Below, piece by piece: positions 1 through 33,144 of a DNA stretch of 33,144 nucleotides. The position numbers were made by a program, and so were the translations under genes. The stretch lies in the IMG/VR virus record IMGVR_UViG_641736163_000007, positions 1-33,144 of that record. One strand, given 5' to 3'. Position 1 is the first letter of the stretch, and each line of letters starts with the position of its first letter. The notes below the pieces were generated by a model. The model saw only the letters and a program-made list of their open reading frames with translations, did not search any database and had not been told where the DNA came from. Source of the DNA: a virus. Taxonomy: Duplodnaviria > Heunggongvirae > Uroviricota > Caudoviricetes.

Positions 1-1164
1 TCACTCATCATCTTCTGTTTCGTACTCCACATCAGAAAGCCTGACCTCAAGCTCTAAGGACGTCGTGAAGCCGCTATTATTCAGAAAATGTGTCACCTTA
101 GTGATGGTCCAGTCCTGCTCGTCTATGACGCGCTTAAAGCCTGACACCTTAACCGGTGTTTCCGTGTAAATATCTGCCCGACCGGTAGCCAGGCTGATGG
201 AGAACTCCGCAACGCCCCGTTGCAGTTTATCCCACTTCGCCTGAGCGGCGCGCATGGCCTGCGCTTTCGTGGCATATACCGTGGTCAGGGCAAAAACATT
301 GTCATCCTCACCGGCCATGTATTCACCTTCGCGCGCTTCCGGTACTTTTGGCGCTTTCTTCTGCGTGACCGGTTTCGCTTTCGGGTGCTCCAGTGCGCGC
401 AGGTGTTTCTCTTTCTTTTTGCGTTTCAGTTTTACCTTCTGCTTTTGTGGCTTCGGGTCTTTGGTGTGTAACCACTTTGCCGTTACGCCGGTGTAGGCTC
501 CACGGTCAGCAATCGCAAAATGATGACGGTCGCCGTCGCTGCGGGCGATGGTAATCTGCGGGATTTTTTTACCGCTGGCCGTCACCCCCTGCCCCGCTTT
601 GAGAAACAACAATTTTCCCATTTTTACCGACACCTCACCGCCGTTGCGTTCAGCAAGGCGGGTCAGGAATTTTGCATCAGACTCCTGCGACTGGTCGATG
701 TGCGGGATTTTAATTCCGGCCAGTGACGGAGCGACACTGGCTTCCAGCCTGTTACGGGAGGCTATCGCCTCAACAATCGCACCGAGCGTGGTGTCATGCC
801 AGGAGCCTTCACGGCGGGAATTGAGCGTCCCGCGAAAATCTGCACTCCGGGCGCGGATAGTGACCACATCCGGCGCGCCCCTGTGTTCAACCTCATCAAC
901 GGTGAATTTCCCTTTGCATACCAGGGCAAAACCTTTCCAGCCGATATACACCGTCAGGACAGCGCCACGAACCGGCAGCCCGACCTGCCCGTCGGCATCG
1001 TTCAGTTCAATATCAAGCTGGTCAGCCTCAAAGCCCCGGTTATCCGTCAGGGTCATGCTCATCAGACGGTCGCTGATATTGCCGGTAATATCCCTGCTGT
1101 CGAGCATCAGCATGTAATCCGGCGTCAGCGTACTGCCTGCATCAAATGTCAGCGCATCCAGCAT
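1..1164 (-). CDS. D: Tail protein D (late tail gene at end of FI-D operon)
   Basis: 387-aa ORF ending at the window edge; size and position after U/T match P2 gpD; Lys-rich central linker; synteny with full P2 tail cluster. Confidence 0.85.
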   Translation of the reverse strand: MLDALTFDAGSTLTPDYMLMLDSRDITGNISDRLMSMTLTDNRGFEADQLDIELNDADGQVGLPVRGAVLTVYIGWKGFALVCKGKFTVDEVEHRGAPDVVTIRARSADFRGTLNSRREGSWHDTTLGAIVEAIASRNRLEASVAPSLAGIKIPHIDQSQESDAKFLTRLAERNGGEVSVKMGKLLFLKAGQGVTASGKKIPQITIARSDGDRHHFAIADRGAYTGVTAKWLHTKDPKPQKQKVKLKRKKKEKHLRALEHPKAKPVTQKKAPKVPEAREGEYMAGEDDNVFALTTVYATKAQAMRAAQAKWDKLQRGVAEFSISLATGRADIYTETPVKVSGFKRVIDEQDWTITKVTHFLNNSGFTTSLELEVRLSDVEYETEDDE

Positions 1165-1643
1165 TATCCCGCCCCCGTCATACCCGTGAATCTGGTCGCC
1201 ATACTGCCAGCCTTACCGATGAGCGATTCCGCCTGTTTACCGATATCGCCATAAAGCGCGGCCAGTGATTCATCAACGCGGGTGAGCGACAGCGTAAAAT
1301 CAATTTTCCGGGGTGTGCCGTCTGCAAAGAAAATACTCCCTGTTTCACTCACCCTGCTGATGACATACATGCCGTAAATCATGCCGGTACCATCCAGCAA
1401 CGGCCACGCCCGGCCTTCCTCTGCCATCAGTCTGAGCGTGGTCATCGTCAGCTTTCCGCCTGTCAGTTCGGGATAAAGCACACCGGCAAGCGTAATGTTT
1501 TCCTCGCCAACACCGAGAAACTGAAAGGCATCCCGTTTACCGATACGGGAATTTGACGGCCAGCGATAATCTGATTCACGCTGCATGGTCTGGTGTGGCA
1601 GCGTCTGGCGCATAAAAACAAACATACCTAACGCGAGCATCAT
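1164..1643 (-). CDS. U: Tail protein U
   Basis: 159-aa ORF immediately downstream of tape measure gene, stop/start overlap with D; size matches P2 gpU. Confidence 0.85.
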   Translation of the reverse strand: MMLALGMFVFMRQTLPHQTMQRESDYRWPSNSRIGKRDAFQFLGVGEENITLAGVLYPELTGGKLTMTTLRLMAEEGRAWPLLDGTGMIYGMYVISRVSETGSIFFADGTPRKIDFTLSLTRVDESLAALYGDIGKQAESLIGKAGSMATRFTGMTGAG

Positions 1644-1657
1644 TTTTCCTCACCTCC

Positions 1658-4105
1658 TTAACCGTCATGCATCATGCTGGCACGGGCGCGCGCACGTTTA
1701 TCCCGCTCGTATTTTTCGAGCGCATCCTGTAACTGGCGGTCAAGCTGTGTCCCCGGCGCAGTACCACCCGTAAGGCTGATGTGATATTCGTTTTTACTCT
1801 GGTCTACATAAGAGCGACCAGCCGGTGCCGTGACCGGCTGATAAGCCTGATAGCCTGCATAAGAGCTGGTCGCCGGAATATAACCACTGCTGCCATACGT
1901 GGCGGCTTGAGTTCTGGCGGCGGTCTGGTCAAGTGTGTCTGACTCTTTGTTGATGACACCGAGTTTTTCCAGTACCCAGTCAATACCACTGCGCAGTTTG
2001 TTGAACGCATTAAGCGGCAGCATCAGCGCGTCAGCCAGTGCCTGCCCGAACATGACGCCCGTGTCACGGCAACGGTTCAGGGTGTCCTGGGTGGCTTTGA
2101 CCGGGGCAATCAGGTTTTTAAACCACTGCCACGCGGCCTGTAACTTTTCACCCAGCCAGTCAAACACCGGTTTAAGTGGCGTGAACAATTCCCCCACCGG
2201 CGCAAATGCCGCTTTCAGCCCTTCAACCACACCGCCAAAGAATGCGCTGACAGGCTCCCAGTATTTACGGATAAGCAACGCCCCGGCGACAATGGCGGCC
2301 ACCACAGCCACAACCGGCCAGCTAATCGCCCCGATGGCCGTCATAACGGCACTGCCAACCGTCGTGAAGATTGCCCCCATTGCGCCTGCTGCCGCGATGA
2401 TGGCATTGATGCCGGTGATAACCGGCCAGGCTACGAGGCCAATGGCACCAATGATGCCAGTCAGCGCCAGTGCAACACCGGCAATAATGCCGATGGTTGA
2501 CGCCAGTGATTTATTTTTCTGGATCCAGCCGTCGAGTTTTAACACATACTTTGTGGCCGTCTGCGTGAGCTTACGCAGTGCGCCTTCCTGCTGGTCAAAC
2601 AGGTCAGTCCCCACCGCCTCATAAGCGGACTGAAACTCCTTAAAGTCACCGCCGAGGTTGTCCTGCATGATATTTACCAGCTCTGCGGTCTTTCCGTCTG
2701 AGGCTTTAAACGCAGCGGTCAGTTTGTCCAGCTTTCCGGTTGAGGCGGCAGTCATCAGCACAGCGGCGGCTGAGCTGGCCTCCTCCCCGAAAATGGTTTT
2801 CATGTATTCAGCCTGCTGGGCAGTACCGAGCCGGTTTTTCTCAAAACTGGCCTGCATTTCTTTCAGAATGGTAAATACTGGCCGGGTGTTTCCCTTGCTG
2901 TCTGAGGTTTTCACACCAAGCTCTTTGAGTGCATCCCATGCTTTTCCCGTCGGTGCCTGCAGGCGGCTTAACACGGCACGGCTTCCCGTCCCCGCCATTG
3001 AACCGGTAATTTTTGCATCATGCAGTGCCCCGACCATTGCGGCGGTTTCTTCAATGCTGACACCGGCATTTTTTGCCACAGGTGCGGCATAGGTCAGCGC
3101 ATCGCTCATACCGTCAAAATCGGCGGCGGTTTTGTTCATCGTCATGGAGAGAACATCCCCGATATGAGCGACCTTATCGTTTGAAAGCTGAAAGGCGGAT
3201 TTCATCCCCATCAGCAGGGCGGCGTTTTCTTCCATCGTGCGACGGTTCGCCAGCGCCATATTCAGCGTGACCGGCGTTGCCGCCTGAATGGCATCAACAT
3301 CCCCACCGGCTTTCGCAATAATAATCTGCGCACCGGCTGCATCATCTGCCGAGGCTGCGGTATTATCGCCGAGCTGGCGCGCCTGTTTGCGTAGTGCGGC
3401 CATTTCGGTGGAGTCTTTTGCCACTCCGAGCACAGCCTGTAATTCTGAGTTTTTCTGCGCAAACTCATAACCGGGCATCAGCAGCTTAACTCCGGCCATC
3501 GTTCCCGCAGCAGCAATCCCCACACCGGCAGCGCCCACTGAGGCCATATTTCCGGCCAGTTCCTTTCCTGCCTGATAACGCTGTTTGACTGCGTTAAGTT
3601 TTGCCTGTTGTGCACTGACACGCGCCAGCGCGTCACGCTGACGGTTAAGCTGTGCGGTGGTTTCACTGATACGGTTTTTCAGTCCCTGCTCATCATGTGC
3701 AAGATTGCGGGTATTAATTCCCACAACGGCCAGTTCCCGCTGCTGGCGTTTAACGGAATCCGTCAGGCGGTTATATTTCGCCTGTAAGTCCTCCGCCGCA
3801 CGCTTTGCGGATTCCAGCACTTTCGCCTGAGCACGGGTCGGTCGTTCGGTATTTTTAAACTGTGTGGCAAGGGCTTCGGCTTCCTGCCGCGCCTTTTCAA
3901 GTGCATGACCAGTCACGGCAAGCTGTGCACTGGTCTTGCGAAATCCCTCAATACGGGATGCGTGACCGTTCAGCTCGCGCAGTGATTTTTGTGTTTCCCG
4001 GATATCCCCCGACAGCGACTTGCTCGCTGTGCGGATGGATTTAAACGGGCGGGATGCCTGGTCAACAGCCCTGAGCAATACCTGTAATTTTACATTGTTA
4101 CTCAT
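1658..4105 (-). CDS. T: Tail tape measure protein
   Basis: 815-aa ORF, coiled-coil-rich N-terminal half, long Ala/Gly/Ile-rich hydrophobic segment mid-protein, located after the E/E' chaperone pair; size matches P2 gpT. Confidence 0.9.
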   Translation of the reverse strand: MSNNVKLQVLLRAVDQASRPFKSIRTASKSLSGDIRETQKSLRELNGHASRIEGFRKTSAQLAVTGHALEKARQEAEALATQFKNTERPTRAQAKVLESAKRAAEDLQAKYNRLTDSVKRQQRELAVVGINTRNLAHDEQGLKNRISETTAQLNRQRDALARVSAQQAKLNAVKQRYQAGKELAGNMASVGAAGVGIAAAGTMAGVKLLMPGYEFAQKNSELQAVLGVAKDSTEMAALRKQARQLGDNTAASADDAAGAQIIIAKAGGDVDAIQAATPVTLNMALANRRTMEENAALLMGMKSAFQLSNDKVAHIGDVLSMTMNKTAADFDGMSDALTYAAPVAKNAGVSIEETAAMVGALHDAKITGSMAGTGSRAVLSRLQAPTGKAWDALKELGVKTSDSKGNTRPVFTILKEMQASFEKNRLGTAQQAEYMKTIFGEEASSAAAVLMTAASTGKLDKLTAAFKASDGKTAELVNIMQDNLGGDFKEFQSAYEAVGTDLFDQQEGALRKLTQTATKYVLKLDGWIQKNKSLASTIGIIAGVALALTGIIGAIGLVAWPVITGINAIIAAAGAMGAIFTTVGSAVMTAIGAISWPVVAVVAAIVAGALLIRKYWEPVSAFFGGVVEGLKAAFAPVGELFTPLKPVFDWLGEKLQAAWQWFKNLIAPVKATQDTLNRCRDTGVMFGQALADALMLPLNAFNKLRSGIDWVLEKLGVINKESDTLDQTAARTQAATYGSSGYIPATSSYAGYQAYQPVTAPAGRSYVDQSKNEYHISLTGGTAPGTQLDRQLQDALEKYERDKRARARASMMHDG

Positions 4106-4525
4106 TCGTGTTTCCGCTTCGCCGGAGCGCCTTTTCGCGCCATGTGATGAGTTCGGTCAGGCTCATGGGATACAGTTCTGATGGCGGCCAGTGAAATATC
4201 ACTGCAACATCCGCCATCAGGTCATCGACCGAGAGATTTTTCGGAAACGTCACTGCACCGAGTTCGGCGACAAAAAACCGACCACCTTACCTGCCAGCGC
4301 CACAAGGTCAGGCAGTTCCAGCGCGGCGACTTCCTGCTCAGTCAGCATCGGTGCGGTCATGCGCGGCAGCACCTTAATCAGTGCATCGACTTCGGAGTTT
4401 GCGACCGCAGCCAGACTGACACCGCGCAGCGTCCCCGCACTGGGTTTCATCAGCGTGACCTGTTCGATAACCTGCTCACCACGCTTGACCGGATTGTCCA
4501 GGGTAATCACATTTTCTTTGTTCAT
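4098..4525 (-). CDS. E+E': Tail assembly chaperone E+E' produced by programmed -1 ribosomal frameshift
   Basis: After a -1 shift at GGTTTTTTG (plus coords 4271-4279) the reading frame stays open to a TAA at 4098-4100, overlapping the T start; classic tape-measure chaperone arrangement. Confidence 0.7.
4250..4525 (-). CDS. E: Tail assembly chaperone E
   Basis: 91-aa ORF between tube gene FII and tape measure T; contains slippery GGTTTTTTG near its 3' end. Confidence 0.85.
   Translation of the reverse strand: MNKENVITLDNPVKRGEQVIEQVTLMKPSAGTLRGVSLAAVANSEVDALIKVLPRMTAPMLTEQEVAALELPDLVALAGKVVGFLSPNSVQ
4271..4279 (-). other. Slippery heptamer for E/E' -1 frameshift (GGTTTTTTG on coding strand)
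   Basis: Read directly: complement of caaaaaacc; located 7 codons before E stop. Confidence 0.7.
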
Positions 4526-4581
4526 GGTTTTCTCACTTCTGAATCGGTGTTAACCGGTCAGCCGGGCTGACCGGATGAAAA

Positions 4582-5100
4582 TCACAGGCCGATATTGCGG
4601 CGGTGTTGCTCCAGCCGGTCGACGCCGTTCACCTTCTCAATCATGTTGATGGTGTCAATTTCGACCAGCTCCTTACCGTCCATCGTCAGCCGGAAATAGG
4701 TGCAGACCACGGAGATTTTCGACTCGGTGTCTTCTCCCTGTTTACCCTCGCCGGTGTCGATTTCTTTCTGACGGCCACGCATGACCACCTCGACGGCCAC
4801 CGTTTCGCCGGTATCGTCACGCTGGTAAGAGCCTGCAAAACGAATCGGCACGGCATCCACACCGGTTGCGGCGTAAAGCTCCCAGATAACCGAATCCGGG
4901 AAGCCCCCGAGCGACCACTCCATTGACAGCGCATCGTCATCAAGGCCGAGGTCTACCGGTGCGCTTCCGTTCATCCCCGCACCGCGATAGTTTTCGAATT
5001 TACGGGTCAGTTTTGGCAGCGTGACGGACTTTGCAACGCCCTGATAGCTGTAGCCGTTCAGAAAGACGTTCATTAACTTGAGTTTGCGCGGCATTGCCAT
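4582..5100 (-). CDS. FII: Tail tube protein
   Basis: 172-aa ORF directly after sheath gene; size and order match P2 gpFII. Confidence 0.9.
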   Translation of the reverse strand: MAMPRKLKLMNVFLNGYSYQGVAKSVTLPKLTRKFENYRGAGMNGSAPVDLGLDDDALSMEWSLGGFPDSVIWELYAATGVDAVPIRFAGSYQRDDTGETVAVEVVMRGRQKEIDTGEGKQGEDTESKISVVCTYFRLTMDGKELVEIDTINMIEKVNGVDRLEQHRRNIGL

Positions 5101-5112
5101 CGGTCAGGCTCC

Positions 5113-6303
5113 TTAATTGCTGTTAACCGAGGTAACCAGACTTGCCAGGTATCTGGAAGTAATACGCTGGCGCAGGGTCAGGTTTTCGAGAGGAGGCACC
5201 GGGGTATAGTCGTAGTCGATATACAGTTTTCCGGCCTTGAGGGTTTCCGCATCATTGGCTTCTTCACTGAACCAGCATGTGCCATCCACGATATAACCGT
5301 TGTTTTTCAGTTCGCGGAATTTGGCATTAATGCCATCAATGATGTCGCGAATCAGCGTTGCGGTAATTGGCTTATCAATAGCCCACATGTGCGCCTCGGC
5401 CATCGTGTCGGCCAGTACCTGCGCGGTGCGGGTGTAGCTTTCAAAGAGGAACAGCGGGTCATCAGAGCAGGTACGGTTACCCCAGAAGCGGAAGCCGTCG
5501 CGGCGAATCAGCGTAGTGATGCCTGACTCATTAAGCAGGTCAGCATCAGTGCCGGACTTCTGCAAATCCCAGAATACAGAGGCGCTGATGCCGGTAACAC
5601 CGTTCACCCCGACATTGGACAACGTTTTATGCCAGCCCTGCTCCTGGTCGATTTTGGCACGCAGCCCCAGCGCACGGGCGGTGGCATACGCGGTGGCAGT
5701 GGTACTGGTAACCGTATCCCATGCGAGGAAATCCGGCCAGATGACCATCAGCTCACGCTGGCTGAAATTCTGACGGTAGGCTTTTGCCTCGGAAATGGTT
5801 TTACAGCCCCATGCGCTGATATACCCGAATGCATTCAGTTCCTGGCATACCGATGCCAGTGCGACGGCAACCTCTTTGGTGTCCAGTCCCGGTACGCCGA
5901 GAATGCGTGGTTTAACGCCGGTAACCGACTCCGCCCCCATCAGGGCTTTCAGCCCGGTGTACTGACCGTTTTCGTCGGTGGTGCCGATAATATTGGAAAC
6001 GGTCTGCGCGAGTTTCGTTTCTTCGTCGTCGCCGGTGCCGTCTTCCACGCGTACGACAACGGTGACCGGTTTTGACTGGTCAGCGATGGCCTGCAACGAC
6101 GCCGCCAGCGTACCTTTTTTACCGGCCTTTGCAATTGCGCTCTGCACATTGGTAATCAGCACCGGTTTATTGAGGGGGAATGTTTCCGCATCCGCATCGC
6201 TGGCCGTGCAGACCATGCCGACAATGGCCGTGGATACGGTGGAAATGACGCGGGTGCCCTCGTTAATCTCCAGCACCTGCACTCCGTGATGATAGTCACT
6301 CAT
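5113..6303 (-). CDS. FI: Contractile tail sheath protein
   Basis: 396-aa ORF heading the FI-FII-E-T-U-D cluster; size matches P2 gpFI. Confidence 0.9.
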   Translation of the reverse strand: MSDYHHGVQVLEINEGTRVISTVSTAIVGMVCTASDADAETFPLNKPVLITNVQSAIAKAGKKGTLAASLQAIADQSKPVTVVVRVEDGTGDDEETKLAQTVSNIIGTTDENGQYTGLKALMGAESVTGVKPRILGVPGLDTKEVAVALASVCQELNAFGYISAWGCKTISEAKAYRQNFSQRELMVIWPDFLAWDTVTSTTATAYATARALGLRAKIDQEQGWHKTLSNVGVNGVTGISASVFWDLQKSGTDADLLNESGITTLIRRDGFRFWGNRTCSDDPLFLFESYTRTAQVLADTMAEAHMWAIDKPITATLIRDIIDGINAKFRELKNNGYIVDGTCWFSEEANDAETLKAGKLYIDYDYTPVPPLENLTLRQRITSRYLASLVTSVNSN

Positions 6304-6387
6304 CCGTTTAACTCCGTGGTTAATGGGTGCAACTATTTTCTGTTGGGCAGTGCATGAGACGCTATTTGACCTGACTGGTCAGTGGAT

Positions 6388-6426
6388 GAAACAACAGATA
6401 AAGAAAAGGCGGGCAATCAACCCGCC
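6388..6426 (-). terminator. Putative rho-independent terminator for the cargo transcript
   Basis: GGCGGG-caatcaa-CCCGCC hairpin (6408-6426) followed on the minus strand by TTTTCTTTATCTGTTGTTTC. Confidence 0.45.
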
Positions 6427-6737
6427 AGTCTTGATTTGTACTCGCTCAGTTTCCAACTGACAATTTACGTAGCCAAAATGCTATCAGCTCTGACAGCCAG
6501 CTTTGAGCGAGTCGAAAAAGTTCATACCTTTCTGTTGGTGAAGGTTTAACTAACAGTTCAACCTATCAATTAATTGATGAACAGGTTGAGGCGTTTTTAA
6601 TATCTCTGCGTCATCTGAGACGATTTTGCGCTACAGGATTTATGGCTTATCTGGGGGCATTCTTGAGCCCTGACTCCTCTGAAAACATAATTAGGCCATA
6701 CCTGTGACCTGCTCTTCGTTGGTAAGGTTAGCGAATA

Positions 6738-7847
6738 TTAATCTGAGTCCATTTTCCCAAACTCTGTCAGGCCGAAAACGGAGCTACCAGAAACATGAGC
6801 TTGTAAGCCCGCTTCCTGCATTTCACTCAATTCAACTTCCTGGCTATCCTCTAATCCGATAGAGAACATGGGATAGGCCCAGTTCCAATTCGGATCAGGA
6901 ACCAAACTATTATTCTCTATCTTGAAAAAGCTGACCATGAGATGATGCCTTCCCTGTATCGCCTCTTCATCATTGATGTTGACCAGTACACCAAAGTGCT
7001 TGTAGCCGGCTTGTCCATTCTCGAACATTTTTATCTTGGTGCCGTTTCTGAACATCCAAAAAGAATGATTTCCAGTGGAATCAGCGACCTGCAAGTTATC
7101 TTCGTCAATTTCCCAATTAAGATATTGTTTGATATCAGACTTTGGTTTGAGTTTTTCGTCATTACTAAACCATTGTATTGCCGGAAGTGGAAGGTGAAGA
7201 CCTTCCGGCTGGGGAGGCTGACCTGCAGCAATGGAATGCATGATCTCTGTCATTGATGGAAGCCCCATCAAATGCCATACATCATGGATATCCTTTTTAA
7301 GTATAAGAAGCCCTTTGGATACACCATCCGCGTAAGTTGACTTTAAGCGGACTAGTATGTCCTTGTTACCATCTTTGTCGAGGTCTTCAATGTTTACTGA
7401 AGAAGCCACAACCTCGTCGTCCCCTGCGTCTGGGATGATTGCCCAATACCCAATATCGTAGAATCCAGGTCTGCCAACCACCTTATCTATCAGACTCTGT
7501 CCAGAGGGCTCGAAGACCATCAGGAAACGGCTAAGGGCACCATTTGTGCTCACAGCTCTTCCGTAGACTACAACGGAGTTTGAGGTGCTTAGATCGAGAG
7601 ACTCGCTAGCCACTGAGTCAAACGCCACTGAGTCCAAATGTGTGGCAAGCTGCTGCTGGATGCACTCCCGAGCCATTTCAACTAATTTTTCGCGAACATC
7701 AGCAGATCGTATTGGCTGTGAAGTGAAATGGAAAAGCCCTACTGTAGCCGCTATGCCTATTATTCCCGAAATAACGGTACTTAGAACCTGCTCCTTTACC
7801 ACTTTCACAACTTTCATCAATAGCTTCTTCAACTTCACTTCAGGCAC
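6738..7847 (-). CDS. Hypothetical membrane-anchored protein, cargo at the Z/fun position (start may be ATG at 7817)
   Basis: 369-aa ORF in a visibly AT-richer segment flanked by about 430 and 300 bp of non-coding DNA; Lys-rich N-terminus followed by one hydrophobic helix (VLSTVISGIIGIAATVGLFHF); DLDKDGNKD loop resembling a DxDxDG Ca-binding motif; no family recognised. Confidence 0.7.
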   Translation of the reverse strand: MPEVKLKKLLMKVVKVVKEQVLSTVISGIIGIAATVGLFHFTSQPIRSADVREKLVEMARECIQQQLATHLDSVAFDSVASESLDLSTSNSVVVYGRAVSTNGALSRFLMVFEPSGQSLIDKVVGRPGFYDIGYWAIIPDAGDDEVVASSVNIEDLDKDGNKDILVRLKSTYADGVSKGLLILKKDIHDVWHLMGLPSMTEIMHSIAAGQPPQPEGLHLPLPAIQWFSNDEKLKPKSDIKQYLNWEIDEDNLQVADSTGNHSFWMFRNGTKIKMFENGQAGYKHFGVLVNINDEEAIQGRHHLMVSFFKIENNSLVPDPNWNWAYPMFSIGLEDSQEVELSEMQEAGLQAHVSGSSVFGLTEFGKMDSD

Positions 7848-7888
7848 CTAAATACTATTAAACTTGTCATGGGAAAATCCGATTATTA

Positions 7889-8056
<168 letters not shown>

Positions 8057-8145
8057 TCACGTCCGCTCCTAGCACAGAGCGGACAGTCAGATTAGGTTTT
8101 ACTCTGTGCCATAGATGAGTAATCTCACACCAGAGCTAATACGAT

Positions 8146-8724
8146 TTATTGCGGCATTTCTGGCCATTCTATATCCGGAGTATTTTCCGACTGAACGCGA
8201 TTCAGTAGCACACGGTATTTTTTCCAGTGTGTCAGGCTTAACCTTTCTTCCTCGGTAGCCATATCTAAATCGACAGCATCCTGCAGCGTGGCAATAATTT
8301 CACCTGCATATGCAACCAGCTCTTTCTTCTGAGAGTCAGCCGCTCTGACAAGCGCATCACGCTCTGCATTCTCATCATTCACCCACGCATTTCCGTTCCA
8401 TTTCTGATAATCCCCATCCGGGGAAATGGCTGTCACGTCTGGAGGTAATGCGCCAAGTTCAGAAATATAAATGGCTGCTCCTGTTTTTGTTTCATAGACA
8501 GTCTTTCCACGATGGTCTTCCACCAGATCCCATTTCATTTCATCTGCATTGAAAACGGCGGCAAAACCCACCGGAATATCTGGAGGTGCAATGTCTGTAC
8601 TGTTTGCAGGAAGACCTGTATGCGGCGGAATATATGCGTCACTTTCGCCAATAAATTCATTGGTTCCATCAAGTAAATTGAAAACGCGGATAGTTTGTGT
8701 CTCTGCACTCATTCTGAAAGTCAT
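8146..8724 (-). CDS. G: Tail fibre assembly protein
   Basis: 192-aa ORF immediately after tail fibre gene, start overlapping H stop (TAATG); position and size consistent with a P2-type tail fibre assembly chaperone. Confidence 0.8.
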
Positions 8725-10541
8725 TATGCCAGCCTCACAATATAGTTATACGCAACGTTTTTTACGGTGTTCTCTGAATTACCTGTGGCACTTACAGTGA
8801 CGGTATGACTATGCGCGCCAATCGCAATGGAATGGCTGTAAGCACCAATGCCAACCGTGTGATTATGCTGACCAATGTCGACTGTATGGGCGTGTGCTCC
8901 CGCAGAGCTTGACACCTGGTTGGTTCCTGATACCTGTACGCGTTGTTTACCCCCGATGGAGTCACCACCGTAACGACCACCGACAGTGTGTGTATGCGCT
9001 CCCGTATTGTTTGTCGTTTTTGTGCCGTGGTTAAACGTGCTGACCGTTTTTGTCCCGTAATCAAACGAACTGGTTGTTTTCGTCCCTAAATCCGTACTGG
9101 ATGCACTGGCACTGTGGGTATGTGATTTAATTCCGTCCTGTTCCTGTGATAATACGGCGCGACCACTGGCGGGTTTGCCCTTGATTGTCCAGCCGCGCAT
9201 ATCTGGAATCACCCCTGACGGATAAGCTACTGCAAGCAGGGGATAGGCTGCTTTATCAAAAGCCTGCCCCTGCATCAGGGCATAGCCTGTAGGTACTGAA
9301 TCAGAAGGCCACGGGATTGGAGCACCTACCGGAAATGAATCCTGCGGTGTCCATGGTGTCCAGCCACCCGTTGAATACTGGCTGCGGGTATAGCTTCTTG
9401 ATGTGTTATAGACATAGTAAATTTGTGTTATTCCGGCATTTCTAAGCACAACCAGAGTACCTGCAAGATTCTCCGGGTATTTCAGCGATGCGCTTGTATT
9501 CGCATTCAGTGGCTGATGGTACAGTCCCGGCGTTTTGTAATTATCCAGATTCTGGTTTGCACCAATCCCAATACTCTGACCGTTAAAAATATCCTGCGAT
9601 GTAATATTGACATCATTGGTCAGCGGTTTGCCATTGACCTTACGCTCACCAGGAACGCGCCCGTTTGCATTGTCATTCGCGGCTTTAACCGCTTTTGGAG
9701 TCGCGGCAAGTGTTTCAGAATCGCTGTTAGTGGCGCTGCTTAACTGAACAATCCCTTTTCGTGCCGTGGTGGCGTCCTGTGCAGTGTATTTGCCATTAGC
9801 AAGGTCATATGCTGTCTTAACCGCCTTTGGCGTTGCTGCGAGCGTCTCAGATTCGCTGTTGATGGCACTACTTAGCTGAACAAGACCTTTTCGCCCCGTG
9901 CTGGCGTCCTGTGCAGTATATTTCCCGTTAGCAAGGTCATAGGCGTCCTTTACCGCTTTCGGCGTTGCGGCCAGTGTTTCAGACGTGCTGTTGGTCGCGC
10001 TGCTTAACTGAGTAAAACCTTTTGCGGTCAGCGAGGCGTCCGGGTGACGTCGTGACTGTTCATGCTCTGCAATCTTGTCATCAACGTAATCCTGCGTTGC
10101 CATCACTGTTGTGGTGTCGATGGTCAGATCCACTGAGGCCACACTGCTGACGATAATGACTATGCGGCAGGTCTGCGAACGTCCTGAGCCTTCGGCAAGA
10201 GCTGGCTTATAACTTTCGGCCATGTTCGCCACAGCAATTAACGTTCCCGCATCATCGTACAGGCCAAGCTCACGCGTCCAGAAACCGCCCACCTCCGGCG
10301 GGATGACCAGCTCTGCGATAATATAATTACTGTGTCGATTGGCCTGACTGATTTTATTCAGGGCATGTCGCCAGACCTCATTAACAAGTTTTGTCTGTCC
10401 GGCATCCGGCACCGGCAATTGACCGCCACCGTCCCCGACGGCCATCGTGGTAATGTTGACCTTCCGCCCTCCCGGCGCGGTTGCCGCTGCCAGCTTTGCT
10501 GCACCGGCAGTGGTGATAACGGTTTTGAATTTTGTGCTCAT
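8724..10541 (-). CDS. H: Tail fibre protein
   Basis: 605-aa ORF after baseplate genes; three in-frame 44-aa repeats; His-rich HxH-repeat C-terminal tip. Confidence 0.85.
9685..10040 (-). repeat. Approx. 2.7 tandem copies of a 132-bp in-frame repeat inside tail fibre gene H
   Basis: Units begin at 9685, 9817 and 9949 (ttaaccgc... motif); encode repeated [35 protein letters not shown] segments. Confidence 0.85.
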
Positions 10542-10551
10542 TATTCCTCAC

Positions 10552-11082
10552 TTATCCGGGGTAAACCGTAATTACATCGCCGTCATAAGCCACACCACCG
10601 GCGAACAGGTGGCCGGGAATGTCCTGGGTAATGTTCAGACCAATAAGGTGACGGCTTGCAGGTTTGGCATCAGCAATCAGCCGCTCCATTTCCAGATACA
10701 TTTCCTCTGTGATGCCGCTTTCCAGTACACCAATATCGAGCCGGAAAGTGCCGGGCGGGTCACTGTTTTCCCACCACTCCGTCACGTTGATGAGATAGCC
10801 GAGCGGCTCCACCACACGCCGGATTGCACCTATAGTGCCTTTATGACAGTGGATGAAATAGGCATCGCGGATAACGGCGCGTTTTGTCGCTTCCGGCCAC
10901 TTTTCATCCCACCTGTCGACCGAAAACGCCCACGCCAGCCACGGCAGCAGATTTGCCGGGCAGGTATCCGGGTTCCACAGCTCACGAATACTGACCGGCG
11001 TTTTTTCAATTTCCGCACAGGCTTTTGCAGCGGCGACTTCAAGCGGTGATGAGCCGGTCGGCAGCAGGCGCGAATCACTCAT
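10552..11082 (-). CDS. I: Baseplate/tail protein I
   Basis: 176-aa ORF between J and H; size and order match P2 gpI. Confidence 0.85.
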   Translation of the reverse strand: MSDSRLLPTGSSPLEVAAAKACAEIEKTPVSIRELWNPDTCPANLLPWLAWAFSVDRWDEKWPEATKRAVIRDAYFIHCHKGTIGAIRRVVEPLGYLINVTEWWENSDPPGTFRLDIGVLESGITEEMYLEMERLIADAKPASRHLIGLNITQDIPGHLFAGGVAYDGDVITVYPG

Positions 11083-11983
11083 CCGAGCCTCCGGTCACGA
11101 CGCGGTATTCGGTGCAGAAAGACGCCTGCGTACTGTTGAGCACGATGTCGGCCAGTGGTGCGGCCAGCTCGACACGCTGCACGCCCTCCACATGCAAAGC
11201 GGCATAAATGGCAGACAGTCGGATGTCGCGCCCCAGCCGGTGCTGTGCCGTGATATACGCTTCCAGTTTTTTCACGGCGGCAGCGCGAATGGGTTCGCTT
11301 TCGGGGCCAGGGTAAAGGTAAAGCGTGGCATTTATCTGGTATTCAACGATGGCGGCAGACTGCACGGTCACACGGTCGGCCACCGGTCTGACGTCCTCGC
11401 CATTCAGGGCGTTGCGCACCACCGCCAGCAGGTCTTCAGATGCCACACCGTTATTTTCACGTGACAGCACAGAGATGGTGACACAGGCCGGAGACGGACT
11501 GGTGACAGAGATATCCGCGACACGCCCGTCGGCACTGCGACCATGATACTGATAGGCTCCCACCGACCCGGCGACGCTTAAGCCTTCAAACGCCTGCTGA
11601 ATACGCAGACGATAATCGGTGTCAGACTCCATCACTGCCGGTGTCGGCGGGATAGTCGAATCATCTGCCGGGGTGATAGTCAGGCGCGTGGTGTTGTAAT
11701 TGGCACCAATCACATCAAGGTCATTACCGGCTGCACAGGCCAGCATCACCGCCCGTGCAGCCTCATTCACACGCTGACGCCAGATAAGCTCGCGATACGC
11801 ATTTTCCTCCAGCAGTTTGACGAGAGGCTCGGATTCCAGCGTCAGGGTACGGGCGACCGCCTCCTGCTGGTCTTCCGGGTAAAGGGAAATCAGTGTCGCC
11901 TTGCGTTCGGCAAGAATGGTTTCAAAGTCCAGCTCCTCGACCACATCCGGTGCGGGTAGCTGGTTCAGGTCGATAATCGGCAT
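11075..11983 (-). CDS. J: Baseplate assembly protein J
   Basis: 302-aa ORF between W and I; size and order match P2 gpJ. Confidence 0.85.
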   Translation of the reverse strand: MPIIDLNQLPAPDVVEELDFETILAERKATLISLYPEDQQEAVARTLTLESEPLVKLLEENAYRELIWRQRVNEAARAVMLACAAGNDLDVIGANYNTTRLTITPADDSTIPPTPAVMESDTDYRLRIQQAFEGLSVAGSVGAYQYHGRSADGRVADISVTSPSPACVTISVLSRENNGVASEDLLAVVRNALNGEDVRPVADRVTVQSAAIVEYQINATLYLYPGPESEPIRAAAVKKLEAYITAQHRLGRDIRLSAIYAALHVEGVQRVELAAPLADIVLNSTQASFCTEYRVVTGGSDE

Positions 11984-11987
11984 GGTT

Positions 11988-12335
11988 TCAACTCACAGGG
12001 ATGGTTAACGAAAGTGGCTGGCCAGTGTCGTTGTGCTGGCCGGTTAACGTGACCGTCATTCGCCCGTCAAAACTGCGCTCAGTGGTGACGGATGACAGGG
12101 TGACGCGGGGTTCCCATTTCAGCACCGCCATGTAACAGGCGACCTTAATCTGCAACTCAAGCGCCGGGGTCTGCGGCTGGTCAATCATTGACGCCAGCAA
12201 CGAGCCGTAATCACGACGCATCACCCGTGAGCCGACTGGTGTGCGCAGGATATCGCCGATACTCTGGCTGATATGCTCGAGGTCAGTGACCGTCAGGCCA
12301 TCACTGCGATTCATTCCGAGATAACGCGCTGTCAT
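11988..12335 (-). CDS. W: Baseplate protein W
   Basis: 115-aa ORF between V and J; size and order match P2 gpW. Confidence 0.85.
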   Translation of the reverse strand: MTARYLGMNRSDGLTVTDLEHISQSIGDILRTPVGSRVMRRDYGSLLASMIDQPQTPALELQIKVACYMAVLKWEPRVTLSSVTTERSFDGRMTVTLTGQHNDTGQPLSLTIPVS

Positions 12336-12967
12336 AGAGGACTCCCGGTTGTGCCGCCGCTGTCGCCGGGGTGTTTATGAGTGTGCAGTACCTTACCGTT
12401 TGATGAGAGTTCACCGCCGGTGTGTTCAATGTTGCCGCGCATCGTCCCGCCCTTCTGCACTTCCAGCGTGCCGGTAATCAGCCTGTTGGTGCAGACCACC
12501 TCCGGTGTGTCCAGAGTGACGCGGGTTGATGCTTTCACCATGACCACCGGCACCGTGGCAGTAACAGAATCAGAAGCCGTCACGCTGGCTGTTTTAATTC
12601 CGCTTACCGTGAGTGCGCTGGTTTCAGGTTCATACTCAATCACCGCCCCGTCAGGGAAACGGATATGCAGGGCATCCGCCGACGCAGACGGCGCGGGGTT
12701 ATCGCCGGAATAAATCCCCGGCAGAACGAACGCCGTGTCGAGTTCACCGCCCACGGCCAGAATCAGCACCTGTTCCCCCACGGAAGGTGCCCACCATGTG
12801 CGCGAACGACCGGCGCGATGGGTCAGCCACTGAAGCCAGTCGGTGCACATGCCGCCGGTCTGCACACGGCAGCGACCGGCGTTAAGGTCGGTTTCGACGA
12901 TAATGCCGGTGCGGATCATGTTGCGCAGTGCGCGCGCGAGTTCCTGAATATTTGCGAGAGTGTTCAT
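12332..12967 (-). CDS. V: Baseplate spike protein V
   Basis: 211-aa ORF at the head of the V-W-J-I-H-G block; size matches P2 gpV. Confidence 0.85.
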   Translation of the reverse strand: MNTLANIQELARALRNMIRTGIIVETDLNAGRCRVQTGGMCTDWLQWLTHRAGRSRTWWAPSVGEQVLILAVGGELDTAFVLPGIYSGDNPAPSASADALHIRFPDGAVIEYEPETSALTVSGIKTASVTASDSVTATVPVVMVKASTRVTLDTPEVVCTNRLITGTLEVQKGGTMRGNIEHTGGELSSNGKVLHTHKHPGDSGGTTGSPL

Positions 12968-13033
12968 AACGGGAAGGATGCCGCCGGGTCATACCGGCGG
13001 CAATGTGACGATGAGGTGTCGGGAATGGCACAA

Positions 13034-13486
13034 CTAACGGTCGAGATGAGCCAGGATAATCTCTTCAATCATCTGCACATCCTCACCGGTAAAGCCGAGC
13101 AGAGGACGCGCCGGATAATCAATTTTCTTACCGTCTTTCCGGTTTTCTTCCGACAGACCAAACTGATGCACGCTGGCGATTTTCGGTGACTTCCCGCCGT
13201 AAAATTCCATTGATGCCTGTTCCGGGCTGGCGCGGATATGCAAAAAACGACTGGTGATAAGTTTCGCAAACATTTTTCGCTTAACACGACCGGTCTTTTT
13301 TCTGGCGCTCTGCTGCTGGCGTGGCGCGTAGGGTGTGCCGTCCGGGGCTTTCTGTGCCATCACCCGGCGCTGCTGACTCTGACGCAGACGTTTCGCCAGT
13401 TCGGCGCTCAGTCGCCGACGCCCTGACGGTGACAGCGATTCAATCAGTCCGGTCAGCCGGTCTTCAAAACGCTTAAACTCATTCAT
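13034..13486 (-). CDS. S: Tail completion protein S
   Basis: 150-aa ORF after R; size and order match P2 gpS. Confidence 0.85.
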   Translation of the reverse strand: MNEFKRFEDRLTGLIESLSPSGRRRLSAELAKRLRQSQQRRVMAQKAPDGTPYAPRQQQSARKKTGRVKRKMFAKLITSRFLHIRASPEQASMEFYGGKSPKIASVHQFGLSEENRKDGKKIDYPARPLLGFTGEDVQMIEEIILAHLDR

Positions 13487-13946
13487 CCCACTTGCTCACC
13501 AGTTCGCCATTGATATACAGCTCCATCGGGCGGGTGACCGGCTCCGGCGGCGGGGGTTCCGGGATATTCTTCACATGTAGCGCGCCGTCAACCTCACTGA
13601 CCAGCGTGCGCTCGGTCAGCATCAGGCTGATGCTGATATCAAAGCTGCTGTCATTGTTGATGTCTGCATAAAATGTGAAGCCTTTTTTCAGGCCTTCGTC
13701 GGTGGTCATGATGTCGGGCTGATTTTCCCGCAGCCACGCCAGCACCGGCACGATGAGCAGGTCAAAATCACCGGTAAAGTCGGTCACAATGACATTGAGC
13801 GTGTAACGCTTTTCAAATGACAGCGACGTCGCCAGTGTGGAGGCAATACTCCCGTTATCCACGAATATCCGCAGCATCTCGGGACTGGTTTTCAGCACCG
13901 TGACGGCATCAGTCAGCGCCCTGCGCAGGCTGTCGGGTTTGAGCAT
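13479..13946 (-). CDS. R: Tail completion protein R
   Basis: 155-aa ORF after the lysis cassette; size and order match P2 gpR. Confidence 0.85.
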   Translation of the reverse strand: MLKPDSLRRALTDAVTVLKTSPEMLRIFVDNGSIASTLATSLSFEKRYTLNVIVTDFTGDFDLLIVPVLAWLRENQPDIMTTDEGLKKGFTFYADINNDSSFDISISLMLTERTLVSEVDGALHVKNIPEPPPPEPVTRPMELYINGELVSKWDE

Positions 13947-14199
13947 CGTTTTCGTCCTGACAGTGTTTAATCATTTTTACCTGGCTGGCACAGCGTGCCA
14001 GCGCGTTCTCAAGCTGCCGGATATCGGCACTTAAATCGCCGTTCGTCTCCGGGTCACTGCCCGGCATCGGGCAAAGACTCACTTTCGGGCAGGCGTTGTG
14101 GACAATCACTGGCGTCGGTGCAGGCCGGGCGCTGGTGCAACCGGCGCACAGCATCAGGCAGGTCAGCGCCGTACCAGCGGCGAAAATCTTCGTTTTCAT
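13909..14199 (-). CDS. lysC: o-spanin-like lipoprotein LysC, nested out of frame in lysB
   Basis: Internal ATG at 14199 gives 96 aa starting MKTKIFAAGTALTCLMLCAGC (signal peptide plus lipobox Cys), Pro-rich; embedded in the 3' half of lysB as for Rz/Rz1-type pairs. Confidence 0.7.
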   Translation of the reverse strand: MKTKIFAAGTALTCLMLCAGCTSARPAPTPVIVHNACPKVSLCPMPGSDPETNGDLSADIRQLENALARCASQVKMIKHCQDENDAQTRQPAQGAD

Positions 14200-14479
14200 T
14201 AAGTAACCTCGTGATGGTTTTCTCGCGCTGTGCTTCACGCTTCGCGGCGTTCTCCAGCTCCTGACGCAGTGCAACCTGCGCCAGCTCGTTTTTATCTGCC
14301 CTGGTGATGGCAACATGAAGCTGATTTTTCAGCACGGTGATGGTCGTCTGCTGTTCACTGGCGACGTTGTTCGCCCTGCCCAGCGAAGCGCGCAGTCTGG
14401 CGTTTTCATGCTTCGCCAGAAACAGCCCCGCCACCGCCAGCGATAACAACACAACCAGTACAATCATCAGCTTTGACAT
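14054..14479 (-). CDS. lysB: i-spanin-like protein LysB
   Basis: 141-aa ORF with N-terminal transmembrane helix and charged coiled-coil-like body; position after lysA. Confidence 0.8.
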   Translation of the reverse strand: MSKLMIVLVVLLSLAVAGLFLAKHENARLRASLGRANNVASEQQTTITVLKNQLHVAITRADKNELAQVALRQELENAAKREAQREKTITRLLNENEDFRRWYGADLPDAVRRLHQRPACTDASDCPQRLPESESLPDAGQ

Positions 14480-14892
14480 GGTTCCCGCCCCTCAAAACGC
14501 TGACGACAGGCCGTGCGTATCAACCGGAAGAACACCGACGCCACGAGGTAAATCAGCGCGGTAAAAATCCACCCGGCAGCGACCAGCGAGATAAACGTCG
14601 CCACCATCACCACCAGAGCCGCCGCCCGTCTGCGCCACGGCACCGGCTGCAAAAACAGCGACGCGACAATATTCACGGCCAGCGATTCTGGCGGCAGCTC
14701 CCGCCCGTAGCGTTCCAGCACATACTCAGTGACATACACGCCGACACCACCGGCAACCACACAGATAACCGTCGCCAGAATCGCCCAGGCGGCGACAAAA
14801 TTGACGGCCACGCTCTGCGGGTAAATCAGGGACAGTGCCAGCATCAGCGCCAGCGACACGTTCAGCATCAGTGAAAGGGATAATTTCTTCAT
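14467..14892 (-). CDS. lysA: Lysis accessory membrane protein LysA
   Basis: 141-aa ORF with about four hydrophobic helices, directly after endolysin K. Confidence 0.8.
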   Translation of the reverse strand: MKKLSLSLMLNVSLALMLALSLIYPQSVAVNFVAAWAILATVICVVAGGVGVYVTEYVLERYGRELPPESLAVNIVASLFLQPVPWRRRAAALVVMVATFISLVAAGWIFTALIYLVASVFFRLIRTACRQRFEGREPCQS

Positions 14893-14906
14893 GGTGTTTA
14901 CTCCGT

Positions 14907-15404
14907 TTAAGCCGGTACGCCGCCAGCGGTACGCCAGACGGTGACCAGTTTTTCCAGTGAATGCTCACGCTGACCGTAACCGGCACCCGGCAGGGACGCC
15001 CAGATATTGCGACAGCGTGAAATGGCTCGCTCAATGCGTCCCGCCCGGATGTCATCCAGTGCACCGCGTTCGCGGATCAACTGAATGGCAAGTCTGTCCT
15101 GTGACAACGGACTGAAATCCGGCAGGGCAAGCTGTTTGCGGTAATGCGGCCAGAACAGGTAAAGCTGCTGATAGCGACCTGAGGCCGTGGATTTTTCACC
15201 GCGACGGTTAAACACCTTCGCCGGTCGGCCATGTGCGAACGGGTGGTCACTGTAGTCGGTGAAAATTTCCGGCTTCCCGTCCAGTCCGGTGACTATCACG
15301 TCATAGCCCCGGTTTTTCGTCAGCGGATGGTTTGCCGTCCCTTCGGACACGGCCAGCATGTCGAGAAAGGCGGCGATATTCTGATGCGTGTTAATAACCG
15401 GCAT
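14907..15404 (-). CDS. K: Endolysin
   Basis: 165-aa soluble ORF between holin and lysA; size and order match P2 gpK. Confidence 0.85.
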   Translation of the reverse strand: MPVINTHQNIAAFLDMLAVSEGTANHPLTKNRGYDVIVTGLDGKPEIFTDYSDHPFAHGRPAKVFNRRGEKSTASGRYQQLYLFWPHYRKQLALPDFSPLSQDRLAIQLIRERGALDDIRAGRIERAISRCRNIWASLPGAGYGQREHSLEKLVTVWRTAGGVPA

Positions 15405-15685
15405 TACGGTTTCCCCCTACCCTTAAAGCGGCGCTGAATGGCAATCTCAATCACCTGATAACCGGCGATACCCAGCATGGAGCCGATACCGCACACCGCA
15501 GGCAGTGACAGGTCAGGAAACTGCACCAGAACAACACCGGCAACCATCGAGACAAAACCACCGAGCAACATGCGCCCGATAAACAGACGCGGGGTGATGG
15601 GTTCACCACCGGCAAGCACCTTGCCGACAACAATCAGCACCCCAATCATGAAAAGCGACAGGACGCTTTTTTCTTCTGCTGTCAT
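15404..15685 (-). CDS. Y: Holin
   Basis: 93-aa ORF with hydrophobic helices and charged C-terminus (RRFKGRGKP); start overlaps K stop. Confidence 0.85.
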   Translation of the reverse strand: MTAEEKSVLSLFMIGVLIVVGKVLAGGEPITPRLFIGRMLLGGFVSMVAGVVLVQFPDLSLPAVCGIGSMLGIAGYQVIEIAIQRRFKGRGKP

Positions 15686-15688
15686 GCG

Positions 15689-15892
15689 TTACTCCCACAG
15701 ATTGACAGTTTCAGCCACGGGCGCGGTCTGAACGTCGGGCAGTTCGACGGCGGTGCCGTGTGGCAGCACCGCACCCAGTTCAGCCAGTCCCGGATTTGCG
15801 GCGAGCACGGTCTCAACCACGCCCTCAGTGCGCCCGTAATACCGGACACAGATGGCGTCGAGCGTGTCGCCCTGTAGCGCAAAGGTCTTCAT
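15689..15892 (-). CDS. X: Tail protein X
   Basis: 67-aa ORF from internal ATG (MKTFALQGDTLDAICVRYYG...); the longer 90-aa ORF extension overlaps L and is probably not translated. Confidence 0.75.
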   Translation of the reverse strand: MKTFALQGDTLDAICVRYYGRTEGVVETVLAANPGLAELGAVLPHGTAVELPDVQTAPVAETVNLWE

Positions 15893-16401
15893 CAGATTTG
15901 ACTCACAATGCAGCGCGGCTTGTCCTGGATGCGCGCCACTGCCCAGCGCATATCCCGCCACAGCTCATCAATGGTGCTGTCAATGCTGTCGGCCTTCTTG
16001 TCGCCTTTGGCACTGGCATCCACGCCGCGATAACGCTCATAAAGCGATGCGGTCGCCATCGCACACACGGCGCGCTCGTAGTAAAAAACTTTGATGCTTT
16101 CACCGTCGATATCGTCCGCCGGGACTTCCGCCAGACGCGTAAAACCGGCGGCAATTTTCTGTTCGCGGTACTCGTACAGCTCCGCATTCGTCTCCGCCAT
16201 GCCTGACTTGATGGCCTCACGCAGACGGGCGGGGGCGACGGTCTGCTCAAGGCGCATACGTTCCCGGACGCGCTTCGGGTCGATATCGGGAAAAAAGAAC
16301 GTGTTTTTAATCACCGGCTCGTCGCCTGCCGGTTGCGGGATGACCACCGTACCCTCACCGGACACGGGAGCCTCCTTTCGCGGAATAATCAGCGTCATCA
16401 T
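15892..16401 (-). CDS. L: Head completion protein L
   Basis: 169 aa from the ATGATG start at 16401/16398; the track ORF starts 20 codons upstream; order after terminase small subunit M. Confidence 0.8.
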   Translation of the reverse strand: MMTLIIPRKEAPVSGEGTVVIPQPAGDEPVIKNTFFFPDIDPKRVRERMRLEQTVAPARLREAIKSGMAETNAELYEYREQKIAAGFTRLAEVPADDIDGESIKVFYYERAVCAMATASLYERYRGVDASAKGDKKADSIDSTIDELWRDMRWAVARIQDKPRCIVSQI

Positions 16402-16500
16402 GACTACCTCTGAAAAGTCGGGCGGTGGACGCCGGTGCAGTGTCAGGTGATTCACCCTCACTGACCGGCGTGCCGCCCTGGCGCGGGGCGCATTCGGTTG

Positions 16501-17244
16501 TTAACTGGCTTTCTTTTTCGGGCGTCCACGTTTTGCCGGTGTCACGCTCCGGGTCTTACGCGGGGCGCGGGTGGCCGCTTTGGGCTGCGGCTCCGGCTTC
16601 GGTTTCAGCTCCCGCTCCAGTCGTTCAATCTCTTTTTTGACGCCTGCCTGACAGTCGAGCTGTGTCGCACGTTGCAGGTGAGCCAGCGCACCGGCGGCAT
16701 CACCAGCGTCACGCAGAAACAGACCGGTGATTTTGTGCAGCTTTGCGCGCACTTCATCAGGCATGTCTGCCGTGGCGGTCAGTGCAAGGGTCTCCGTCAG
16801 CAGGCGGGTATCCACAGACTCACCGGCAGCGTGGGCGCGCATGGCCGCGAGCGCCACCTCCTCGGTGAACATATACGGCGGGGTGCGGCGGTGTTTACCC
16901 GGCATGGTCAGACCGTACTTCAGGGCATAACGGGCAATCTCCAGCGCACCGGCAATATCGCCGGTATCCAGACGCCACAGCATGACCGTCATCAGAATGT
17001 CATCCTGTGCACCTTTGCCCTGCTCCAGCACGCCGTTCACCCACGGCAACCAGAACGGCAGCAGTTCGCGTTTTTTCGCGGCCTTCAGCTCTTTTGAATA
17101 AATCGCTTTCAGTGTGCGCTGGTCTGCGGCCAGCTTGACCAGCATCTGCTCATAGACAGTTGCATGTCGCAGCGGGGCGGCGTCCCGCTGCGCGGTCATC
17201 GCTGCCGAGACCCGCATCATGTGGCGCTGTGCGGGACTCGTCAT
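16501..17244 (-). CDS. M: Terminase small (endonuclease) subunit
   Basis: 247-aa ORF with basic C-terminal tail (KRGRPKKKAS); size and order match P2 gpM. Confidence 0.85.
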   Translation of the reverse strand: MTSPAQRHMMRVSAAMTAQRDAAPLRHATVYEQMLVKLAADQRTLKAIYSKELKAAKKRELLPFWLPWVNGVLEQGKGAQDDILMTVMLWRLDTGDIAGALEIARYALKYGLTMPGKHRRTPPYMFTEEVALAAMRAHAAGESVDTRLLTETLALTATADMPDEVRAKLHKITGLFLRDAGDAAGALAHLQRATQLDCQAGVKKEIERLERELKPKPEPQPKAATRAPRKTRSVTPAKRGRPKKKAS

Positions 17245-17247
17245 CGG

Positions 17248-18321
17248 TTACGCTCCCGGCTCTGCGGTCACTTTAGTCGGTGTGGAGAAGTCACCGACCT
17301 TAATTTTTTCCACCAGACAACCGGCGGCGTAGTCTTCCACCACGTAATCAATGTTCATTGACTCGTAGTTCTCCACGCGGTCGAGTTTCGGGTTTTCCAC
17401 AATCACGCGGCGATGGCTGTCATCCATGTAGTAGATGGACAGGTTTTCCAGCTTTGTGATGAGCATCGCATCCGCCGGGAAGTACGGGACGCGTACCGCC
17501 GGCAGGTTACCGATGCGTTTCTGGCTGATGATGACGTCAGCGGCCAGCATCTCGCTGTTGTCCTGCTCCTTGTTGACGATGGGGAAATACTTGTCCGCCA
17601 GTAGCTGACGCCCCACAATCACCACAAGGTCAGGGTCTTCCTGATACCACGGCTCAATCAGGTTGTTGGTCGCATCCATCACCAGTGCATCGAGGCTGGC
17701 ATAATCACCGCCCTTACCCACGCGGATGACCTCAGAGGTCGTGTGACCTTCCTCGTCAGTAACCTTGCTCATCACGCGCGCCGGGGCTTCATTGCGGTAT
17801 TTCTGCAGCCAGCCGACCGCCACATCCTGCAGCATCTGGTTACTGCTGCGGTCAGAGGTTTCGGCACGCCTCACGCCGTTAAAACCGGCCATGATTAAAT
17901 CAAGGGACTGGCGTTTGATAATGGCGTTACGGACACGGAGCTGGAAATCCTGATAACGCGCCCACAGGTCAAGCGTTTTGTAGCGGATATAAAAATCGAA
18001 GTTAATCTGGTCGCATTCGTACTTGTTTGACGCCAGCTTCGAGAAGTCCTTCGGCTGACGCTCGGTGCCACCGGCGGTGTCTGTGGTGCTGGCGATGGAG
18101 CCGGTGACACCAATACCAATTTTTTCCCCTTTCATTTCGCTGACCGGCACAATGTTGATGCGGGTCAGAAAGTCAGAGGACTCCTGCATGGTGTTCATCA
18201 GGGTCTGGGTGACCGACGGTTCAACGGTGAATTTTTTCGACACATCACCGGCGTCGATGCCGTTCAGTTCGGCAACACGGGACAGGTAAGCATTAAATTT
18301 AAAGCGGGTTTCCTGGCGCAT
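17248..18321 (-). CDS. N: Major capsid protein
   Basis: 357-aa ORF between scaffold O and M; size matches P2 gpN. Confidence 0.9.
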   Translation of the reverse strand: MRQETRFKFNAYLSRVAELNGIDAGDVSKKFTVEPSVTQTLMNTMQESSDFLTRINIVPVSEMKGEKIGIGVTGSIASTTDTAGGTERQPKDFSKLASNKYECDQINFDFYIRYKTLDLWARYQDFQLRVRNAIIKRQSLDLIMAGFNGVRRAETSDRSSNQMLQDVAVGWLQKYRNEAPARVMSKVTDEEGHTTSEVIRVGKGGDYASLDALVMDATNNLIEPWYQEDPDLVVIVGRQLLADKYFPIVNKEQDNSEMLAADVIISQKRIGNLPAVRVPYFPADAMLITKLENLSIYYMDDSHRRVIVENPKLDRVENYESMNIDYVVEDYAAGCLVEKIKVGDFSTPTKVTAEPGA

Positions 18322-18379
18322 AGTTTTTCCTGAAATTAAGGGTTAATCGTGAAGGTTTTCCCGGACTGACTGACGCCGG

Positions 18380-19234
18380 TCAGCAGTTCGTCATCAGGGC
18401 GTCACCGCCACCACCGGTGGCCTTGCTGCGGCGCTGCTGGGTCAGACTTTCGGTGTGGTCGAGGCTGTTTTTCAGGCGGGTGAATGCCTGGCTGGTTTCA
18501 TCCGCCCTGTCAGTCACATCCTGCTTAAGTGCGGAAAAGGCGGTTTCCATCTCAGCGAGGCGCTGCTCAGTGGCGCTCAGTTTTTCCTGCACATGTTCAG
18601 CAACAGCGGTCACCGCTTCATGCACGTCATTCAGACGGGCGTCATCGCTGGCCTGTTTGCGGCCAAAAATGGATTTCACCTTTTCGGTCAGGGCGGTGAA
18701 CACGGTTTCAGGCAGGTCTTCAAATTCCAGCTCAACAGGCGTTGCCACTGAAATCAGGTTTTCAGGGCTTAATTTGAAGCGGTTCAGGGGGTTGTGTTTT
18801 GCCGTGCGGCAGAATTCCAGGTATTCCGTGCCGAGGCTTGCCGGGTCATCGGTGACGGCCAGACCCACCAGATAACATTTGCCGGTATTGGCAAAGTTCG
18901 GCTGAATTTCCATTGAGGTATAGACCTTCTGCGCGGCCTTGTTCATCGCGATAAGGTCATCGGTCGGGGTGATTTTCGCAAACAGCGCCCATTTGCCTTT
19001 CAGCGCCGAATCATCGTCAATCTTTTCGGCCTTCAGTTCGGCCACATCGCCATAACGCTTAAAAATACCGTCAGGCAGGATGCCGCGCAGATGTTCCAGG
19101 TTAATGCGGCAACCATAGACACGCGGGTCAAAGGTTTCGGCCATTTCCTGAATATCCTGCGCACTGATGACACGCCCGTCACAGGTGTCACCCTCAACGC
19201 CGATACGAAAGAATTTTGAGACTTTTTTTGCCAT
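18380..19234 (-). CDS. O: Capsid scaffolding protein
   Basis: 284 aa from ATG at 19234 (MAKKVSKFFR...); the track ORF extends 22 codons further upstream; first gene of the O operon, divergent from P. Confidence 0.8.
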   Translation of the reverse strand: MAKKVSKFFRIGVEGDTCDGRVISAQDIQEMAETFDPRVYGCRINLEHLRGILPDGIFKRYGDVAELKAEKIDDDSALKGKWALFAKITPTDDLIAMNKAAQKVYTSMEIQPNFANTGKCYLVGLAVTDDPASLGTEYLEFCRTAKHNPLNRFKLSPENLISVATPVELEFEDLPETVFTALTEKVKSIFGRKQASDDARLNDVHEAVTAVAEHVQEKLSATEQRLAEMETAFSALKQDVTDRADETSQAFTRLKNSLDHTESLTQQRRSKATGGGGDALMTNC

Positions 19235-19407
19235 TGTCAGGAGTCCTGAATAGTGATTAGAGGAGTCACATGTCGGCATCAGTTTCCCGACGATGCGCAT
19301 CCTCCGCCATCAGTCCCGGATGGCTTATCACTGACACAACAGCACCTTAGCGAATCGCAGGGCGCGACTCAGTAGCCTTGCCGTGTATTTATCACGGCGA
19401 GGTATTC

Positions 19408-21180
19408 ATGACCATCACCACAGACACCACTCTTTTACACGACCCGCGTCGTCAGGCGGCGCTGCTGTACTGGCAGGGGTTTTCCGTGCCGCAGATTGCC
19501 GCCATGTTGCAGATGAAACGCCCGACGGTGCAGAGCTGGAAACAGCGCGACGGCTGGGACAGTGTTGCCCCCATCAGCCGTGTCGAAATGAGCCTGGAAG
19601 CGCGGCTGACCCAGCTCATCATCAAACCGCAGAAAACCGGCGGTGATTTCAAGGAAATTGACCTGCTCGGACGCCAGATTGAACGACTGGCGCGGGTCAA
19701 CCGTTACAGTCAGACCGGCAACGAGGCAGACCTTAATCCGAACGTCGCTAACCGCAACAAAGGCGGGCGTCGCAAACCGAAAAAGAATTTTTTCAGTGAC
19801 GAGGCCATCGAAAAGCTGGAGCAGATTTTCTTTGAGCAGTCTTTCGACTATCAGTTGCACTGGTATCGCGCCGGGCTTGAGCACCGCATCCGCGATATCC
19901 TGAAATCCCGCCAGATTGGCGCGACGTTTTATTTTTCCCGCGAGGCGCTGCTGCGTGCCCTGAAAACCGGTCATAACCAGATTTTTCTGTCGGCCAGTAA
20001 AACGCAGGCGTATGTGTTCCGCGAATACATCATCGCCTTTGCCCGTCTGGTTGACGTTGACCTGACCGGTGACCCGATTGTCCTGGGCAATAACGGCGCA
20101 AAACTGATTTTTCTCGGCACCAACTCCAACACCGCGCAGAGTCATAACGGCGACCTGTACGTCGATGAGATTTTCTGGATCCCGAATTTTCAGGTACTGC
20201 GTAAGGTGGCATCAGGTATGGCCTCACAGAGTCACCTGCGCTCGACCTATTTCTCCACCCCGTCCACGCTGGCGCACGACGCCTACCCGTTCTGGTCGGG
20301 TGAACTGTTTAACCGGGGACGCGCCAGCGCCGCCGAACGCGTGGAAATCGACGTCAGTCATAACGCCCTTGCCGGTGGGCTTCTCTGTGCGGACGGCCAG
20401 TGGCGACAGATTGTCACCATTGAGGACGCCCTGAAAGGCGGCTGCACGCTGTTCGACATTGAGCAGCTCAAACGCGAAAACAGCGCCGACGATTTTAAAA
20501 ACCTGTTCATGTGTGAATTTGTTGACGACAAGGCATCGGTGTTCCCGTTCGAGGAGCTGCAACGCTGCATGGTCGACACGCTGGAAGAATGGGAAGACTA
20601 TGCGCCGTTTGCCGCCAATCCGTTCGGCTCCCGCCCGGTATGGATTGGTTACGACCCGTCACACCGTGGCGACAGCGCCGGATGCGTGGTACTGGCACCG
20701 CCGGTGGTGGCCGGTGGCAAATTCAGAATACTTGAGCGTCACCAGTGGAAAGGCATGGACTTTGCCACCCAGGCTGAATCCATCCGCAAACTCACCGAAA
20801 AATACAACGTCGAATACATCGGTATTGATGCCACCGGCCTCGGTGTCGGCGTGTTCCAGCTCGTGCGCTCGTTCTATCCCGCCGCGCGCGACATCCGCTA
20901 CACGCCGGAAATGAAAACCGCAATGGTGCTCAAGGCAAAAGACGTCATCCGCCGTGGCTGTCTGGAATACGACGTCAGCGCCACCGACATCACCAGCTCG
21001 TTTATGGCTATCCGCAAGACCATGACCAGCATCGGACGCAGTGCCACCTATGAGGCCAGCCGCAGCGAGGAAGCCAGCCACGCCGACCTCGCCTGGGCGA
21101 CCATGCACGCCCTGTTAAATGAGCCACTCACCGCCGGTATCAGCACCCCGCTGACATCCACCATTCTGGAGTTTTACTGA
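19408..21180 (+). CDS. P: Terminase large (ATPase) subunit
   Basis: 590 aa from ATG at 19408 preceded by GAGG; divergent from O; stop overlaps Q start (TGATG). Confidence 0.85.
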   Translation: MTITTDTTLLHDPRRQAALLYWQGFSVPQIAAMLQMKRPTVQSWKQRDGWDSVAPISRVEMSLEARLTQLIIKPQKTGGDFKEIDLLGRQIERLARVNRYSQTGNEADLNPNVANRNKGGRRKPKKNFFSDEAIEKLEQIFFEQSFDYQLHWYRAGLEHRIRDILKSRQIGATFYFSREALLRALKTGHNQIFLSASKTQAYVFREYIIAFARLVDVDLTGDPIVLGNNGAKLIFLGTNSNTAQSHNGDLYVDEIFWIPNFQVLRKVASGMASQSHLRSTYFSTPSTLAHDAYPFWSGELFNRGRASAAERVEIDVSHNALAGGLLCADGQWRQIVTIEDALKGGCTLFDIEQLKRENSADDFKNLFMCEFVDDKASVFPFEELQRCMVDTLEEWEDYAPFAANPFGSRPVWIGYDPSHRGDSAGCVVLAPPVVAGGKFRILERHQWKGMDFATQAESIRKLTEKYNVEYIGIDATGLGVGVFQLVRSFYPAARDIRYTPEMKTAMVLKAKDVIRRGCLEYDVSATDITSSFMAIRKTMTSIGRSATYEASRSEEASHADLAWATMHALLNEPLTAGISTPLTSTILEFY

Positions 21181-21372
21181 TGAGCAAGAAAAAAGGGAAA
21201 ACACCGCAACCTGCGGCAAAAAAAATGACCGCCAGCGCCCCGAAAATGGAGGCATTCACCTTTGGTGAGCCGGTGCCGGTACTCGACTGCGTATTACCGT
21301 GAAGGAGATCGGTGAGTAACATCGATGGAGATCGGTTCGTGTCACTTTCACAGAACCGTTTTTAAATTACCT

Positions 21373-22122
21373 TCACTGATCTCCTTCGGTCAACGGAGAT
21401 TGTATTTTCCGCATTGATTCTCCTTTAAGTTCGATCTTGATACTGCCATGAACCAGTCGATCTAGGATGGCATCCGCATGTGTGGAGTCTCCGATCATTT
21501 TGTACCAGTTTTCCACCGGCAACTGGCTCACTACGATGATTGAGCCTCGTTGGTACATCAGATCCACTATTTCCAGCAGGTCGCTACGCTGTTCTGATGA
21601 GAGAGGTTCCAGCCCCCAGTCATCCAGAAGCAGCAGATCGCTATTATTCAGCCTGGTCAAAAGTTTGCTGTATCTTCCATCAGCATGCCCCTGATAGCAC
21701 TGTTCCATCAGCGCTTTAAGGCGATAATAGTAGACCTTGTATCCCTGTCGGCAGGCATTATGACCAAGTGCACATGCCAGGAACGTTTTACCGCTGCCGG
21801 TGGCCCCGGTCAGTAAAATATTTTGTTTCAGGGTTAACCAGTTTCCCTGACTGAGTGAACGGATGAGGGCCCTGTCCAGCCCTCTATTGTTACGATAATC
21901 CAGCTTTGATAACTCAGCATTAAGTCTGAACCGTGCATGTTTGATCAGACGCTCTGCCTTCCTGTTTTCACGGCAGGTTAGTTCTTCTGCTGTCAGTAAT
22001 GACAGGCGTTCTTCGAAGCCCAGCTCCTGGTATGTGCCCGGCTGAGCAAGTTGCTTTTTAAGCGCATCACGGAAGCCGGTGAGTTTAAGTGCGGTCAGTT
22101 GTTCGTAAAGATGATTCATCAT
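21373..22122 (-). CDS. istB: IS21-family helper ATPase IstB
   Basis: 249 aa with Walker A GATGSGKT and Walker B LLLLDDWG; follows istA. Confidence 0.9.
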   Translation of the reverse strand: MMNHLYEQLTALKLTGFRDALKKQLAQPGTYQELGFEERLSLLTAEELTCRENRKAERLIKHARFRLNAELSKLDYRNNRGLDRALIRSLSQGNWLTLKQNILLTGATGSGKTFLACALGHNACRQGYKVYYYRLKALMEQCYQGHADGRYSKLLTRLNNSDLLLLDDWGLEPLSSEQRSDLLEIVDLMYQRGSIIVVSQLPVENWYKMIGDSTHADAILDRLVHGSIKIELKGESMRKIQSPLTEGDQ

Positions 22123-22133
22123 TGGATCCCGTA

Positions 22134-23675
22134 TCAGTGGTAATACTCACTGCCGCGTACGTTTTCGTGTTCCATCGTGGATAACAGATCTGGTTTTGGA
22201 TCCTGAACAGGTTGTTTATCCAGACCTTTTTCCAGGATCGATTTAATACCTGACAGACGCCATACCTTTGTTTTCAGAGCTCTTGCACATGCTGCATTAA
22301 GTCTGGCTTTACTGTATTTTTTATGAAGGTTCAGGAGTCCAAGGCAGAAGCGATAGCTTTGTTCCGGATGTGGACGAGAGTTCAGTATATGAAGCACATA
22401 ACTATGAGTTTCACTGCCTATGTGCCCCGCCCATTCCAGAAGACGCTCTGGCGTCCAGGTGGCATGCTGTCGATGAGCTTCAGGCATGTGCTCGTTGCGG
22501 GTACTGTAGCCATAAGTACGCTTGCGCGGGTGCACAGCAACCTCCTGCCCCTGATTGAAGAGTCTTACCAGTTCTCCGGAGATCCATGCTTCCAGTTGCT
22601 GGCCTAACAGCGAACATGGAACCGAGTAGTAATGTTTGTCGATTTCCACGTGGTAATCGGCATGAACTCTGACTTTCTTCACCAGGGTGTAACTGTAACT
22701 GGCTTCAGGAAGAGGCTTCAGTGCGGGTTTATCAAGCTGGATGAAGAGTTCTGCACGTGAATAACCCAACTTCTGCATTATTTTGTTATTCAGTCTTTCC
22801 AGCAACTCCCGAATGCGCTGATTAAGCGATGCAAGGCTGTAGAAGATCTCATGCCTGATTCGGGCCATGATCCAGCGTTCAACAACCTGAACGCCAACTT
22901 CAGCTTTGGCTTTATCTTTCGGTTTACGTGGCCGCGCAGGCAAAACTGCGACATTATAATGCTCAAGCATCTGCTGGTAGGTAGGGTTAACGTCAGGATC
23001 ATACTTACATGCCCTGGATGTGGCGCTTTTCAGATTGTCCGGAACAACAAGTTCAGGAACGCCACCCAACCACTGGAAGCAGCGAACATGACTCATCACC
23101 CAGTCTTCAAGCTGCTGAGACCAGGTGGCCTCTGCCCATGTGTAACTTGATGCCCCGAGAACAGCTACGATGACCTGAGCAGTTCTTATTTCTCCGGTCT
23201 CAGGGTCGGTAACGCCAACGGTAGGTCCACAGTAATCAACGAAAAGTTTTTCGCCAGCTTTATGTACCTGACGCATTGATGGTGAAGTGGTTTTGAGCCA
23301 TTCACGGTACATCCGGCAGTAATGGTTATAGCTGTAAAAACCGCCTGGATTACGCTCACAGTATTCTTCCCAGAGTAGCTGCAGCGTCACGCATTTATTA
23401 CGCAGTTCCCGGTGTACTGTAGCCCAGTCAGGCAGAGAGTGCTTCTTCATCTTAACCTGGGTCTGAAGGAACGCATGTTTTAGTTTTGTATCATCCCATC
23501 CTGTAGGTAAGGGCCACTGCTTTATGCCAAGTTGAGCCGCCCGATTAGCATATCTGGATACAACGGAAGGGGAGATTGCAAGACTACGACCAATTTGTCG
23601 ATGGCTGAGTCCAACACAGTATTTAAGCCTAAGAATTTCTTTAAGTTTTCTCATAGAAATTGGAACTGTTGGCAT
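22134..23675 (-). CDS. istA: IS21-family transposase IstA
   Basis: 513 aa, N-terminal HTH-like region, upstream of istB in the same orientation. Confidence 0.85.
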   Translation of the reverse strand: MPTVPISMRKLKEILRLKYCVGLSHRQIGRSLAISPSVVSRYANRAAQLGIKQWPLPTGWDDTKLKHAFLQTQVKMKKHSLPDWATVHRELRNKCVTLQLLWEEYCERNPGGFYSYNHYCRMYREWLKTTSPSMRQVHKAGEKLFVDYCGPTVGVTDPETGEIRTAQVIVAVLGASSYTWAEATWSQQLEDWVMSHVRCFQWLGGVPELVVPDNLKSATSRACKYDPDVNPTYQQMLEHYNVAVLPARPRKPKDKAKAEVGVQVVERWIMARIRHEIFYSLASLNQRIRELLERLNNKIMQKLGYSRAELFIQLDKPALKPLPEASYSYTLVKKVRVHADYHVEIDKHYYSVPCSLLGQQLEAWISGELVRLFNQGQEVAVHPRKRTYGYSTRNEHMPEAHRQHATWTPERLLEWAGHIGSETHSYVLHILNSRPHPEQSYRFCLGLLNLHKKYSKARLNAACARALKTKVWRLSGIKSILEKGLDKQPVQDPKPDLLSTMEHENVRGSEYYH

Positions 23676-24806
23676 AGGTATCCTTTACCGGAATGGCAAA
23701 AGATACAGATCAACACACCTGTGAAGTTCCAATAACATTGATGGAGATCACTGAATAACAAAATGAGTCAAAAGTGATCTCCATCGATGTTATTCAGCGA
23801 TCTGTTCAAATGTTATTACCCGATCTCGATGGAAGTTATTGAGTGATCTCCTTTCATGAAAATACGCACTCGACCGCCGTGACATTCTGGATTACGTCGA
23901 GTGCATCAGTAACGGCAGATGGTATGAGCCACCGGTCAGCTTTACCGGTCTGGCAAAAAGCCTGCGTGCTGCCGTGCATCACAGCTCACCGATTTACGTC
24001 AAACGTAATATTCTGGCCTCGACATTTATCCCGCATCCGTGGCTTTCCCAGCAGGATTTCAGCCGCTTTGTGCTGGATTTTCTGGTGTTCGGTAATGCAT
24101 TTCTGGAAAAGCGTTACAGCACCACCGGTAAGGTCATCAGACTGGAAACCTCACCGGCAAAATATACCCGCCGTGGCGTGGAGGAGGATGTTTACTGGTG
24201 GGTGCCGTCCTTCAACGAGCCGACAGCCTTCGCGCCCGGTTCCGTGTTTCACCTGCTGGAGCCGGATATTAATCAGGAGCTGTACGGCCTGCCGGAATAT
24301 CTCAGCGCCCTTAACTCTGCCTGGCTGAATGAGTCGGCCACGCTGTTCCGCCGCAAGTATTACGAAAACGGCGCACATGCCGGATACATCATGTACGTCA
24401 CCGATGCCGTGCAGGATCGCAACGATATCGAAATGCTTCGCGAAAACATGATGAAGTCGAAAGGCCGCAACAACTTTAAAAACCTGTTTCTCTATGCCCC
24501 GCAGGGGAAAGCCGACGGCATTAAAATTATCCCGCTCAGTGAAGTGGCGACGAAGGACGATTTTTTTAATATCAAAAAAGCCAGCGCCGCTGACCTGCTG
24601 GACGCGCACCGCATCCCTTTTCAGTTGATGGGAGGCAAGCCGGAGAACGTCGGGTCGCTGGGCGATATTGAGAAAGTGGCAAAGGTCTTTGTCCGCAATG
24701 AGCTTATCCCGTTACAGGACAGGATCCGCGAGATAAACGGCTGGCTCGGTCAGGAGGTCATCCGCTTTAAAAACTACTCACTGGACACTGACAACGGCTG
24801 AACATC

Positions 24807-24828
24807 GCCGCCTGCGGGCGGCTTTTTT
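24807..24828 (+). terminator. Rho-independent terminator after portal gene Q
   Basis: GCCGCC-tgcg-GGCGGC stem-loop followed by TTTTTT, 6 nt after the Q stop codon. Confidence 0.75.
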
Positions 24829-24970
24829 ACACCCCGTCATCACGCCCTCACACGCTCACCACCGCGCAAAACAGCCCGCAGACACACCAACGCCCCAGCA
24901 GGCCAAGTAAACGCCTTCGCGACGCGCTCAGACGCTGAAAAAATAAAATCAGCACCACCGCCAGCGCGCA

Positions 24971-24989
24971 GTGCTTTCCCCGCCTCGCC
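24971..24989. other. cos site (cohesive end sequence)
   Basis: gtgctttccccgcctcgcc is the reverse complement of GGCGAGGCGGGGAAAGCAC, which I recall as the 19-nt P2 cohesive end; lies between Q and the A-side accessory genes as expected. Confidence 0.7.
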
Positions 24990-25116
24990 CGCCCGCTTCA
25001 TGGGGCGGTTTTAATGCAGTTGCATGATTACCCCAGAAGCGCGAAGGCACCCTTCCTTAGTTACAGCTGCGATGACATTTACTGCATGCATTTTAATGCA
25101 GCTTCACGCAACATAA

Positions 25117-25977
25117 TCAACAATAAGGATAACGATTTAAAATTTCATCTTCTTGATACCCCAGATAGTGAGACATCAATCCAATTGATGGTCTCGTTAT
25201 AGGGCTATCTATCAACGGATAACGAACCTCTAAATCCTCAAATTTTAAAATTTTCACATAGCCTTTGACCTTTTTCTTATTAATTAGAGATTCCGAATAC
25301 TCTGGAAAATTTTTTAATAAAGAGTAAATATCCATAATCAAACCATCTATCATCAACATAAGTCTCTCACTAACATCAATATAAAACGCAGCATCATTCG
25401 CACCTATAATATTGACAATATCATCATTCTTCATTCGAGATGACGGCACCGGAGAGCCTGCAGCAGAAATTATTTTACCTCTACACTCTTTATCGAATTC
25501 ATTCCTTAACTTTATAGCCTCCAATAAACTATTATATCGTCTTAGCACATCTTCAATAACAATAATATCAAGCTTCTCCGCTTCATTACTGCCTGACTCA
25601 CCGACCTTCCCCTCTCCTTCAGAAATAAGACAAGTCAATTCACTCACATCTATAGATATAGGCGCCCCATAAATAACCACCACTGGAAACATTAAAGCTC
25701 TCTCAATTGGATTGGTACTTGCACAAACCCCCTTGTAATAATTACTTTTCACTTGCAACAGAGTTGTCAAGGCTGAGAAAAGCTTACACATAGATTGATT
25801 TACAACATCTATTTTTTTCTTTTCGGCCTTAACATTTTCTTGCCTATTAAAAACCCTAATGGATATAAAGTAACTTAAAAAAGCTGACAGCATCGGAAGC
25901 AATATAGGAAGAATATAATTTTTAACAAAAGCCATACTTCCATCAATACCACCAATTACTTCAATTCTTGAGTCCAC
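25117..25977 (-). CDS. Hypothetical membrane-anchored protein, cargo at the tin/old position (start may be ATG at 25935)
   Basis: 286-aa ORF in very AT-rich DNA, where an open frame this long is unlikely by chance; one N-terminal hydrophobic helix followed by a Lys-rich stretch, suggesting a cytoplasmic C-terminal domain; no family recognised. Confidence 0.7.
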   Translation of the reverse strand: MDSRIEVIGGIDGSMAFVKNYILPILLPMLSAFLSYFISIRVFNRQENVKAEKKKIDVVNQSMCKLFSALTTLLQVKSNYYKGVCASTNPIERALMFPVVVIYGAPISIDVSELTCLISEGEGKVGESGSNEAEKLDIIVIEDVLRRYNSLLEAIKLRNEFDKECRGKIISAAGSPVPSSRMKNDDIVNIIGANDAAFYIDVSERLMLMIDGLIMDIYSLLKNFPEYSESLINKKKVKGYVKILKFEDLEVRYPLIDSPITRPSIGLMSHYLGYQEDEILNRYPYC

Positions 25978-26011
25978 TGGATAACGTTCCTCTTCTCGCC
26001 ATCTATTTTTA

Positions 26012-26218
26012 TTAAAAAGCAGTTATTGTTCTATTGCAGCGTTCTGTCGCAACTTTCAAAGCATCGCGACCATCACTTAAGTACGGATATGAACCAATAT
26101 CTTTAAAATATTGAATACCTCTGCTTACACATTCTTCAACATCTTTTTTATGTCCATTATCACAACCAGACAACAGAAAAGTCGCAATAACAATTATGTA
26201 AAAAGCATTTTTATTCAT
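26012..26218 (-). CDS. Small putative lipoprotein (68 aa)
   Basis: MNKNAFYIIVIATFLLSGC: basic n-region, hydrophobic core, lipobox LSGC; two further Cys in mature part; AT-rich; directly upstream of the 286-aa gene. Confidence 0.6.
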   Translation of the reverse strand: MNKNAFYIIVIATFLLSGCDNGHKKDVEECVSRGIQYFKDIGSYPYLSDGRDALKVATERCNRTITAF

Positions 26219-26270
26219 TTCAATGATAATTCCTTTTATTTTAAATAAAATCATGTTCGACCGATGATAC

Positions 26271-26276
26271 ATTATA
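26271..26276 (-). promoter_or_regulatory. Candidate -10 hexamer (TATAAT) for the lipoprotein/286-aa cassette
   Basis: Perfect TATAAT on the minus strand about 55 nt upstream of the lipoprotein ATG, just after the A stop; no good -35. Confidence 0.3.
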
Positions 26277-26298
26277 AACAATCAGTTTAGTATTGTTC

Positions 26299-28572
26299 TT
26301 ACGGGCAAGTAAATCCCGGCCACTCATCAGCGACCGGATACATGAATTTTTTCCCGTCATAATTTACGGTCGCGCCACGAGCCAGCGCCTCAAGCTCCCA
26401 TCGCTGCGGCCTGATACCGTTCTGAGCAAGGTCAACGCGGATACGGGTAATTTGCATTCGTTCCGACCGGGTCAGTCTGGCCGATGGTGCAATTTCATGC
26501 GGTTTTAACGGGCTTCCGTTTCTTTGCTGACGATTTGGCGTTCTCAGCCCGTGTTTTAATGCGCCCCTGAGCGCCTTCACGACCTCCGGGTCATTCCATT
26601 CGATAACACCATCATCAACCAGATTAAGCACTGCTACGGCGTGCTCAGAAGGTGTGGGAACCGGTAACGAAGTATCACCACCGGTGAGCTTTCCACAGTT
26701 ATTGACAGGACTCCGAGGCGCGGCGATGCCGCTTTTTAAAGTCAAAGGCTCAACGACAGGAACTTTCGGCACAATGCGCCAGTCCGTGGTTCTGGTGATA
26801 TGAATATGACGCGCGCCGAGATGCGGCGCGTAAATGCCGACCACTCTCTCGACTTCTTCCTCGTACTCGTTAACGTCATCCGACGGACTACGGGCGACCC
26901 TGACAGTCTGACAATCGCGCGGGACATTTGCCCCACCCTGCGCGCTGATATACAGCGCAAAATCGCCACTGTCTGCGGCAGCGCGTGCAGCCTCGACGCG
27001 TTCGTCAAACTCATCAGCAATGCTGACGCCGCGAGGTAATTTGCGTAGTTCACGGTAAGCCCCCATTGTCGGCAGGCCAACAGTTTTAAATTGCGGAATA
27101 CGCCACGTTGACGCCCATGCGGTAACAGCCGCGGCAGTGTCTTTCAGCGGCCTGCCGGTATCGTTATCGAGCTGACCATCCAGTGCATAGCCGTCGATGT
27201 TTTTTGAAATGTATTTCGCGATATATCCCGCAGCACCGCCCCGGTTAAGGTGTTTTGCCTGAAAACGGTTTCGCGCGGCTCCTCTTTCGTCGCCATCCTC
27301 TTTGAGCGCATAGCGACGCATGATTTCGATAATCTGGTTACGCTGGCGTGGATGACAAAAAAGCATCATATGCCAGTGCGGCGTTCCGTCGTGGTGTGGC
27401 TCGACGACACGCAAACCGTAGACCTGTAAATCATTATCTTTGAATGCCGTGCGCATCAGGCTCCAGATATGGCAGAGATAACGCTGCGCATCCTTTGGAT
27501 TAAATGCCTCATCGTTCCAGCCGTGATTTAGCTGGACGGTTTTACTTTCGCCTTTTCCGACCTGACGTGTCGGGTGATACTTTGACGGCGCGGTCAGCGT
27601 GATAAACATCCCCACATCGCCCTCTGCGGCGGCGTAACGCTCAATACCGGCAATGGTGTTCATCAACTCCATCCGACGAATTTCAGGATTAGAAATACTG
27701 CCCATCACCTTACTGATAAGGTCGATGCGCTCGCCGGTTTCCCTGTTTTCGAGGTCACACGATTTAAGAAATTCCAGATTTGCCTGGCGGCGTGCACGCA
27801 CATCACGAATGGCGTGTTTACTGGCATAAGGAGAACGGTCTTTATTGACCTCCCCTACAGCAATCAGTAACGCCTCATGCCAGCGCATACGCTGGCCTTT
27901 AAGCTGATGAGTCCACCACTCATCGTTAAACAGGCGGGCAATGGCAGAATATGCCTGCCTCGTGGTCATCTGTCCTTTACGGTATTTTTTCCAGTAGAGC
28001 GGGGAAATATTGAAAGCACGTGCAGCGCCAGCAACATGACCATACAGGTGAGCCTGCGCCTCATCCGTAAACAGCGATTCTTTTTCGCCATGCGCATCCA
28101 CCCAGGCATCGCTGAGTTCCTCATACATCATGAAAAGCTGCGATGAGATACGGGCGGCAAACTTTTTCAGCTCCTTGTCATTCATTCCAGGCAGGCGCGC
28201 ATAATGGTCACGCTCTGCCAGAAACAGCAACGACGCGTCGGTGTTCATTTCATGGCGCTGATTCACGCGCTCAATGCGCGGCCATAAACGACGCTGAAAA
28301 GTGGATGTGAGGAAATAAAACCCGTGCACCGGGCTTTTATTGCGCCGGATGTAGTCATAACGTGAAGTAAACAGCGAGCGCAAAAAGTAAGGCAGACGGT
28401 TAATCGTGGATAAAACACCTTGCACCTGACGCATCTCGTCACGTGTAAGGGGTCTTTCGCGCCCGACAGCCTCGCGTGGCGCGTTCCATGCATAAGCACC
28501 GGTAAACGCCTTACCGGTGCCTGCAGCAAATGCTGACGGAGGGACAAAACGCCCGGAGGCTTTAACGGCCAT
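26299..28572 (-). CDS. A: Rolling-circle replication initiator (endonuclease)
   Basis: About 757 aa from the MAVKASG start; the track ORF starts 14 codons upstream; HUH motif (PHWHMMLF) and tandem tyrosines (YIAKYISK). Confidence 0.9.
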   Translation of the reverse strand: MAVKASGRFVPPSAFAAGTGKAFTGAYAWNAPREAVGRERPLTRDEMRQVQGVLSTINRLPYFLRSLFTSRYDYIRRNKSPVHGFYFLTSTFQRRLWPRIERVNQRHEMNTDASLLFLAERDHYARLPGMNDKELKKFAARISSQLFMMYEELSDAWVDAHGEKESLFTDEAQAHLYGHVAGAARAFNISPLYWKKYRKGQMTTRQAYSAIARLFNDEWWTHQLKGQRMRWHEALLIAVGEVNKDRSPYASKHAIRDVRARRQANLEFLKSCDLENRETGERIDLISKVMGSISNPEIRRMELMNTIAGIERYAAAEGDVGMFITLTAPSKYHPTRQVGKGESKTVQLNHGWNDEAFNPKDAQRYLCHIWSLMRTAFKDNDLQVYGLRVVEPHHDGTPHWHMMLFCHPRQRNQIIEIMRRYALKEDGDERGAARNRFQAKHLNRGGAAGYIAKYISKNIDGYALDGQLDNDTGRPLKDTAAAVTAWASTWRIPQFKTVGLPTMGAYRELRKLPRGVSIADEFDERVEAARAAADSGDFALYISAQGGANVPRDCQTVRVARSPSDDVNEYEEEVERVVGIYAPHLGARHIHITRTTDWRIVPKVPVVEPLTLKSGIAAPRSPVNNCGKLTGGDTSLPVPTPSEHAVAVLNLVDDGVIEWNDPEVVKALRGALKHGLRTPNRQQRNGSPLKPHEIAPSARLTRSERMQITRIRVDLAQNGIRPQRWELEALARGATVNYDGKKFMYPVADEWPGFTCP

Positions 28573-28837
28573 ATGAGCCAAAAGCCTCTGAACAACGCCT
28601 GCTGAGTTGCTCAACCTGCGCGTTTAAATCGGCAAAAGACTTTGCGCTTCCGGTCAGAATATCGTGATGCATCAGGCCGGAAACGAGCTGGCTTAATTTC
28701 GGGTAATAACCAACCACCGCCAGCCATTCCTGACCGGCGTTTTTACCGCTTTCCGCTCTCTTTTTCTCGTGGAGAATAAACTGAAAGCTGTCACTGGTAA
28801 CGACATAACGTTCGCCAATTTCAATACGAATACTCAT
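28562..28837 (-). CDS. Hypothetical early protein (P2 orf83-like position)
   Basis: 91-aa ORF overlapping the A start, normal GC. Confidence 0.6.
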   Translation of the reverse strand: MSIRIEIGERYVVTSDSFQFILHEKKRAESGKNAGQEWLAVVGYYPKLSQLVSGLMHHDILTGSAKSFADLNAQVEQLSRRCSEAFGSYGR

Positions 28838-29058
28838 GCCGTTCTCCGGTAATGTTTGTTTTTTGCGTCAAAGACTGACTGACAGGAAACACAACGCGTG
28901 GCTGACGGATAAGCCGCACGACGGGCAGCAGGTATTGGTGCATCACACTCTTCGCAAACCAGCGCAGAAGCACCGCAATGTTTTACCCTTGCCGCGTTAA
29001 TCTGGCGCTCCAGTAATTCAGCCTGTTGTTCCTGAATAAAATCTACGTTGTCCGGCAT
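28834..29058 (-). CDS. TraR/DksA-type C4 zinc-finger protein (P2 orf82-like position)
   Basis: 74 aa with four Cys arranged as two CxxC pairs (CEEC...CVSC). Confidence 0.7.
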   Translation of the reverse strand: MPDNVDFIQEQQAELLERQINAARVKHCGASALVCEECDAPIPAARRAAYPSATRCVSCQSVFDAKNKHYRRTA

Positions 29059-29348
29059 TACCAGTTCCTTTTGTCGTTAAGGTTTTTAAATTCATCAGCG
29101 CAATAGCTGGTGATTTCTGTCGTTAATTTCGTCAGTTCATCCACGGAGGAAATTTGCTTGTGGAATACAGCGCGTTTAACAAGTAAATTGACCACATCAG
29201 ACAGGAGGTTTAATTTATCCGCATAAATGGCTATAGTTGATTCCACCATATCCCCAGTGTTTTTATCGCGTTTAATATCAGCTAGCGACAAATCACCGTT
29301 TTTCATAACTGAAATCTTCAGCCAGTTATTAAGCAATATATTTTTCAT
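29058..29348 (-). CDS. Hypothetical protein (AT-rich)
   Basis: 96-aa ORF with GGAGAGGG upstream of ATG; start overlaps the stop of the next gene. Confidence 0.55.
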   Translation of the reverse strand: MKNILLNNWLKISVMKNGDLSLADIKRDKNTGDMVESTIAIYADKLNLLSDVVNLLVKRAVFHKQISSVDELTKLTTEITSYCADEFKNLNDKRNW

Positions 29349-29390
29349 TCGCTGTATGCCCTCTCCGCAGAATCAATCATTTCCCGGCCA

Positions 29391-29591
29391 TTATCGGTAA
29401 TACAGAAACCTTCTCTTGATTTGGTCACAAGTCCCCATTTCCCCATTGCTATAAATGTTTTTTTCCACACGGCTAGGCCAGGAGCGGAAGACATCGCTTG
29501 AAGGATGTAGTGGAGTCTTGTCATCTAATTTTTTAAGTAATGAAAGTTGATAATCTGTTAAGCGTTTCCTGAACCATTTTGTATTTGTCAT
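29391..29591 (-). CDS. Hypothetical protein (AT-rich)
   Basis: 66 aa from ATG at 29591, preceded by AGGAAAG; the track ORF begins at an upstream TTG. Confidence 0.45.
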   Translation of the reverse strand: MTNTKWFRKRLTDYQLSLLKKLDDKTPLHPSSDVFRSWPSRVEKNIYSNGEMGTCDQIKRRFLYYR

Positions 29592-29605
29592 TTCCAACTT
29601 TCCTG

Positions 29606-29818
29606 TTATTTATTGAGTCCTAGATTATGGAATTTGGCAGACTCCTGACTGAGCAACTCGACTATCTCCACGCGGGATAACTCCGCCTTTGTGATGTGGC
29701 GAATCATGGCGTCAAGATGAGAAGAGAAGCGCGTTGCTGCGTCAGCCTGTGCTTCGGTTCTGGCCTGTTGCAGCATTAATGCGTATTTACCGCACTGATT
29801 TTCAGAAACTGTATGCAT
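29606..29818 (-). CDS. Hypothetical early protein (P2 orf80-like position)
   Basis: 70-aa ORF directly downstream of B. Confidence 0.55.
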
Positions 29819-29881
29819 GACTTTCTCCAGGCAAAAAGAAGCCCCGCACGATTAAGTGCGTTAAAAACTTTGGTTAATTAC

Positions 29882-30382
29882 TTAATGCAGATATTGCTCT
29901 GGTTTTACCGACGTCAGAATTGTCGGTGCATACTCAAACAGACTGAATAATTCACGTAATGCACGGAATAAAGCATCACGCCAGTAACATGACTCTTCAT
30001 TAATTCGCCAGTATGGCTGGTTAAATTCTTTTTCTGTCAGCCGTGCGTGCATAAATAAAGTGCGACGCTGACTGACTGTTAAAAAACTAATATATGCATA
30101 CTCACTTGCGCCAACCTGACGGCGTTTTGAGAATGCCCCGCGCAATTCATCAATTGCACAAACCAGCCGTTCACGTTCGACGTCGTTCATTTCTTCAAAA
30201 CGCATCGTTGCGTGACGCTGTTTTAACTGCGCATGAAAGCAAACCGTTAGCCGTTCGCGTTCCATCATCTGATTATAATAATCACATGTATCCTGCCAGC
30301 GAGGGACGGCCAGATGCTTACCAATTATCCGGCGCATAGCTGCTGGCTGTTTTTCAACGAGATTAAGCGTCATCACTGTCAT
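29882..30382 (-). CDS. B: Replication protein B
   Basis: 166-aa ORF in the early operon upstream of A; size matches P2 gpB. Confidence 0.8.
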   Translation of the reverse strand: MTVMTLNLVEKQPAAMRRIIGKHLAVPRWQDTCDYYNQMMERERLTVCFHAQLKQRHATMRFEEMNDVERERLVCAIDELRGAFSKRRQVGASEYAYISFLTVSQRRTLFMHARLTEKEFNQPYWRINEESCYWRDALFRALRELFSLFEYAPTILTSVKPEQYLH

Positions 30383-30549
30383 TTCCAGACCCTCCGGCTT
30401 TTCAGAAAGGTCAGAGCCTTCTTTAACGAACTCTGTTTTTTGGTGCGGATAATGATTCCCTTGCGTCCTTTCCCGTGGGTGATGGTGAAGTCAATCGCCC
30501 TAGGGCTTTCGTTACGCAATAACTGAGCAATACAACGAGGTTCCTGCAT
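30379..30549 (-). CDS. Small early protein (P2 orf78-like position)
   Basis: 56 aa from ATG at 30549 preceded by AGGAGGAG; stop overlaps B start. Confidence 0.55.
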   Translation of the reverse strand: MQEPRCIAQLLRNESPRAIDFTITHGKGRKGIIIRTKKQSSLKKALTFLKSRRVWK

Positions 30550-30649
30550 AACTCCTCCTGAAACAGAGCCGGTTTTTAGCCATGTCCGGCACATGGTCTT
30601 GTGGTAAGATCGAATCGCCAAAAACAACCAACCACAAGCGAGGTAATAA

Positions 30650-30844
30650 ATGAATAATCAAAATATTGACGAACTTATAACCACTCTCGAAAAAGCGGTT
30701 GCATTAGCAAATACCCTACCAACTCCAATGGGAGATTTTGAGGACGCTAAAAAAGTGGATGAATTAACTATTCAATTAAGAGAGATCATTCACCCTAAAA
30801 AGCCAGTCCAACTCAAAGGCTTTATTGATATAAATCATTTTTAA
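30650..30844 (+). CDS. Hypothetical small protein (64 aa), opposite orientation to early operon
   Basis: ATG preceded by GAGGTAATAA; AT-rich; upstream TGgTAAGAT -10-like element and a CCATGT-N5-ACATGG palindrome. Confidence 0.45.
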   Translation: MNNQNIDELITTLEKAVALANTLPTPMGDFEDAKKVDELTIQLREIIHPKKPVQLKGFIDINHF

Positions 30845-31286
30845 AATAGCATCTTGCATCCGTATGCTGTTTATACGGATGCGTCATCATGTCAAAAATA
30901 CTTTTCCAGTCATCAAGCCCTATTGACCATTTAATACTATTTATATCGCCTGATTTAGAAATTATCGTTTCACGAAGAGCCTTAGCGAGTTCCATGCGCT
31001 CTTGAACGGTCATACCAACGCATTCATATTTAATGCGCAAAAAAGAGTCATGAAATAAAGATTTCAAATTCAGCCGTAGAATTTCTTCATCACCATCTGA
31101 ACTAATAAAAACAAGTTCATCATTATCCAAAATGATATTTTGTTTTCTCAATTCATCGGCTGATTTATATTCTTTCGTACTATTAGCAAACTCACTATAC
31201 GTAATAGTCAGGCTGTTAGATGGTGATGCATCTTCAAGGTTTCCTCTGATGATAGTCACCGATGTTTTATTTAAATCTTGCCTCAT
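30822..31286 (-). CDS. Hypothetical protein (154 aa), AT-rich insertion downstream of cox
   Basis: ATG preceded by GGAGGAG, 10 nt after the cox stop; acidic; no family recognised. Confidence 0.6.
   Translation of the reverse strand: MRQDLNKTSVTIIRGNLEDASPSNSLTITYSEFANSTKEYKSADELRKQNIILDNDELVFISSDGDEEILRLNLKSLFHDSFLRIKYECVGMTVQERMELAKALRETIISKSGDINSIKWSIGLDDWKSIFDMMTHPYKQHTDARCYFKNDLYQ
30856..30882. terminator. Perfect 10-bp stem hairpin (GCATCCGTAT-N7-ATACGGATGC) at the convergent gene junction
   Basis: Read directly; lies 12 nt after the plus-strand 64-aa ORF stop but inside the 3' end of the 154-aa ORF; no strong T-tract. Confidence 0.3.
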
Positions 31287-31295
31287 GGCTCCTCC

Positions 31296-31652
31296 TTAGG
31301 CCGCGTGGCCATGTCTGGATTTGCTGTAACTTATGCGGTTCTTCCAGTCATGCCATTCTGTCGGAGCTTCATCGACTAGTTGAGCTGCATATTTGTCCCA
31401 CTCACGACGATTAATCCATAACTCAGCGTGACCGCCCGGCTTTAACGGGTCTGTCATATAGAATGCTGGCAGCTTTCCAGCTCGTGCCATTTCAGCCACC
31501 GCACGAGGAGTCTTACCGATGTAAAGAGCAAAACCCTCTTTCGACAGTAAATCTGACGGATCCGCAGCCAACTTAATGGAATCACGCTTGTTTTTTTTAA
31601 GAGCAGAAACTTCTTGTCTTTTCTCGTCACAAATTTCAGATCCGACATTCAT
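31296..31652 (-). CDS. cox: Cox-like excision/transcriptional regulator
   Basis: First gene of the early operon, divergent from C; contains the GKLP..MTDP segment I recall from P2 Cox; 118-aa ORF, true start may differ. Confidence 0.65.
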   Translation of the reverse strand: MNVGSEICDEKRQEVSALKKNKRDSIKLAADPSDLLSKEGFALYIGKTPRAVAEMARAGKLPAFYMTDPLKPGGHAELWINRREWDKYAAQLVDEAPTEWHDWKNRISYSKSRHGHAA

Positions 31653-31680
31653 TTTGCTATCCTCACATTGATGTCAGCGA

Positions 31681-31710
31681 TCTAGAGCGATTTAGAGTCG
31701 TTAGATGCTG
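31681..31710. promoter_or_regulatory. Putative immunity operator: imperfect direct repeats (TAGAGCGAT / TAGAGTCGT / TAGATGCTG) in the cox-C divergent promoter region
   Basis: Three about 10-bp-spaced direct repeats between the cox start (31652) and C start (31756); P2-type repressors bind direct repeats. Confidence 0.4.
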
Positions 31711-31755
31711 ATAAATTATATCAACTATGCAAAAGAATACGAGGTTAGAGAATTT

Positions 31756-32055
31756 ATGTCAACTGACACTAGCGAACGTTTGAAGCTTATCCGTGAGTCT
31801 GAACGTCTGAAAATGAAGGAGGTAGCTGAACTAGCTGGCATCAACTACACCACATATGCAGGTTATGAATCAGGTAAGGCTATGATGTCCCTAGAAAATG
31901 CTAAGAAGTTTTTTAAAGTAGAAAGGTTCAGAAAATACCGTGACTGGTTCATGTTTGATGAGACAGATCCCGCTGCCGGACAAATAGCCCCGGCGCTCGC
32001 ACACATTGGGCAAGACTCAACAACCTTGCACCACTCAGACCAAAAGACTGGCTGA
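31756..32055 (+). CDS. C: Immunity repressor C
   Basis: 99 aa from ATG at 31756 preceded by GAGG; the track ORF starts 17 codons upstream; HTH-like N-terminus; upstream of and co-oriented with int. Confidence 0.8.
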   Translation: MSTDTSERLKLIRESERLKMKEVAELAGINYTTYAGYESGKAMMSLENAKKFFKVERFRKYRDWFMFDETDPAAGQIAPALAHIGQDSTTLHHSDQKTG

Positions 32056-32148
32056 CGATTTATTCAGCATATGTGTGCAGTAAATGTACGAAAGAAAATT
32101 GCATTAATTTTCAAGTAGTAGAAGTAAACAGCGTCATCGGAGGGCTTT

Positions 32149-33144
32149 ATGTCTATTAAAAAGCTCGATGATGGTCGTTATGAAGTGGACGTCAGGCCGC
32201 AGGGTGCAGATGGAAAACGTATCAGGCGGAAATTTAAAACTAAAGGTGAAGCCCAGGCATTCGAGCGTCATGTCCTGGTTAACTACCACAACAAAGAGTG
32301 GTTGGAGAAGCCGGCCGACCGCCGAACTCTTACAGAGTTGTTAGGCAGATGGTGGATATATCACGGAAAATCACATGAGCGTGGAGATATTGAACGGGGG
32401 CGTTTGACGACAATAATTGCCAAATTTGCTGAGATGGGAGTGTCCAGGGCGGACCAGCTAACAAAGAAAACGATAACTGATTATCGCGTTGTAATGATGA
32501 ACGACGGTCTAAAACCAGCCAGCGTAAATCGGCATCTGGCAATAATGAGCGGGATGTTCACCAAGTTAATTGACGCCGGTGAATATCACTCTCACAACCC
32601 GTTCCGTGAGGTGAAGCGGTTACGTGAAGCTGTTACGGAAATGGCTTTTTTGTCCAGTGAAGAGATTACGCGGCTGCTATCCATGCTTGATGGTGATGAA
32701 TTAAATGCGACTCTGGTCTGCCTTTCTACTGGTGGACGCTGGAGTGAAGTGTCTAATTTAAAAGCTGAACACATCATTAACCAAATGGTTACGTTTATGA
32801 AAACCAAAAACGGAAAGCGCAGGACAATTCCCGTTTCGCAGGACTTGATTAAACGGATCAAAACCAAAAATTCTGGCAGGCTTTTTAATGCCAGTTACTA
32901 CAAAGTGCGCAACGCTCTCAGGGAAGTAAAACCCGATTTACCTGACGGACAGGCAGTGCATGTTTTGAGGCATACATTTGCCACACATTTTATAATGAAT
33001 GGAGGTAACATAATCACATTGCAGCGCATCCTGGGTCATTCTAACATTCAGCAAACTATGACCTACGCACACTTTGCACCGGATTTCTTACAAGATGCTG
33101 TGACTCTTAACCCGGTGTCAGGAATGTCCATAATGCGTCCATAA
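32149..33144 (+). CDS. int: Tyrosine integrase
   Basis: 331 aa; C-terminal catalytic signature (HVLRHTFAT ... GHSNIQQTMTYAHF) with conserved R, HxxR and Y; ends at the window edge. Confidence 0.9.
   Translation: MSIKKLDDGRYEVDVRPQGADGKRIRRKFKTKGEAQAFERHVLVNYHNKEWLEKPADRRTLTELLGRWWIYHGKSHERGDIERGRLTTIIAKFAEMGVSRADQLTKKTITDYRVVMMNDGLKPASVNRHLAIMSGMFTKLIDAGEYHSHNPFREVKRLREAVTEMAFLSSEEITRLLSMLDGDELNATLVCLSTGGRWSEVSNLKAEHIINQMVTFMKTKNGKRRTIPVSQDLIKRIKTKNSGRLFNASYYKVRNALREVKPDLPDGQAVHVLRHTFATHFIMNGGNIITLQRILGHSNIQQTMTYAHFAPDFLQDAVTLNPVSGMSIMRP

What the first reader, a model, noticed from the sequence alone, without database searches (positions are those of the whole stretch)
1..33144. Overall architecture: near-complete P2-like prophage with intact accessory loci but no old/tin-type genes recognised
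Every backbone gene from D through int is present in P2 order, and the only structural lesion is the IS in Q. At the positions of the classical P2 defence genes I see no OLD-like ATPase and instead find unrecognised cargo at three sites. This pattern of conserved backbone and variable cargo supports treating the three islands as the biologically novel content.
Basis: partly seen in the sequence, partly recalled or inferred. Interest (0 to 1): 0.4.

Follow-up and report, generated by a model that had tools for sequence, protein, structure and literature searches.

The report
Defective P2-like prophage with orphan cargo
This is an ordinary P2-family prophage of Escherichia albertii, disabled by an insertion sequence in its portal gene, whose known variable slots hold three small gene cassettes of unknown function in place of P2's classical defence genes.

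Summary
The observation mostly holds. The window is 100% identical to Escherichia albertii TW07627 over the 18 kb compared. It runs exactly from the stop codon of gene D to the stop codon of int in a P2-like prophage beside pflA.

- **Backbone:** all essential P2 genes are present, full-length and in P2 order. Most proteins are 91-100% identical to P2.
- **Absent:** fun(Z), tin, old, orf30 and orf91.
- **Swapped modules:** int-C-cox and the tail-fibre tip/chaperone are heterologous.
- **Cargo:** three low-GC cassettes (0.35-0.44 against about 0.56) sit at the Z/fun slot, the tin/old slot and between cox and orf78.
- **Annotation:** no cargo protein matches Pfam, NCBIfam or PADLOC. All are small orphan families already present in public Escherichia genomes.

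The conserved-backbone, variable-hotspot pattern is already published (Nilsson 2004, Rousset 2022, Moura de Sousa 2026). Context gives weak support for defence roles. Cassette 1 homologues lie beside restriction-modification and DUF4238 genes. A cassette 2 homologue is catalogued, untested, at the P2 hotspot. This is a new member of a known kind, of modest interest.

The parts
1..6303 (-). Late tail operon FI-FII-E(E')-T-U-D (D 1-1164, U 1164-1643, T 1658-4105, E 4250-4525, FII 4582-5100, FI 5113-6303)
   Evidence: tblastn to P2 proteins gives full-length alignments at 95-100% identity. One blastn block, 1-6511, is 95.7% identical to P2.
6408..6426 (-). GC-rich hairpin with a T-run, terminator-like, between cassette 1 and the FI promoter region
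   Evidence: Terminator scan: 7-bp stem with 6 GC pairs, followed by TTTTCTTT. It lies in P2-homologous DNA.
6512..8060 (-). Cassette 1 at the Z/fun slot (GC 0.436), replacing fun(Z)
   Evidence: No blastn match to P2. GC. The same 1.85-kb stretch is 99% identical in 52 of 5426 complete E. coli genomes.
6738..7817 (-). Cassette 1 gene: a 359-aa protein with an N-terminal membrane anchor (about residues 10-33) and a beta-rich C-terminal domain weakly resembling FG-GAP/beta-propeller folds
   Evidence: - Matches phrog_15038 (unknown function) at E 8.5e-259. No Pfam, NCBIfam or PADLOC hit.
- 15 homologue clusters.
- AF2 model has pLDDT 65 and pTM 0.67.
- Hydropathy scan.
7886..8032 (-). Remnant of an IS3-family transposase C-terminus, upstream of the cassette 1 gene
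   Evidence: RefSeq annotates this stretch as 'IS3 family transposase, incomplete' in the 99% identical E. coli locus L001.
8146..10541 (-). Tail-fibre assembly gene G (8146-8724) and tail-fibre gene H (8724-10541). G and the C-terminal part of H are a swapped host-range module.
   Evidence: Only residues 1-251 of H align to P2 (90% identity). G is 40% identical over its C-terminal part. Pfam hits are Caudo_TAP for G and Phage_tail_fib, Phage_fiber_2 and Collar for H.
10552..12967 (-). Baseplate genes I, J, W, V
   Evidence: tblastn to P2, 98-99.7% identity, full length.
12968..13031 (.). Empty orf30 slot: a 64-bp S-V junction in place of about 940 bp in P2
   Evidence: blastn blocks break here. 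Sequence read. Several sequenced P2-like phages match the window in only three blocks, which implies they are contiguous across this junction.
13034..19234 (-). S, R, lysC/B/A, K, Y, X, L, M, N, O (tail completion, lysis, head genes)
   Evidence: tblastn to P2, 93-100% identity, all full length.
19408..21180 (+). Terminase large subunit P
   Evidence: 99.8% identical to P2 gpP over 590 aa.
21180..24801 (+). Portal gene Q, interrupted after codon 36 (5' part 21180-21287, 3' part 23869-24801)
   Evidence: tblastn gives a split alignment. Reconstruction without the IS gives an intact 344-aa Q, 341/344 identical to P2.
21288..23868 (-). ISEc12 (IS21 family): istA 22134-23675, istB 21373-22122, TG...CA ends, 6-bp target duplication CTCGAC
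   Evidence: - NCBIfam transpos_IS21 at 3.3e-92 and IS21_help_AAA at 1.8e-80.
- Ends and duplication read.
- 100% identical to copies annotated ISEc12 in E. coli.
24971..24989 (.). cos site (joined cohesive-end sequence)
   Evidence: These 19 nt are shared by the two blastn blocks that match the left and right ends of P2. Sequence read.
25019..26298 (-). Cassette 2 at the tin/old slot (GC 0.345), replacing orf91, tin and old
   Evidence: No blastn match to P2. GC. Full-length match (97.8%) in only 4 complete E. coli genomes.
25117..25977 (-). Cassette 2 gene B: a 286-aa protein with one N-terminal transmembrane helix and an all-alpha remainder; family of unknown function
   Evidence: - phrog_21267 (unknown). 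No Pfam, NCBIfam or PADLOC hit.
- A full HMMER profile search finds 205 clusters at 50% identity; most listed hits are 270-320 aa.
- None of 50 members hits a shared Pfam or PADLOC family.
- The AF2 model is poor, pLDDT 56.
26012..26254 (-). Cassette 2 gene A: a small lipoprotein (68-80 aa precursor, lipobox LLSG-C, mature about 48 aa with two more cysteines)
   Evidence: - Sequence read.
- phrog_32041 at 1.6e-23.
- A homologous lipoprotein precedes the 305-aa homologue in a Salmonella P2-like prophage.
- UniRef names it 'Lipoprotein'.
26299..28572 (-). Replication initiator/nickase A
   Evidence: 97.8% identical to P2 gpA over 756 aa.
28562..30549 (-). Early-operon genes orf83, orf82, orf81, a frameshifted 81-aa ORF (about 29345-29590), orf80, B, orf78
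   Evidence: tblastn at 72-99% identity. Pfam hits are DUF5405 and DUF2732. The frameshift is shown by alignment to E. coli DAX4 and NWU_4 and recurs in four assemblies.
30550..31295 (.). Cassette 3 (GC 0.367), a 746-bp insertion exactly between the cox stop and the orf78 start
   Evidence: About 430 E. coli genomes with related cox-C lose homology at the cox stop. Four sampled relatives have cox followed directly by orf78 or B. One has a different cassette with the same layout.
30822..31286 (-). Cassette 3 gene: a 154-aa soluble orphan protein, in line with the early operon, with AAGGAGGAG directly after the cox stop
   Evidence: Sequence read. Only one 90%-identity cluster in 5.8 billion sequences. 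No Pfam, PHROG, PADLOC or NCBIfam hit.
30650..30844 (+). Cassette 3 gene: a 64-aa ORF convergent with the 154-aa gene (23-nt 3' overlap), with its own GAGG ribosome-binding site
   Evidence: Sequence read. The exact protein is seen on 510 contigs. It is called next to the 154/157-aa gene in every locus that holds that gene.
31296..33144 (.). Heterologous immunity/integration module: cox (31296-31652, -), C repressor (31756-32055, +), int (32149-33144, +)
   Evidence: - Pfam Phage_Cox at 8.6e-29 and HTH_3. The tyrosine recombinase matches.
- Only 35%, 44% and 53% identical to P2.
- Prophages of this type sit next to pflA.

Best explanation
The window is a Peduovirus (P2-like) prophage of Escherichia albertii TW07627, integrated beside pflA.

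Shown:
- Its structural, lysis and replication genes are P2's, about 95-98% identical in DNA.
- Three modules are swapped: the int-C-cox immunity/integration module, the tail-fibre tip with its chaperone, and the accessory cargo.
- An ISEc12 copy has transposed into portal gene Q and a small accessory ORF is frameshifted. The element therefore probably cannot make capsids.

Inferred:
- It is carried as a grounded prophage.
- P2's fun(Z), tin, old, orf91 and orf30 are absent. Foreign low-GC cassettes occupy the Z/fun slot, the gpA-cos slot and a rarer slot between cox and orf78. The most likely route is recombination in the conserved flanks, the cassette exchange described for P2 hotspots.
- Cassette 1 (a membrane-anchored protein with a beta-rich, probably periplasmic, domain) and cassette 2 (a small lipoprotein plus a single-pass, all-alpha membrane protein) are lysogen-expressed envelope proteins. 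They would block or abort infection by other phages.
- Cassette 3 has one gene driven by the early lytic operon, which would act at induction or infection. It could be a counter-defence or takeover function. The small convergent gene may be its regulator or partner.

No function was tested. The confidence of 0.85 applies to the architecture (identity, lesions, cassette positions). The proposed cargo functions are much less certain, at about 0.4.
For: - **Identity of the source:** 100% identical to CH991859.1 over 18 kb. The proteins are exact matches to E. albertii TW07627 entries.
- **P2 backbone:**
- **IS:**. **Frameshift:**
- **Cargo absent from P2, with low GC:**
- **No known defence or Pfam family:**
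- **Hotspots published:**
- **Mosaic distribution:** cassette 1 is in 52 complete E. coli genomes, cassettes 2 and 3 in 4 each, and the sets listed differ.
- **Cassette 1 homologues outside P2:** they lie next to a type II restriction enzyme, methylase and HNH gene (L029); next to DUF4238 and an EcoRII system on a conjugative element (L030); next to a weak DndB hit and YaaC (L031); and in a CP4-like island (L033).
- **Cassette 2 operon:** the lipoprotein plus 1-TM protein pair is conserved at the same slot in a Salmonella prophage. The 305-aa homologue is listed in Rousset Table S5B arrangement #94. A distant homologue lies beside an HEC-01A ATPase.
- **Cassette 3 boundaries and layout:**
- **Prior for defence:** 6 of 8 randomly chosen unknown loci at the P4 hotspot were protective.
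Against: - No cargo protein has a recognisable effector or sensor domain.
- The structure models are moderate (pLDDT 65) or poor (pLDDT 56), and the fold matches are generic.
- The context evidence rests on a handful of loci with no statistics.
- Most distant homologues of the cassette 2 protein are solitary chromosomal genes among housekeeping genes, with no lipoprotein partner called.
- The validated AC1 TIR system works without the cassette 2 family protein, so co-listing in arrangement #94 says nothing about its function.
- In Erwinia-type loci the cassette 1 homologue has a conserved 245-aa upstream neighbour that is missing here. The P2 copy could be an incomplete system.
- P2 hotspots also carry non-defence cargo such as a partition system and cytolethal distending toxin.
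- Promoters were not established.
Confidence: 0.85

Rival explanations
1. The cassettes are lysogenic-conversion or fitness genes unrelated to phage defence. They could be envelope or virulence-associated factors of the enteropathogen E. albertii. They sit in the hotspots only because these are permissive insertion sites.
For: - P2 hotspots are mixed-purpose. About a quarter of loci carry a partition system and about 2% carry cytolethal distending toxin.
- Only about 21% of cargo protein groups at the old/tin hotspot hit DefenseFinder.
- Cassettes 1 and 2 encode envelope proteins with no nuclease, ATPase or other typical defence domain.
- Distant homologues of the cassette 2 protein lie among housekeeping genes.
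Against: - Cassette 1 homologues repeatedly neighbour restriction-modification and DUF4238 genes in unrelated elements.
- Unknown genes at the satellite hotspot had a high experimental hit rate.
- No similarity to any known virulence factor was found.
Confidence: 0.3
2. Cassette 3 is an anti-defence or host-takeover module rather than a defence. The 154-aa gene is translated from the early lytic transcript right after cox and neutralises a host immune system. The convergent 64-aa gene modulates it.
For: - The gene is in line with the early operon, with a strong Shine-Dalgarno sequence directly after the cox stop.
- The site is empty in most relatives. One relative holds a different cassette with the same in-line plus convergent layout.
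- Some P2-like prophages are reported to carry anti-restriction and anti-CRISPR genes.
Against: - No similarity to any known anti-defence protein, and no PHROG, Pfam or PDB match.
- The protein is only mildly acidic (net about -5), so it is not an obvious DNA mimic.
Confidence: 0.25
3. The cargo genes are non-functional leftovers in a decaying, dead prophage.
For: The prophage carries two inactivating lesions. There is an IS3 remnant inside cassette 1. The 245-aa neighbour seen in Erwinia-type loci is missing.
Against: - All cargo ORFs are intact and identical or near-identical across many genomes. The clusters have 208, 16 and 28 members, and the exact 154-aa protein is on 324 contigs.
- The families are conserved down to 43% identity (cassette 1) and about 25% identity (cassette 2) with preserved length.
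- The IS is intact, still has its target duplication, and the Q halves are 99% identical to P2. The inactivation is therefore recent.
Confidence: 0.07

Closest known systems
Bacteriophage P2 (Peduovirus P2, NC_001895) and P2-like coliphages and prophages such as fiAA91-ss, STYP1 and P24A7b
   Same: Same gene order, and 93-100% protein identity for most of the backbone from D to A/B/orf78. Exceptions are orf81 (72%), the C-terminal part of H and G (40%). The cos site is the same, and so are the accessory slots between G and FI and between A and cos.
   Different: - No fun(Z), tin, old, orf91 or orf30.
- int-C-cox is only 35-53% identical (a pflA-site type).
- The tail-fibre tip and chaperone are replaced.
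- Q is interrupted by ISEc12.
P2 defence hotspots as described by Rousset et al. 2022 (PMC9122126) and Moura de Sousa et al. 2026 (PMC13586616)
   Same: Cassette 2 sits at the main gpA-gpQ hotspot and cassette 1 at the tail-gene (Z/fun) hotspot. Cassette 3 lies in the integrase-primase interval, reported as a minor hotspot. This element falls in the reported 19% of P2-like prophages that have only unknown genes at the main locus.
   Different: None of the cargo matches a validated or candidate system in PADLOC 2.0. The precise cox-orf78 insertion point and its 'in-line gene plus convergent small gene' layout are not described in the passages I read.
Arrangement #94 'TIR_2' of Rousset Table S5B, and the AC1 2TM+1TM+TIR system
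   Same: Arrangement #94 (35 loci) lists a 305-aa protein that is 52% identical to the window's 286-aa cassette 2 protein, at the same P2 slot.
   Different: The window has no TIR protein and none of the two small membrane proteins. The cloned, active AC1 system does not contain the 305-aa family member. The family is therefore catalogued but untested, and is probably a separate module.
Prophage superinfection-exclusion membrane proteins and lipoproteins (from memory, not tested here: T4 Imm/Sp, T5 Llp, phi80/N15 Cor, HK97 gp15, lactococcal Sie2009)
   Same: They are small lysogen-carried envelope proteins encoded as morons: a lipoprotein, or a single-pass membrane protein with a periplasmic domain.
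   Different: No sequence or convincing fold similarity was found. The topology is predicted only from hydropathy and charge. This is an analogy for the proposed mode of action, not a family assignment.

Membership tests
P2-like (Peduovirus) prophage | Full set of P2 head, tail, lysis and replication genes in P2 order | tested here: met
   tblastn of P2 proteins finds every essential gene in order, all full length except Q. 209 phage records match, and the best cover 77-83% at 95-97% identity.
P2-like (Peduovirus) prophage | 19-nt cos site between Q and the accessory locus | tested here: met
   Window 24971-24989 matches both ends of the P2 genome.
P2-like (Peduovirus) prophage | C repressor / Cox switch and a tyrosine integrase | tested here: met
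   Pfam Phage_Cox at 8.6e-29 and HTH_3. The integrase matches tyrosine recombinase models. The module is heterologous to P2, at 35-53% identity.
P2-like (Peduovirus) prophage | Late activator ogr and att sites | not testable with these tools
   The window ends at the stop codons of D and int. ogr and both att sites lie outside it.
P2-like (Peduovirus) prophage | Functional, able to form particles | tested here: not met
   Portal gene Q is split by ISEc12. Loss of particle formation is an inference from the sequence, not an induction experiment.
OLD family (P2 old: ABC-type ATPase plus Toprim nuclease) | A protein with an AAA_15/21-type ATPase and a Toprim domain at the gpA-cos slot | tested here: not met
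   No tblastn hit for Old. The slot holds only a 286-aa and a 68-80-aa protein with no Pfam or PADLOC hits. The PADLOC scan of all 47 proteins is negative.
P2 Tin and Fun(Z) | Sequence homologues of tin or fun(Z) | tested here: not met
   No tblastn hit at E 1e-3 or below.
IS21 family insertion sequence (ISEc12) | IstA transposase plus IstB helper ATPase, terminal inverted repeats, target-site duplication | tested here: met
   NCBIfam transpos_IS21 at 3.3e-92 and IS21_help_AAA at 1.8e-80. TG...CA ends, imperfect terminal repeats and a 6-bp CTCGAC duplication. 100% identical to annotated ISEc12 copies.
Known anti-phage defence systems (PADLOC-DB 2.0) | Any cargo protein matching a defence-system model | tested here: not met
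   No hit for any island protein or for 50 members of the cassette 2 family. The only window hits are IstB to the DrmD and mad8 models.
FG-GAP / VCBS repeat proteins (the UniRef name for the cassette 1 protein) | Pfam FG-GAP/VCBS repeat match or a beta-propeller fold | tested here: inconclusive
Bacterial lipoprotein (cassette 2 small gene) | Signal peptide ending in a lipobox L-x-[GA]-C | tested here: met
   FLLSGC in the window and LLVGC in the Salmonella homologue, read directly. The only model support is weak matches to lipoprotein signal regions. Lipidation itself was not tested.

The most novel reading that the evidence does not exclude
At least one of the two envelope cassettes is a new membrane-based anti-phage system with no known defence domain. 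The candidates are the FG-GAP-like anchored protein at the Z/fun slot and the lipoprotein plus 1-TM protein pair at the tin/old slot. The cassette 2 protein belongs to a family of at least 205 clusters at 50% identity that has no Pfam model. In addition, the cox-orf78 junction may be a distinct P2 cargo slot that takes 'early-operon gene plus convergent small gene' cassettes.
Probability: 0.4. Interest if true: 0.55.

Novelty: new member of a known kind. Interest (0 to 1): 0.3.

Why it matters
The architecture adds nothing new. It is a textbook case of P2 hotspot cargo exchange, and of a prophage grounded by an IS while its cargo stays intact.

The value lies in three concrete, cheap-to-test candidates:
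- A roughly 360-aa anchored protein family that recurs beside restriction-modification and DUF4238 genes.
- A widespread family of roughly 285-aa proteins with one transmembrane helix and no Pfam or PADLOC model, here paired with a conserved lipoprotein at the main P2 defence slot.
- A rare two-gene insert wired into the early operon.

If any of these protects against phages, it would add an envelope-level mechanism to a catalogue dominated by cytoplasmic nucleases and NADases.

Tried and rejected
- **Family searches:** Pfam, NCBIfam, PADLOC and PHROGs on all cargo proteins returned only PHROGs of unknown function.
- **Word-indexed homologue searches:** 3 clusters for cassette 2, 15 for cassette 1 and 1 for cassette 3.
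- **Profile search against PDB sequences:** nothing below E 0.4 for the cargo families and the 154-aa protein. The 64-aa ORF matched only a de novo designed helical repeat protein (E 5e-4), which I discount.
  - Cassette 2 gives generic helical bundles from a low-confidence model, which I disregard.
- **AFDB50 library:** not available.
- **The search for related loci:** I sampled contexts protein by protein instead.
- **Link to the validated AC1 TIR system:** rejected. The cloned system lacks the cassette 2 family protein.
- **PADLOC DrmD and mad8 hits:** traced to the IS helper IstB, so they are false leads.
- **Rfam and tRNA scans:** empty.
- **HEPN-like RNase idea for the cassette 2 protein:** it has a conserved R-N, but no conserved histidine follows. 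Not pursued.
- **Ogr-type TGT-N12-ACA sites:** two matches against about 8 expected by chance, so not informative.

Full report
**What the window is.**
- The 33,144-bp window runs exactly from the stop codon of gene D (position 1) to the stop codon of int (33144).
- megablast finds 209 phage records. The best are P2-like phages of Escherichia, Salmonella and Yersinia, covering 77-83% of the first 25 kb at 95-97% identity.
- The three main cargo proteins are exact matches to entries from Escherichia albertii TW07627 (= NBRC 107761).
- The window is 100% identical to CH991859.1 over the 18,028 nt that I could overlay.
- The prophage lies next to a radical-SAM gene. In E. coli prophages of the same type that neighbour is annotated pflA.

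**Backbone check.** I translated all 42 annotated P2 proteins (NC_001895) and ran tblastn against the window.
- D, U, T, E, FII, FI, I, J, W, V, S, R, lysC/B/A, K, Y, X, L, M, N, O, P, A, orf83, orf82, orf80, B and orf78 are full length, in P2 order and 91-100% identical.
- orf81 is 72% identical.
- H matches only over its first 251 residues, and G is 40% identical. This is a swapped tail-fibre tip and chaperone. Pfam confirms both are fibre and chaperone proteins.
- cox, C and int are 35%, 44% and 53% identical, so the immunity/integration module is heterologous.
- fun(Z), orf30, orf91, tin and old give no hit.
- ogr and the att sites are outside the window.
- The orf30 slot is reduced to a 64-bp S-V junction. 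Several sequenced P2-like phages match the window in only three blocks, which implies they are contiguous across it. I do not count it as a lesion.

**Lesions.**
- *IS in Q.* Q is split at codon 36 by a 2,581-bp element at 21288-23868.
  - It has TG...CA ends, imperfect terminal repeats and a 6-bp duplication, CTCGAC.
  - It encodes an intact IstA (513 aa) and IstB (249 aa).
  - It is 100% identical to copies annotated ISEc12 in E. coli.
  - Deleting it with one duplication copy restores a 344-aa Q that is 341/344 identical to P2 gpQ. The insertion is therefore clean and probably recent.
  - The same interrupted prophage is present in at least two further assemblies (L013, L014).
The ORF is intact in E. 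coli DAX4 and NWU_4. The A7 allele is present in four assemblies, so a sequencing error is unlikely.

**The three islands.** blastn against P2 leaves three unmatched, low-GC stretches:

| Island | Coordinates | GC | Slot | Complete E. coli genomes with it |
|---|---|---|---|---|
| 2 | 25019-26298 | 0.345 | tin/old | 4 at 97.8% |
| 3 | 30550-31295 | 0.367 | cox-orf78 | 4 at 99.5-99.9% |

- The backbone GC is 0.55-0.575.
- None of the islands is found by megablast in 50,697 phage records.
- The genomes listed as carrying each cassette differ, as expected for independent cassette exchange.
- No cargo protein hits Pfam, NCBIfam or PADLOC.
- A PADLOC scan of all 47 predicted proteins returns only IstB cross-matching the DrmD and mad8 models.
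- Rfam and tRNA scans are empty.

**Island 1 (Z/fun slot).**
- It holds one 359-aa gene (6738-7817, minus strand), an upstream remnant of an IS3 transposase and a terminator-like hairpin downstream.
- The protein has a lysine-rich N-terminus followed by one hydrophobic helix (about residues 10-33). By the positive-inside rule this would place the rest in the periplasm. That is inference.
- The family is small: 15 clusters, down to 43% identity.
- An AF2 model from 14 sequences is moderate, with pLDDT 65 and pTM 0.67. It is beta-rich.
- Context is more informative. Outside P2, homologues sit in these neighbourhoods:
  - next to a type II restriction enzyme (PADLOC 5e-111), a cytosine methylase and an HNH protein (L029);
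  - on a conjugative element next to a DUF4238 protein and an EcoRII restriction-modification pair (L030). A DUF4238 protein was validated as anti-T7 by Rousset et al.;
  - near a weak DndB hit and YaaC (L031);
  - in the variable part of a CP4-like island (L033).
- This is guilt by association on a few loci, not a statistic.
- In the Erwinia-type loci a conserved 245-aa gene lies immediately upstream. It is absent here.

**Island 2 (tin/old slot).**
- It holds two co-directional genes transcribed from the A side towards cos: a small lipoprotein (lipobox FLLSG-C, two further cysteines) and a 286-aa protein.
- The 286-aa protein has one N-terminal transmembrane helix followed by a positively charged stretch, so the C-terminal domain is predicted to be cytoplasmic.
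- The word-indexed search found only 3 clusters. A full HMMER profile search of 1.84 billion representatives found 205 clusters at E 1e-3 or below, and most listed hits are 270-320 aa.
- None of 50 members scanned hits a shared Pfam or PADLOC family. The family is real, fairly broad and undescribed.
- In a Salmonella P2-like prophage, the 305-aa homologue (52% identity) sits at the same slot, after a homologous lipoprotein. The two-gene operon is therefore conserved.
- Rousset et al. list that 305-aa protein in Table S5B arrangement #94 ('TIR_2', 35 loci), together with two small membrane proteins and a TIR protein. The cloned, active AC1 system (2TM+1TM+TIR) does not include it. It is catalogued but untested, and probably a separate module.
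- Distant homologues are mostly solitary chromosomal genes (Serratia, Acinetobacter and a metagenome contig). One in Ewingella lies beside an HEC-01A-type ATPase.
- The AF2 model is poor, at pLDDT 56, and its fold matches are generic helical bundles.

**Island 3 (cox-orf78).**
- Homology of about 430 E. coli genomes with related cox-C stops exactly at the cox stop codon.
- In four sampled relatives, cox is followed directly by orf78 or B.
- One relative (L017) carries a different, unrelated cassette with the same layout: a 198-aa in-line gene and a 68-aa convergent gene.
- In the window, the 154-aa gene starts 9 nt after the cox stop, behind AAGGAGGAG. It should therefore be translated from the early lytic transcript.
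- The 64-aa gene is convergent, has its own GAGG site and overlaps the other gene's 3' end by 23 nt.
- The 154-aa protein has a single 90%-identity cluster in 5.8 billion sequences, and no family or PDB match.
- It is not rare: the exact protein is on 324 contigs and its partner on 510.
- Its wiring suggests a function at infection or induction, possibly counter-defence. This is inference only.

**Comparison with what is known.**
- Variability of the Z region was deposited in 2004 (AJ512683).
- The gpA-gpQ hotspot was mined systematically by Rousset et al. 2022: 1,650 arrangements in 18,150 loci.
- Egorov et al. rediscovered both hotspots in about 1,000 P2-like phages.
- Moura de Sousa et al. 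2026 describe additional minor hotspots, including the tail genes (16%) and the integrase-primase interval (8%). They also report that 19% of P2-like prophages carry only unknown genes at the main locus.
- The finding is therefore an ordinary instance of a known pattern.

**What remains open.** The open question is what the three orphan cassettes do.
- I put about 0.4 on at least one envelope cassette being a new anti-phage module.
- I put about 0.3 on the cargo being unrelated to defence.
- I put about 0.25 on cassette 3 being an anti-defence or takeover function.

**Verdict.**
- Novelty: a new member of a known kind.
- Interest: 0.3.

Noticed in passing
window 29465-29471 (minus-strand poly-A run), ORF about 29345-29590: A +1 A (A7 against A6) frameshifts an 81-aa accessory ORF (phrog_11056, weak winged-helix/MotA-like hits). 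The ORF is intact in E. coli DAX4 and NWU_4. The same A7 allele is in four assemblies carrying this prophage.
   Followed up: yes
window 21288-23868: The IS in Q is ISEc12 (IS21 family). It is 100% identical to E. coli copies, and 1,366 of 5,426 complete E. coli genomes have a match covering at least 80% of it. It carries a 6-bp CTCGAC duplication. The same interrupted prophage occurs in at least two further assemblies.
   Followed up: yes
window 7886-8032 (minus strand): A C-terminal remnant of an IS3-family transposase lies just upstream of the cassette 1 gene. It may mark how the cassette arrived, or may supply its promoter.
   Followed up: partly
window 8146-9660: The C-terminal part of tail fibre H and all of chaperone G are unrelated or only 40% identical to P2, with lower GC (0.48). 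This is a host-range cassette swap adjacent to the Z/fun slot.
   Followed up: partly
L017 1661-2466 (E. coli 2013C-4830): At the same cox-orf78 junction, a relative carries an unrelated cassette with the same layout: a 198-aa in-line gene plus a 68-aa convergent gene, then an IS3. This suggests a recurrent cassette format at this minor slot.
   Followed up: partly
L033 and L035, 6086-6823: The 82%-identical homologue of the cassette 1 protein is preceded by the same 245-aa unknown gene in two different genomic contexts. That gene is absent from the P2 copies. It has no PADLOC hit.
   Followed up: partly
window 21373-22122 (IstB): PADLOC model PDLC02630 ('DrmD') matches the IS21 helper ATPase IstB at E 8.9e-24, and mad8 matches at 4.9e-07. 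This is a potential source of false defence calls in IS-rich regions.
   Followed up: yes
window 12968-13031: The orf30 slot is empty. The 64-bp S-V junction holds a GC-rich hairpin (GCCGCCGG...CCGGCGGC) without a T-run, and no obvious TGT-N12-ACA Ogr site.
   Followed up: partly
window 6382-6549 (plus strand): A 55-aa ORF annotated as hypothetical in RefSeq, and seen on about 1,000 contigs, overlaps the conserved terminator hairpin upstream of the FI promoter region. It is probably not a gene.
   Followed up: no
window 26255-26300 (minus strand): A perfect TATAAT lies between the stop of gene A and the lipoprotein gene. The consensus scan did not report it. It may give cassette 2 its own promoter.
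   Followed up: no

Follow-up and report, generated by a model that had tools for sequence, protein, structure and literature searches.

In bacteriophage P2, the portal gene Q is uninterrupted and codes for a protein of 344 aa. This protein, gpQ, forms the dodecameric portal, which is essential for DNA packaging (PMC7552001), and its mature form, Q*, consists of residues 27–340 (bioRxiv 10.64898/2026.09.14.750843). Prophages with an IS-disrupted gene for morphogenesis or packaging have been described from E. coli O157 Sakai (Asadulghani et al. 2009, PMC2669165). Most of the Sakai prophages carry multiple defects, and the P2-like Sp13 is without most of the morphogenetic genes; the IS-disrupted ones may retain the ability to excise or replicate, or may be packaged with help (PMC2669165). 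ISEc12 inactivates other genes by simple insertion, for example tssM in ST131 (PMC10711316). The prophage described here, from strain TW07627, resembles the Sakai prophages in that such a gene is IS-broken, but it differs from most of them in carrying a single lesion.

The whole stretch of DNA that was analysed (the window, 33,144 nt) is a P2-like (Peduovirus) prophage carried by the Escherichia albertii type strain, TW07627. The host is E. albertii and the chromosomal flank is just 85.7% identical to E. coli. The essential P2 genes P through D, as well as B and A, gave full-length alignments to P2 in tblastn, with identities of 93–100% except for H and G. H aligns at P2 residues 1–251 and G at residues 80–175; their distal portions have been exchanged, and both ORFs are open. 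P (19408..21180, + strand) is intact and is the first gene of the P-Q operon. It encodes the terminase large subunit, which aligns with P2 gpP residues 1–590 at 99.8% identity (tblastn) and matches the Pfam families Terminase_5, Terminase_6N and Terminase_6C. The gene order P, Q, tQ terminator and cos is the same as in P2. A Rho-independent terminator was read from the sequence after Q (24807..24828, + strand; GCCGCC-TGCG-GGCGGC then T6), and it corresponds to tQ in the annotation of the P2 record. cos (24971..24989, – strand) matches the 19-nt cohesive end of P2, GGCGAGGCGGGGAAAGCAC, exactly. Both ogr and int are present, and a 13-bp att core repeat was found at both prophage ends in the source genome. 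The features by which a P2-like prophage is recognised, namely the essential genes arranged as in P2 together with cos, ogr, int and att, were thus found. In contrast to these genes, the immunity/integration module is diverged from P2 (C 44%, Int 53% and Cox 35% identity), and the P2 genes old, tin, orf91, fun(Z) and orf30 are replaced or absent. As judged from its sequence, Q::ISEc12 is the sole lesion, and in other respects the P2-type prophage is complete.

The ATG of Q, at 21180, overlaps the stop codon of P. The 5′ fragment (21180..21287, + strand) holds portal codons 1–36. After codon 36 the frame reads four IS-derived codons (CVLP) and then TGA at 21300–21302, so that the ORF continues to 21302. 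This hybrid ORF of 40 aa is annotated on 10 public contigs. The 3′ fragment (23875..24801, + strand) holds portal codons 37–344 and the stop codon, and it aligns with P2 gpQ residues 35–343 at 99.7% identity (tblastn). An earlier note on this DNA had proposed that the Q frame ends after 36 native codons and resumes past about 2.58 kb, that excision restores one continuous portal ORF, and that the rebuilt ORF should align to portal proteins. The coordinates hold. In-silico deletion of the IS and one CTCGAC copy gave an ORF of 1,035 nt and 344 codons ending at 24801, which has the same length as Q of P2, although the TW07627 gene itself is interrupted. The alignment check was run as well, and 340 of the 344 residues match P2 gpQ (NP_046757.1). 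The scores were 252 bits against TIGR01540 (cut-off 166) and 53 bits against PF04860 (cut-off 39.1). The family signature and the near-identity to gpQ place the reconstructed protein among the P2 gpQ-type portals.

The inserted element is ISEc12 of the IS21 family (21288..23868, – strand; 2,581 bp, TGCGT...ACGCA), and its istA and istB are antisense to P and Q. The element shows 100% identity along its whole length of 2,581 bp to copies annotated by RefSeq/PGAP as “IS21-like element ISEc12 family”, and the name ISEc12 rests on this annotation of the identical copies. A copy covering at least 80% of the element is carried by 1,366 E. coli genomes. The terminal inverted repeats adjoin istB (IRR, 21288..21336) and istA (IRL, 23820..23868). 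In a gapped alignment of the two ends, TGCGTATT...AATACGCA, 38 of 49 aligned positions are identical, a single 1-nt gap is needed, and the first 8 nt match perfectly. GGAGATC/GATCTCC repeats occur at both ends of the element (21304 and 21327, both within IRR, 21378, 23743, 23776 and 23845). istA (22134..23675, – strand) encodes a 513-aa DDE transposase in which an N-terminal HTH precedes an rve core and a C-terminal Mu-transposase domain (PF00665 (rve), PF22483; NF033546 309 bits, cut-off 160). It is followed after an 11-nt gap by istB (21373..22122, – strand), which encodes an AAA+ helper ATPase of 249 aa (PF01695 (IstB_IS21) 227 bits; NF038214 270 bits, cut-off 200). The istA-istB pair, the AAA+ IstB, the imperfect repeats with TG...CA ends and the short duplication, which together define the IS21 family, were all found. 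The proposal that an IS21-family element with TG...CA termini and imperfect inverted repeats splits the portal gene is therefore confirmed, and the element can be named specifically. The further claim that istA and istB have Walker motifs stands for IstB, with Walker A GATGSGKT at 21784..21807 (residue 106) and Walker B LLLLDD at 21619..21636 (residue 163), but not for IstA, in whose 513 aa no P-loop was found. The ISEc12 copies compared, in E. coli chromosomes and plasmids, agree with the TW07627 copy in the products of istA and istB, the TG...CA ends and the inverted repeats; those copies sit in E. coli, whereas the TW07627 copy is in E. albertii.

The direct duplication CTCGAC was present on re-inspection, as had been claimed, with the left copy at 21282..21287 and the right copy at 23869..23874, both read from the sequence. 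A single copy remains in the empty site, GGTACTCGACCGCC. A 6-nt match at fixed positions would arise by chance with a probability of about 1/4096. Among 5,426 E. coli genomes, 1,560 matched at least 80% of a 600-nt query across the rebuilt site, and the best matches covered 600/600 nt in one ungapped piece at 99.7% identity. Because of these odds and the one-piece matches in 1,560 genomes, the duplication and the exact empty site are real and not a product of chance. Target duplications of the IS21 family range from 4 to 8 bp. Among 22 other ISEc12 copies, the duplication was 5 bp in 15 and 7 bp in 7, and a 6-bp duplication was found in none. The 6-bp duplication is thus atypical for ISEc12, yet the exact empty site leaves no doubt about the insertion. 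ISEc12 integration seems to run in two modes, with a 5-bp or a 7-bp duplication, and the 6-bp copy seems to be an off-mode event.

We regard it as highly probable that ISEc12 transposed into Q at codon 36/37, that the result is a null allele and a recent lesion, and that the prophage alone would give no infectious particles. By the standard mechanism of the family, IstA, as a DDE transposase, would cut at the TG...CA ends, and IstB, as an AAA+ ATPase, would capture the target DNA. The staggered cut, once repaired, would leave the 6-bp CTCGAC duplication. The 5′ part of Q is then predicted to encode just 36 native residues. The 3′ part would be without its own promoter, closed by the TGA in the IS end, and without a canonical start before residue 70. 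Since no gene follows Q in the P-Q operon, no polar effect on other genes is expected. The prophage should retain lysogeny, cargo expression, excision, replication, tail making and lysis, and it should lose portal-containing procapsids and DNA packaging. It would follow from the loss of the portal that no infectious particles are formed unaided and that no help is given to a P4-type satellite. Very probably, therefore, the prophage is unable to make virions by itself, a deduction from the gene's anatomy that upholds the core of the earlier reading, namely that portal loss should leave it non-productive. The lesion would be reversible in principle through recombination with, or complementation by, another P2-like phage. 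As for induction, P2 is not SOS-inducible (PMC2669165), and the C-type repressor of this prophage has an HTH domain alone and is without a peptidase domain. Mitomycin C is a poor test of the prophage because P2-type repressors are not SOS-cleavable.

The earlier note had also described a domesticated, defence-carrying prophage. In such a case the Q knock-out would have been selected because it locks a useful defence-carrying prophage in the chromosome and stops its spread. That IS elements can ground prophages is a recognised idea (PMC6379469), and many P2-like prophages carry ISEc12, although a neutral build-up of IS insertions in prophages occurs anyway. The cargo ORFs of this prophage, in the segments 6738..7847 and 25117..26281, are full-length and sit in the P2 hotspots gpA-gpQ and Z/fun, which are loci known to carry anti-phage genes (PMC9122126). 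Over their full length they match PHROGs of unknown function, but they gave no match in PADLOC, Pfam, NCBIfam or PDB sequences. In the supplements of Rousset et al. 2022, none of four related accessions is listed. The defence-carrying part of the claim is thus unproven, as the cargo ORFs match no known defence family. The state and distribution of the allele also weigh against domestication. There is one lesion, and the genes for lysis, replication, excision and tails are intact, so that potentially lethal functions are still armed. The IS is 100% identical to other copies. The 401-nt junction queries gave no contiguous match in 5,426 complete E. coli genomes, and the GTDB species representatives, scanned for the exact 34-nt junction, gave no match either. 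A literature search on the source accessions found nothing. Both junction strings were found in GCA_000155105.1 and GCA_022833075.1, and the right junction was found also in GCA_002965745.1 and Logan SRR9425279. All four are 100% identical to the window. The allele was seen solely in these mutually 100%-identical assemblies (E. albertii TW07627 / NBRC 107761), which belong to the type strain or cannot be told from it. Neither several lesions or a loss of lytic functions nor conservation across a diversified lineage, by which domestication is recognised, was found. Selection for grounding therefore appears very unlikely, and the domesticated label is not supported by one fresh lesion of such narrow occurrence. 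Because the lesion is the sole one, the IS is 100% identical to active-looking copies and the allele is confined to identical assemblies, Q::ISEc12 looks like a recent accident rather than domestication.

Slightly less likely again is a prophage that is still productive, either with a truncated portal made from a start past the IS or with Q supplied routinely in trans by a resident P2-like element. The insertion lies just 10 residues into the mature portal, as Q* begins at residue 27. In-frame non-canonical starts, ATT at 23884 and CTG at 23887, occur just past the IS, and one annotation pipeline predicts a 305-aa product from there. However, neither of them is preceded by a Shine-Dalgarno-like sequence, no ribosome-binding site occurs ahead of residue 70, and the earliest canonical in-frame start in the 3′ fragment is GTG at 23974, which corresponds to residue 70. 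The in-frame TGA at 23857–23859, inside IRL, closes the Q frame from upstream, and transcription must cross 2.6 kb of antisense IS. A truncated portal would also miss the N-terminal pro-region. With respect to help in trans, a co-resident or superinfecting P2-like phage could provide Q, and inter-prophage interactions can package defective prophages (PMC2669165). With the IS, the genome of about 33.6 kb equals the wild-type P2 size and would presumably fit a P2 capsid if packaged in trans. The null allele of Q remains our preferred reading. That an assembler wrongly placed a repeated IS in Q is hardly credible and was rejected: IS elements often break or mis-join short-read assemblies, and in GCA_002965745.1 both junctions sit at contig ends, but the junctions are identical across independent assemblies, including the 2008 scaffold-level assembly and a 4.69-Mb contig of a later one, and the perfect 6-bp duplication and exact empty site are signatures of real transposition.

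Insertions of ISEc12 in P2-like prophages are common and scattered. The same IS was found in the same phage type in E. coli (CP173561, CP116088 and CP107134) and in IMG/VR contigs, and these insertions include three other P-Q sites. As the positions in these other prophages differ from that in TW07627, the insertions are independent events. Five genomes, CP173561 among them, have the IS after the P stop codon and before the Q ATG, with both ORFs left open, whereas in TW07627 the ORF is broken. The four P-Q insertions, TW07627 included, have the same orientation, and a 108-bp interval at the Q 5′ end holds three of them. A hotspot at this end with an orientation bias was considered and rejected because of the spread of sites and the two orientations in 40 IMG/VR contigs bearing an ISEc12 end; there ISEc12 was found in H, T, FI, FII, D, G, A, the 3′ end of Q, cos and O/P. 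At least 18 of the 40 contigs are P2-like. This proportion of about half, the three independent insertions within 108 bp and the duplication modes together give a hint of targeting. That ISEc12 prefers P2-like prophage DNA and is a recurrent grounding agent of this phage family is nonetheless an unlikely proposal. The ISEc12/P2 pattern is also compatible with neutral accumulation in dispensable DNA or with database composition.

ISEc12 is already known, and Q::ISEc12 is an ordinary knock-out. The relevance of the finding lies mainly in annotation and strain biology, and it raises no new question. Q should be annotated as a portal pseudogene (Q::ISEc12) in the P2-like prophage that the E. albertii type strain carries. 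Without a supply of Q, the TW07627 prophage would not be expected to give phage or to act as a helper of P4-like satellites. The case offers a clean example of a prophage freshly inactivated by one hit and warns against inferring domestication from a single IS insertion.

The P2 late operon P-Q lies on the plus strand, and the start of the portal gene Q at 21180 overlaps the stop codon of P, the terminase large subunit gene (19408..21180, plus strand, 99.8% identity to P2 gpP). The Q frame runs through 36 native codons to 21287, enters foreign DNA and stops at 21300-21302. The foreign segment occupies 21288..23868 (2,581 bp), starting with TGCGT and finishing with ACGCA. The direct repeat CTCGAC abuts it at 21282..21287 and 23869..23874. 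In-silico excision of the element with one CTCGAC copy gave one continuous portal ORF of 1,035 nt and 344 codons, identical to P2 gpQ at 340 of 344 residues and at 1,015 of 1,035 nucleotides. The rebuilt Q exceeded the cut-off for TIGR01540 (252 bits vs 166) and also matched PF04860. A tQ-like terminator lies downstream of Q at 24807..24828. Of the 5,426 complete E. coli genomes, 1,560 matched a 600-nt query that bridged the rebuilt junction; the top matches were ungapped and in a single piece over 600/600 nt at 99.7% identity. The earlier note had described a portal gene interrupted by an IS21-family element with a 6-bp duplication. The frame stop, the insert ends and the excision all agree with it, the duplication was present at both flanks on re-inspection, and the observation is confirmed in all structural details.

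The element ends form inverted repeats, in which 38 of 49 positions align with one 1-nt gap, and GGAGATC motifs are repeated at both ends. There are two genes on the minus strand. The product of istA (22134..23675, 513 aa) carries the Pfam domains rve and Mu-transpos_C_2 and scored 309 bits for NF033546 against a cut-off of 160. The product of istB (21373..22122, 249 aa) matched PF01695 and scored 270 bits for NF038214 against a cut-off of 200. Walker motifs had been noted for istA and istB together, and they belong to IstB only (Walker A GATGSGKT and Walker B LLLLDD); no P-loop was found in IstA. All 2,581 bp are 100% identical to copies named "IS21-like element ISEc12" by RefSeq, and a copy covered to at least 80% occurs in 1,366 E. 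coli genomes, on both chromosomes and plasmids. ISEc12 is a known gene-disrupting IS and evidently active; its insertion in tssM, with a 5-bp duplication, is a marker of ST131 clade C (PMC10711316). The anatomy of the element fits standard IS21-family transposition. As known for the family, IstA would act on the TG...CA ends, the target would be captured by IstB, and the staggered cut would then be repaired into the duplication.

The duplications of 22 other ISEc12 copies are 5 bp in 15, 7 bp in seven and 6 bp in none. The 6-bp duplication in the window is atypical yet unambiguous. The lengths look bimodal, with the window copy as the sole 6-bp case; among the seven 7-bp duplications, four have CTGAC or CTGAG at their end. 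Three further ISEc12 sites, all in one orientation, were found in P-Q of E. coli P2-like prophages: at the P stop/Q ATG boundary in five genomes (duplication ATGAG), at Q codon ~27 (CATTCAC) and at Q nucleotide ~700 (AAGGC). The five genomes are NZ_CP173561.1 (1612..4202 of the compared locus) and E. coli AP022326, AP042495, AP042676 and CP026853. At this boundary site, the 5-bp ATGAG duplication rebuilds the Q ATG, so both ORFs remain open, with an intact portal in the annotation, while 2.58 kb of antisense IS parts Q from P and the promoter. The three P-Q sites suggested that Q is a hotspot for ISEc12. This was ruled out by the 40 IMG/VR contigs with an ISEc12 end, at least 18 of them P2-like, where insertions in both orientations are scattered over late and replication genes, with sites in H, T, FI, FII, D, G, A, the Q 3' end, cos and O/P. 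There is no Q-specific targeting, and IS insertion in P2-like prophages is simply common. The P2-like share, a raw count of at least 18 in 40, may stem from neutral accumulation, from the make-up of the database or from a real preference.

Public contigs were reached via an exact cargo protein and a junction-specific 40-aa hybrid ORF. The window is 100% identical to GCA_000155105.1 CH991859.1 over 18 kb, and also to GCA_022833075.1, GCA_002965745.1, GCA_012532395.1, GCA_012532475.1 and the Logan assembly of SRR9425279. Two of the assemblies contain both junction strings, and two others contain the right one; thus the insertion is not an assembly artefact. Identical proteins are labelled Escherichia albertii TW07627 and E. 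albertii NBRC 107761 = DSM 17582, the type strain. At only 85.7% identity to E. coli, the chromosomal flank ycaD-ycaM is consistent with an Escherichia other than E. coli. The insertion junction was absent from the 5,426 complete E. coli genomes and from the GTDB species representatives.

The integrity of the prophage was checked by tblastn with the proteins of the P2 reference record. The essential genes P, O, N, M, L, X, Y, K, R, S, V, W, J, I, FI, FII, E, T, U, D, B and A aligned full length at 93-100% identity. The H and G frames are open, but their distal portions are swapped relative to P2 (8146..10541): H aligns over residues 1-251 only, its distal tail fibre part being exchanged, and the exchanged assembly protein G has 40% identity. 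The 19-nt cos at 24971..24989 is an exact match. In the source genome, ogr follows D, and the 13-bp core ACCAATAACTGAC stands at both prophage ends between pflB and pflA, unlike the locI-type site of P2. The immunity/integration module (31296..33144) also differs from that of P2 (C 44%, Int 53% and Cox 35% identity), and, of the non-essential genes of P2, old, tin, orf91, fun(Z) and orf30 have been replaced or are missing. Since the other essential genes, cos, ogr and the att core are present, Q::ISEc12, the interrupted allele, is the sole lesion visible at the sequence level. A 154-aa ORF in the cox-orf78 interval of the early operon (30822..31286, minus strand) matched nothing in Pfam, PADLOC, PHROGs or NCBIfam; 324 contigs across Escherichia carry it unchanged.

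In place of old and tin, the cos-proximal gpA-gpQ hotspot carries two minus-strand ORFs (25117..25977 and 26012..26281). One product, of 286 aa, has a hydrophobic segment at its N terminus, and the other is a small predicted lipoprotein (LSGC lipobox, 68-89 aa by choice of start). They belong to PHROGs 21267 and 32041, without assigned function, and the pair had no Pfam, PADLOC, NCBIfam or PDB match. Only 4 of the 5,426 complete E. coli genomes carry this rare cassette, at 97.7% identity. The Z/fun hotspot, in the FI-G interval, encodes a protein of 359 aa (6738..7817, minus strand) that has a hydrophobic segment at its N terminus and no family match besides PHROG 15038, which has no assigned function. 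Beside it, at ~7886..8020, lies a 135-bp IS3-family transposase remnant, by annotation of 99%-identical E. coli loci. The cargo ORFs are uninterrupted and reach the full length of their own PHROG families. Both loci are known to carry anti-phage genes (PMC9122126), and the gpA-gpQ pair is a candidate exclusion or defence pair. The description of the prophage as defence-carrying is unsupported: the cargo ORFs had zero matches in PADLOC, Pfam, NCBIfam or PDB, so a defence role is a guess from position. Domestication is likewise unsupported. Considering the single lesion, the zero divergence of the IS from other copies, the intact genes for lysis and replication and an allele found only in mutually identical assemblies, the insertion looks like a recent and probably neutral accident. 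Mitomycin C induction, as had been proposed, is a weak test because the repressor carries an HTH domain only and the SOS response does not induce P2 (PMC2669165).

Residues 27-340 make up the mature portal Q* (bioRxiv 10.64898/2026.09.14.750843), and the break after residue 36 falls within it. A TGA at 23857-23859 inside the IS end shuts the downstream Q frame, the earliest canonical start downstream of the IS is GTG 23974 (residue 70), and no ribosome-binding site for this frame was evident in the frame analysis. The dodecameric portal gpQ of the unique vertex is required for packaging (PMC7552001). Q::ISEc12 would be a null allele, a loss of function that we infer from the sequence. Since Q is last in the P-Q operon, polarity touches no other gene. 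The prophage should retain lysogeny, cargo expression, excision, replication, tail synthesis and lysis; on its own, no infectious particles are expected from it, and it would be unable to help a P4-type satellite. With the IS, the genome is about wild-type P2 size, so it would fit the capsid. Recombination with another P2-like phage could repair the defect, and Q provided in trans could bypass it. The observation in the earlier note was correct and careful, and the event itself is an ordinary one, in which a known IS entered a known gene in a phage of known type.

What the first reader, a model, noticed from the sequence alone, without database searches (positions are those of the whole stretch)
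24990..26298. AT-rich two-gene cassette (lipoprotein plus 286-aa membrane protein) occupying the tin/old position
Between the replication gene A and cos, where P2 carries orf91, tin and old, this element has about 1.3 kb of very low-GC DNA encoding a 68-aa predicted lipoprotein and a 286-aa protein with one N-terminal transmembrane helix and a probably cytoplasmic C-terminal domain. No OLD-family ATPase is present and I recognise no known domain. The cassette seems to have its own TATAAT promoter. Small phage lipoproteins are established receptor-blocking exclusion factors, and membrane-anchored proteins with cytoplasmic domains are common abortive-infection effectors, so this is a strong candidate for an undescribed defence or exclusion module. 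I cannot exclude that the 286-aa protein is a Tin homologue or the small ORF an orf91 homologue.
Basis: partly seen in the sequence, partly recalled or inferred. Interest (0 to 1): 0.8.

Follow-up and report, generated by a model that had tools for sequence, protein, structure and literature searches.

The report
Untested lipoprotein–membrane protein pair in P2 hotspot
A defective P2-like prophage carries, where phage P2 keeps its anti-phage genes tin and old, a conserved pair of genes (a tiny lipoprotein and a membrane-anchored helical-bundle protein) that match no known family, have never been tested, and are most plausibly a new phage-exclusion module, though that is not shown.

Summary
Between the stop of replication gene A (26299) and cos (24971-24989) lies 1.3 kb of 29-39% GC DNA. 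It carries two minus-strand genes: a 68-aa lipoprotein (26012-26218) and a 286-aa protein with one N-terminal membrane helix (25117-25977).

Neither gene is related to P2 Tin, Orf91 or Old. Neither matches Pfam, NCBIfam, PADLOC or any solved structure. Both match only PHROG families of unknown function.

The two genes are a real, co-evolving module. They stay adjacent and in the same order in four hotspot contexts in E. albertii, E. coli, Salmonella and Citrobacter, and both are under purifying selection.

A 52%-identical homologue sits in phage P2_AC1, next to the validated 2TM+1TM+TIR defence system. It was left out of the cloned construct, so it has been catalogued but never tested.

The 286-aa protein belongs to an unnamed family of about 205 clusters at 50% identity. 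Distant members are single genes in integron arrays, prophage ends, a plasmid cargo region, and beside Avs2, DUF4238 and PDC-S67. None has the lipoprotein partner.

Predicted topology puts the N-terminus outside and the C-terminus inside. The fold is a generic helical bundle. The lipoprotein has Asp at +2, which predicts inner-membrane retention and argues against outer-membrane receptor masking.

Function is inferred, not shown. The most likely role is phage exclusion or defence acting at the inner membrane (about 0.5).

The parts
26219..26298 (-). 80-nt AT-rich leader between the gene A stop and the lipoprotein ATG. It contains TATAAT at 26268-26273 and a roughly 30-nt block just after the A stop that is near-identical in the Citrobacter variant.
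   Evidence: Sequence. Alignment with E. coli and Citrobacter versions: the block GAGAACAATACTAAACTGAnTGTTTA is conserved but the TATAAT is not. It was not flagged by the promoter scan.
26012..26218 (-). Gene for a 68-aa prolipoprotein. It has a signal peptide and the lipobox LLSGC, with Asp+2/Asn+3 after the Cys. The mature protein is about 49 aa, with two further conserved Cys (C30, C61) and the invariant motif IGSYPxLSDGRDAxxVAxERCxR.
   Evidence: ORF. Alignment of 8 homologues. phrog_32041, E=7e-24. AlphaFold2 pLDDT 96-98 for residues 30-68, helix-loop-helix. dN/dS 0.18 against the Citrobacter version.
25978..26011 (-). 34-nt spacer with a purine-rich ribosome-binding site (GAGAAGAGGAA) before the GTG start of the second gene. 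In AC1-type loci the two genes are 2 nt apart.
   Evidence: Sequence. Gene spacing in L006-L010 and L003.
25117..25977 (-). Gene for a 286-aa bitopic membrane protein. It has a short acidic N-terminal amphipathic helix (predicted periplasmic), a TM helix at about 22-43, and a roughly 240-aa all-alpha helical-bundle domain (predicted cytoplasmic). Family-invariant residues are K77 and R93. Near-invariant residues are N60, Y80, P90, R158, E204 and D211.
24971..24989 (-). P2-type cos cohesive-end sequence. It marks the distal boundary of the hotspot.
   Evidence: Exact match to P2 cosR.
26299..28614 (-). Replication gene A (771 aa). It marks the proximal boundary of the hotspot. Its last roughly 25 nt recur as a relic upstream of the pair in AC1-type loci.
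   Evidence: ORF. Phage_GPA annotation of orthologues. Relic alignment.

Best explanation
This is an autonomous two-gene accessory ('moron') module carried in the gene A-cos cargo hotspot of P2-like prophages.

Gene 1 encodes a mini-lipoprotein. It is predicted to be tethered to the periplasmic face of the inner membrane, with a 48-aa domain that is probably disulphide-stapled. Gene 2 encodes a bitopic inner-membrane protein. About 20 of its residues face the periplasm, and a roughly 240-aa helical-bundle domain with a conserved cluster of charged residues faces the cytoplasm.

The most likely role is exclusion of, or defence against, other phages at the level of the inner membrane. This could be a block to genome entry, or a response triggered at the membrane and carried out by the bitopic protein. 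In that picture the bitopic protein is the core component, because its distant relatives work as single genes. The lipoprotein would be an accessory or periplasmic co-factor specific to this lineage.

Shown: gene structure, conservation as a pair, purifying selection, modular mobility, hotspot position, lack of any known domain, and a high-confidence all-alpha fold.

Inferred: membrane sorting, topology, interaction between the two proteins, expression in the lysogen, and the anti-phage function itself.
For: Position:
- The module sits exactly where P2 has tin and old.
- Rousset et al. 2022 showed this locus is a reservoir of anti-phage systems (PMC9122126).
- A 2026 preprint reports that 19% of P2-like phages have only genes of unknown function at this locus, and that 6 of 8 randomly chosen unknown loci from P4 satellites were protective.

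Module integrity:
- Lipoprotein followed by 1TM protein is found adjacent and in the same order in four contexts. These are: alone (window and pig ETEC); followed by a MauJ-like gene in Citrobacter; after an orf91-like ASCH gene in Salmonella and E. coli; and after 2TM+1TM+TIR in E. coli and phage P2_AC1.
- Both genes diverge in step (78% and 78% amino-acid identity). dN/dS is 0.18 and 0.14.

Core family:
- The exhaustive profile search found 205 clusters.
- Distant members lie next to Avs2 (1e-100), DUF4238 (1.6e-44), PDC-S67, DUF3800 and a DUF2806/Abi_alpha-like gene.
- Others lie in integron-type arrays with attC-like repeats, at prophage ends, and between a resolvase and a Tn3-family transposase gene on a plasmid.
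- A pooled neighbour scan also hit DRT, PDC-S58, PDC-S10, HEC-08, ApeA, PD-Lambda-5_B and NotI models.

Envelope location:
- The lipobox is conserved.
- The C-terminal flank of the TM helix has more K+R than the N-terminal flank in 83% of members. The C-domain has no conserved Cys.
- Some relatives carry a signal-peptide-like segment plus a 60-90 aa extension fused N-terminally.
Against: - No hit to any of 5027 PADLOC models for the window proteins, and none beyond three marginal single-member matches (E 0.0025-0.0043) among 72 family members.
- No enzymatic or pore-forming fold was recognised.
- In P2_AC1, the three-gene TIR construct without the homologue already reproduced the lysogen's protection against lambda and LF82_P8. 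The pair therefore added no visible phenotype on that 8-phage panel. However, the small ORF looks frameshifted in that record.
- Machine-learning scoring in the 2026 preprint predicts an antiviral role for only 15-32% of unknown P2 proteins.
- This hotspot also carries non-defence cargo such as partition systems and the CDT toxin.
- Several distant homologues sit among housekeeping genes.
- Expression in the lysogen is unproven, because the gene is on the same strand as the repressed early operon and no promoter is validated.
Confidence: 0.5

Rival explanations
1. The pair is a non-defence lysogenic-conversion cargo. It would benefit the host or prophage in another way, for example envelope-stress modulation, immunity to a periplasm-acting toxin or bacteriocin, host colonisation, or prophage maintenance.
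For: The same hotspot carries partition systems and cytolethal distending toxin. Most unknown P2 proteins are not predicted to be antiviral. There is no defence-model hit. Some distant homologues are embedded among housekeeping genes. Small periplasmic lipoproteins are a common form of immunity protein (my own knowledge).
Against: Distant homologues recur beside bona fide defence genes and inside integron or mobile-element cargo regions. No toxin or effector partner is ever linked to the pair. The family is absent from curated functional libraries.
Confidence: 0.25
2. This is outer-membrane receptor masking. The lipoprotein would reach the outer membrane and block a phage receptor, like T5 Llp or Cor on FhuA. 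The 286-aa protein would be a helper or an unrelated second factor.
For: It is a small prophage lipoprotein with a disulphide-capable mature domain. There is a weak PHROG match to Cor (phrog_1119, E=0.13). AC1-type variants have Asn rather than Asp at +2, so their sorting is ambiguous.
Against: The window and Citrobacter variants have Asp+2 with Asn or Asp at +3, which is the classical Lol-avoidance signal for inner-membrane retention (my own knowledge). The Cor, EexN and Lysis_col matches cover only the signal peptide and lipobox and fall far below cut-offs. Strict linkage and co-divergence with an inner-membrane partner argues that the two act together at the inner membrane.
Confidence: 0.08
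3. The pair is an accessory part of the 2TM+1TM+TIR system (Rst_2TM_1TM_TIR), as the grouping in Rousset Table S5B (system 94) would suggest.
For: In 14 of the 15 complete E. coli genomes with the AC1-type pair, it lies immediately downstream of 2TM-1TM-TIR. The 305-aa homologue is listed among the four proteins of catalogue system 94.
Against: The window, pig ETEC, Citrobacter, Salmonella and several E. coli loci have the pair without any TIR, 1TM or 2TM gene. The three TIR-system genes alone gave protection. A relic of the gene A 3' end lies between the TIR genes and the pair, marking them as separately acquired blocks.
Confidence: 0.05
4. The pair serves the phage's own life cycle. It could be a spanin-like lysis pair (lipoprotein plus helical membrane protein) or a factor acting at cos or in replication.
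For: The pairing superficially resembles an o-spanin with an i-spanin. There is a weak PHROG Rz-like hit on the signal peptide (E=0.042). The genes are on the same strand as gene A, immediately downstream, and could be read through from the early operon.
Against: The pair is rare and dispensable. It occurs in 4 + 15 of 5426 complete E. coli genomes, while hundreds of those genomes carry the P2-type cos sequence. It is absent from P2 itself. The charge bias predicts N-out/C-in topology, the opposite of an i-spanin. It lies far from the ORF block (about 13.9-16 kb) that, by P2 gene order, I took to be the lysis genes; I did not check this. Distant homologues lack any lipoprotein.
Confidence: 0.05
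5. The ORFs are spurious or decaying reading frames in AT-rich junk DNA.
For: The GC content is very low. There are no known domains. The host prophage is itself defective, with an IS21-family element in the portal gene.
Against: dN/dS is 0.14-0.18. The ORFs are intact across four genera. AlphaFold2 pLDDT is 90.7 for the large protein and 96-98 for the mature lipoprotein domain. The family spans 205 clusters with invariant residues.
Confidence: 0.02

Closest known systems
Phage P2_AC1 gp01 (305 aa, YP_010663721) plus the unannotated small ORF upstream of it; also listed within system 94 'TIR_2' in Table S5B of Rousset et al. 2022 (PMC9122126)
   Same: These are true homologues: 52% identity for the large protein and about 60% for the lipoprotein. 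They have the same gene order and the same hotspot position between gene A and cos.
   Different: In AC1 the pair follows the 2TM+1TM+TIR system, whereas in the window it stands alone. It was not included in the tested construct pFD240, so it has no assigned function. The AC1 record shows the small ORF split by a frameshift. The AC1-type lipoprotein has Asn rather than Asp at +2.
P2 tin and old (the canonical cargo of this locus)
   Same: They occupy the same locus between gene A and cos, are AT-rich, and are non-essential lysogenic-conversion cargo.
   Different: There is no sequence or profile similarity. The genes are on the opposite strand relative to tin and old. There is no ATPase or TOPRIM domain. 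These are membrane proteins rather than soluble ones.
Inner-membrane superinfection-exclusion proteins such as T4 Imm/Sp, HK97 gp15 and P22 SieA (recalled from my own knowledge, not tested here)
   Same: They are small phage-encoded envelope proteins without enzymatic domains that act at the inner membrane or periplasm. T4 uses two membrane proteins together.
   Different: No homology was detected to anything in PHROGs with a known function. The 286-aa protein has a large, conserved cytoplasmic domain, which is atypical for simple entry blockers. Single-gene relatives occur in non-phage contexts.
T5 Llp and Cor outer-membrane lipoproteins
   Same: They are small prophage or phage lipoproteins with extra cysteines.
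   Different: Similarity is limited to the signal peptide (Cor phrog_1119, E=0.13). Asp+2 predicts inner-membrane rather than outer-membrane sorting (plus my own knowledge). There is an obligatory inner-membrane partner gene.
Membrane-anchored abortive-infection proteins with cytoplasmic domains, for example lactococcal AbiP (recalled from my own knowledge; sequence not available here, not tested)
   Same: An N-terminal membrane anchor with a cytoplasmic domain of about 240 aa. They are single-gene units found on mobile elements.
   Different: Homology was not tested. No nucleic-acid-binding or other domain is recognisable.

Membership tests
P2 Tin | Sequence or profile homology to Tin (253 aa) | tested here: not met
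   Best BLASTP E-value 5.9. hhalign of the 72-sequence profile against Tin gave probability 0.1%.
P2 Orf91 (DUF3850/ASCH) | Homology to Orf91 or to the DUF3850/ASCH domain | tested here: not met
   No BLASTP alignment. hhalign probability 0.1%. No Pfam hit. True orf91-like genes occur as a separate gene upstream of the pair in Salmonella and E. coli loci.
OLD family nucleases | ABC-type ATPase domain plus TOPRIM nuclease domain | tested here: not met
   No Pfam, NCBIfam or PADLOC match for either protein. The model is all-alpha with only generic bundle matches.
Rst_2TM_1TM_TIR (Rousset 2022) | Presence of a TIR protein plus the 2TM and 1TM partner proteins (PADLOC models TIR-TM, 1TM-TIR, 2TM-TIR) | tested here: not met
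   The models hit AC1 gp02, gp03 and gp04 but not gp01. No hits for the window proteins. The hotspot in the window contains only the two genes.
Llp/Cor-type receptor-masking lipoproteins | Signal peptide with lipobox | tested here: met
   MNKNAFYIIVIATFLLSGC; the lipobox is conserved in 7 of 8 homologues.
Llp/Cor-type receptor-masking lipoproteins | Sorting to the outer membrane (no Lol-avoidance signal) | tested here: not met
   Cys+1, Asp+2, Asn+3 in the window, and Asp-Asp in Citrobacter. By the E. coli +2 rule (my own knowledge) this predicts inner-membrane retention. This is a sequence-based inference only; AC1-type variants have Asn+2.
Llp/Cor-type receptor-masking lipoproteins | Homology of the mature domain to Cor or Llp | tested here: not met
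   phrog_1119 (Cor) E=0.13, covering residues 7-25 only. EexN E=0.1, below its cut-off.
Llp/Cor-type receptor-masking lipoproteins | Binding to an outer-membrane receptor and an adsorption block | not testable with these tools
   Needs adsorption and receptor-function assays.
Spanins (Rz/Rz1-like) | An i-spanin with N-in/C-out topology and a periplasmic coiled coil, located in the lysis cassette | tested here: not met
   K+R bias is 3.57 on the C-flank against 1.92 on the N-flank, with C greater than N in 83% of 72 members. The locus is the A-cos hotspot and not the lysis region.
Colicin lysis proteins (Pfam Lysis_col) | Score above the Pfam gathering threshold of 27 bits | tested here: not met
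   15.5 bits, E=0.016, covering the signal peptide only.
HEPN-type all-alpha RNases | Rx4-6H motif in a four-helix bundle | tested here: not met
PHROG phrog_21267 / phrog_32041 (unknown function) | Significant full-length HMM match | tested here: met
   6.4e-88 over 5-285 of 286 aa, and 7.2e-24 over 9-68 of 68 aa. These families carry no functional annotation.
Anti-phage defence system (generic) | Experimentally measured protection against phage | not testable with these tools
   Only guilt by association is available.

The most novel reading that the evidence does not exclude
The 286-aa protein would define a new, widespread family of single-gene anti-phage proteins. The family has about 205 clusters at 50% identity across Gamma- and Betaproteobacteria, prophages, integron cassettes and plasmids. 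Its members are bitopic inner-membrane proteins whose cytoplasmic helical bundle, with a conserved K/R/R/E/D cluster, senses or executes the response. In P2-like phages the family would have recruited an inner-membrane-tethered mini-lipoprotein, so that events in the periplasm during phage entry are coupled to a cytoplasmic response. That would be a two-compartment sensing arrangement not described for known defence systems.
Probability: 0.3. Interest if true: 0.7.

Novelty: new variant of a known kind. Interest (0 to 1): 0.5.

Why it matters
The A-cos hotspot of P2-like phages is a proven source of new immune systems. About a fifth of these phages carry only unknown genes there.

This module is compact (1.2 kb), clearly delimited and under selection. 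It has confident structure models. It links to an unnamed protein family that recurs in integron cassettes and beside Avs2, DUF4238 and PDC-S67.

If it is protective, it would add a defence family with no known domain. It would also offer a tractable case of a periplasmic lipoprotein working with a cytoplasm-facing membrane protein. If it is not protective, it marks a class of hotspot cargo with another role. Either way, the finding corrects the catalogue entry that lumps the homologue with the TIR system.

Tried and rejected
- **Domain libraries.** Pfam, NCBIfam and PADLOC scans of both proteins, Pfam and PADLOC scans of 72 family members, and a Pfam scan of 10 longer family variants found no credible family.
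- **PDB sequence searches.** Profile searches for both proteins found nothing.
- **Tin and Orf91 homology.** Rejected.
- **Word-indexed protein search with the family profile.** It added nothing.
- **Genome scan with the full 72-sequence alignment.** It failed for lack of a conserved stretch. A 12-sequence sub-alignment worked.
- **Conserved partner of distant homologues.** All-against-all BLAST of neighbours found none. Only integron-type integrases recur.
- **attC finder.** My strict script found few sites. The inverted-repeat tool showed attC-like repeats flanking the gene in L021 and L035. I did not run a proper attC covariance model.
- **Literature.** Searches for accessions and PHROG ids gave zero papers. 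Motif searches in the supplements of Vassallo 2022, Darracq 2024 and the 2026 P2/P4 preprint gave no occurrence.
- **Complex prediction.** A model of the two proteins together could not be run with these tools.
Full report
**1. What is there**

The window is a P2-like prophage. The exact 286-aa sequence is recorded from Escherichia albertii.

On the minus strand, replication gene A (771 aa) ends at 26299. The 19-nt P2 cohesive-end sequence lies at 24971-24989 and is identical to P2 cosR. The finding's interval therefore spans exactly the A-cos gap.

GC content falls to 0.29-0.39 across 25100-26300, against 0.53-0.58 on either side.

Two minus-strand genes fill the gap:
- The first is 26012-26218, encoding 68 aa beginning MNKNAFYIIVIATFLLSGC.
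- The second is 25117-25977, encoding 286 aa from a GTG preceded by GAGAAGAGGAA.

NCBI's pipeline calls the same two genes, both as 'hypothetical protein', in a 98.4%-identical prophage of pig ETEC strains.

In phage P2 the same interval holds orf91, tin and old.

The one weak element is the promoter. TATAAT at 26268-26273 is real, but its -35 is poor and the consensus scan did not report it. Promoter-like matches in this AT-rich stretch are at chance level. The hexamer is not conserved in the 78%-identical Citrobacter version, although the 30 nt just after the A stop are.

**2. What it is not**

Neither protein resembles P2 Tin or Orf91, by BLASTP or by profile-profile comparison.

Pfam, NCBIfam and PADLOC give nothing above threshold. 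The only near-hits (Lysis_col, Cor, EexN, Rz-like) cover just the signal peptide and lipobox.

Both proteins do match PHROG families of unknown function: phrog_21267 at 6e-88 and phrog_32041 at 7e-24.

**3. The pair is a real, mobile, co-evolving module**

Close relatives of the large protein fall into only three 90%-identity clusters among 5.8 billion proteins. The lipoprotein falls into six. All are annotated as hypothetical, from E. albertii, E. coli, Shigella, Salmonella and Citrobacter.

In every locus recovered, the order is lipoprotein then 1TM protein, on the gene A strand, inside the A-cos hotspot. The company differs:
- alone (window and ETEC);
- followed by a 414-aa MauJ-like gene (Citrobacter and gut metagenomes);
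- preceded by an orf91-like DUF3850/ASCH gene (Salmonella and E. coli);
- preceded by 2TM+1TM+TIR (E. coli and phage P2_AC1).

Between the window and Citrobacter versions, both proteins are 78% identical. dN/dS is 0.18 for the lipoprotein and 0.14 for the large protein.

In AC1-type loci the two genes are 2 nt apart.

Upstream of the AC1-type pair there is a roughly 25-nt relic of the 3' end of gene A. This shows two things. The pair once sat directly after A, and the other cargo was inserted in between. The '94-aa' gene calls for the small ORF also begin in this relic, so the real product is the 68-aa lipoprotein.

The module is rare. The window type occurs in 4 of 5426 complete E. coli genomes and the AC1 type in 15.

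**4. Relation to published work**

Rousset et al. 2022 (PMC9122126) established the A-cos interval as a defence hotspot. They showed that phage AC1 protects its lysogen through a cloned three-gene '2TM + 1TM + TIR' system.

The AC1 genome carries a 52%-identical homologue of the 286-aa protein (gp01) next to cos. PADLOC models for the Rousset system hit gp02, gp03 and gp04 but not gp01. The construct pFD240 is listed with three genes and three proteins, the last being the TIR protein.

Their Table S5B nevertheless lists the 305-aa homologue among the four proteins of system 94, 'TIR_2', with 35 occurrences. The independent occurrences in section 3 show that this grouping is an artefact of adjacency.

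The homologue has therefore been catalogued but never tested. In the AC1 record the small ORF is unannotated and appears frameshifted.

No paper in the searchable library mentions the accessions or PHROG ids. The family motifs are absent from the supplements of three relevant screens.

**5. The large protein belongs to a wider, unnamed family**

An exhaustive profile search of 1.84 billion representatives found 205 clusters at E<=1e-3 and 121 at E<=1e-10. Most are 270-320 aa and align end to end.

All share the same architecture: a conserved N-terminal amphipathic segment (consensus xxAIxxLKQExxxxKDYxFPI), one TM helix, and a domain of about 230 aa. K77 and R93 are invariant. N60, Y80, P90, R158, E204 and D211 are nearly so.

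None of 72 members hits Pfam, PADLOC or PDB meaningfully.

Basic residues are enriched on the C-terminal side of the TM helix: 3.57 against 1.92 K+R, with C greater than N in 83% of members. The C-domain has no conserved cysteines. Some relatives carry a signal-peptide-like segment and a 60-90 aa extension in front of the N-terminal helix. Together these point to an N-out/C-in topology with a cytoplasmic bundle. This is an inference.

**6. Context of distant relatives**

A scan of one genome per species recovered 21 loci in Halomonas, Marinobacter, Marinomonas, Shewanella, Colwellia, Alteromonas, Pseudoalteromonas, Thalassotalea, Nitrosomonas and others.

No upstream lipoprotein and no conserved partner exist. 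The only recurrent neighbour is an integron-type integrase. attC-like inverted repeats flank the gene in two arrays.

Neighbours include:
- Avs2 (1e-100), DUF4238 (1.6e-44) and PDC-S67;
- DUF3800 and a DUF2806/Abi_alpha-like protein;
- in a pooled scan, DRT, PDC-S58, PDC-S10, HEC-08, ApeA, PD-Lambda-5_B and a NotI restriction enzyme.

The GajB and SspA/DndA hits in that pooled scan probably reflect housekeeping helicase and cysteine-desulfurase genes.

Other members lie next to an integrase and primase in a satellite-like element, at prophage ends, and between a resolvase and a Tn3-family transposase gene on an Erwinia plasmid. Some sit among housekeeping genes.

The picture is of a stand-alone accessory gene that travels with mobile and defence-rich DNA. 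The lipoprotein is an addition specific to the enterobacterial P2 lineage.

**7. The lipoprotein**

The lipobox is conserved. The mature 48-aa domain has an invariant core (IGSYPxLSDGRDA...VAxERCxR) and two conserved cysteines. It is predicted with pLDDT 96-98 as a helix-loop-helix.

In the window and Citrobacter versions, the residue after the lipidated Cys is Asp, followed by Asn or Asp. By the E. coli +2 rule (my own knowledge) this is the inner-membrane retention signal. AC1-type versions have Asn-Glu, so their sorting is uncertain.

It places both products at the inner membrane.

**8. Best explanation and rivals**

The best-supported reading (about 0.5) is a phage-exclusion or defence module acting at the inner membrane. 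The bitopic protein would be the core and the lipoprotein a periplasmic co-factor. Whether it blocks genome entry or triggers a membrane-based abortive response cannot be decided from sequence.

Evidence against includes:
- the absence of any defence-model hit;
- the fact that the TIR genes alone reproduced the AC1 lysogen phenotype;
- the modest prior for unknown P2 genes (15-32% predicted antiviral);
- the presence of non-defence cargo in the hotspot.

Rivals are:
- non-defence conversion cargo (0.25);
- outer-membrane receptor masking (0.08);
- an accessory of the TIR system (0.05, largely refuted);
- a phage life-cycle or spanin-like role (0.05);
- spurious ORFs (0.02, refuted).

**9. Verdict**

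It is a new, untested member of the well-known class of P2 hotspot cargo, built from two protein families with no known relatives.

It is a good experimental candidate but not an exceptional surprise, since many such unknown loci exist. Interest is 0.5.

Noticed in passing
window 21182-24801 (IS at about 21292-23866): An IS21-family element interrupts the portal gene Q. It carries istA (22134-23675) and istB (21373-22122) on the minus strand, with ends TGCGTATT...AATACGCA and a 6-bp direct repeat CTCGAC on each side. The prophage should therefore be unable to package.
   Followed up: partly
L009 6609-8911 (E. coli CP137765): A second, independent IS21-family insertion (rve plus IstB) lies between the 305-aa homologue and the portal gene of another P2-like prophage.
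   Followed up: no
L006 about 4995-5020; L003 about 4708-4733; compare window 26299-26330: A roughly 25-nt relic of the 3' end of gene A (GATGAATnGCTGGGATTTACTTA) sits just upstream of the AC1-type pair, downstream of the TIR or ASCH genes. It looks like a recombination scar marking how cargo blocks are stacked. It also explains the over-long 94-aa gene calls for the small ORF.
   Followed up: partly
L011 1025-1308 (phage P2_AC1, NC_070903): The small lipoprotein ORF is unannotated and split between two frames in the deposited AC1 genome. This is either a frameshift or a sequencing error.
   Followed up: no
window 26315-26338 (minus strand): A terminator-like hairpin of 10 pairs lies inside the last codons of gene A, overlapping the sequence that survives as the relic. 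Its T-tract is weak.
   Followed up: no
L021 5111-5213 and 6863-6929; L035 5901-5955 and 6877-6931; L028 3706-4692; L029 1322-3106: Distant homologues of the 286-aa protein lie in integron-like arrays. Integron-type integrases (Phage_int_SAM_4) are nearby and attC-like inverted repeats flank the gene. In L021 the unit between repeats also contains a 215-aa Ion_trans_2 protein.
   Followed up: partly
L037 6440-7684 (Citrobacter freundii prophage): A 414-aa protein with a weak MauJ match follows the pair before the portal gene. It is another uncharacterised hotspot cargo gene.
   Followed up: no
window 30650-31290: A second low-GC stretch (0.34-0.36) lies between the 118-aa ORF I took to be cox and the 166-aa ORF I took to be gene B. 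These identities come from position and from same-length Phage_Cox and Phage_RepB genes in related loci, and were not tested in the window. The stretch holds a 154-aa minus-strand ORF (30822-31286) with no tblastn match in 50,697 phage records. It may be a second moron site.
   Followed up: partly

Follow-up and report, generated by a model that had tools for sequence, protein, structure and literature searches.

A swappable accessory cassette with a conserved adapter and a convergent gene pair between cox and orf78 in the early operon of P2-like prophages

This locus raises the question of what an AT-rich segment is doing inside a phage early operon, and whether the two convergent genes that it carries belong together. 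The window, that is, the whole stretch of DNA that we analysed (33,144 nucleotides; IMGVR_UViG_641736163_000007:1-33144), is a P2-like (Peduovirus) prophage of Escherichia coli, and pflA adjoins its integrase gene in near-identical E. coli chromosomes. A first-pass annotation, made from the sequence alone, had described an AT-rich interruption of about 750 bp in the early operon. Our analysis bore this out: the insert measures 746 bp (positions 30550-31295), sits between cox and orf78 and has a GC content of 36.7%, against 51.8% for the whole window and 44-45% for the flanks, so that its composition deviates from the backbone. In prophages with an empty site, 10 bp lie between the cox stop codon and the orf78 start codon, and the insert replaces this spacer, which sets its boundaries at exactly 30550 and 31295. 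Every sequence feature that the annotation had listed was found where it had been placed, and the features are collected in Table 1.

Table 1. Features of the insert and of the prophage genes around it, in window coordinates.
Feature	Position	Strand	Remarks
Gene A, after B	26299-28614	-	
Gene B, after orf78	29882-30382	-	phrog_235
orf78-like gene, 56 aa, pI 11.65	30379-30549	-	phrog_273, E 6e-40
Adapter, ~100 bp	30550-30649	serves both	Near-invariant across unrelated cargos and in P2-type and 186-type prophages
Dyad CCATG-yCCGGyr-CATGG	30580-30596	+	At the -35 position of the putative promoter
Extended -10, TGgTAAGAT	30602-30610 (hexamer 30605-30610)	+	Conservation pattern
Small gene, 64 aa	30650-30844	+	GAGGT Shine-Dalgarno at 30640-30644
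Large gene, 154 aa	30822-31286	-	GGAGGAG Shine-Dalgarno at 31289-31295
Hairpin, perfect 10-bp stem	30856-30882	+	12 nt past the small-gene stop codon
cox, 118-aa variant, heads the early operon	31296-31652	-	Pfam Phage_Cox, E 9e-29; phrog_1831
Repressor C	31756-32055	+	
Integrase	32149-33144	+	

We counted how often the site is present and how often it is filled. P2-like flanks were found in 1670 of 5426 complete E. coli genomes, about a third; 60 of the 5426 carried the adapter module, and 4 carried the window's version of the insert. Lysogens with this allele include E. coli DAX4 (NZ_CP126343), EA2, A3024 and BUCT2930. Among the best 80 IMG/VR relatives of orf78, the site was empty in 76 (~95%) and filled in 4. 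With 76 of the 80 sampled relatives empty and the version present in 4 of 5426 E. coli genomes, the 154-aa protein is not a conserved backbone gene, in agreement with its earlier reading as part of an insertion. The E. coli inserts comprise three cargo types at one site and in one architecture. The window carries type A. Type B, the commonest in E. coli, consists of a 58-aa gene on the + strand and a 62-aa gene on the - strand and is also present in the isolated Yersinia phages vB_YpM_115 and vB_YpM_117; type C consists of a 68-aa gene (+) and a 198-aa gene (-). BLASTP detected no similarity among the cargos of types A, B and C, and a MAFFT alignment of them was set aside. Further cargo types were found in Pectobacterium, Brenneria, Xenorhabdus, Kluyvera, Citrobacter, Salmonella and Yersinia. 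The prophages of Pectobacterium, Brenneria and Xenorhabdus are of the phage 186 type (CI/Apl/CII), and their cassette follows cII. The site serves as a hotspot for cassettes in P2- and 186-type prophages from no fewer than 7 enterobacterial genera, and we describe the segment in the window as the type A allele of a swappable accessory cassette at a recombination hotspot between a lytic regulator gene (cox or cII) and orf78.

A tail-to-tail layout is kept by eight cargo types, with a small gene of 58-68 aa at a near-fixed position. Across 13 cassettes, the small ORF (58-68 aa) starts 67-88 nt from the dyad, and the two stop codons range from a 23 nt overlap to 32 nt apart, which in most cassettes leaves too little room for a terminator between the genes. 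The Xenorhabdus cassettes hold a promoter-strand gene without a convergent partner, and its product is a 158-aa protein with apparently two transmembrane segments. Type G differs in arrangement from the other cassettes.

Common to all cargo types is the orf78-side ~100 bp of the insert, the adapter, which is missing from empty sites. On the - strand it provides the orf78 Shine-Dalgarno sequence, and on the + strand it supplies a putative promoter and a CA-rich 5' leader for the small gene; the leader is present in every cargo type but B, with some divergence in the Xenorhabdus cassettes. We scanned viral, genome and metagenome collections for the motif CCATG-N7-CATGG-N2-3-TTGTGGTAnnAT and obtained 37 matching stretches. 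The 58 loci with the motif and sufficient flank yielded 25 distinct modules in P2/186-family contexts and included 2 evident chance matches. Motif loci and homologue contexts together came from E. coli, Citrobacter, Kluyvera, Salmonella, Yersinia, Pectobacterium, Brenneria and Xenorhabdus.

The first-pass annotation had assigned the small gene a -10-like element of its own, next to a palindrome. The -10-like element is conserved as a working one would be: in the 25 module variants, the TG and hexamer positions 1, 2, 5 and 6 do not change and positions 3-4 vary (AG, GG, CT), giving the cassette-wide form TGnTAnnAT. This is the pattern expected of a functional extended -10 promoter, from which we infer that the small unit has its own promoter, with transcription probably starting near 30617. 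A simple two-hexamer scan did not list the element because there is no -35 match. The palindrome, CCATGT-N5-ACATGG, occurs once in the window against 0.03 expected, and it stood in part: the sixth pair is not kept in relatives, but the 5-bp core CCATG/CATGG is, and none of the family loci departs from these arms or from the central CCGG. The dyad is overlapped by another conserved inverted repeat, GCCGG...CCGGC (30568-30590). Folded as RNA, the dyad had unremarkable stability (z -0.8 and -1.3) and no compensatory change. The unkept sixth pair and the ordinary stability led us to reject an RNA hairpin and make a DNA site likelier than an RNA stem, and the dyad is a candidate operator, putatively bound by a protein. 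In a by-eye comparison, LexA, CRP, FNR, FadR/GntR, sigma-54 and Ogr-type (TGT-N12-ACA) sites did not fit the dyad.

The 64-aa ORF lies on the opposite strand from the 154-aa ORF and overlaps it by 23 nt at the 3' end, as the annotation had it. Its product is a soluble protein (pI 5.1) that RefSeq annotates as WP_001064716. Homologues of 62-63 aa, 51-68% identical, occupy the same position in the same orientation in 10 other distinct loci, and comparison of relatives with the window copy gave a dN/dS of 0.13-0.25. The ORF is thereby conserved, and the promoter pattern and the hairpin covariation described below give indirect evidence that it is transcribed.

The hairpin had been placed at the junction of the two genes. 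Its perfect 10-bp stem is indeed present, but it lies inside the 154-aa ORF and not between the genes, within the last 20 codons (codons 135-143, encoding HPYKQHTDA). Its folding energy was -15 to -17 kcal/mol, with z scores of -3.3 to -4.1. The hairpin stands at the same place in 11 of 11 family-A loci with a sequence that varies by lineage (GCATCCG vs GTGCGGC), and compensatory changes were seen in 8 of 11 pairs. On the + strand, the pair table had 16 G.U cells and a single C.A cell, so that the hairpin fits the +-strand RNA, that of the small gene, and not its complement. We take these strand-specific wobble pairs as indirect evolutionary evidence for transcription of the small gene. In most cassette types the stop codon of the small gene is followed by a hairpin, which lies within the final codons of the large gene. 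A U-tract accompanies this hairpin in types C and H and makes it a canonical intrinsic terminator there; the U-tract is absent in the window allele and in family A, where the hairpin is likely the 3' end of the small transcript, either as a terminator or as a stabiliser. These indirect, evolutionary lines of evidence suggest that the small gene forms a compact transcription unit.

The large gene has the strong GGAGGAG site that had been reported for it. The site abuts the cox stop codon (31296-31298) and the ORF begins 9 nt past that codon; starting at the cox stop, the large gene belongs to the Pe early transcript. On the - strand, we saw no terminator-like site between the large gene and orf78. 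Described earlier as acidic, the 154-aa protein is so mildly (pI 5.2, net charge -5), and the cargo proteins analysed are in general soluble and mildly acidic, with GRAVY values of -0.28 for the 64-aa and -0.54 for the 154-aa protein. A single-query word-index protein search returned near-identical clusters only; it took an exhaustive HMMER search and then a profile search to recover the family, a small one of 19 enterobacterial clusters with 32-43% identity to the 154-aa protein. Relatives were drawn from IMG/VR, the protein database and the DNA motif scan. Two of five HMMER matches, a repeat protein (P0005) and a helicase-associated-domain-like repeat protein (P0007), are probably spurious, and a pattern scan of the species-representative genomes in genome_contigs, made with the protein alignment, gave no confirmed relative. 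The large gene had a dN/dS of about 0.2-0.4, and the values for both genes together spanned 0.13-0.49 with saturated synonymous sites; the small protein is the better conserved. As judged by these substitution patterns, both ORFs are real genes under purifying selection.

We then list what the two proteins resemble. The A and C pairs had no match in Pfam, PHROGs, PADLOC or NCBIfam, and in the same four collections the only matches of the B pair were to PHROGs without an assigned function. No cargo protein matched a toxin, antitoxin, immunity or defence family in them. PADLOC defence models matched neither the A, B and C pairs nor types E, F and G, and type D had a marginal JAB match (E 0.0014). 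Profiles of both families against PDB sequences returned chance matches only. AlphaFold2 modelled the 154-aa protein with a pLDDT of 39 without an alignment and 52 with 19 sequences, and Foldseek found nothing in the PDB below E 0.5 for the better model; given the low pLDDT and this search, no fold was assigned. Rfam gave sub-threshold chance matches only over 30300-31800.

The pair travels as a unit. We inspected 11 distinct family-A loci from IMG/VR and assemblies, and in all 11 a homologue of the large gene lay between cox and a convergent ORF of 62-64 aa, with 33-47% identity to the window copy for the large proteins and 51-68% for the small ones. The cox, C and int alleles around the pair differ between loci. 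The earlier annotation had suggested checking whether the two genes occur together in related prophages, and 11 of 11 distinct family-A loci gave a positive answer. Within family A, distances among the small proteins showed a weak correlation with those among the large ones (Mantel r 0.38, p 0.016; Spearman 0.19, not significant), and with so weak a mirror-tree signal we do not claim tight co-evolution.

Homology searches further linked the small protein to one part of the large one. Two family-A proteins of 216-219 aa (P0019 and P0021) have an extra C-terminal domain homologous to the C-terminus of type C (E 8e-11), and a 284-aa protein with an unrelated N-terminus has the same domain (63% identity, E 3e-34). 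The C-type C-terminal domain thus occurs on three different N-termini, and each time the adjoining small gene is of the C family, not of the A family. In type F (Brenneria), the small protein is A-like (hhalign E 7.5e-5), and a C-terminal segment of the large protein resembles family A (BLAST E 1e-4, hhalign E 2e-3). By these sequence comparisons, the family to which the small protein belongs goes with the C-terminal domain of the large protein, also where the N-terminal domains differ. Physical linkage alone, with the hairpin inside the 3' end of the large gene, could account for part of this tracking.

A possible explanation follows from where the two genes lie in the phage programme. In P2, repressor C silences Pe in lysogens, and the early transcript has to extend as far as B and A. 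The product of the large gene is accordingly expected only while Pe is active, and the small unit can be expressed in a lysogen and would be overrun and covered by antisense RNA in lytic transcription. In a lysogen, with Pe shut off by C, the small unit alone would be transcribed and would yield the small protein without the large one. When Pe fires, on infection or derepression, RNA polymerase would have to read the whole cassette to reach B and A; this transcription would run head-on over the small promoter and produce RNA fully antisense to the small mRNA, so that the small gene would be shut off while the large protein accumulates. The small protein may then be the cognate neutraliser, immunity- or antidote-like, of a large early effector, and it would cover leaky or foreign copies of the effector in lysogens. 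Coupling by convergent transcription is plausible from the anatomy. The full reading, a cognate neutraliser-effector pair that is reciprocally expressed and switched by convergent transcription, is the one that we tentatively prefer, giving it a little under an even chance. Against it stand the missing toxin, antitoxin, immunity and defence matches, the weak correlation of small and large distances in family A, the partnerless Xenorhabdus cassettes, the different arrangement of type G, and the family-A hairpin, whose missing U-tract makes it a less certain transcript end.

A wider version of the same idea is distinctly doubtful in our view. It would make the cassettes hitherto unrecognised modular conflict systems of P2/186-family phages, with exchangeable effector N- and C-termini that each have a constitutive immunity-like partner. 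Lysogens would neutralise the effectors of their own leaky phage, of incoming related phages or of satellites; the universal promoter would answer to an unnamed regulator, at induction, transcription coming head-on from Pe would tip the balance the other way, and the adapter would act as a portable expression socket for shuffling pairs.

The neutraliser-effector reading has to be weighed against others. That the ORFs are chance products of AT-rich junk DNA might be suspected from the missing family and structure matches and the low AlphaFold2 confidence, but the amino acids are conserved while synonymous sites are saturated, genes were called independently in RefSeq and in assemblies, the promoter is conserved and the hairpin shows covariation; we regard this reading as refuted and give it next to no probability. 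A reading that deserves more weight, although we find it somewhat unlikely, is that the hotspot houses two accessory genes that are independent of each other. The small gene would then be a lysogen-expressed 'moron' (e.g. for exclusion or lysogenic conversion) and the large gene an early accessory (e.g. for anti-defence or host takeover), and they would travel together through adjacency and through the small-gene terminator embedded in the 3' end of the large gene. The location of the hairpin within the large gene fits this, as do the weakly correlated and discordant distance matrices, and the same adapter does drive unrelated genes, such as that for the partnerless Xenorhabdus 158-aa protein and type G; the P2 accessory genes old and tin, moreover, occupy known variable loci (PMC9122126). 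Independence is harder to reconcile with the tail-to-tail layout and the 58-68-aa small gene shared by eight cargo types, with the retention of both genes in 11 of 11 diverged family-A loci, and with a tracked C-terminal domain of ~75 aa, found on three N-termini, which reaches well beyond the 30-45 nt of the hairpin.

It is quite improbable that the promoter-strand unit acts mainly through RNA or transcription, with antisense RNA damping leaky Pe and stabilising lysogeny and the protein secondary. No cargo protein is as conserved as the promoter, dyad and 5' leader, the unit lies head-on inside an operon that needs read-through to B and A, and the 3' hairpin is under structural selection, all of which would suit such a role. 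The small ORFs, however, have dN/dS values of 0.13-0.25 with saturated synonymous sites, which is protein-level purifying selection, and their length is constant and their Shine-Dalgarno sites are good; ~95% of P2-like prophages lack the module, and if the hairpin is the 3' end, the antisense overlap with upstream early genes is short. The first-pass proposal of a toxin/antidote or regulator/effector pair stood as regards the conserved pair, but no toxin, antitoxin or defence match was found and the layout is not that of type II. We consider it very unlikely that the cassette is a classical toxin-antitoxin or abortive-infection module, whether type I or II. Two small adjacent prophage genes, a promoter palindrome and a convergent 3' overlap, as in some type I systems, recall one, yet the genes are convergent and separate transcription units rather than co-directional, and genes that are not co-transcribed do not make a type II layout. 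The small product is a conserved hydrophilic protein (GRAVY -0.28), neither a non-coding RNA nor a hydrophobic peptide, and Pfam, NCBIfam and PADLOC gave no toxin or antitoxin match. The identical dyad before unrelated small proteins also makes autoregulation by the cargo unlikely.

Known systems share some traits with the cassette. P2-like phages have accessory hotspots at the gpA-gpQ locus (old, tin), at a tail-region locus and in a minor 'integrase-primase' interval, and the int-gpA interval reportedly holds 8% of the defence systems of P2-like phages (PMC13586616; PMC9122126). The cassette resembles phage morons and these hotspots in being an AT-rich insert among backbone genes, absent from most relatives, with its own inferred promoter, a 3' hairpin and alternative cargos at a fixed site; unlike the P2 defence hotspots, it holds a tail-to-tail pair that appears split between lysogenic and lytic expression and not a self-contained defence operon. 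In pore-forming colicins, an inducible effector gene faces an opposite-strand immunity gene with its own promoter (PMC9517006). The likeness to these ionophoric colicins is in layout only, an inducible large gene against a separately promoted small gene: the cassette proteins have no sequence or fold relationship to them, the small proteins are soluble and not membrane proteins, the large proteins are without receptor, translocation or pore domains, and the inducer would be derepression of Pe and not the SOS response. Polymorphic toxins offer a further parallel, in that there too the family of the partner goes with the C-terminal domain of the larger protein.

The type I pairs txpA/RatA and bsrG/SR4, in prophage regions of Bacillus subtilis, have a convergent 3' overlap. 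The cassette is similar in that its units are convergent with overlapping 3' ends (the ORFs by 23 nt, and the hairpin inside the large ORF) and dissimilar in that both partners are conserved soluble proteins, with neither a hydrophobic toxin nor a non-coding antitoxin RNA. In phage 186, convergent switch promoters show transcriptional interference. In the P2 switch, Pe and Pc stand face to face (PMC1904263). The cassette shares convergent promoters with the P2/186 switch, and a strong lytic promoter would be expected to interfere with the opposing one. Unlike that of the P2 switch, the putative cassette promoter is accessory, lies ~1.1 kb downstream of Pe within the operon and drives cargo and not the repressor.

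Prophage accessory cassettes are known as a kind; a conserved adapter promoter combined with a split lysogenic/lytic pair is specific and is undescribed in the literature that we searched, which held no description of the cox/cII-orf78 site, the adapter promoter, the proteins or their accession numbers. P2-like prophages are a model for the carriage and exchange of accessory functions by temperate phages, and the locus defines a precise exchange site inside their early operon. Its conserved promoter-operator-leader module is portable, directly testable and reusable, and it comes with at least 8 uncharacterised protein pairs whose layout predicts reciprocal lysogenic and lytic expression. If the neutraliser-effector reading is right, these would be new protein families for phage-phage or phage-satellite conflict and a simple natural genetic switch built from convergent transcription. 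If the genes are independent, the adapter would still mark a set of lysogen-expressed small proteins. Counting against the neutraliser-effector reading, an IS3 element lies between the putative promoter and the small gene in two E. coli genomes, where the large gene is intact and the prophage is degraded.

In the ~100-bp adapter that carries the promoter module of the cassette, the CCATG dyad is overlapped by another conserved inverted repeat, GCCGG(G)-N11-13-(C)CCGGC, so placed that the two are mutually exclusive as stems. The region holding both repeats was invariant in P2-type and 186-type phages alike, and the gene next to the adapter was orf78 in every case (extremely basic Orf78 in the window; see the table). 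On the other side of the cassette, the Cox of the window is 118 aa long, versus 88-90 aa in other cassette-bearing prophages, and carries an N-terminal extension of ~25 residues outside its Phage_Cox match.

Coordinates of features in the window and in two type C cassettes
Feature	Record	Position	Strand	Remark
369-aa ORF	window	6738-7847	-	tail region
Terminase P	window	19378-21180	+	adjoins the interrupted portal region
Region of the IS21-family element and portal remnant	window	21373-24801		element interrupts portal gene Q
IstB of this element	window	21373-22122	-	
IstA of this element	window	22134-23675	-	
Portal (Q) remnant	window	23974-24801	+	
286-aa ORF	window	25117-25977	-	in the already known gpA-gpQ accessory hotspot
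Orf78	window	30379-30549		56 aa, pI 11.65, net charge +11.6
GCCGG(G)-N11-13-(C)CCGGC repeat	window	30568-30590		within the adapter; conserved
Cox, 118-aa variant	window	31296-31652		Pfam Phage_Cox match over residues 26-106
IS3-family element	L005 (E. coli 2013C-4830, NZ_CP027325)	locus 2590-3818		separates the type C small gene from its conserved promoter
Type C cassette with P2-like flanks	NZ_CP134387.1 (E. coli TUM11352)	39491-41059		88-kb record annotated as plasmid

Other gene arrangements were also identified among the cassettes. In Xenorhabdus beddingii (locus L118) and X. bakwenae (L124), the same promoter module is followed by the gene for a ~158-aa protein with apparently two transmembrane segments and no Pfam or PADLOC match, and these cassettes lack a convergent partner gene. 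A different layout was present in an IMG/VR contig (L098) and Pectobacterium sp. B1J-3 (L122), in which two genes begin back to back, one of 79 aa on the strand of the early operon and one of 87 aa on that of the promoter. Comparison of the large cargo proteins revealed that [YC]x[RQ]x[YH]...Gx[VI]x[YF], a short motif of the C-type C-terminal domain, is also present at internal positions of the H-type and D-type proteins (L130, 284 aa, and L102, 199 aa; E 0.017). This suggests that otherwise unrelated cargo proteins have a repeated unit in common.

The 198-aa gene of the type C cassette in E. coli 2013C-4830 was intact despite the IS3-family insertion upstream of the small gene; A and cox of this prophage are pseudogenes. 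The module match in E. coli 2012C-4227 stops at the same position as in 2013C-4830, the genome in which the IS3-family element itself was read. Besides the copy on the plasmid-annotated record, TUM11352 carries a second type C cassette on its chromosome.

Because portal gene Q is broken by the IS21-family element, the window prophage is probably defective. PADLOC reported a 'DrmD' match on IstB, which most likely reflects generic AAA ATPase similarity. Neither Pfam nor PADLOC returned a match for the 286-aa and 369-aa ORFs of the window, which are candidate accessory or defence genes of unknown type.
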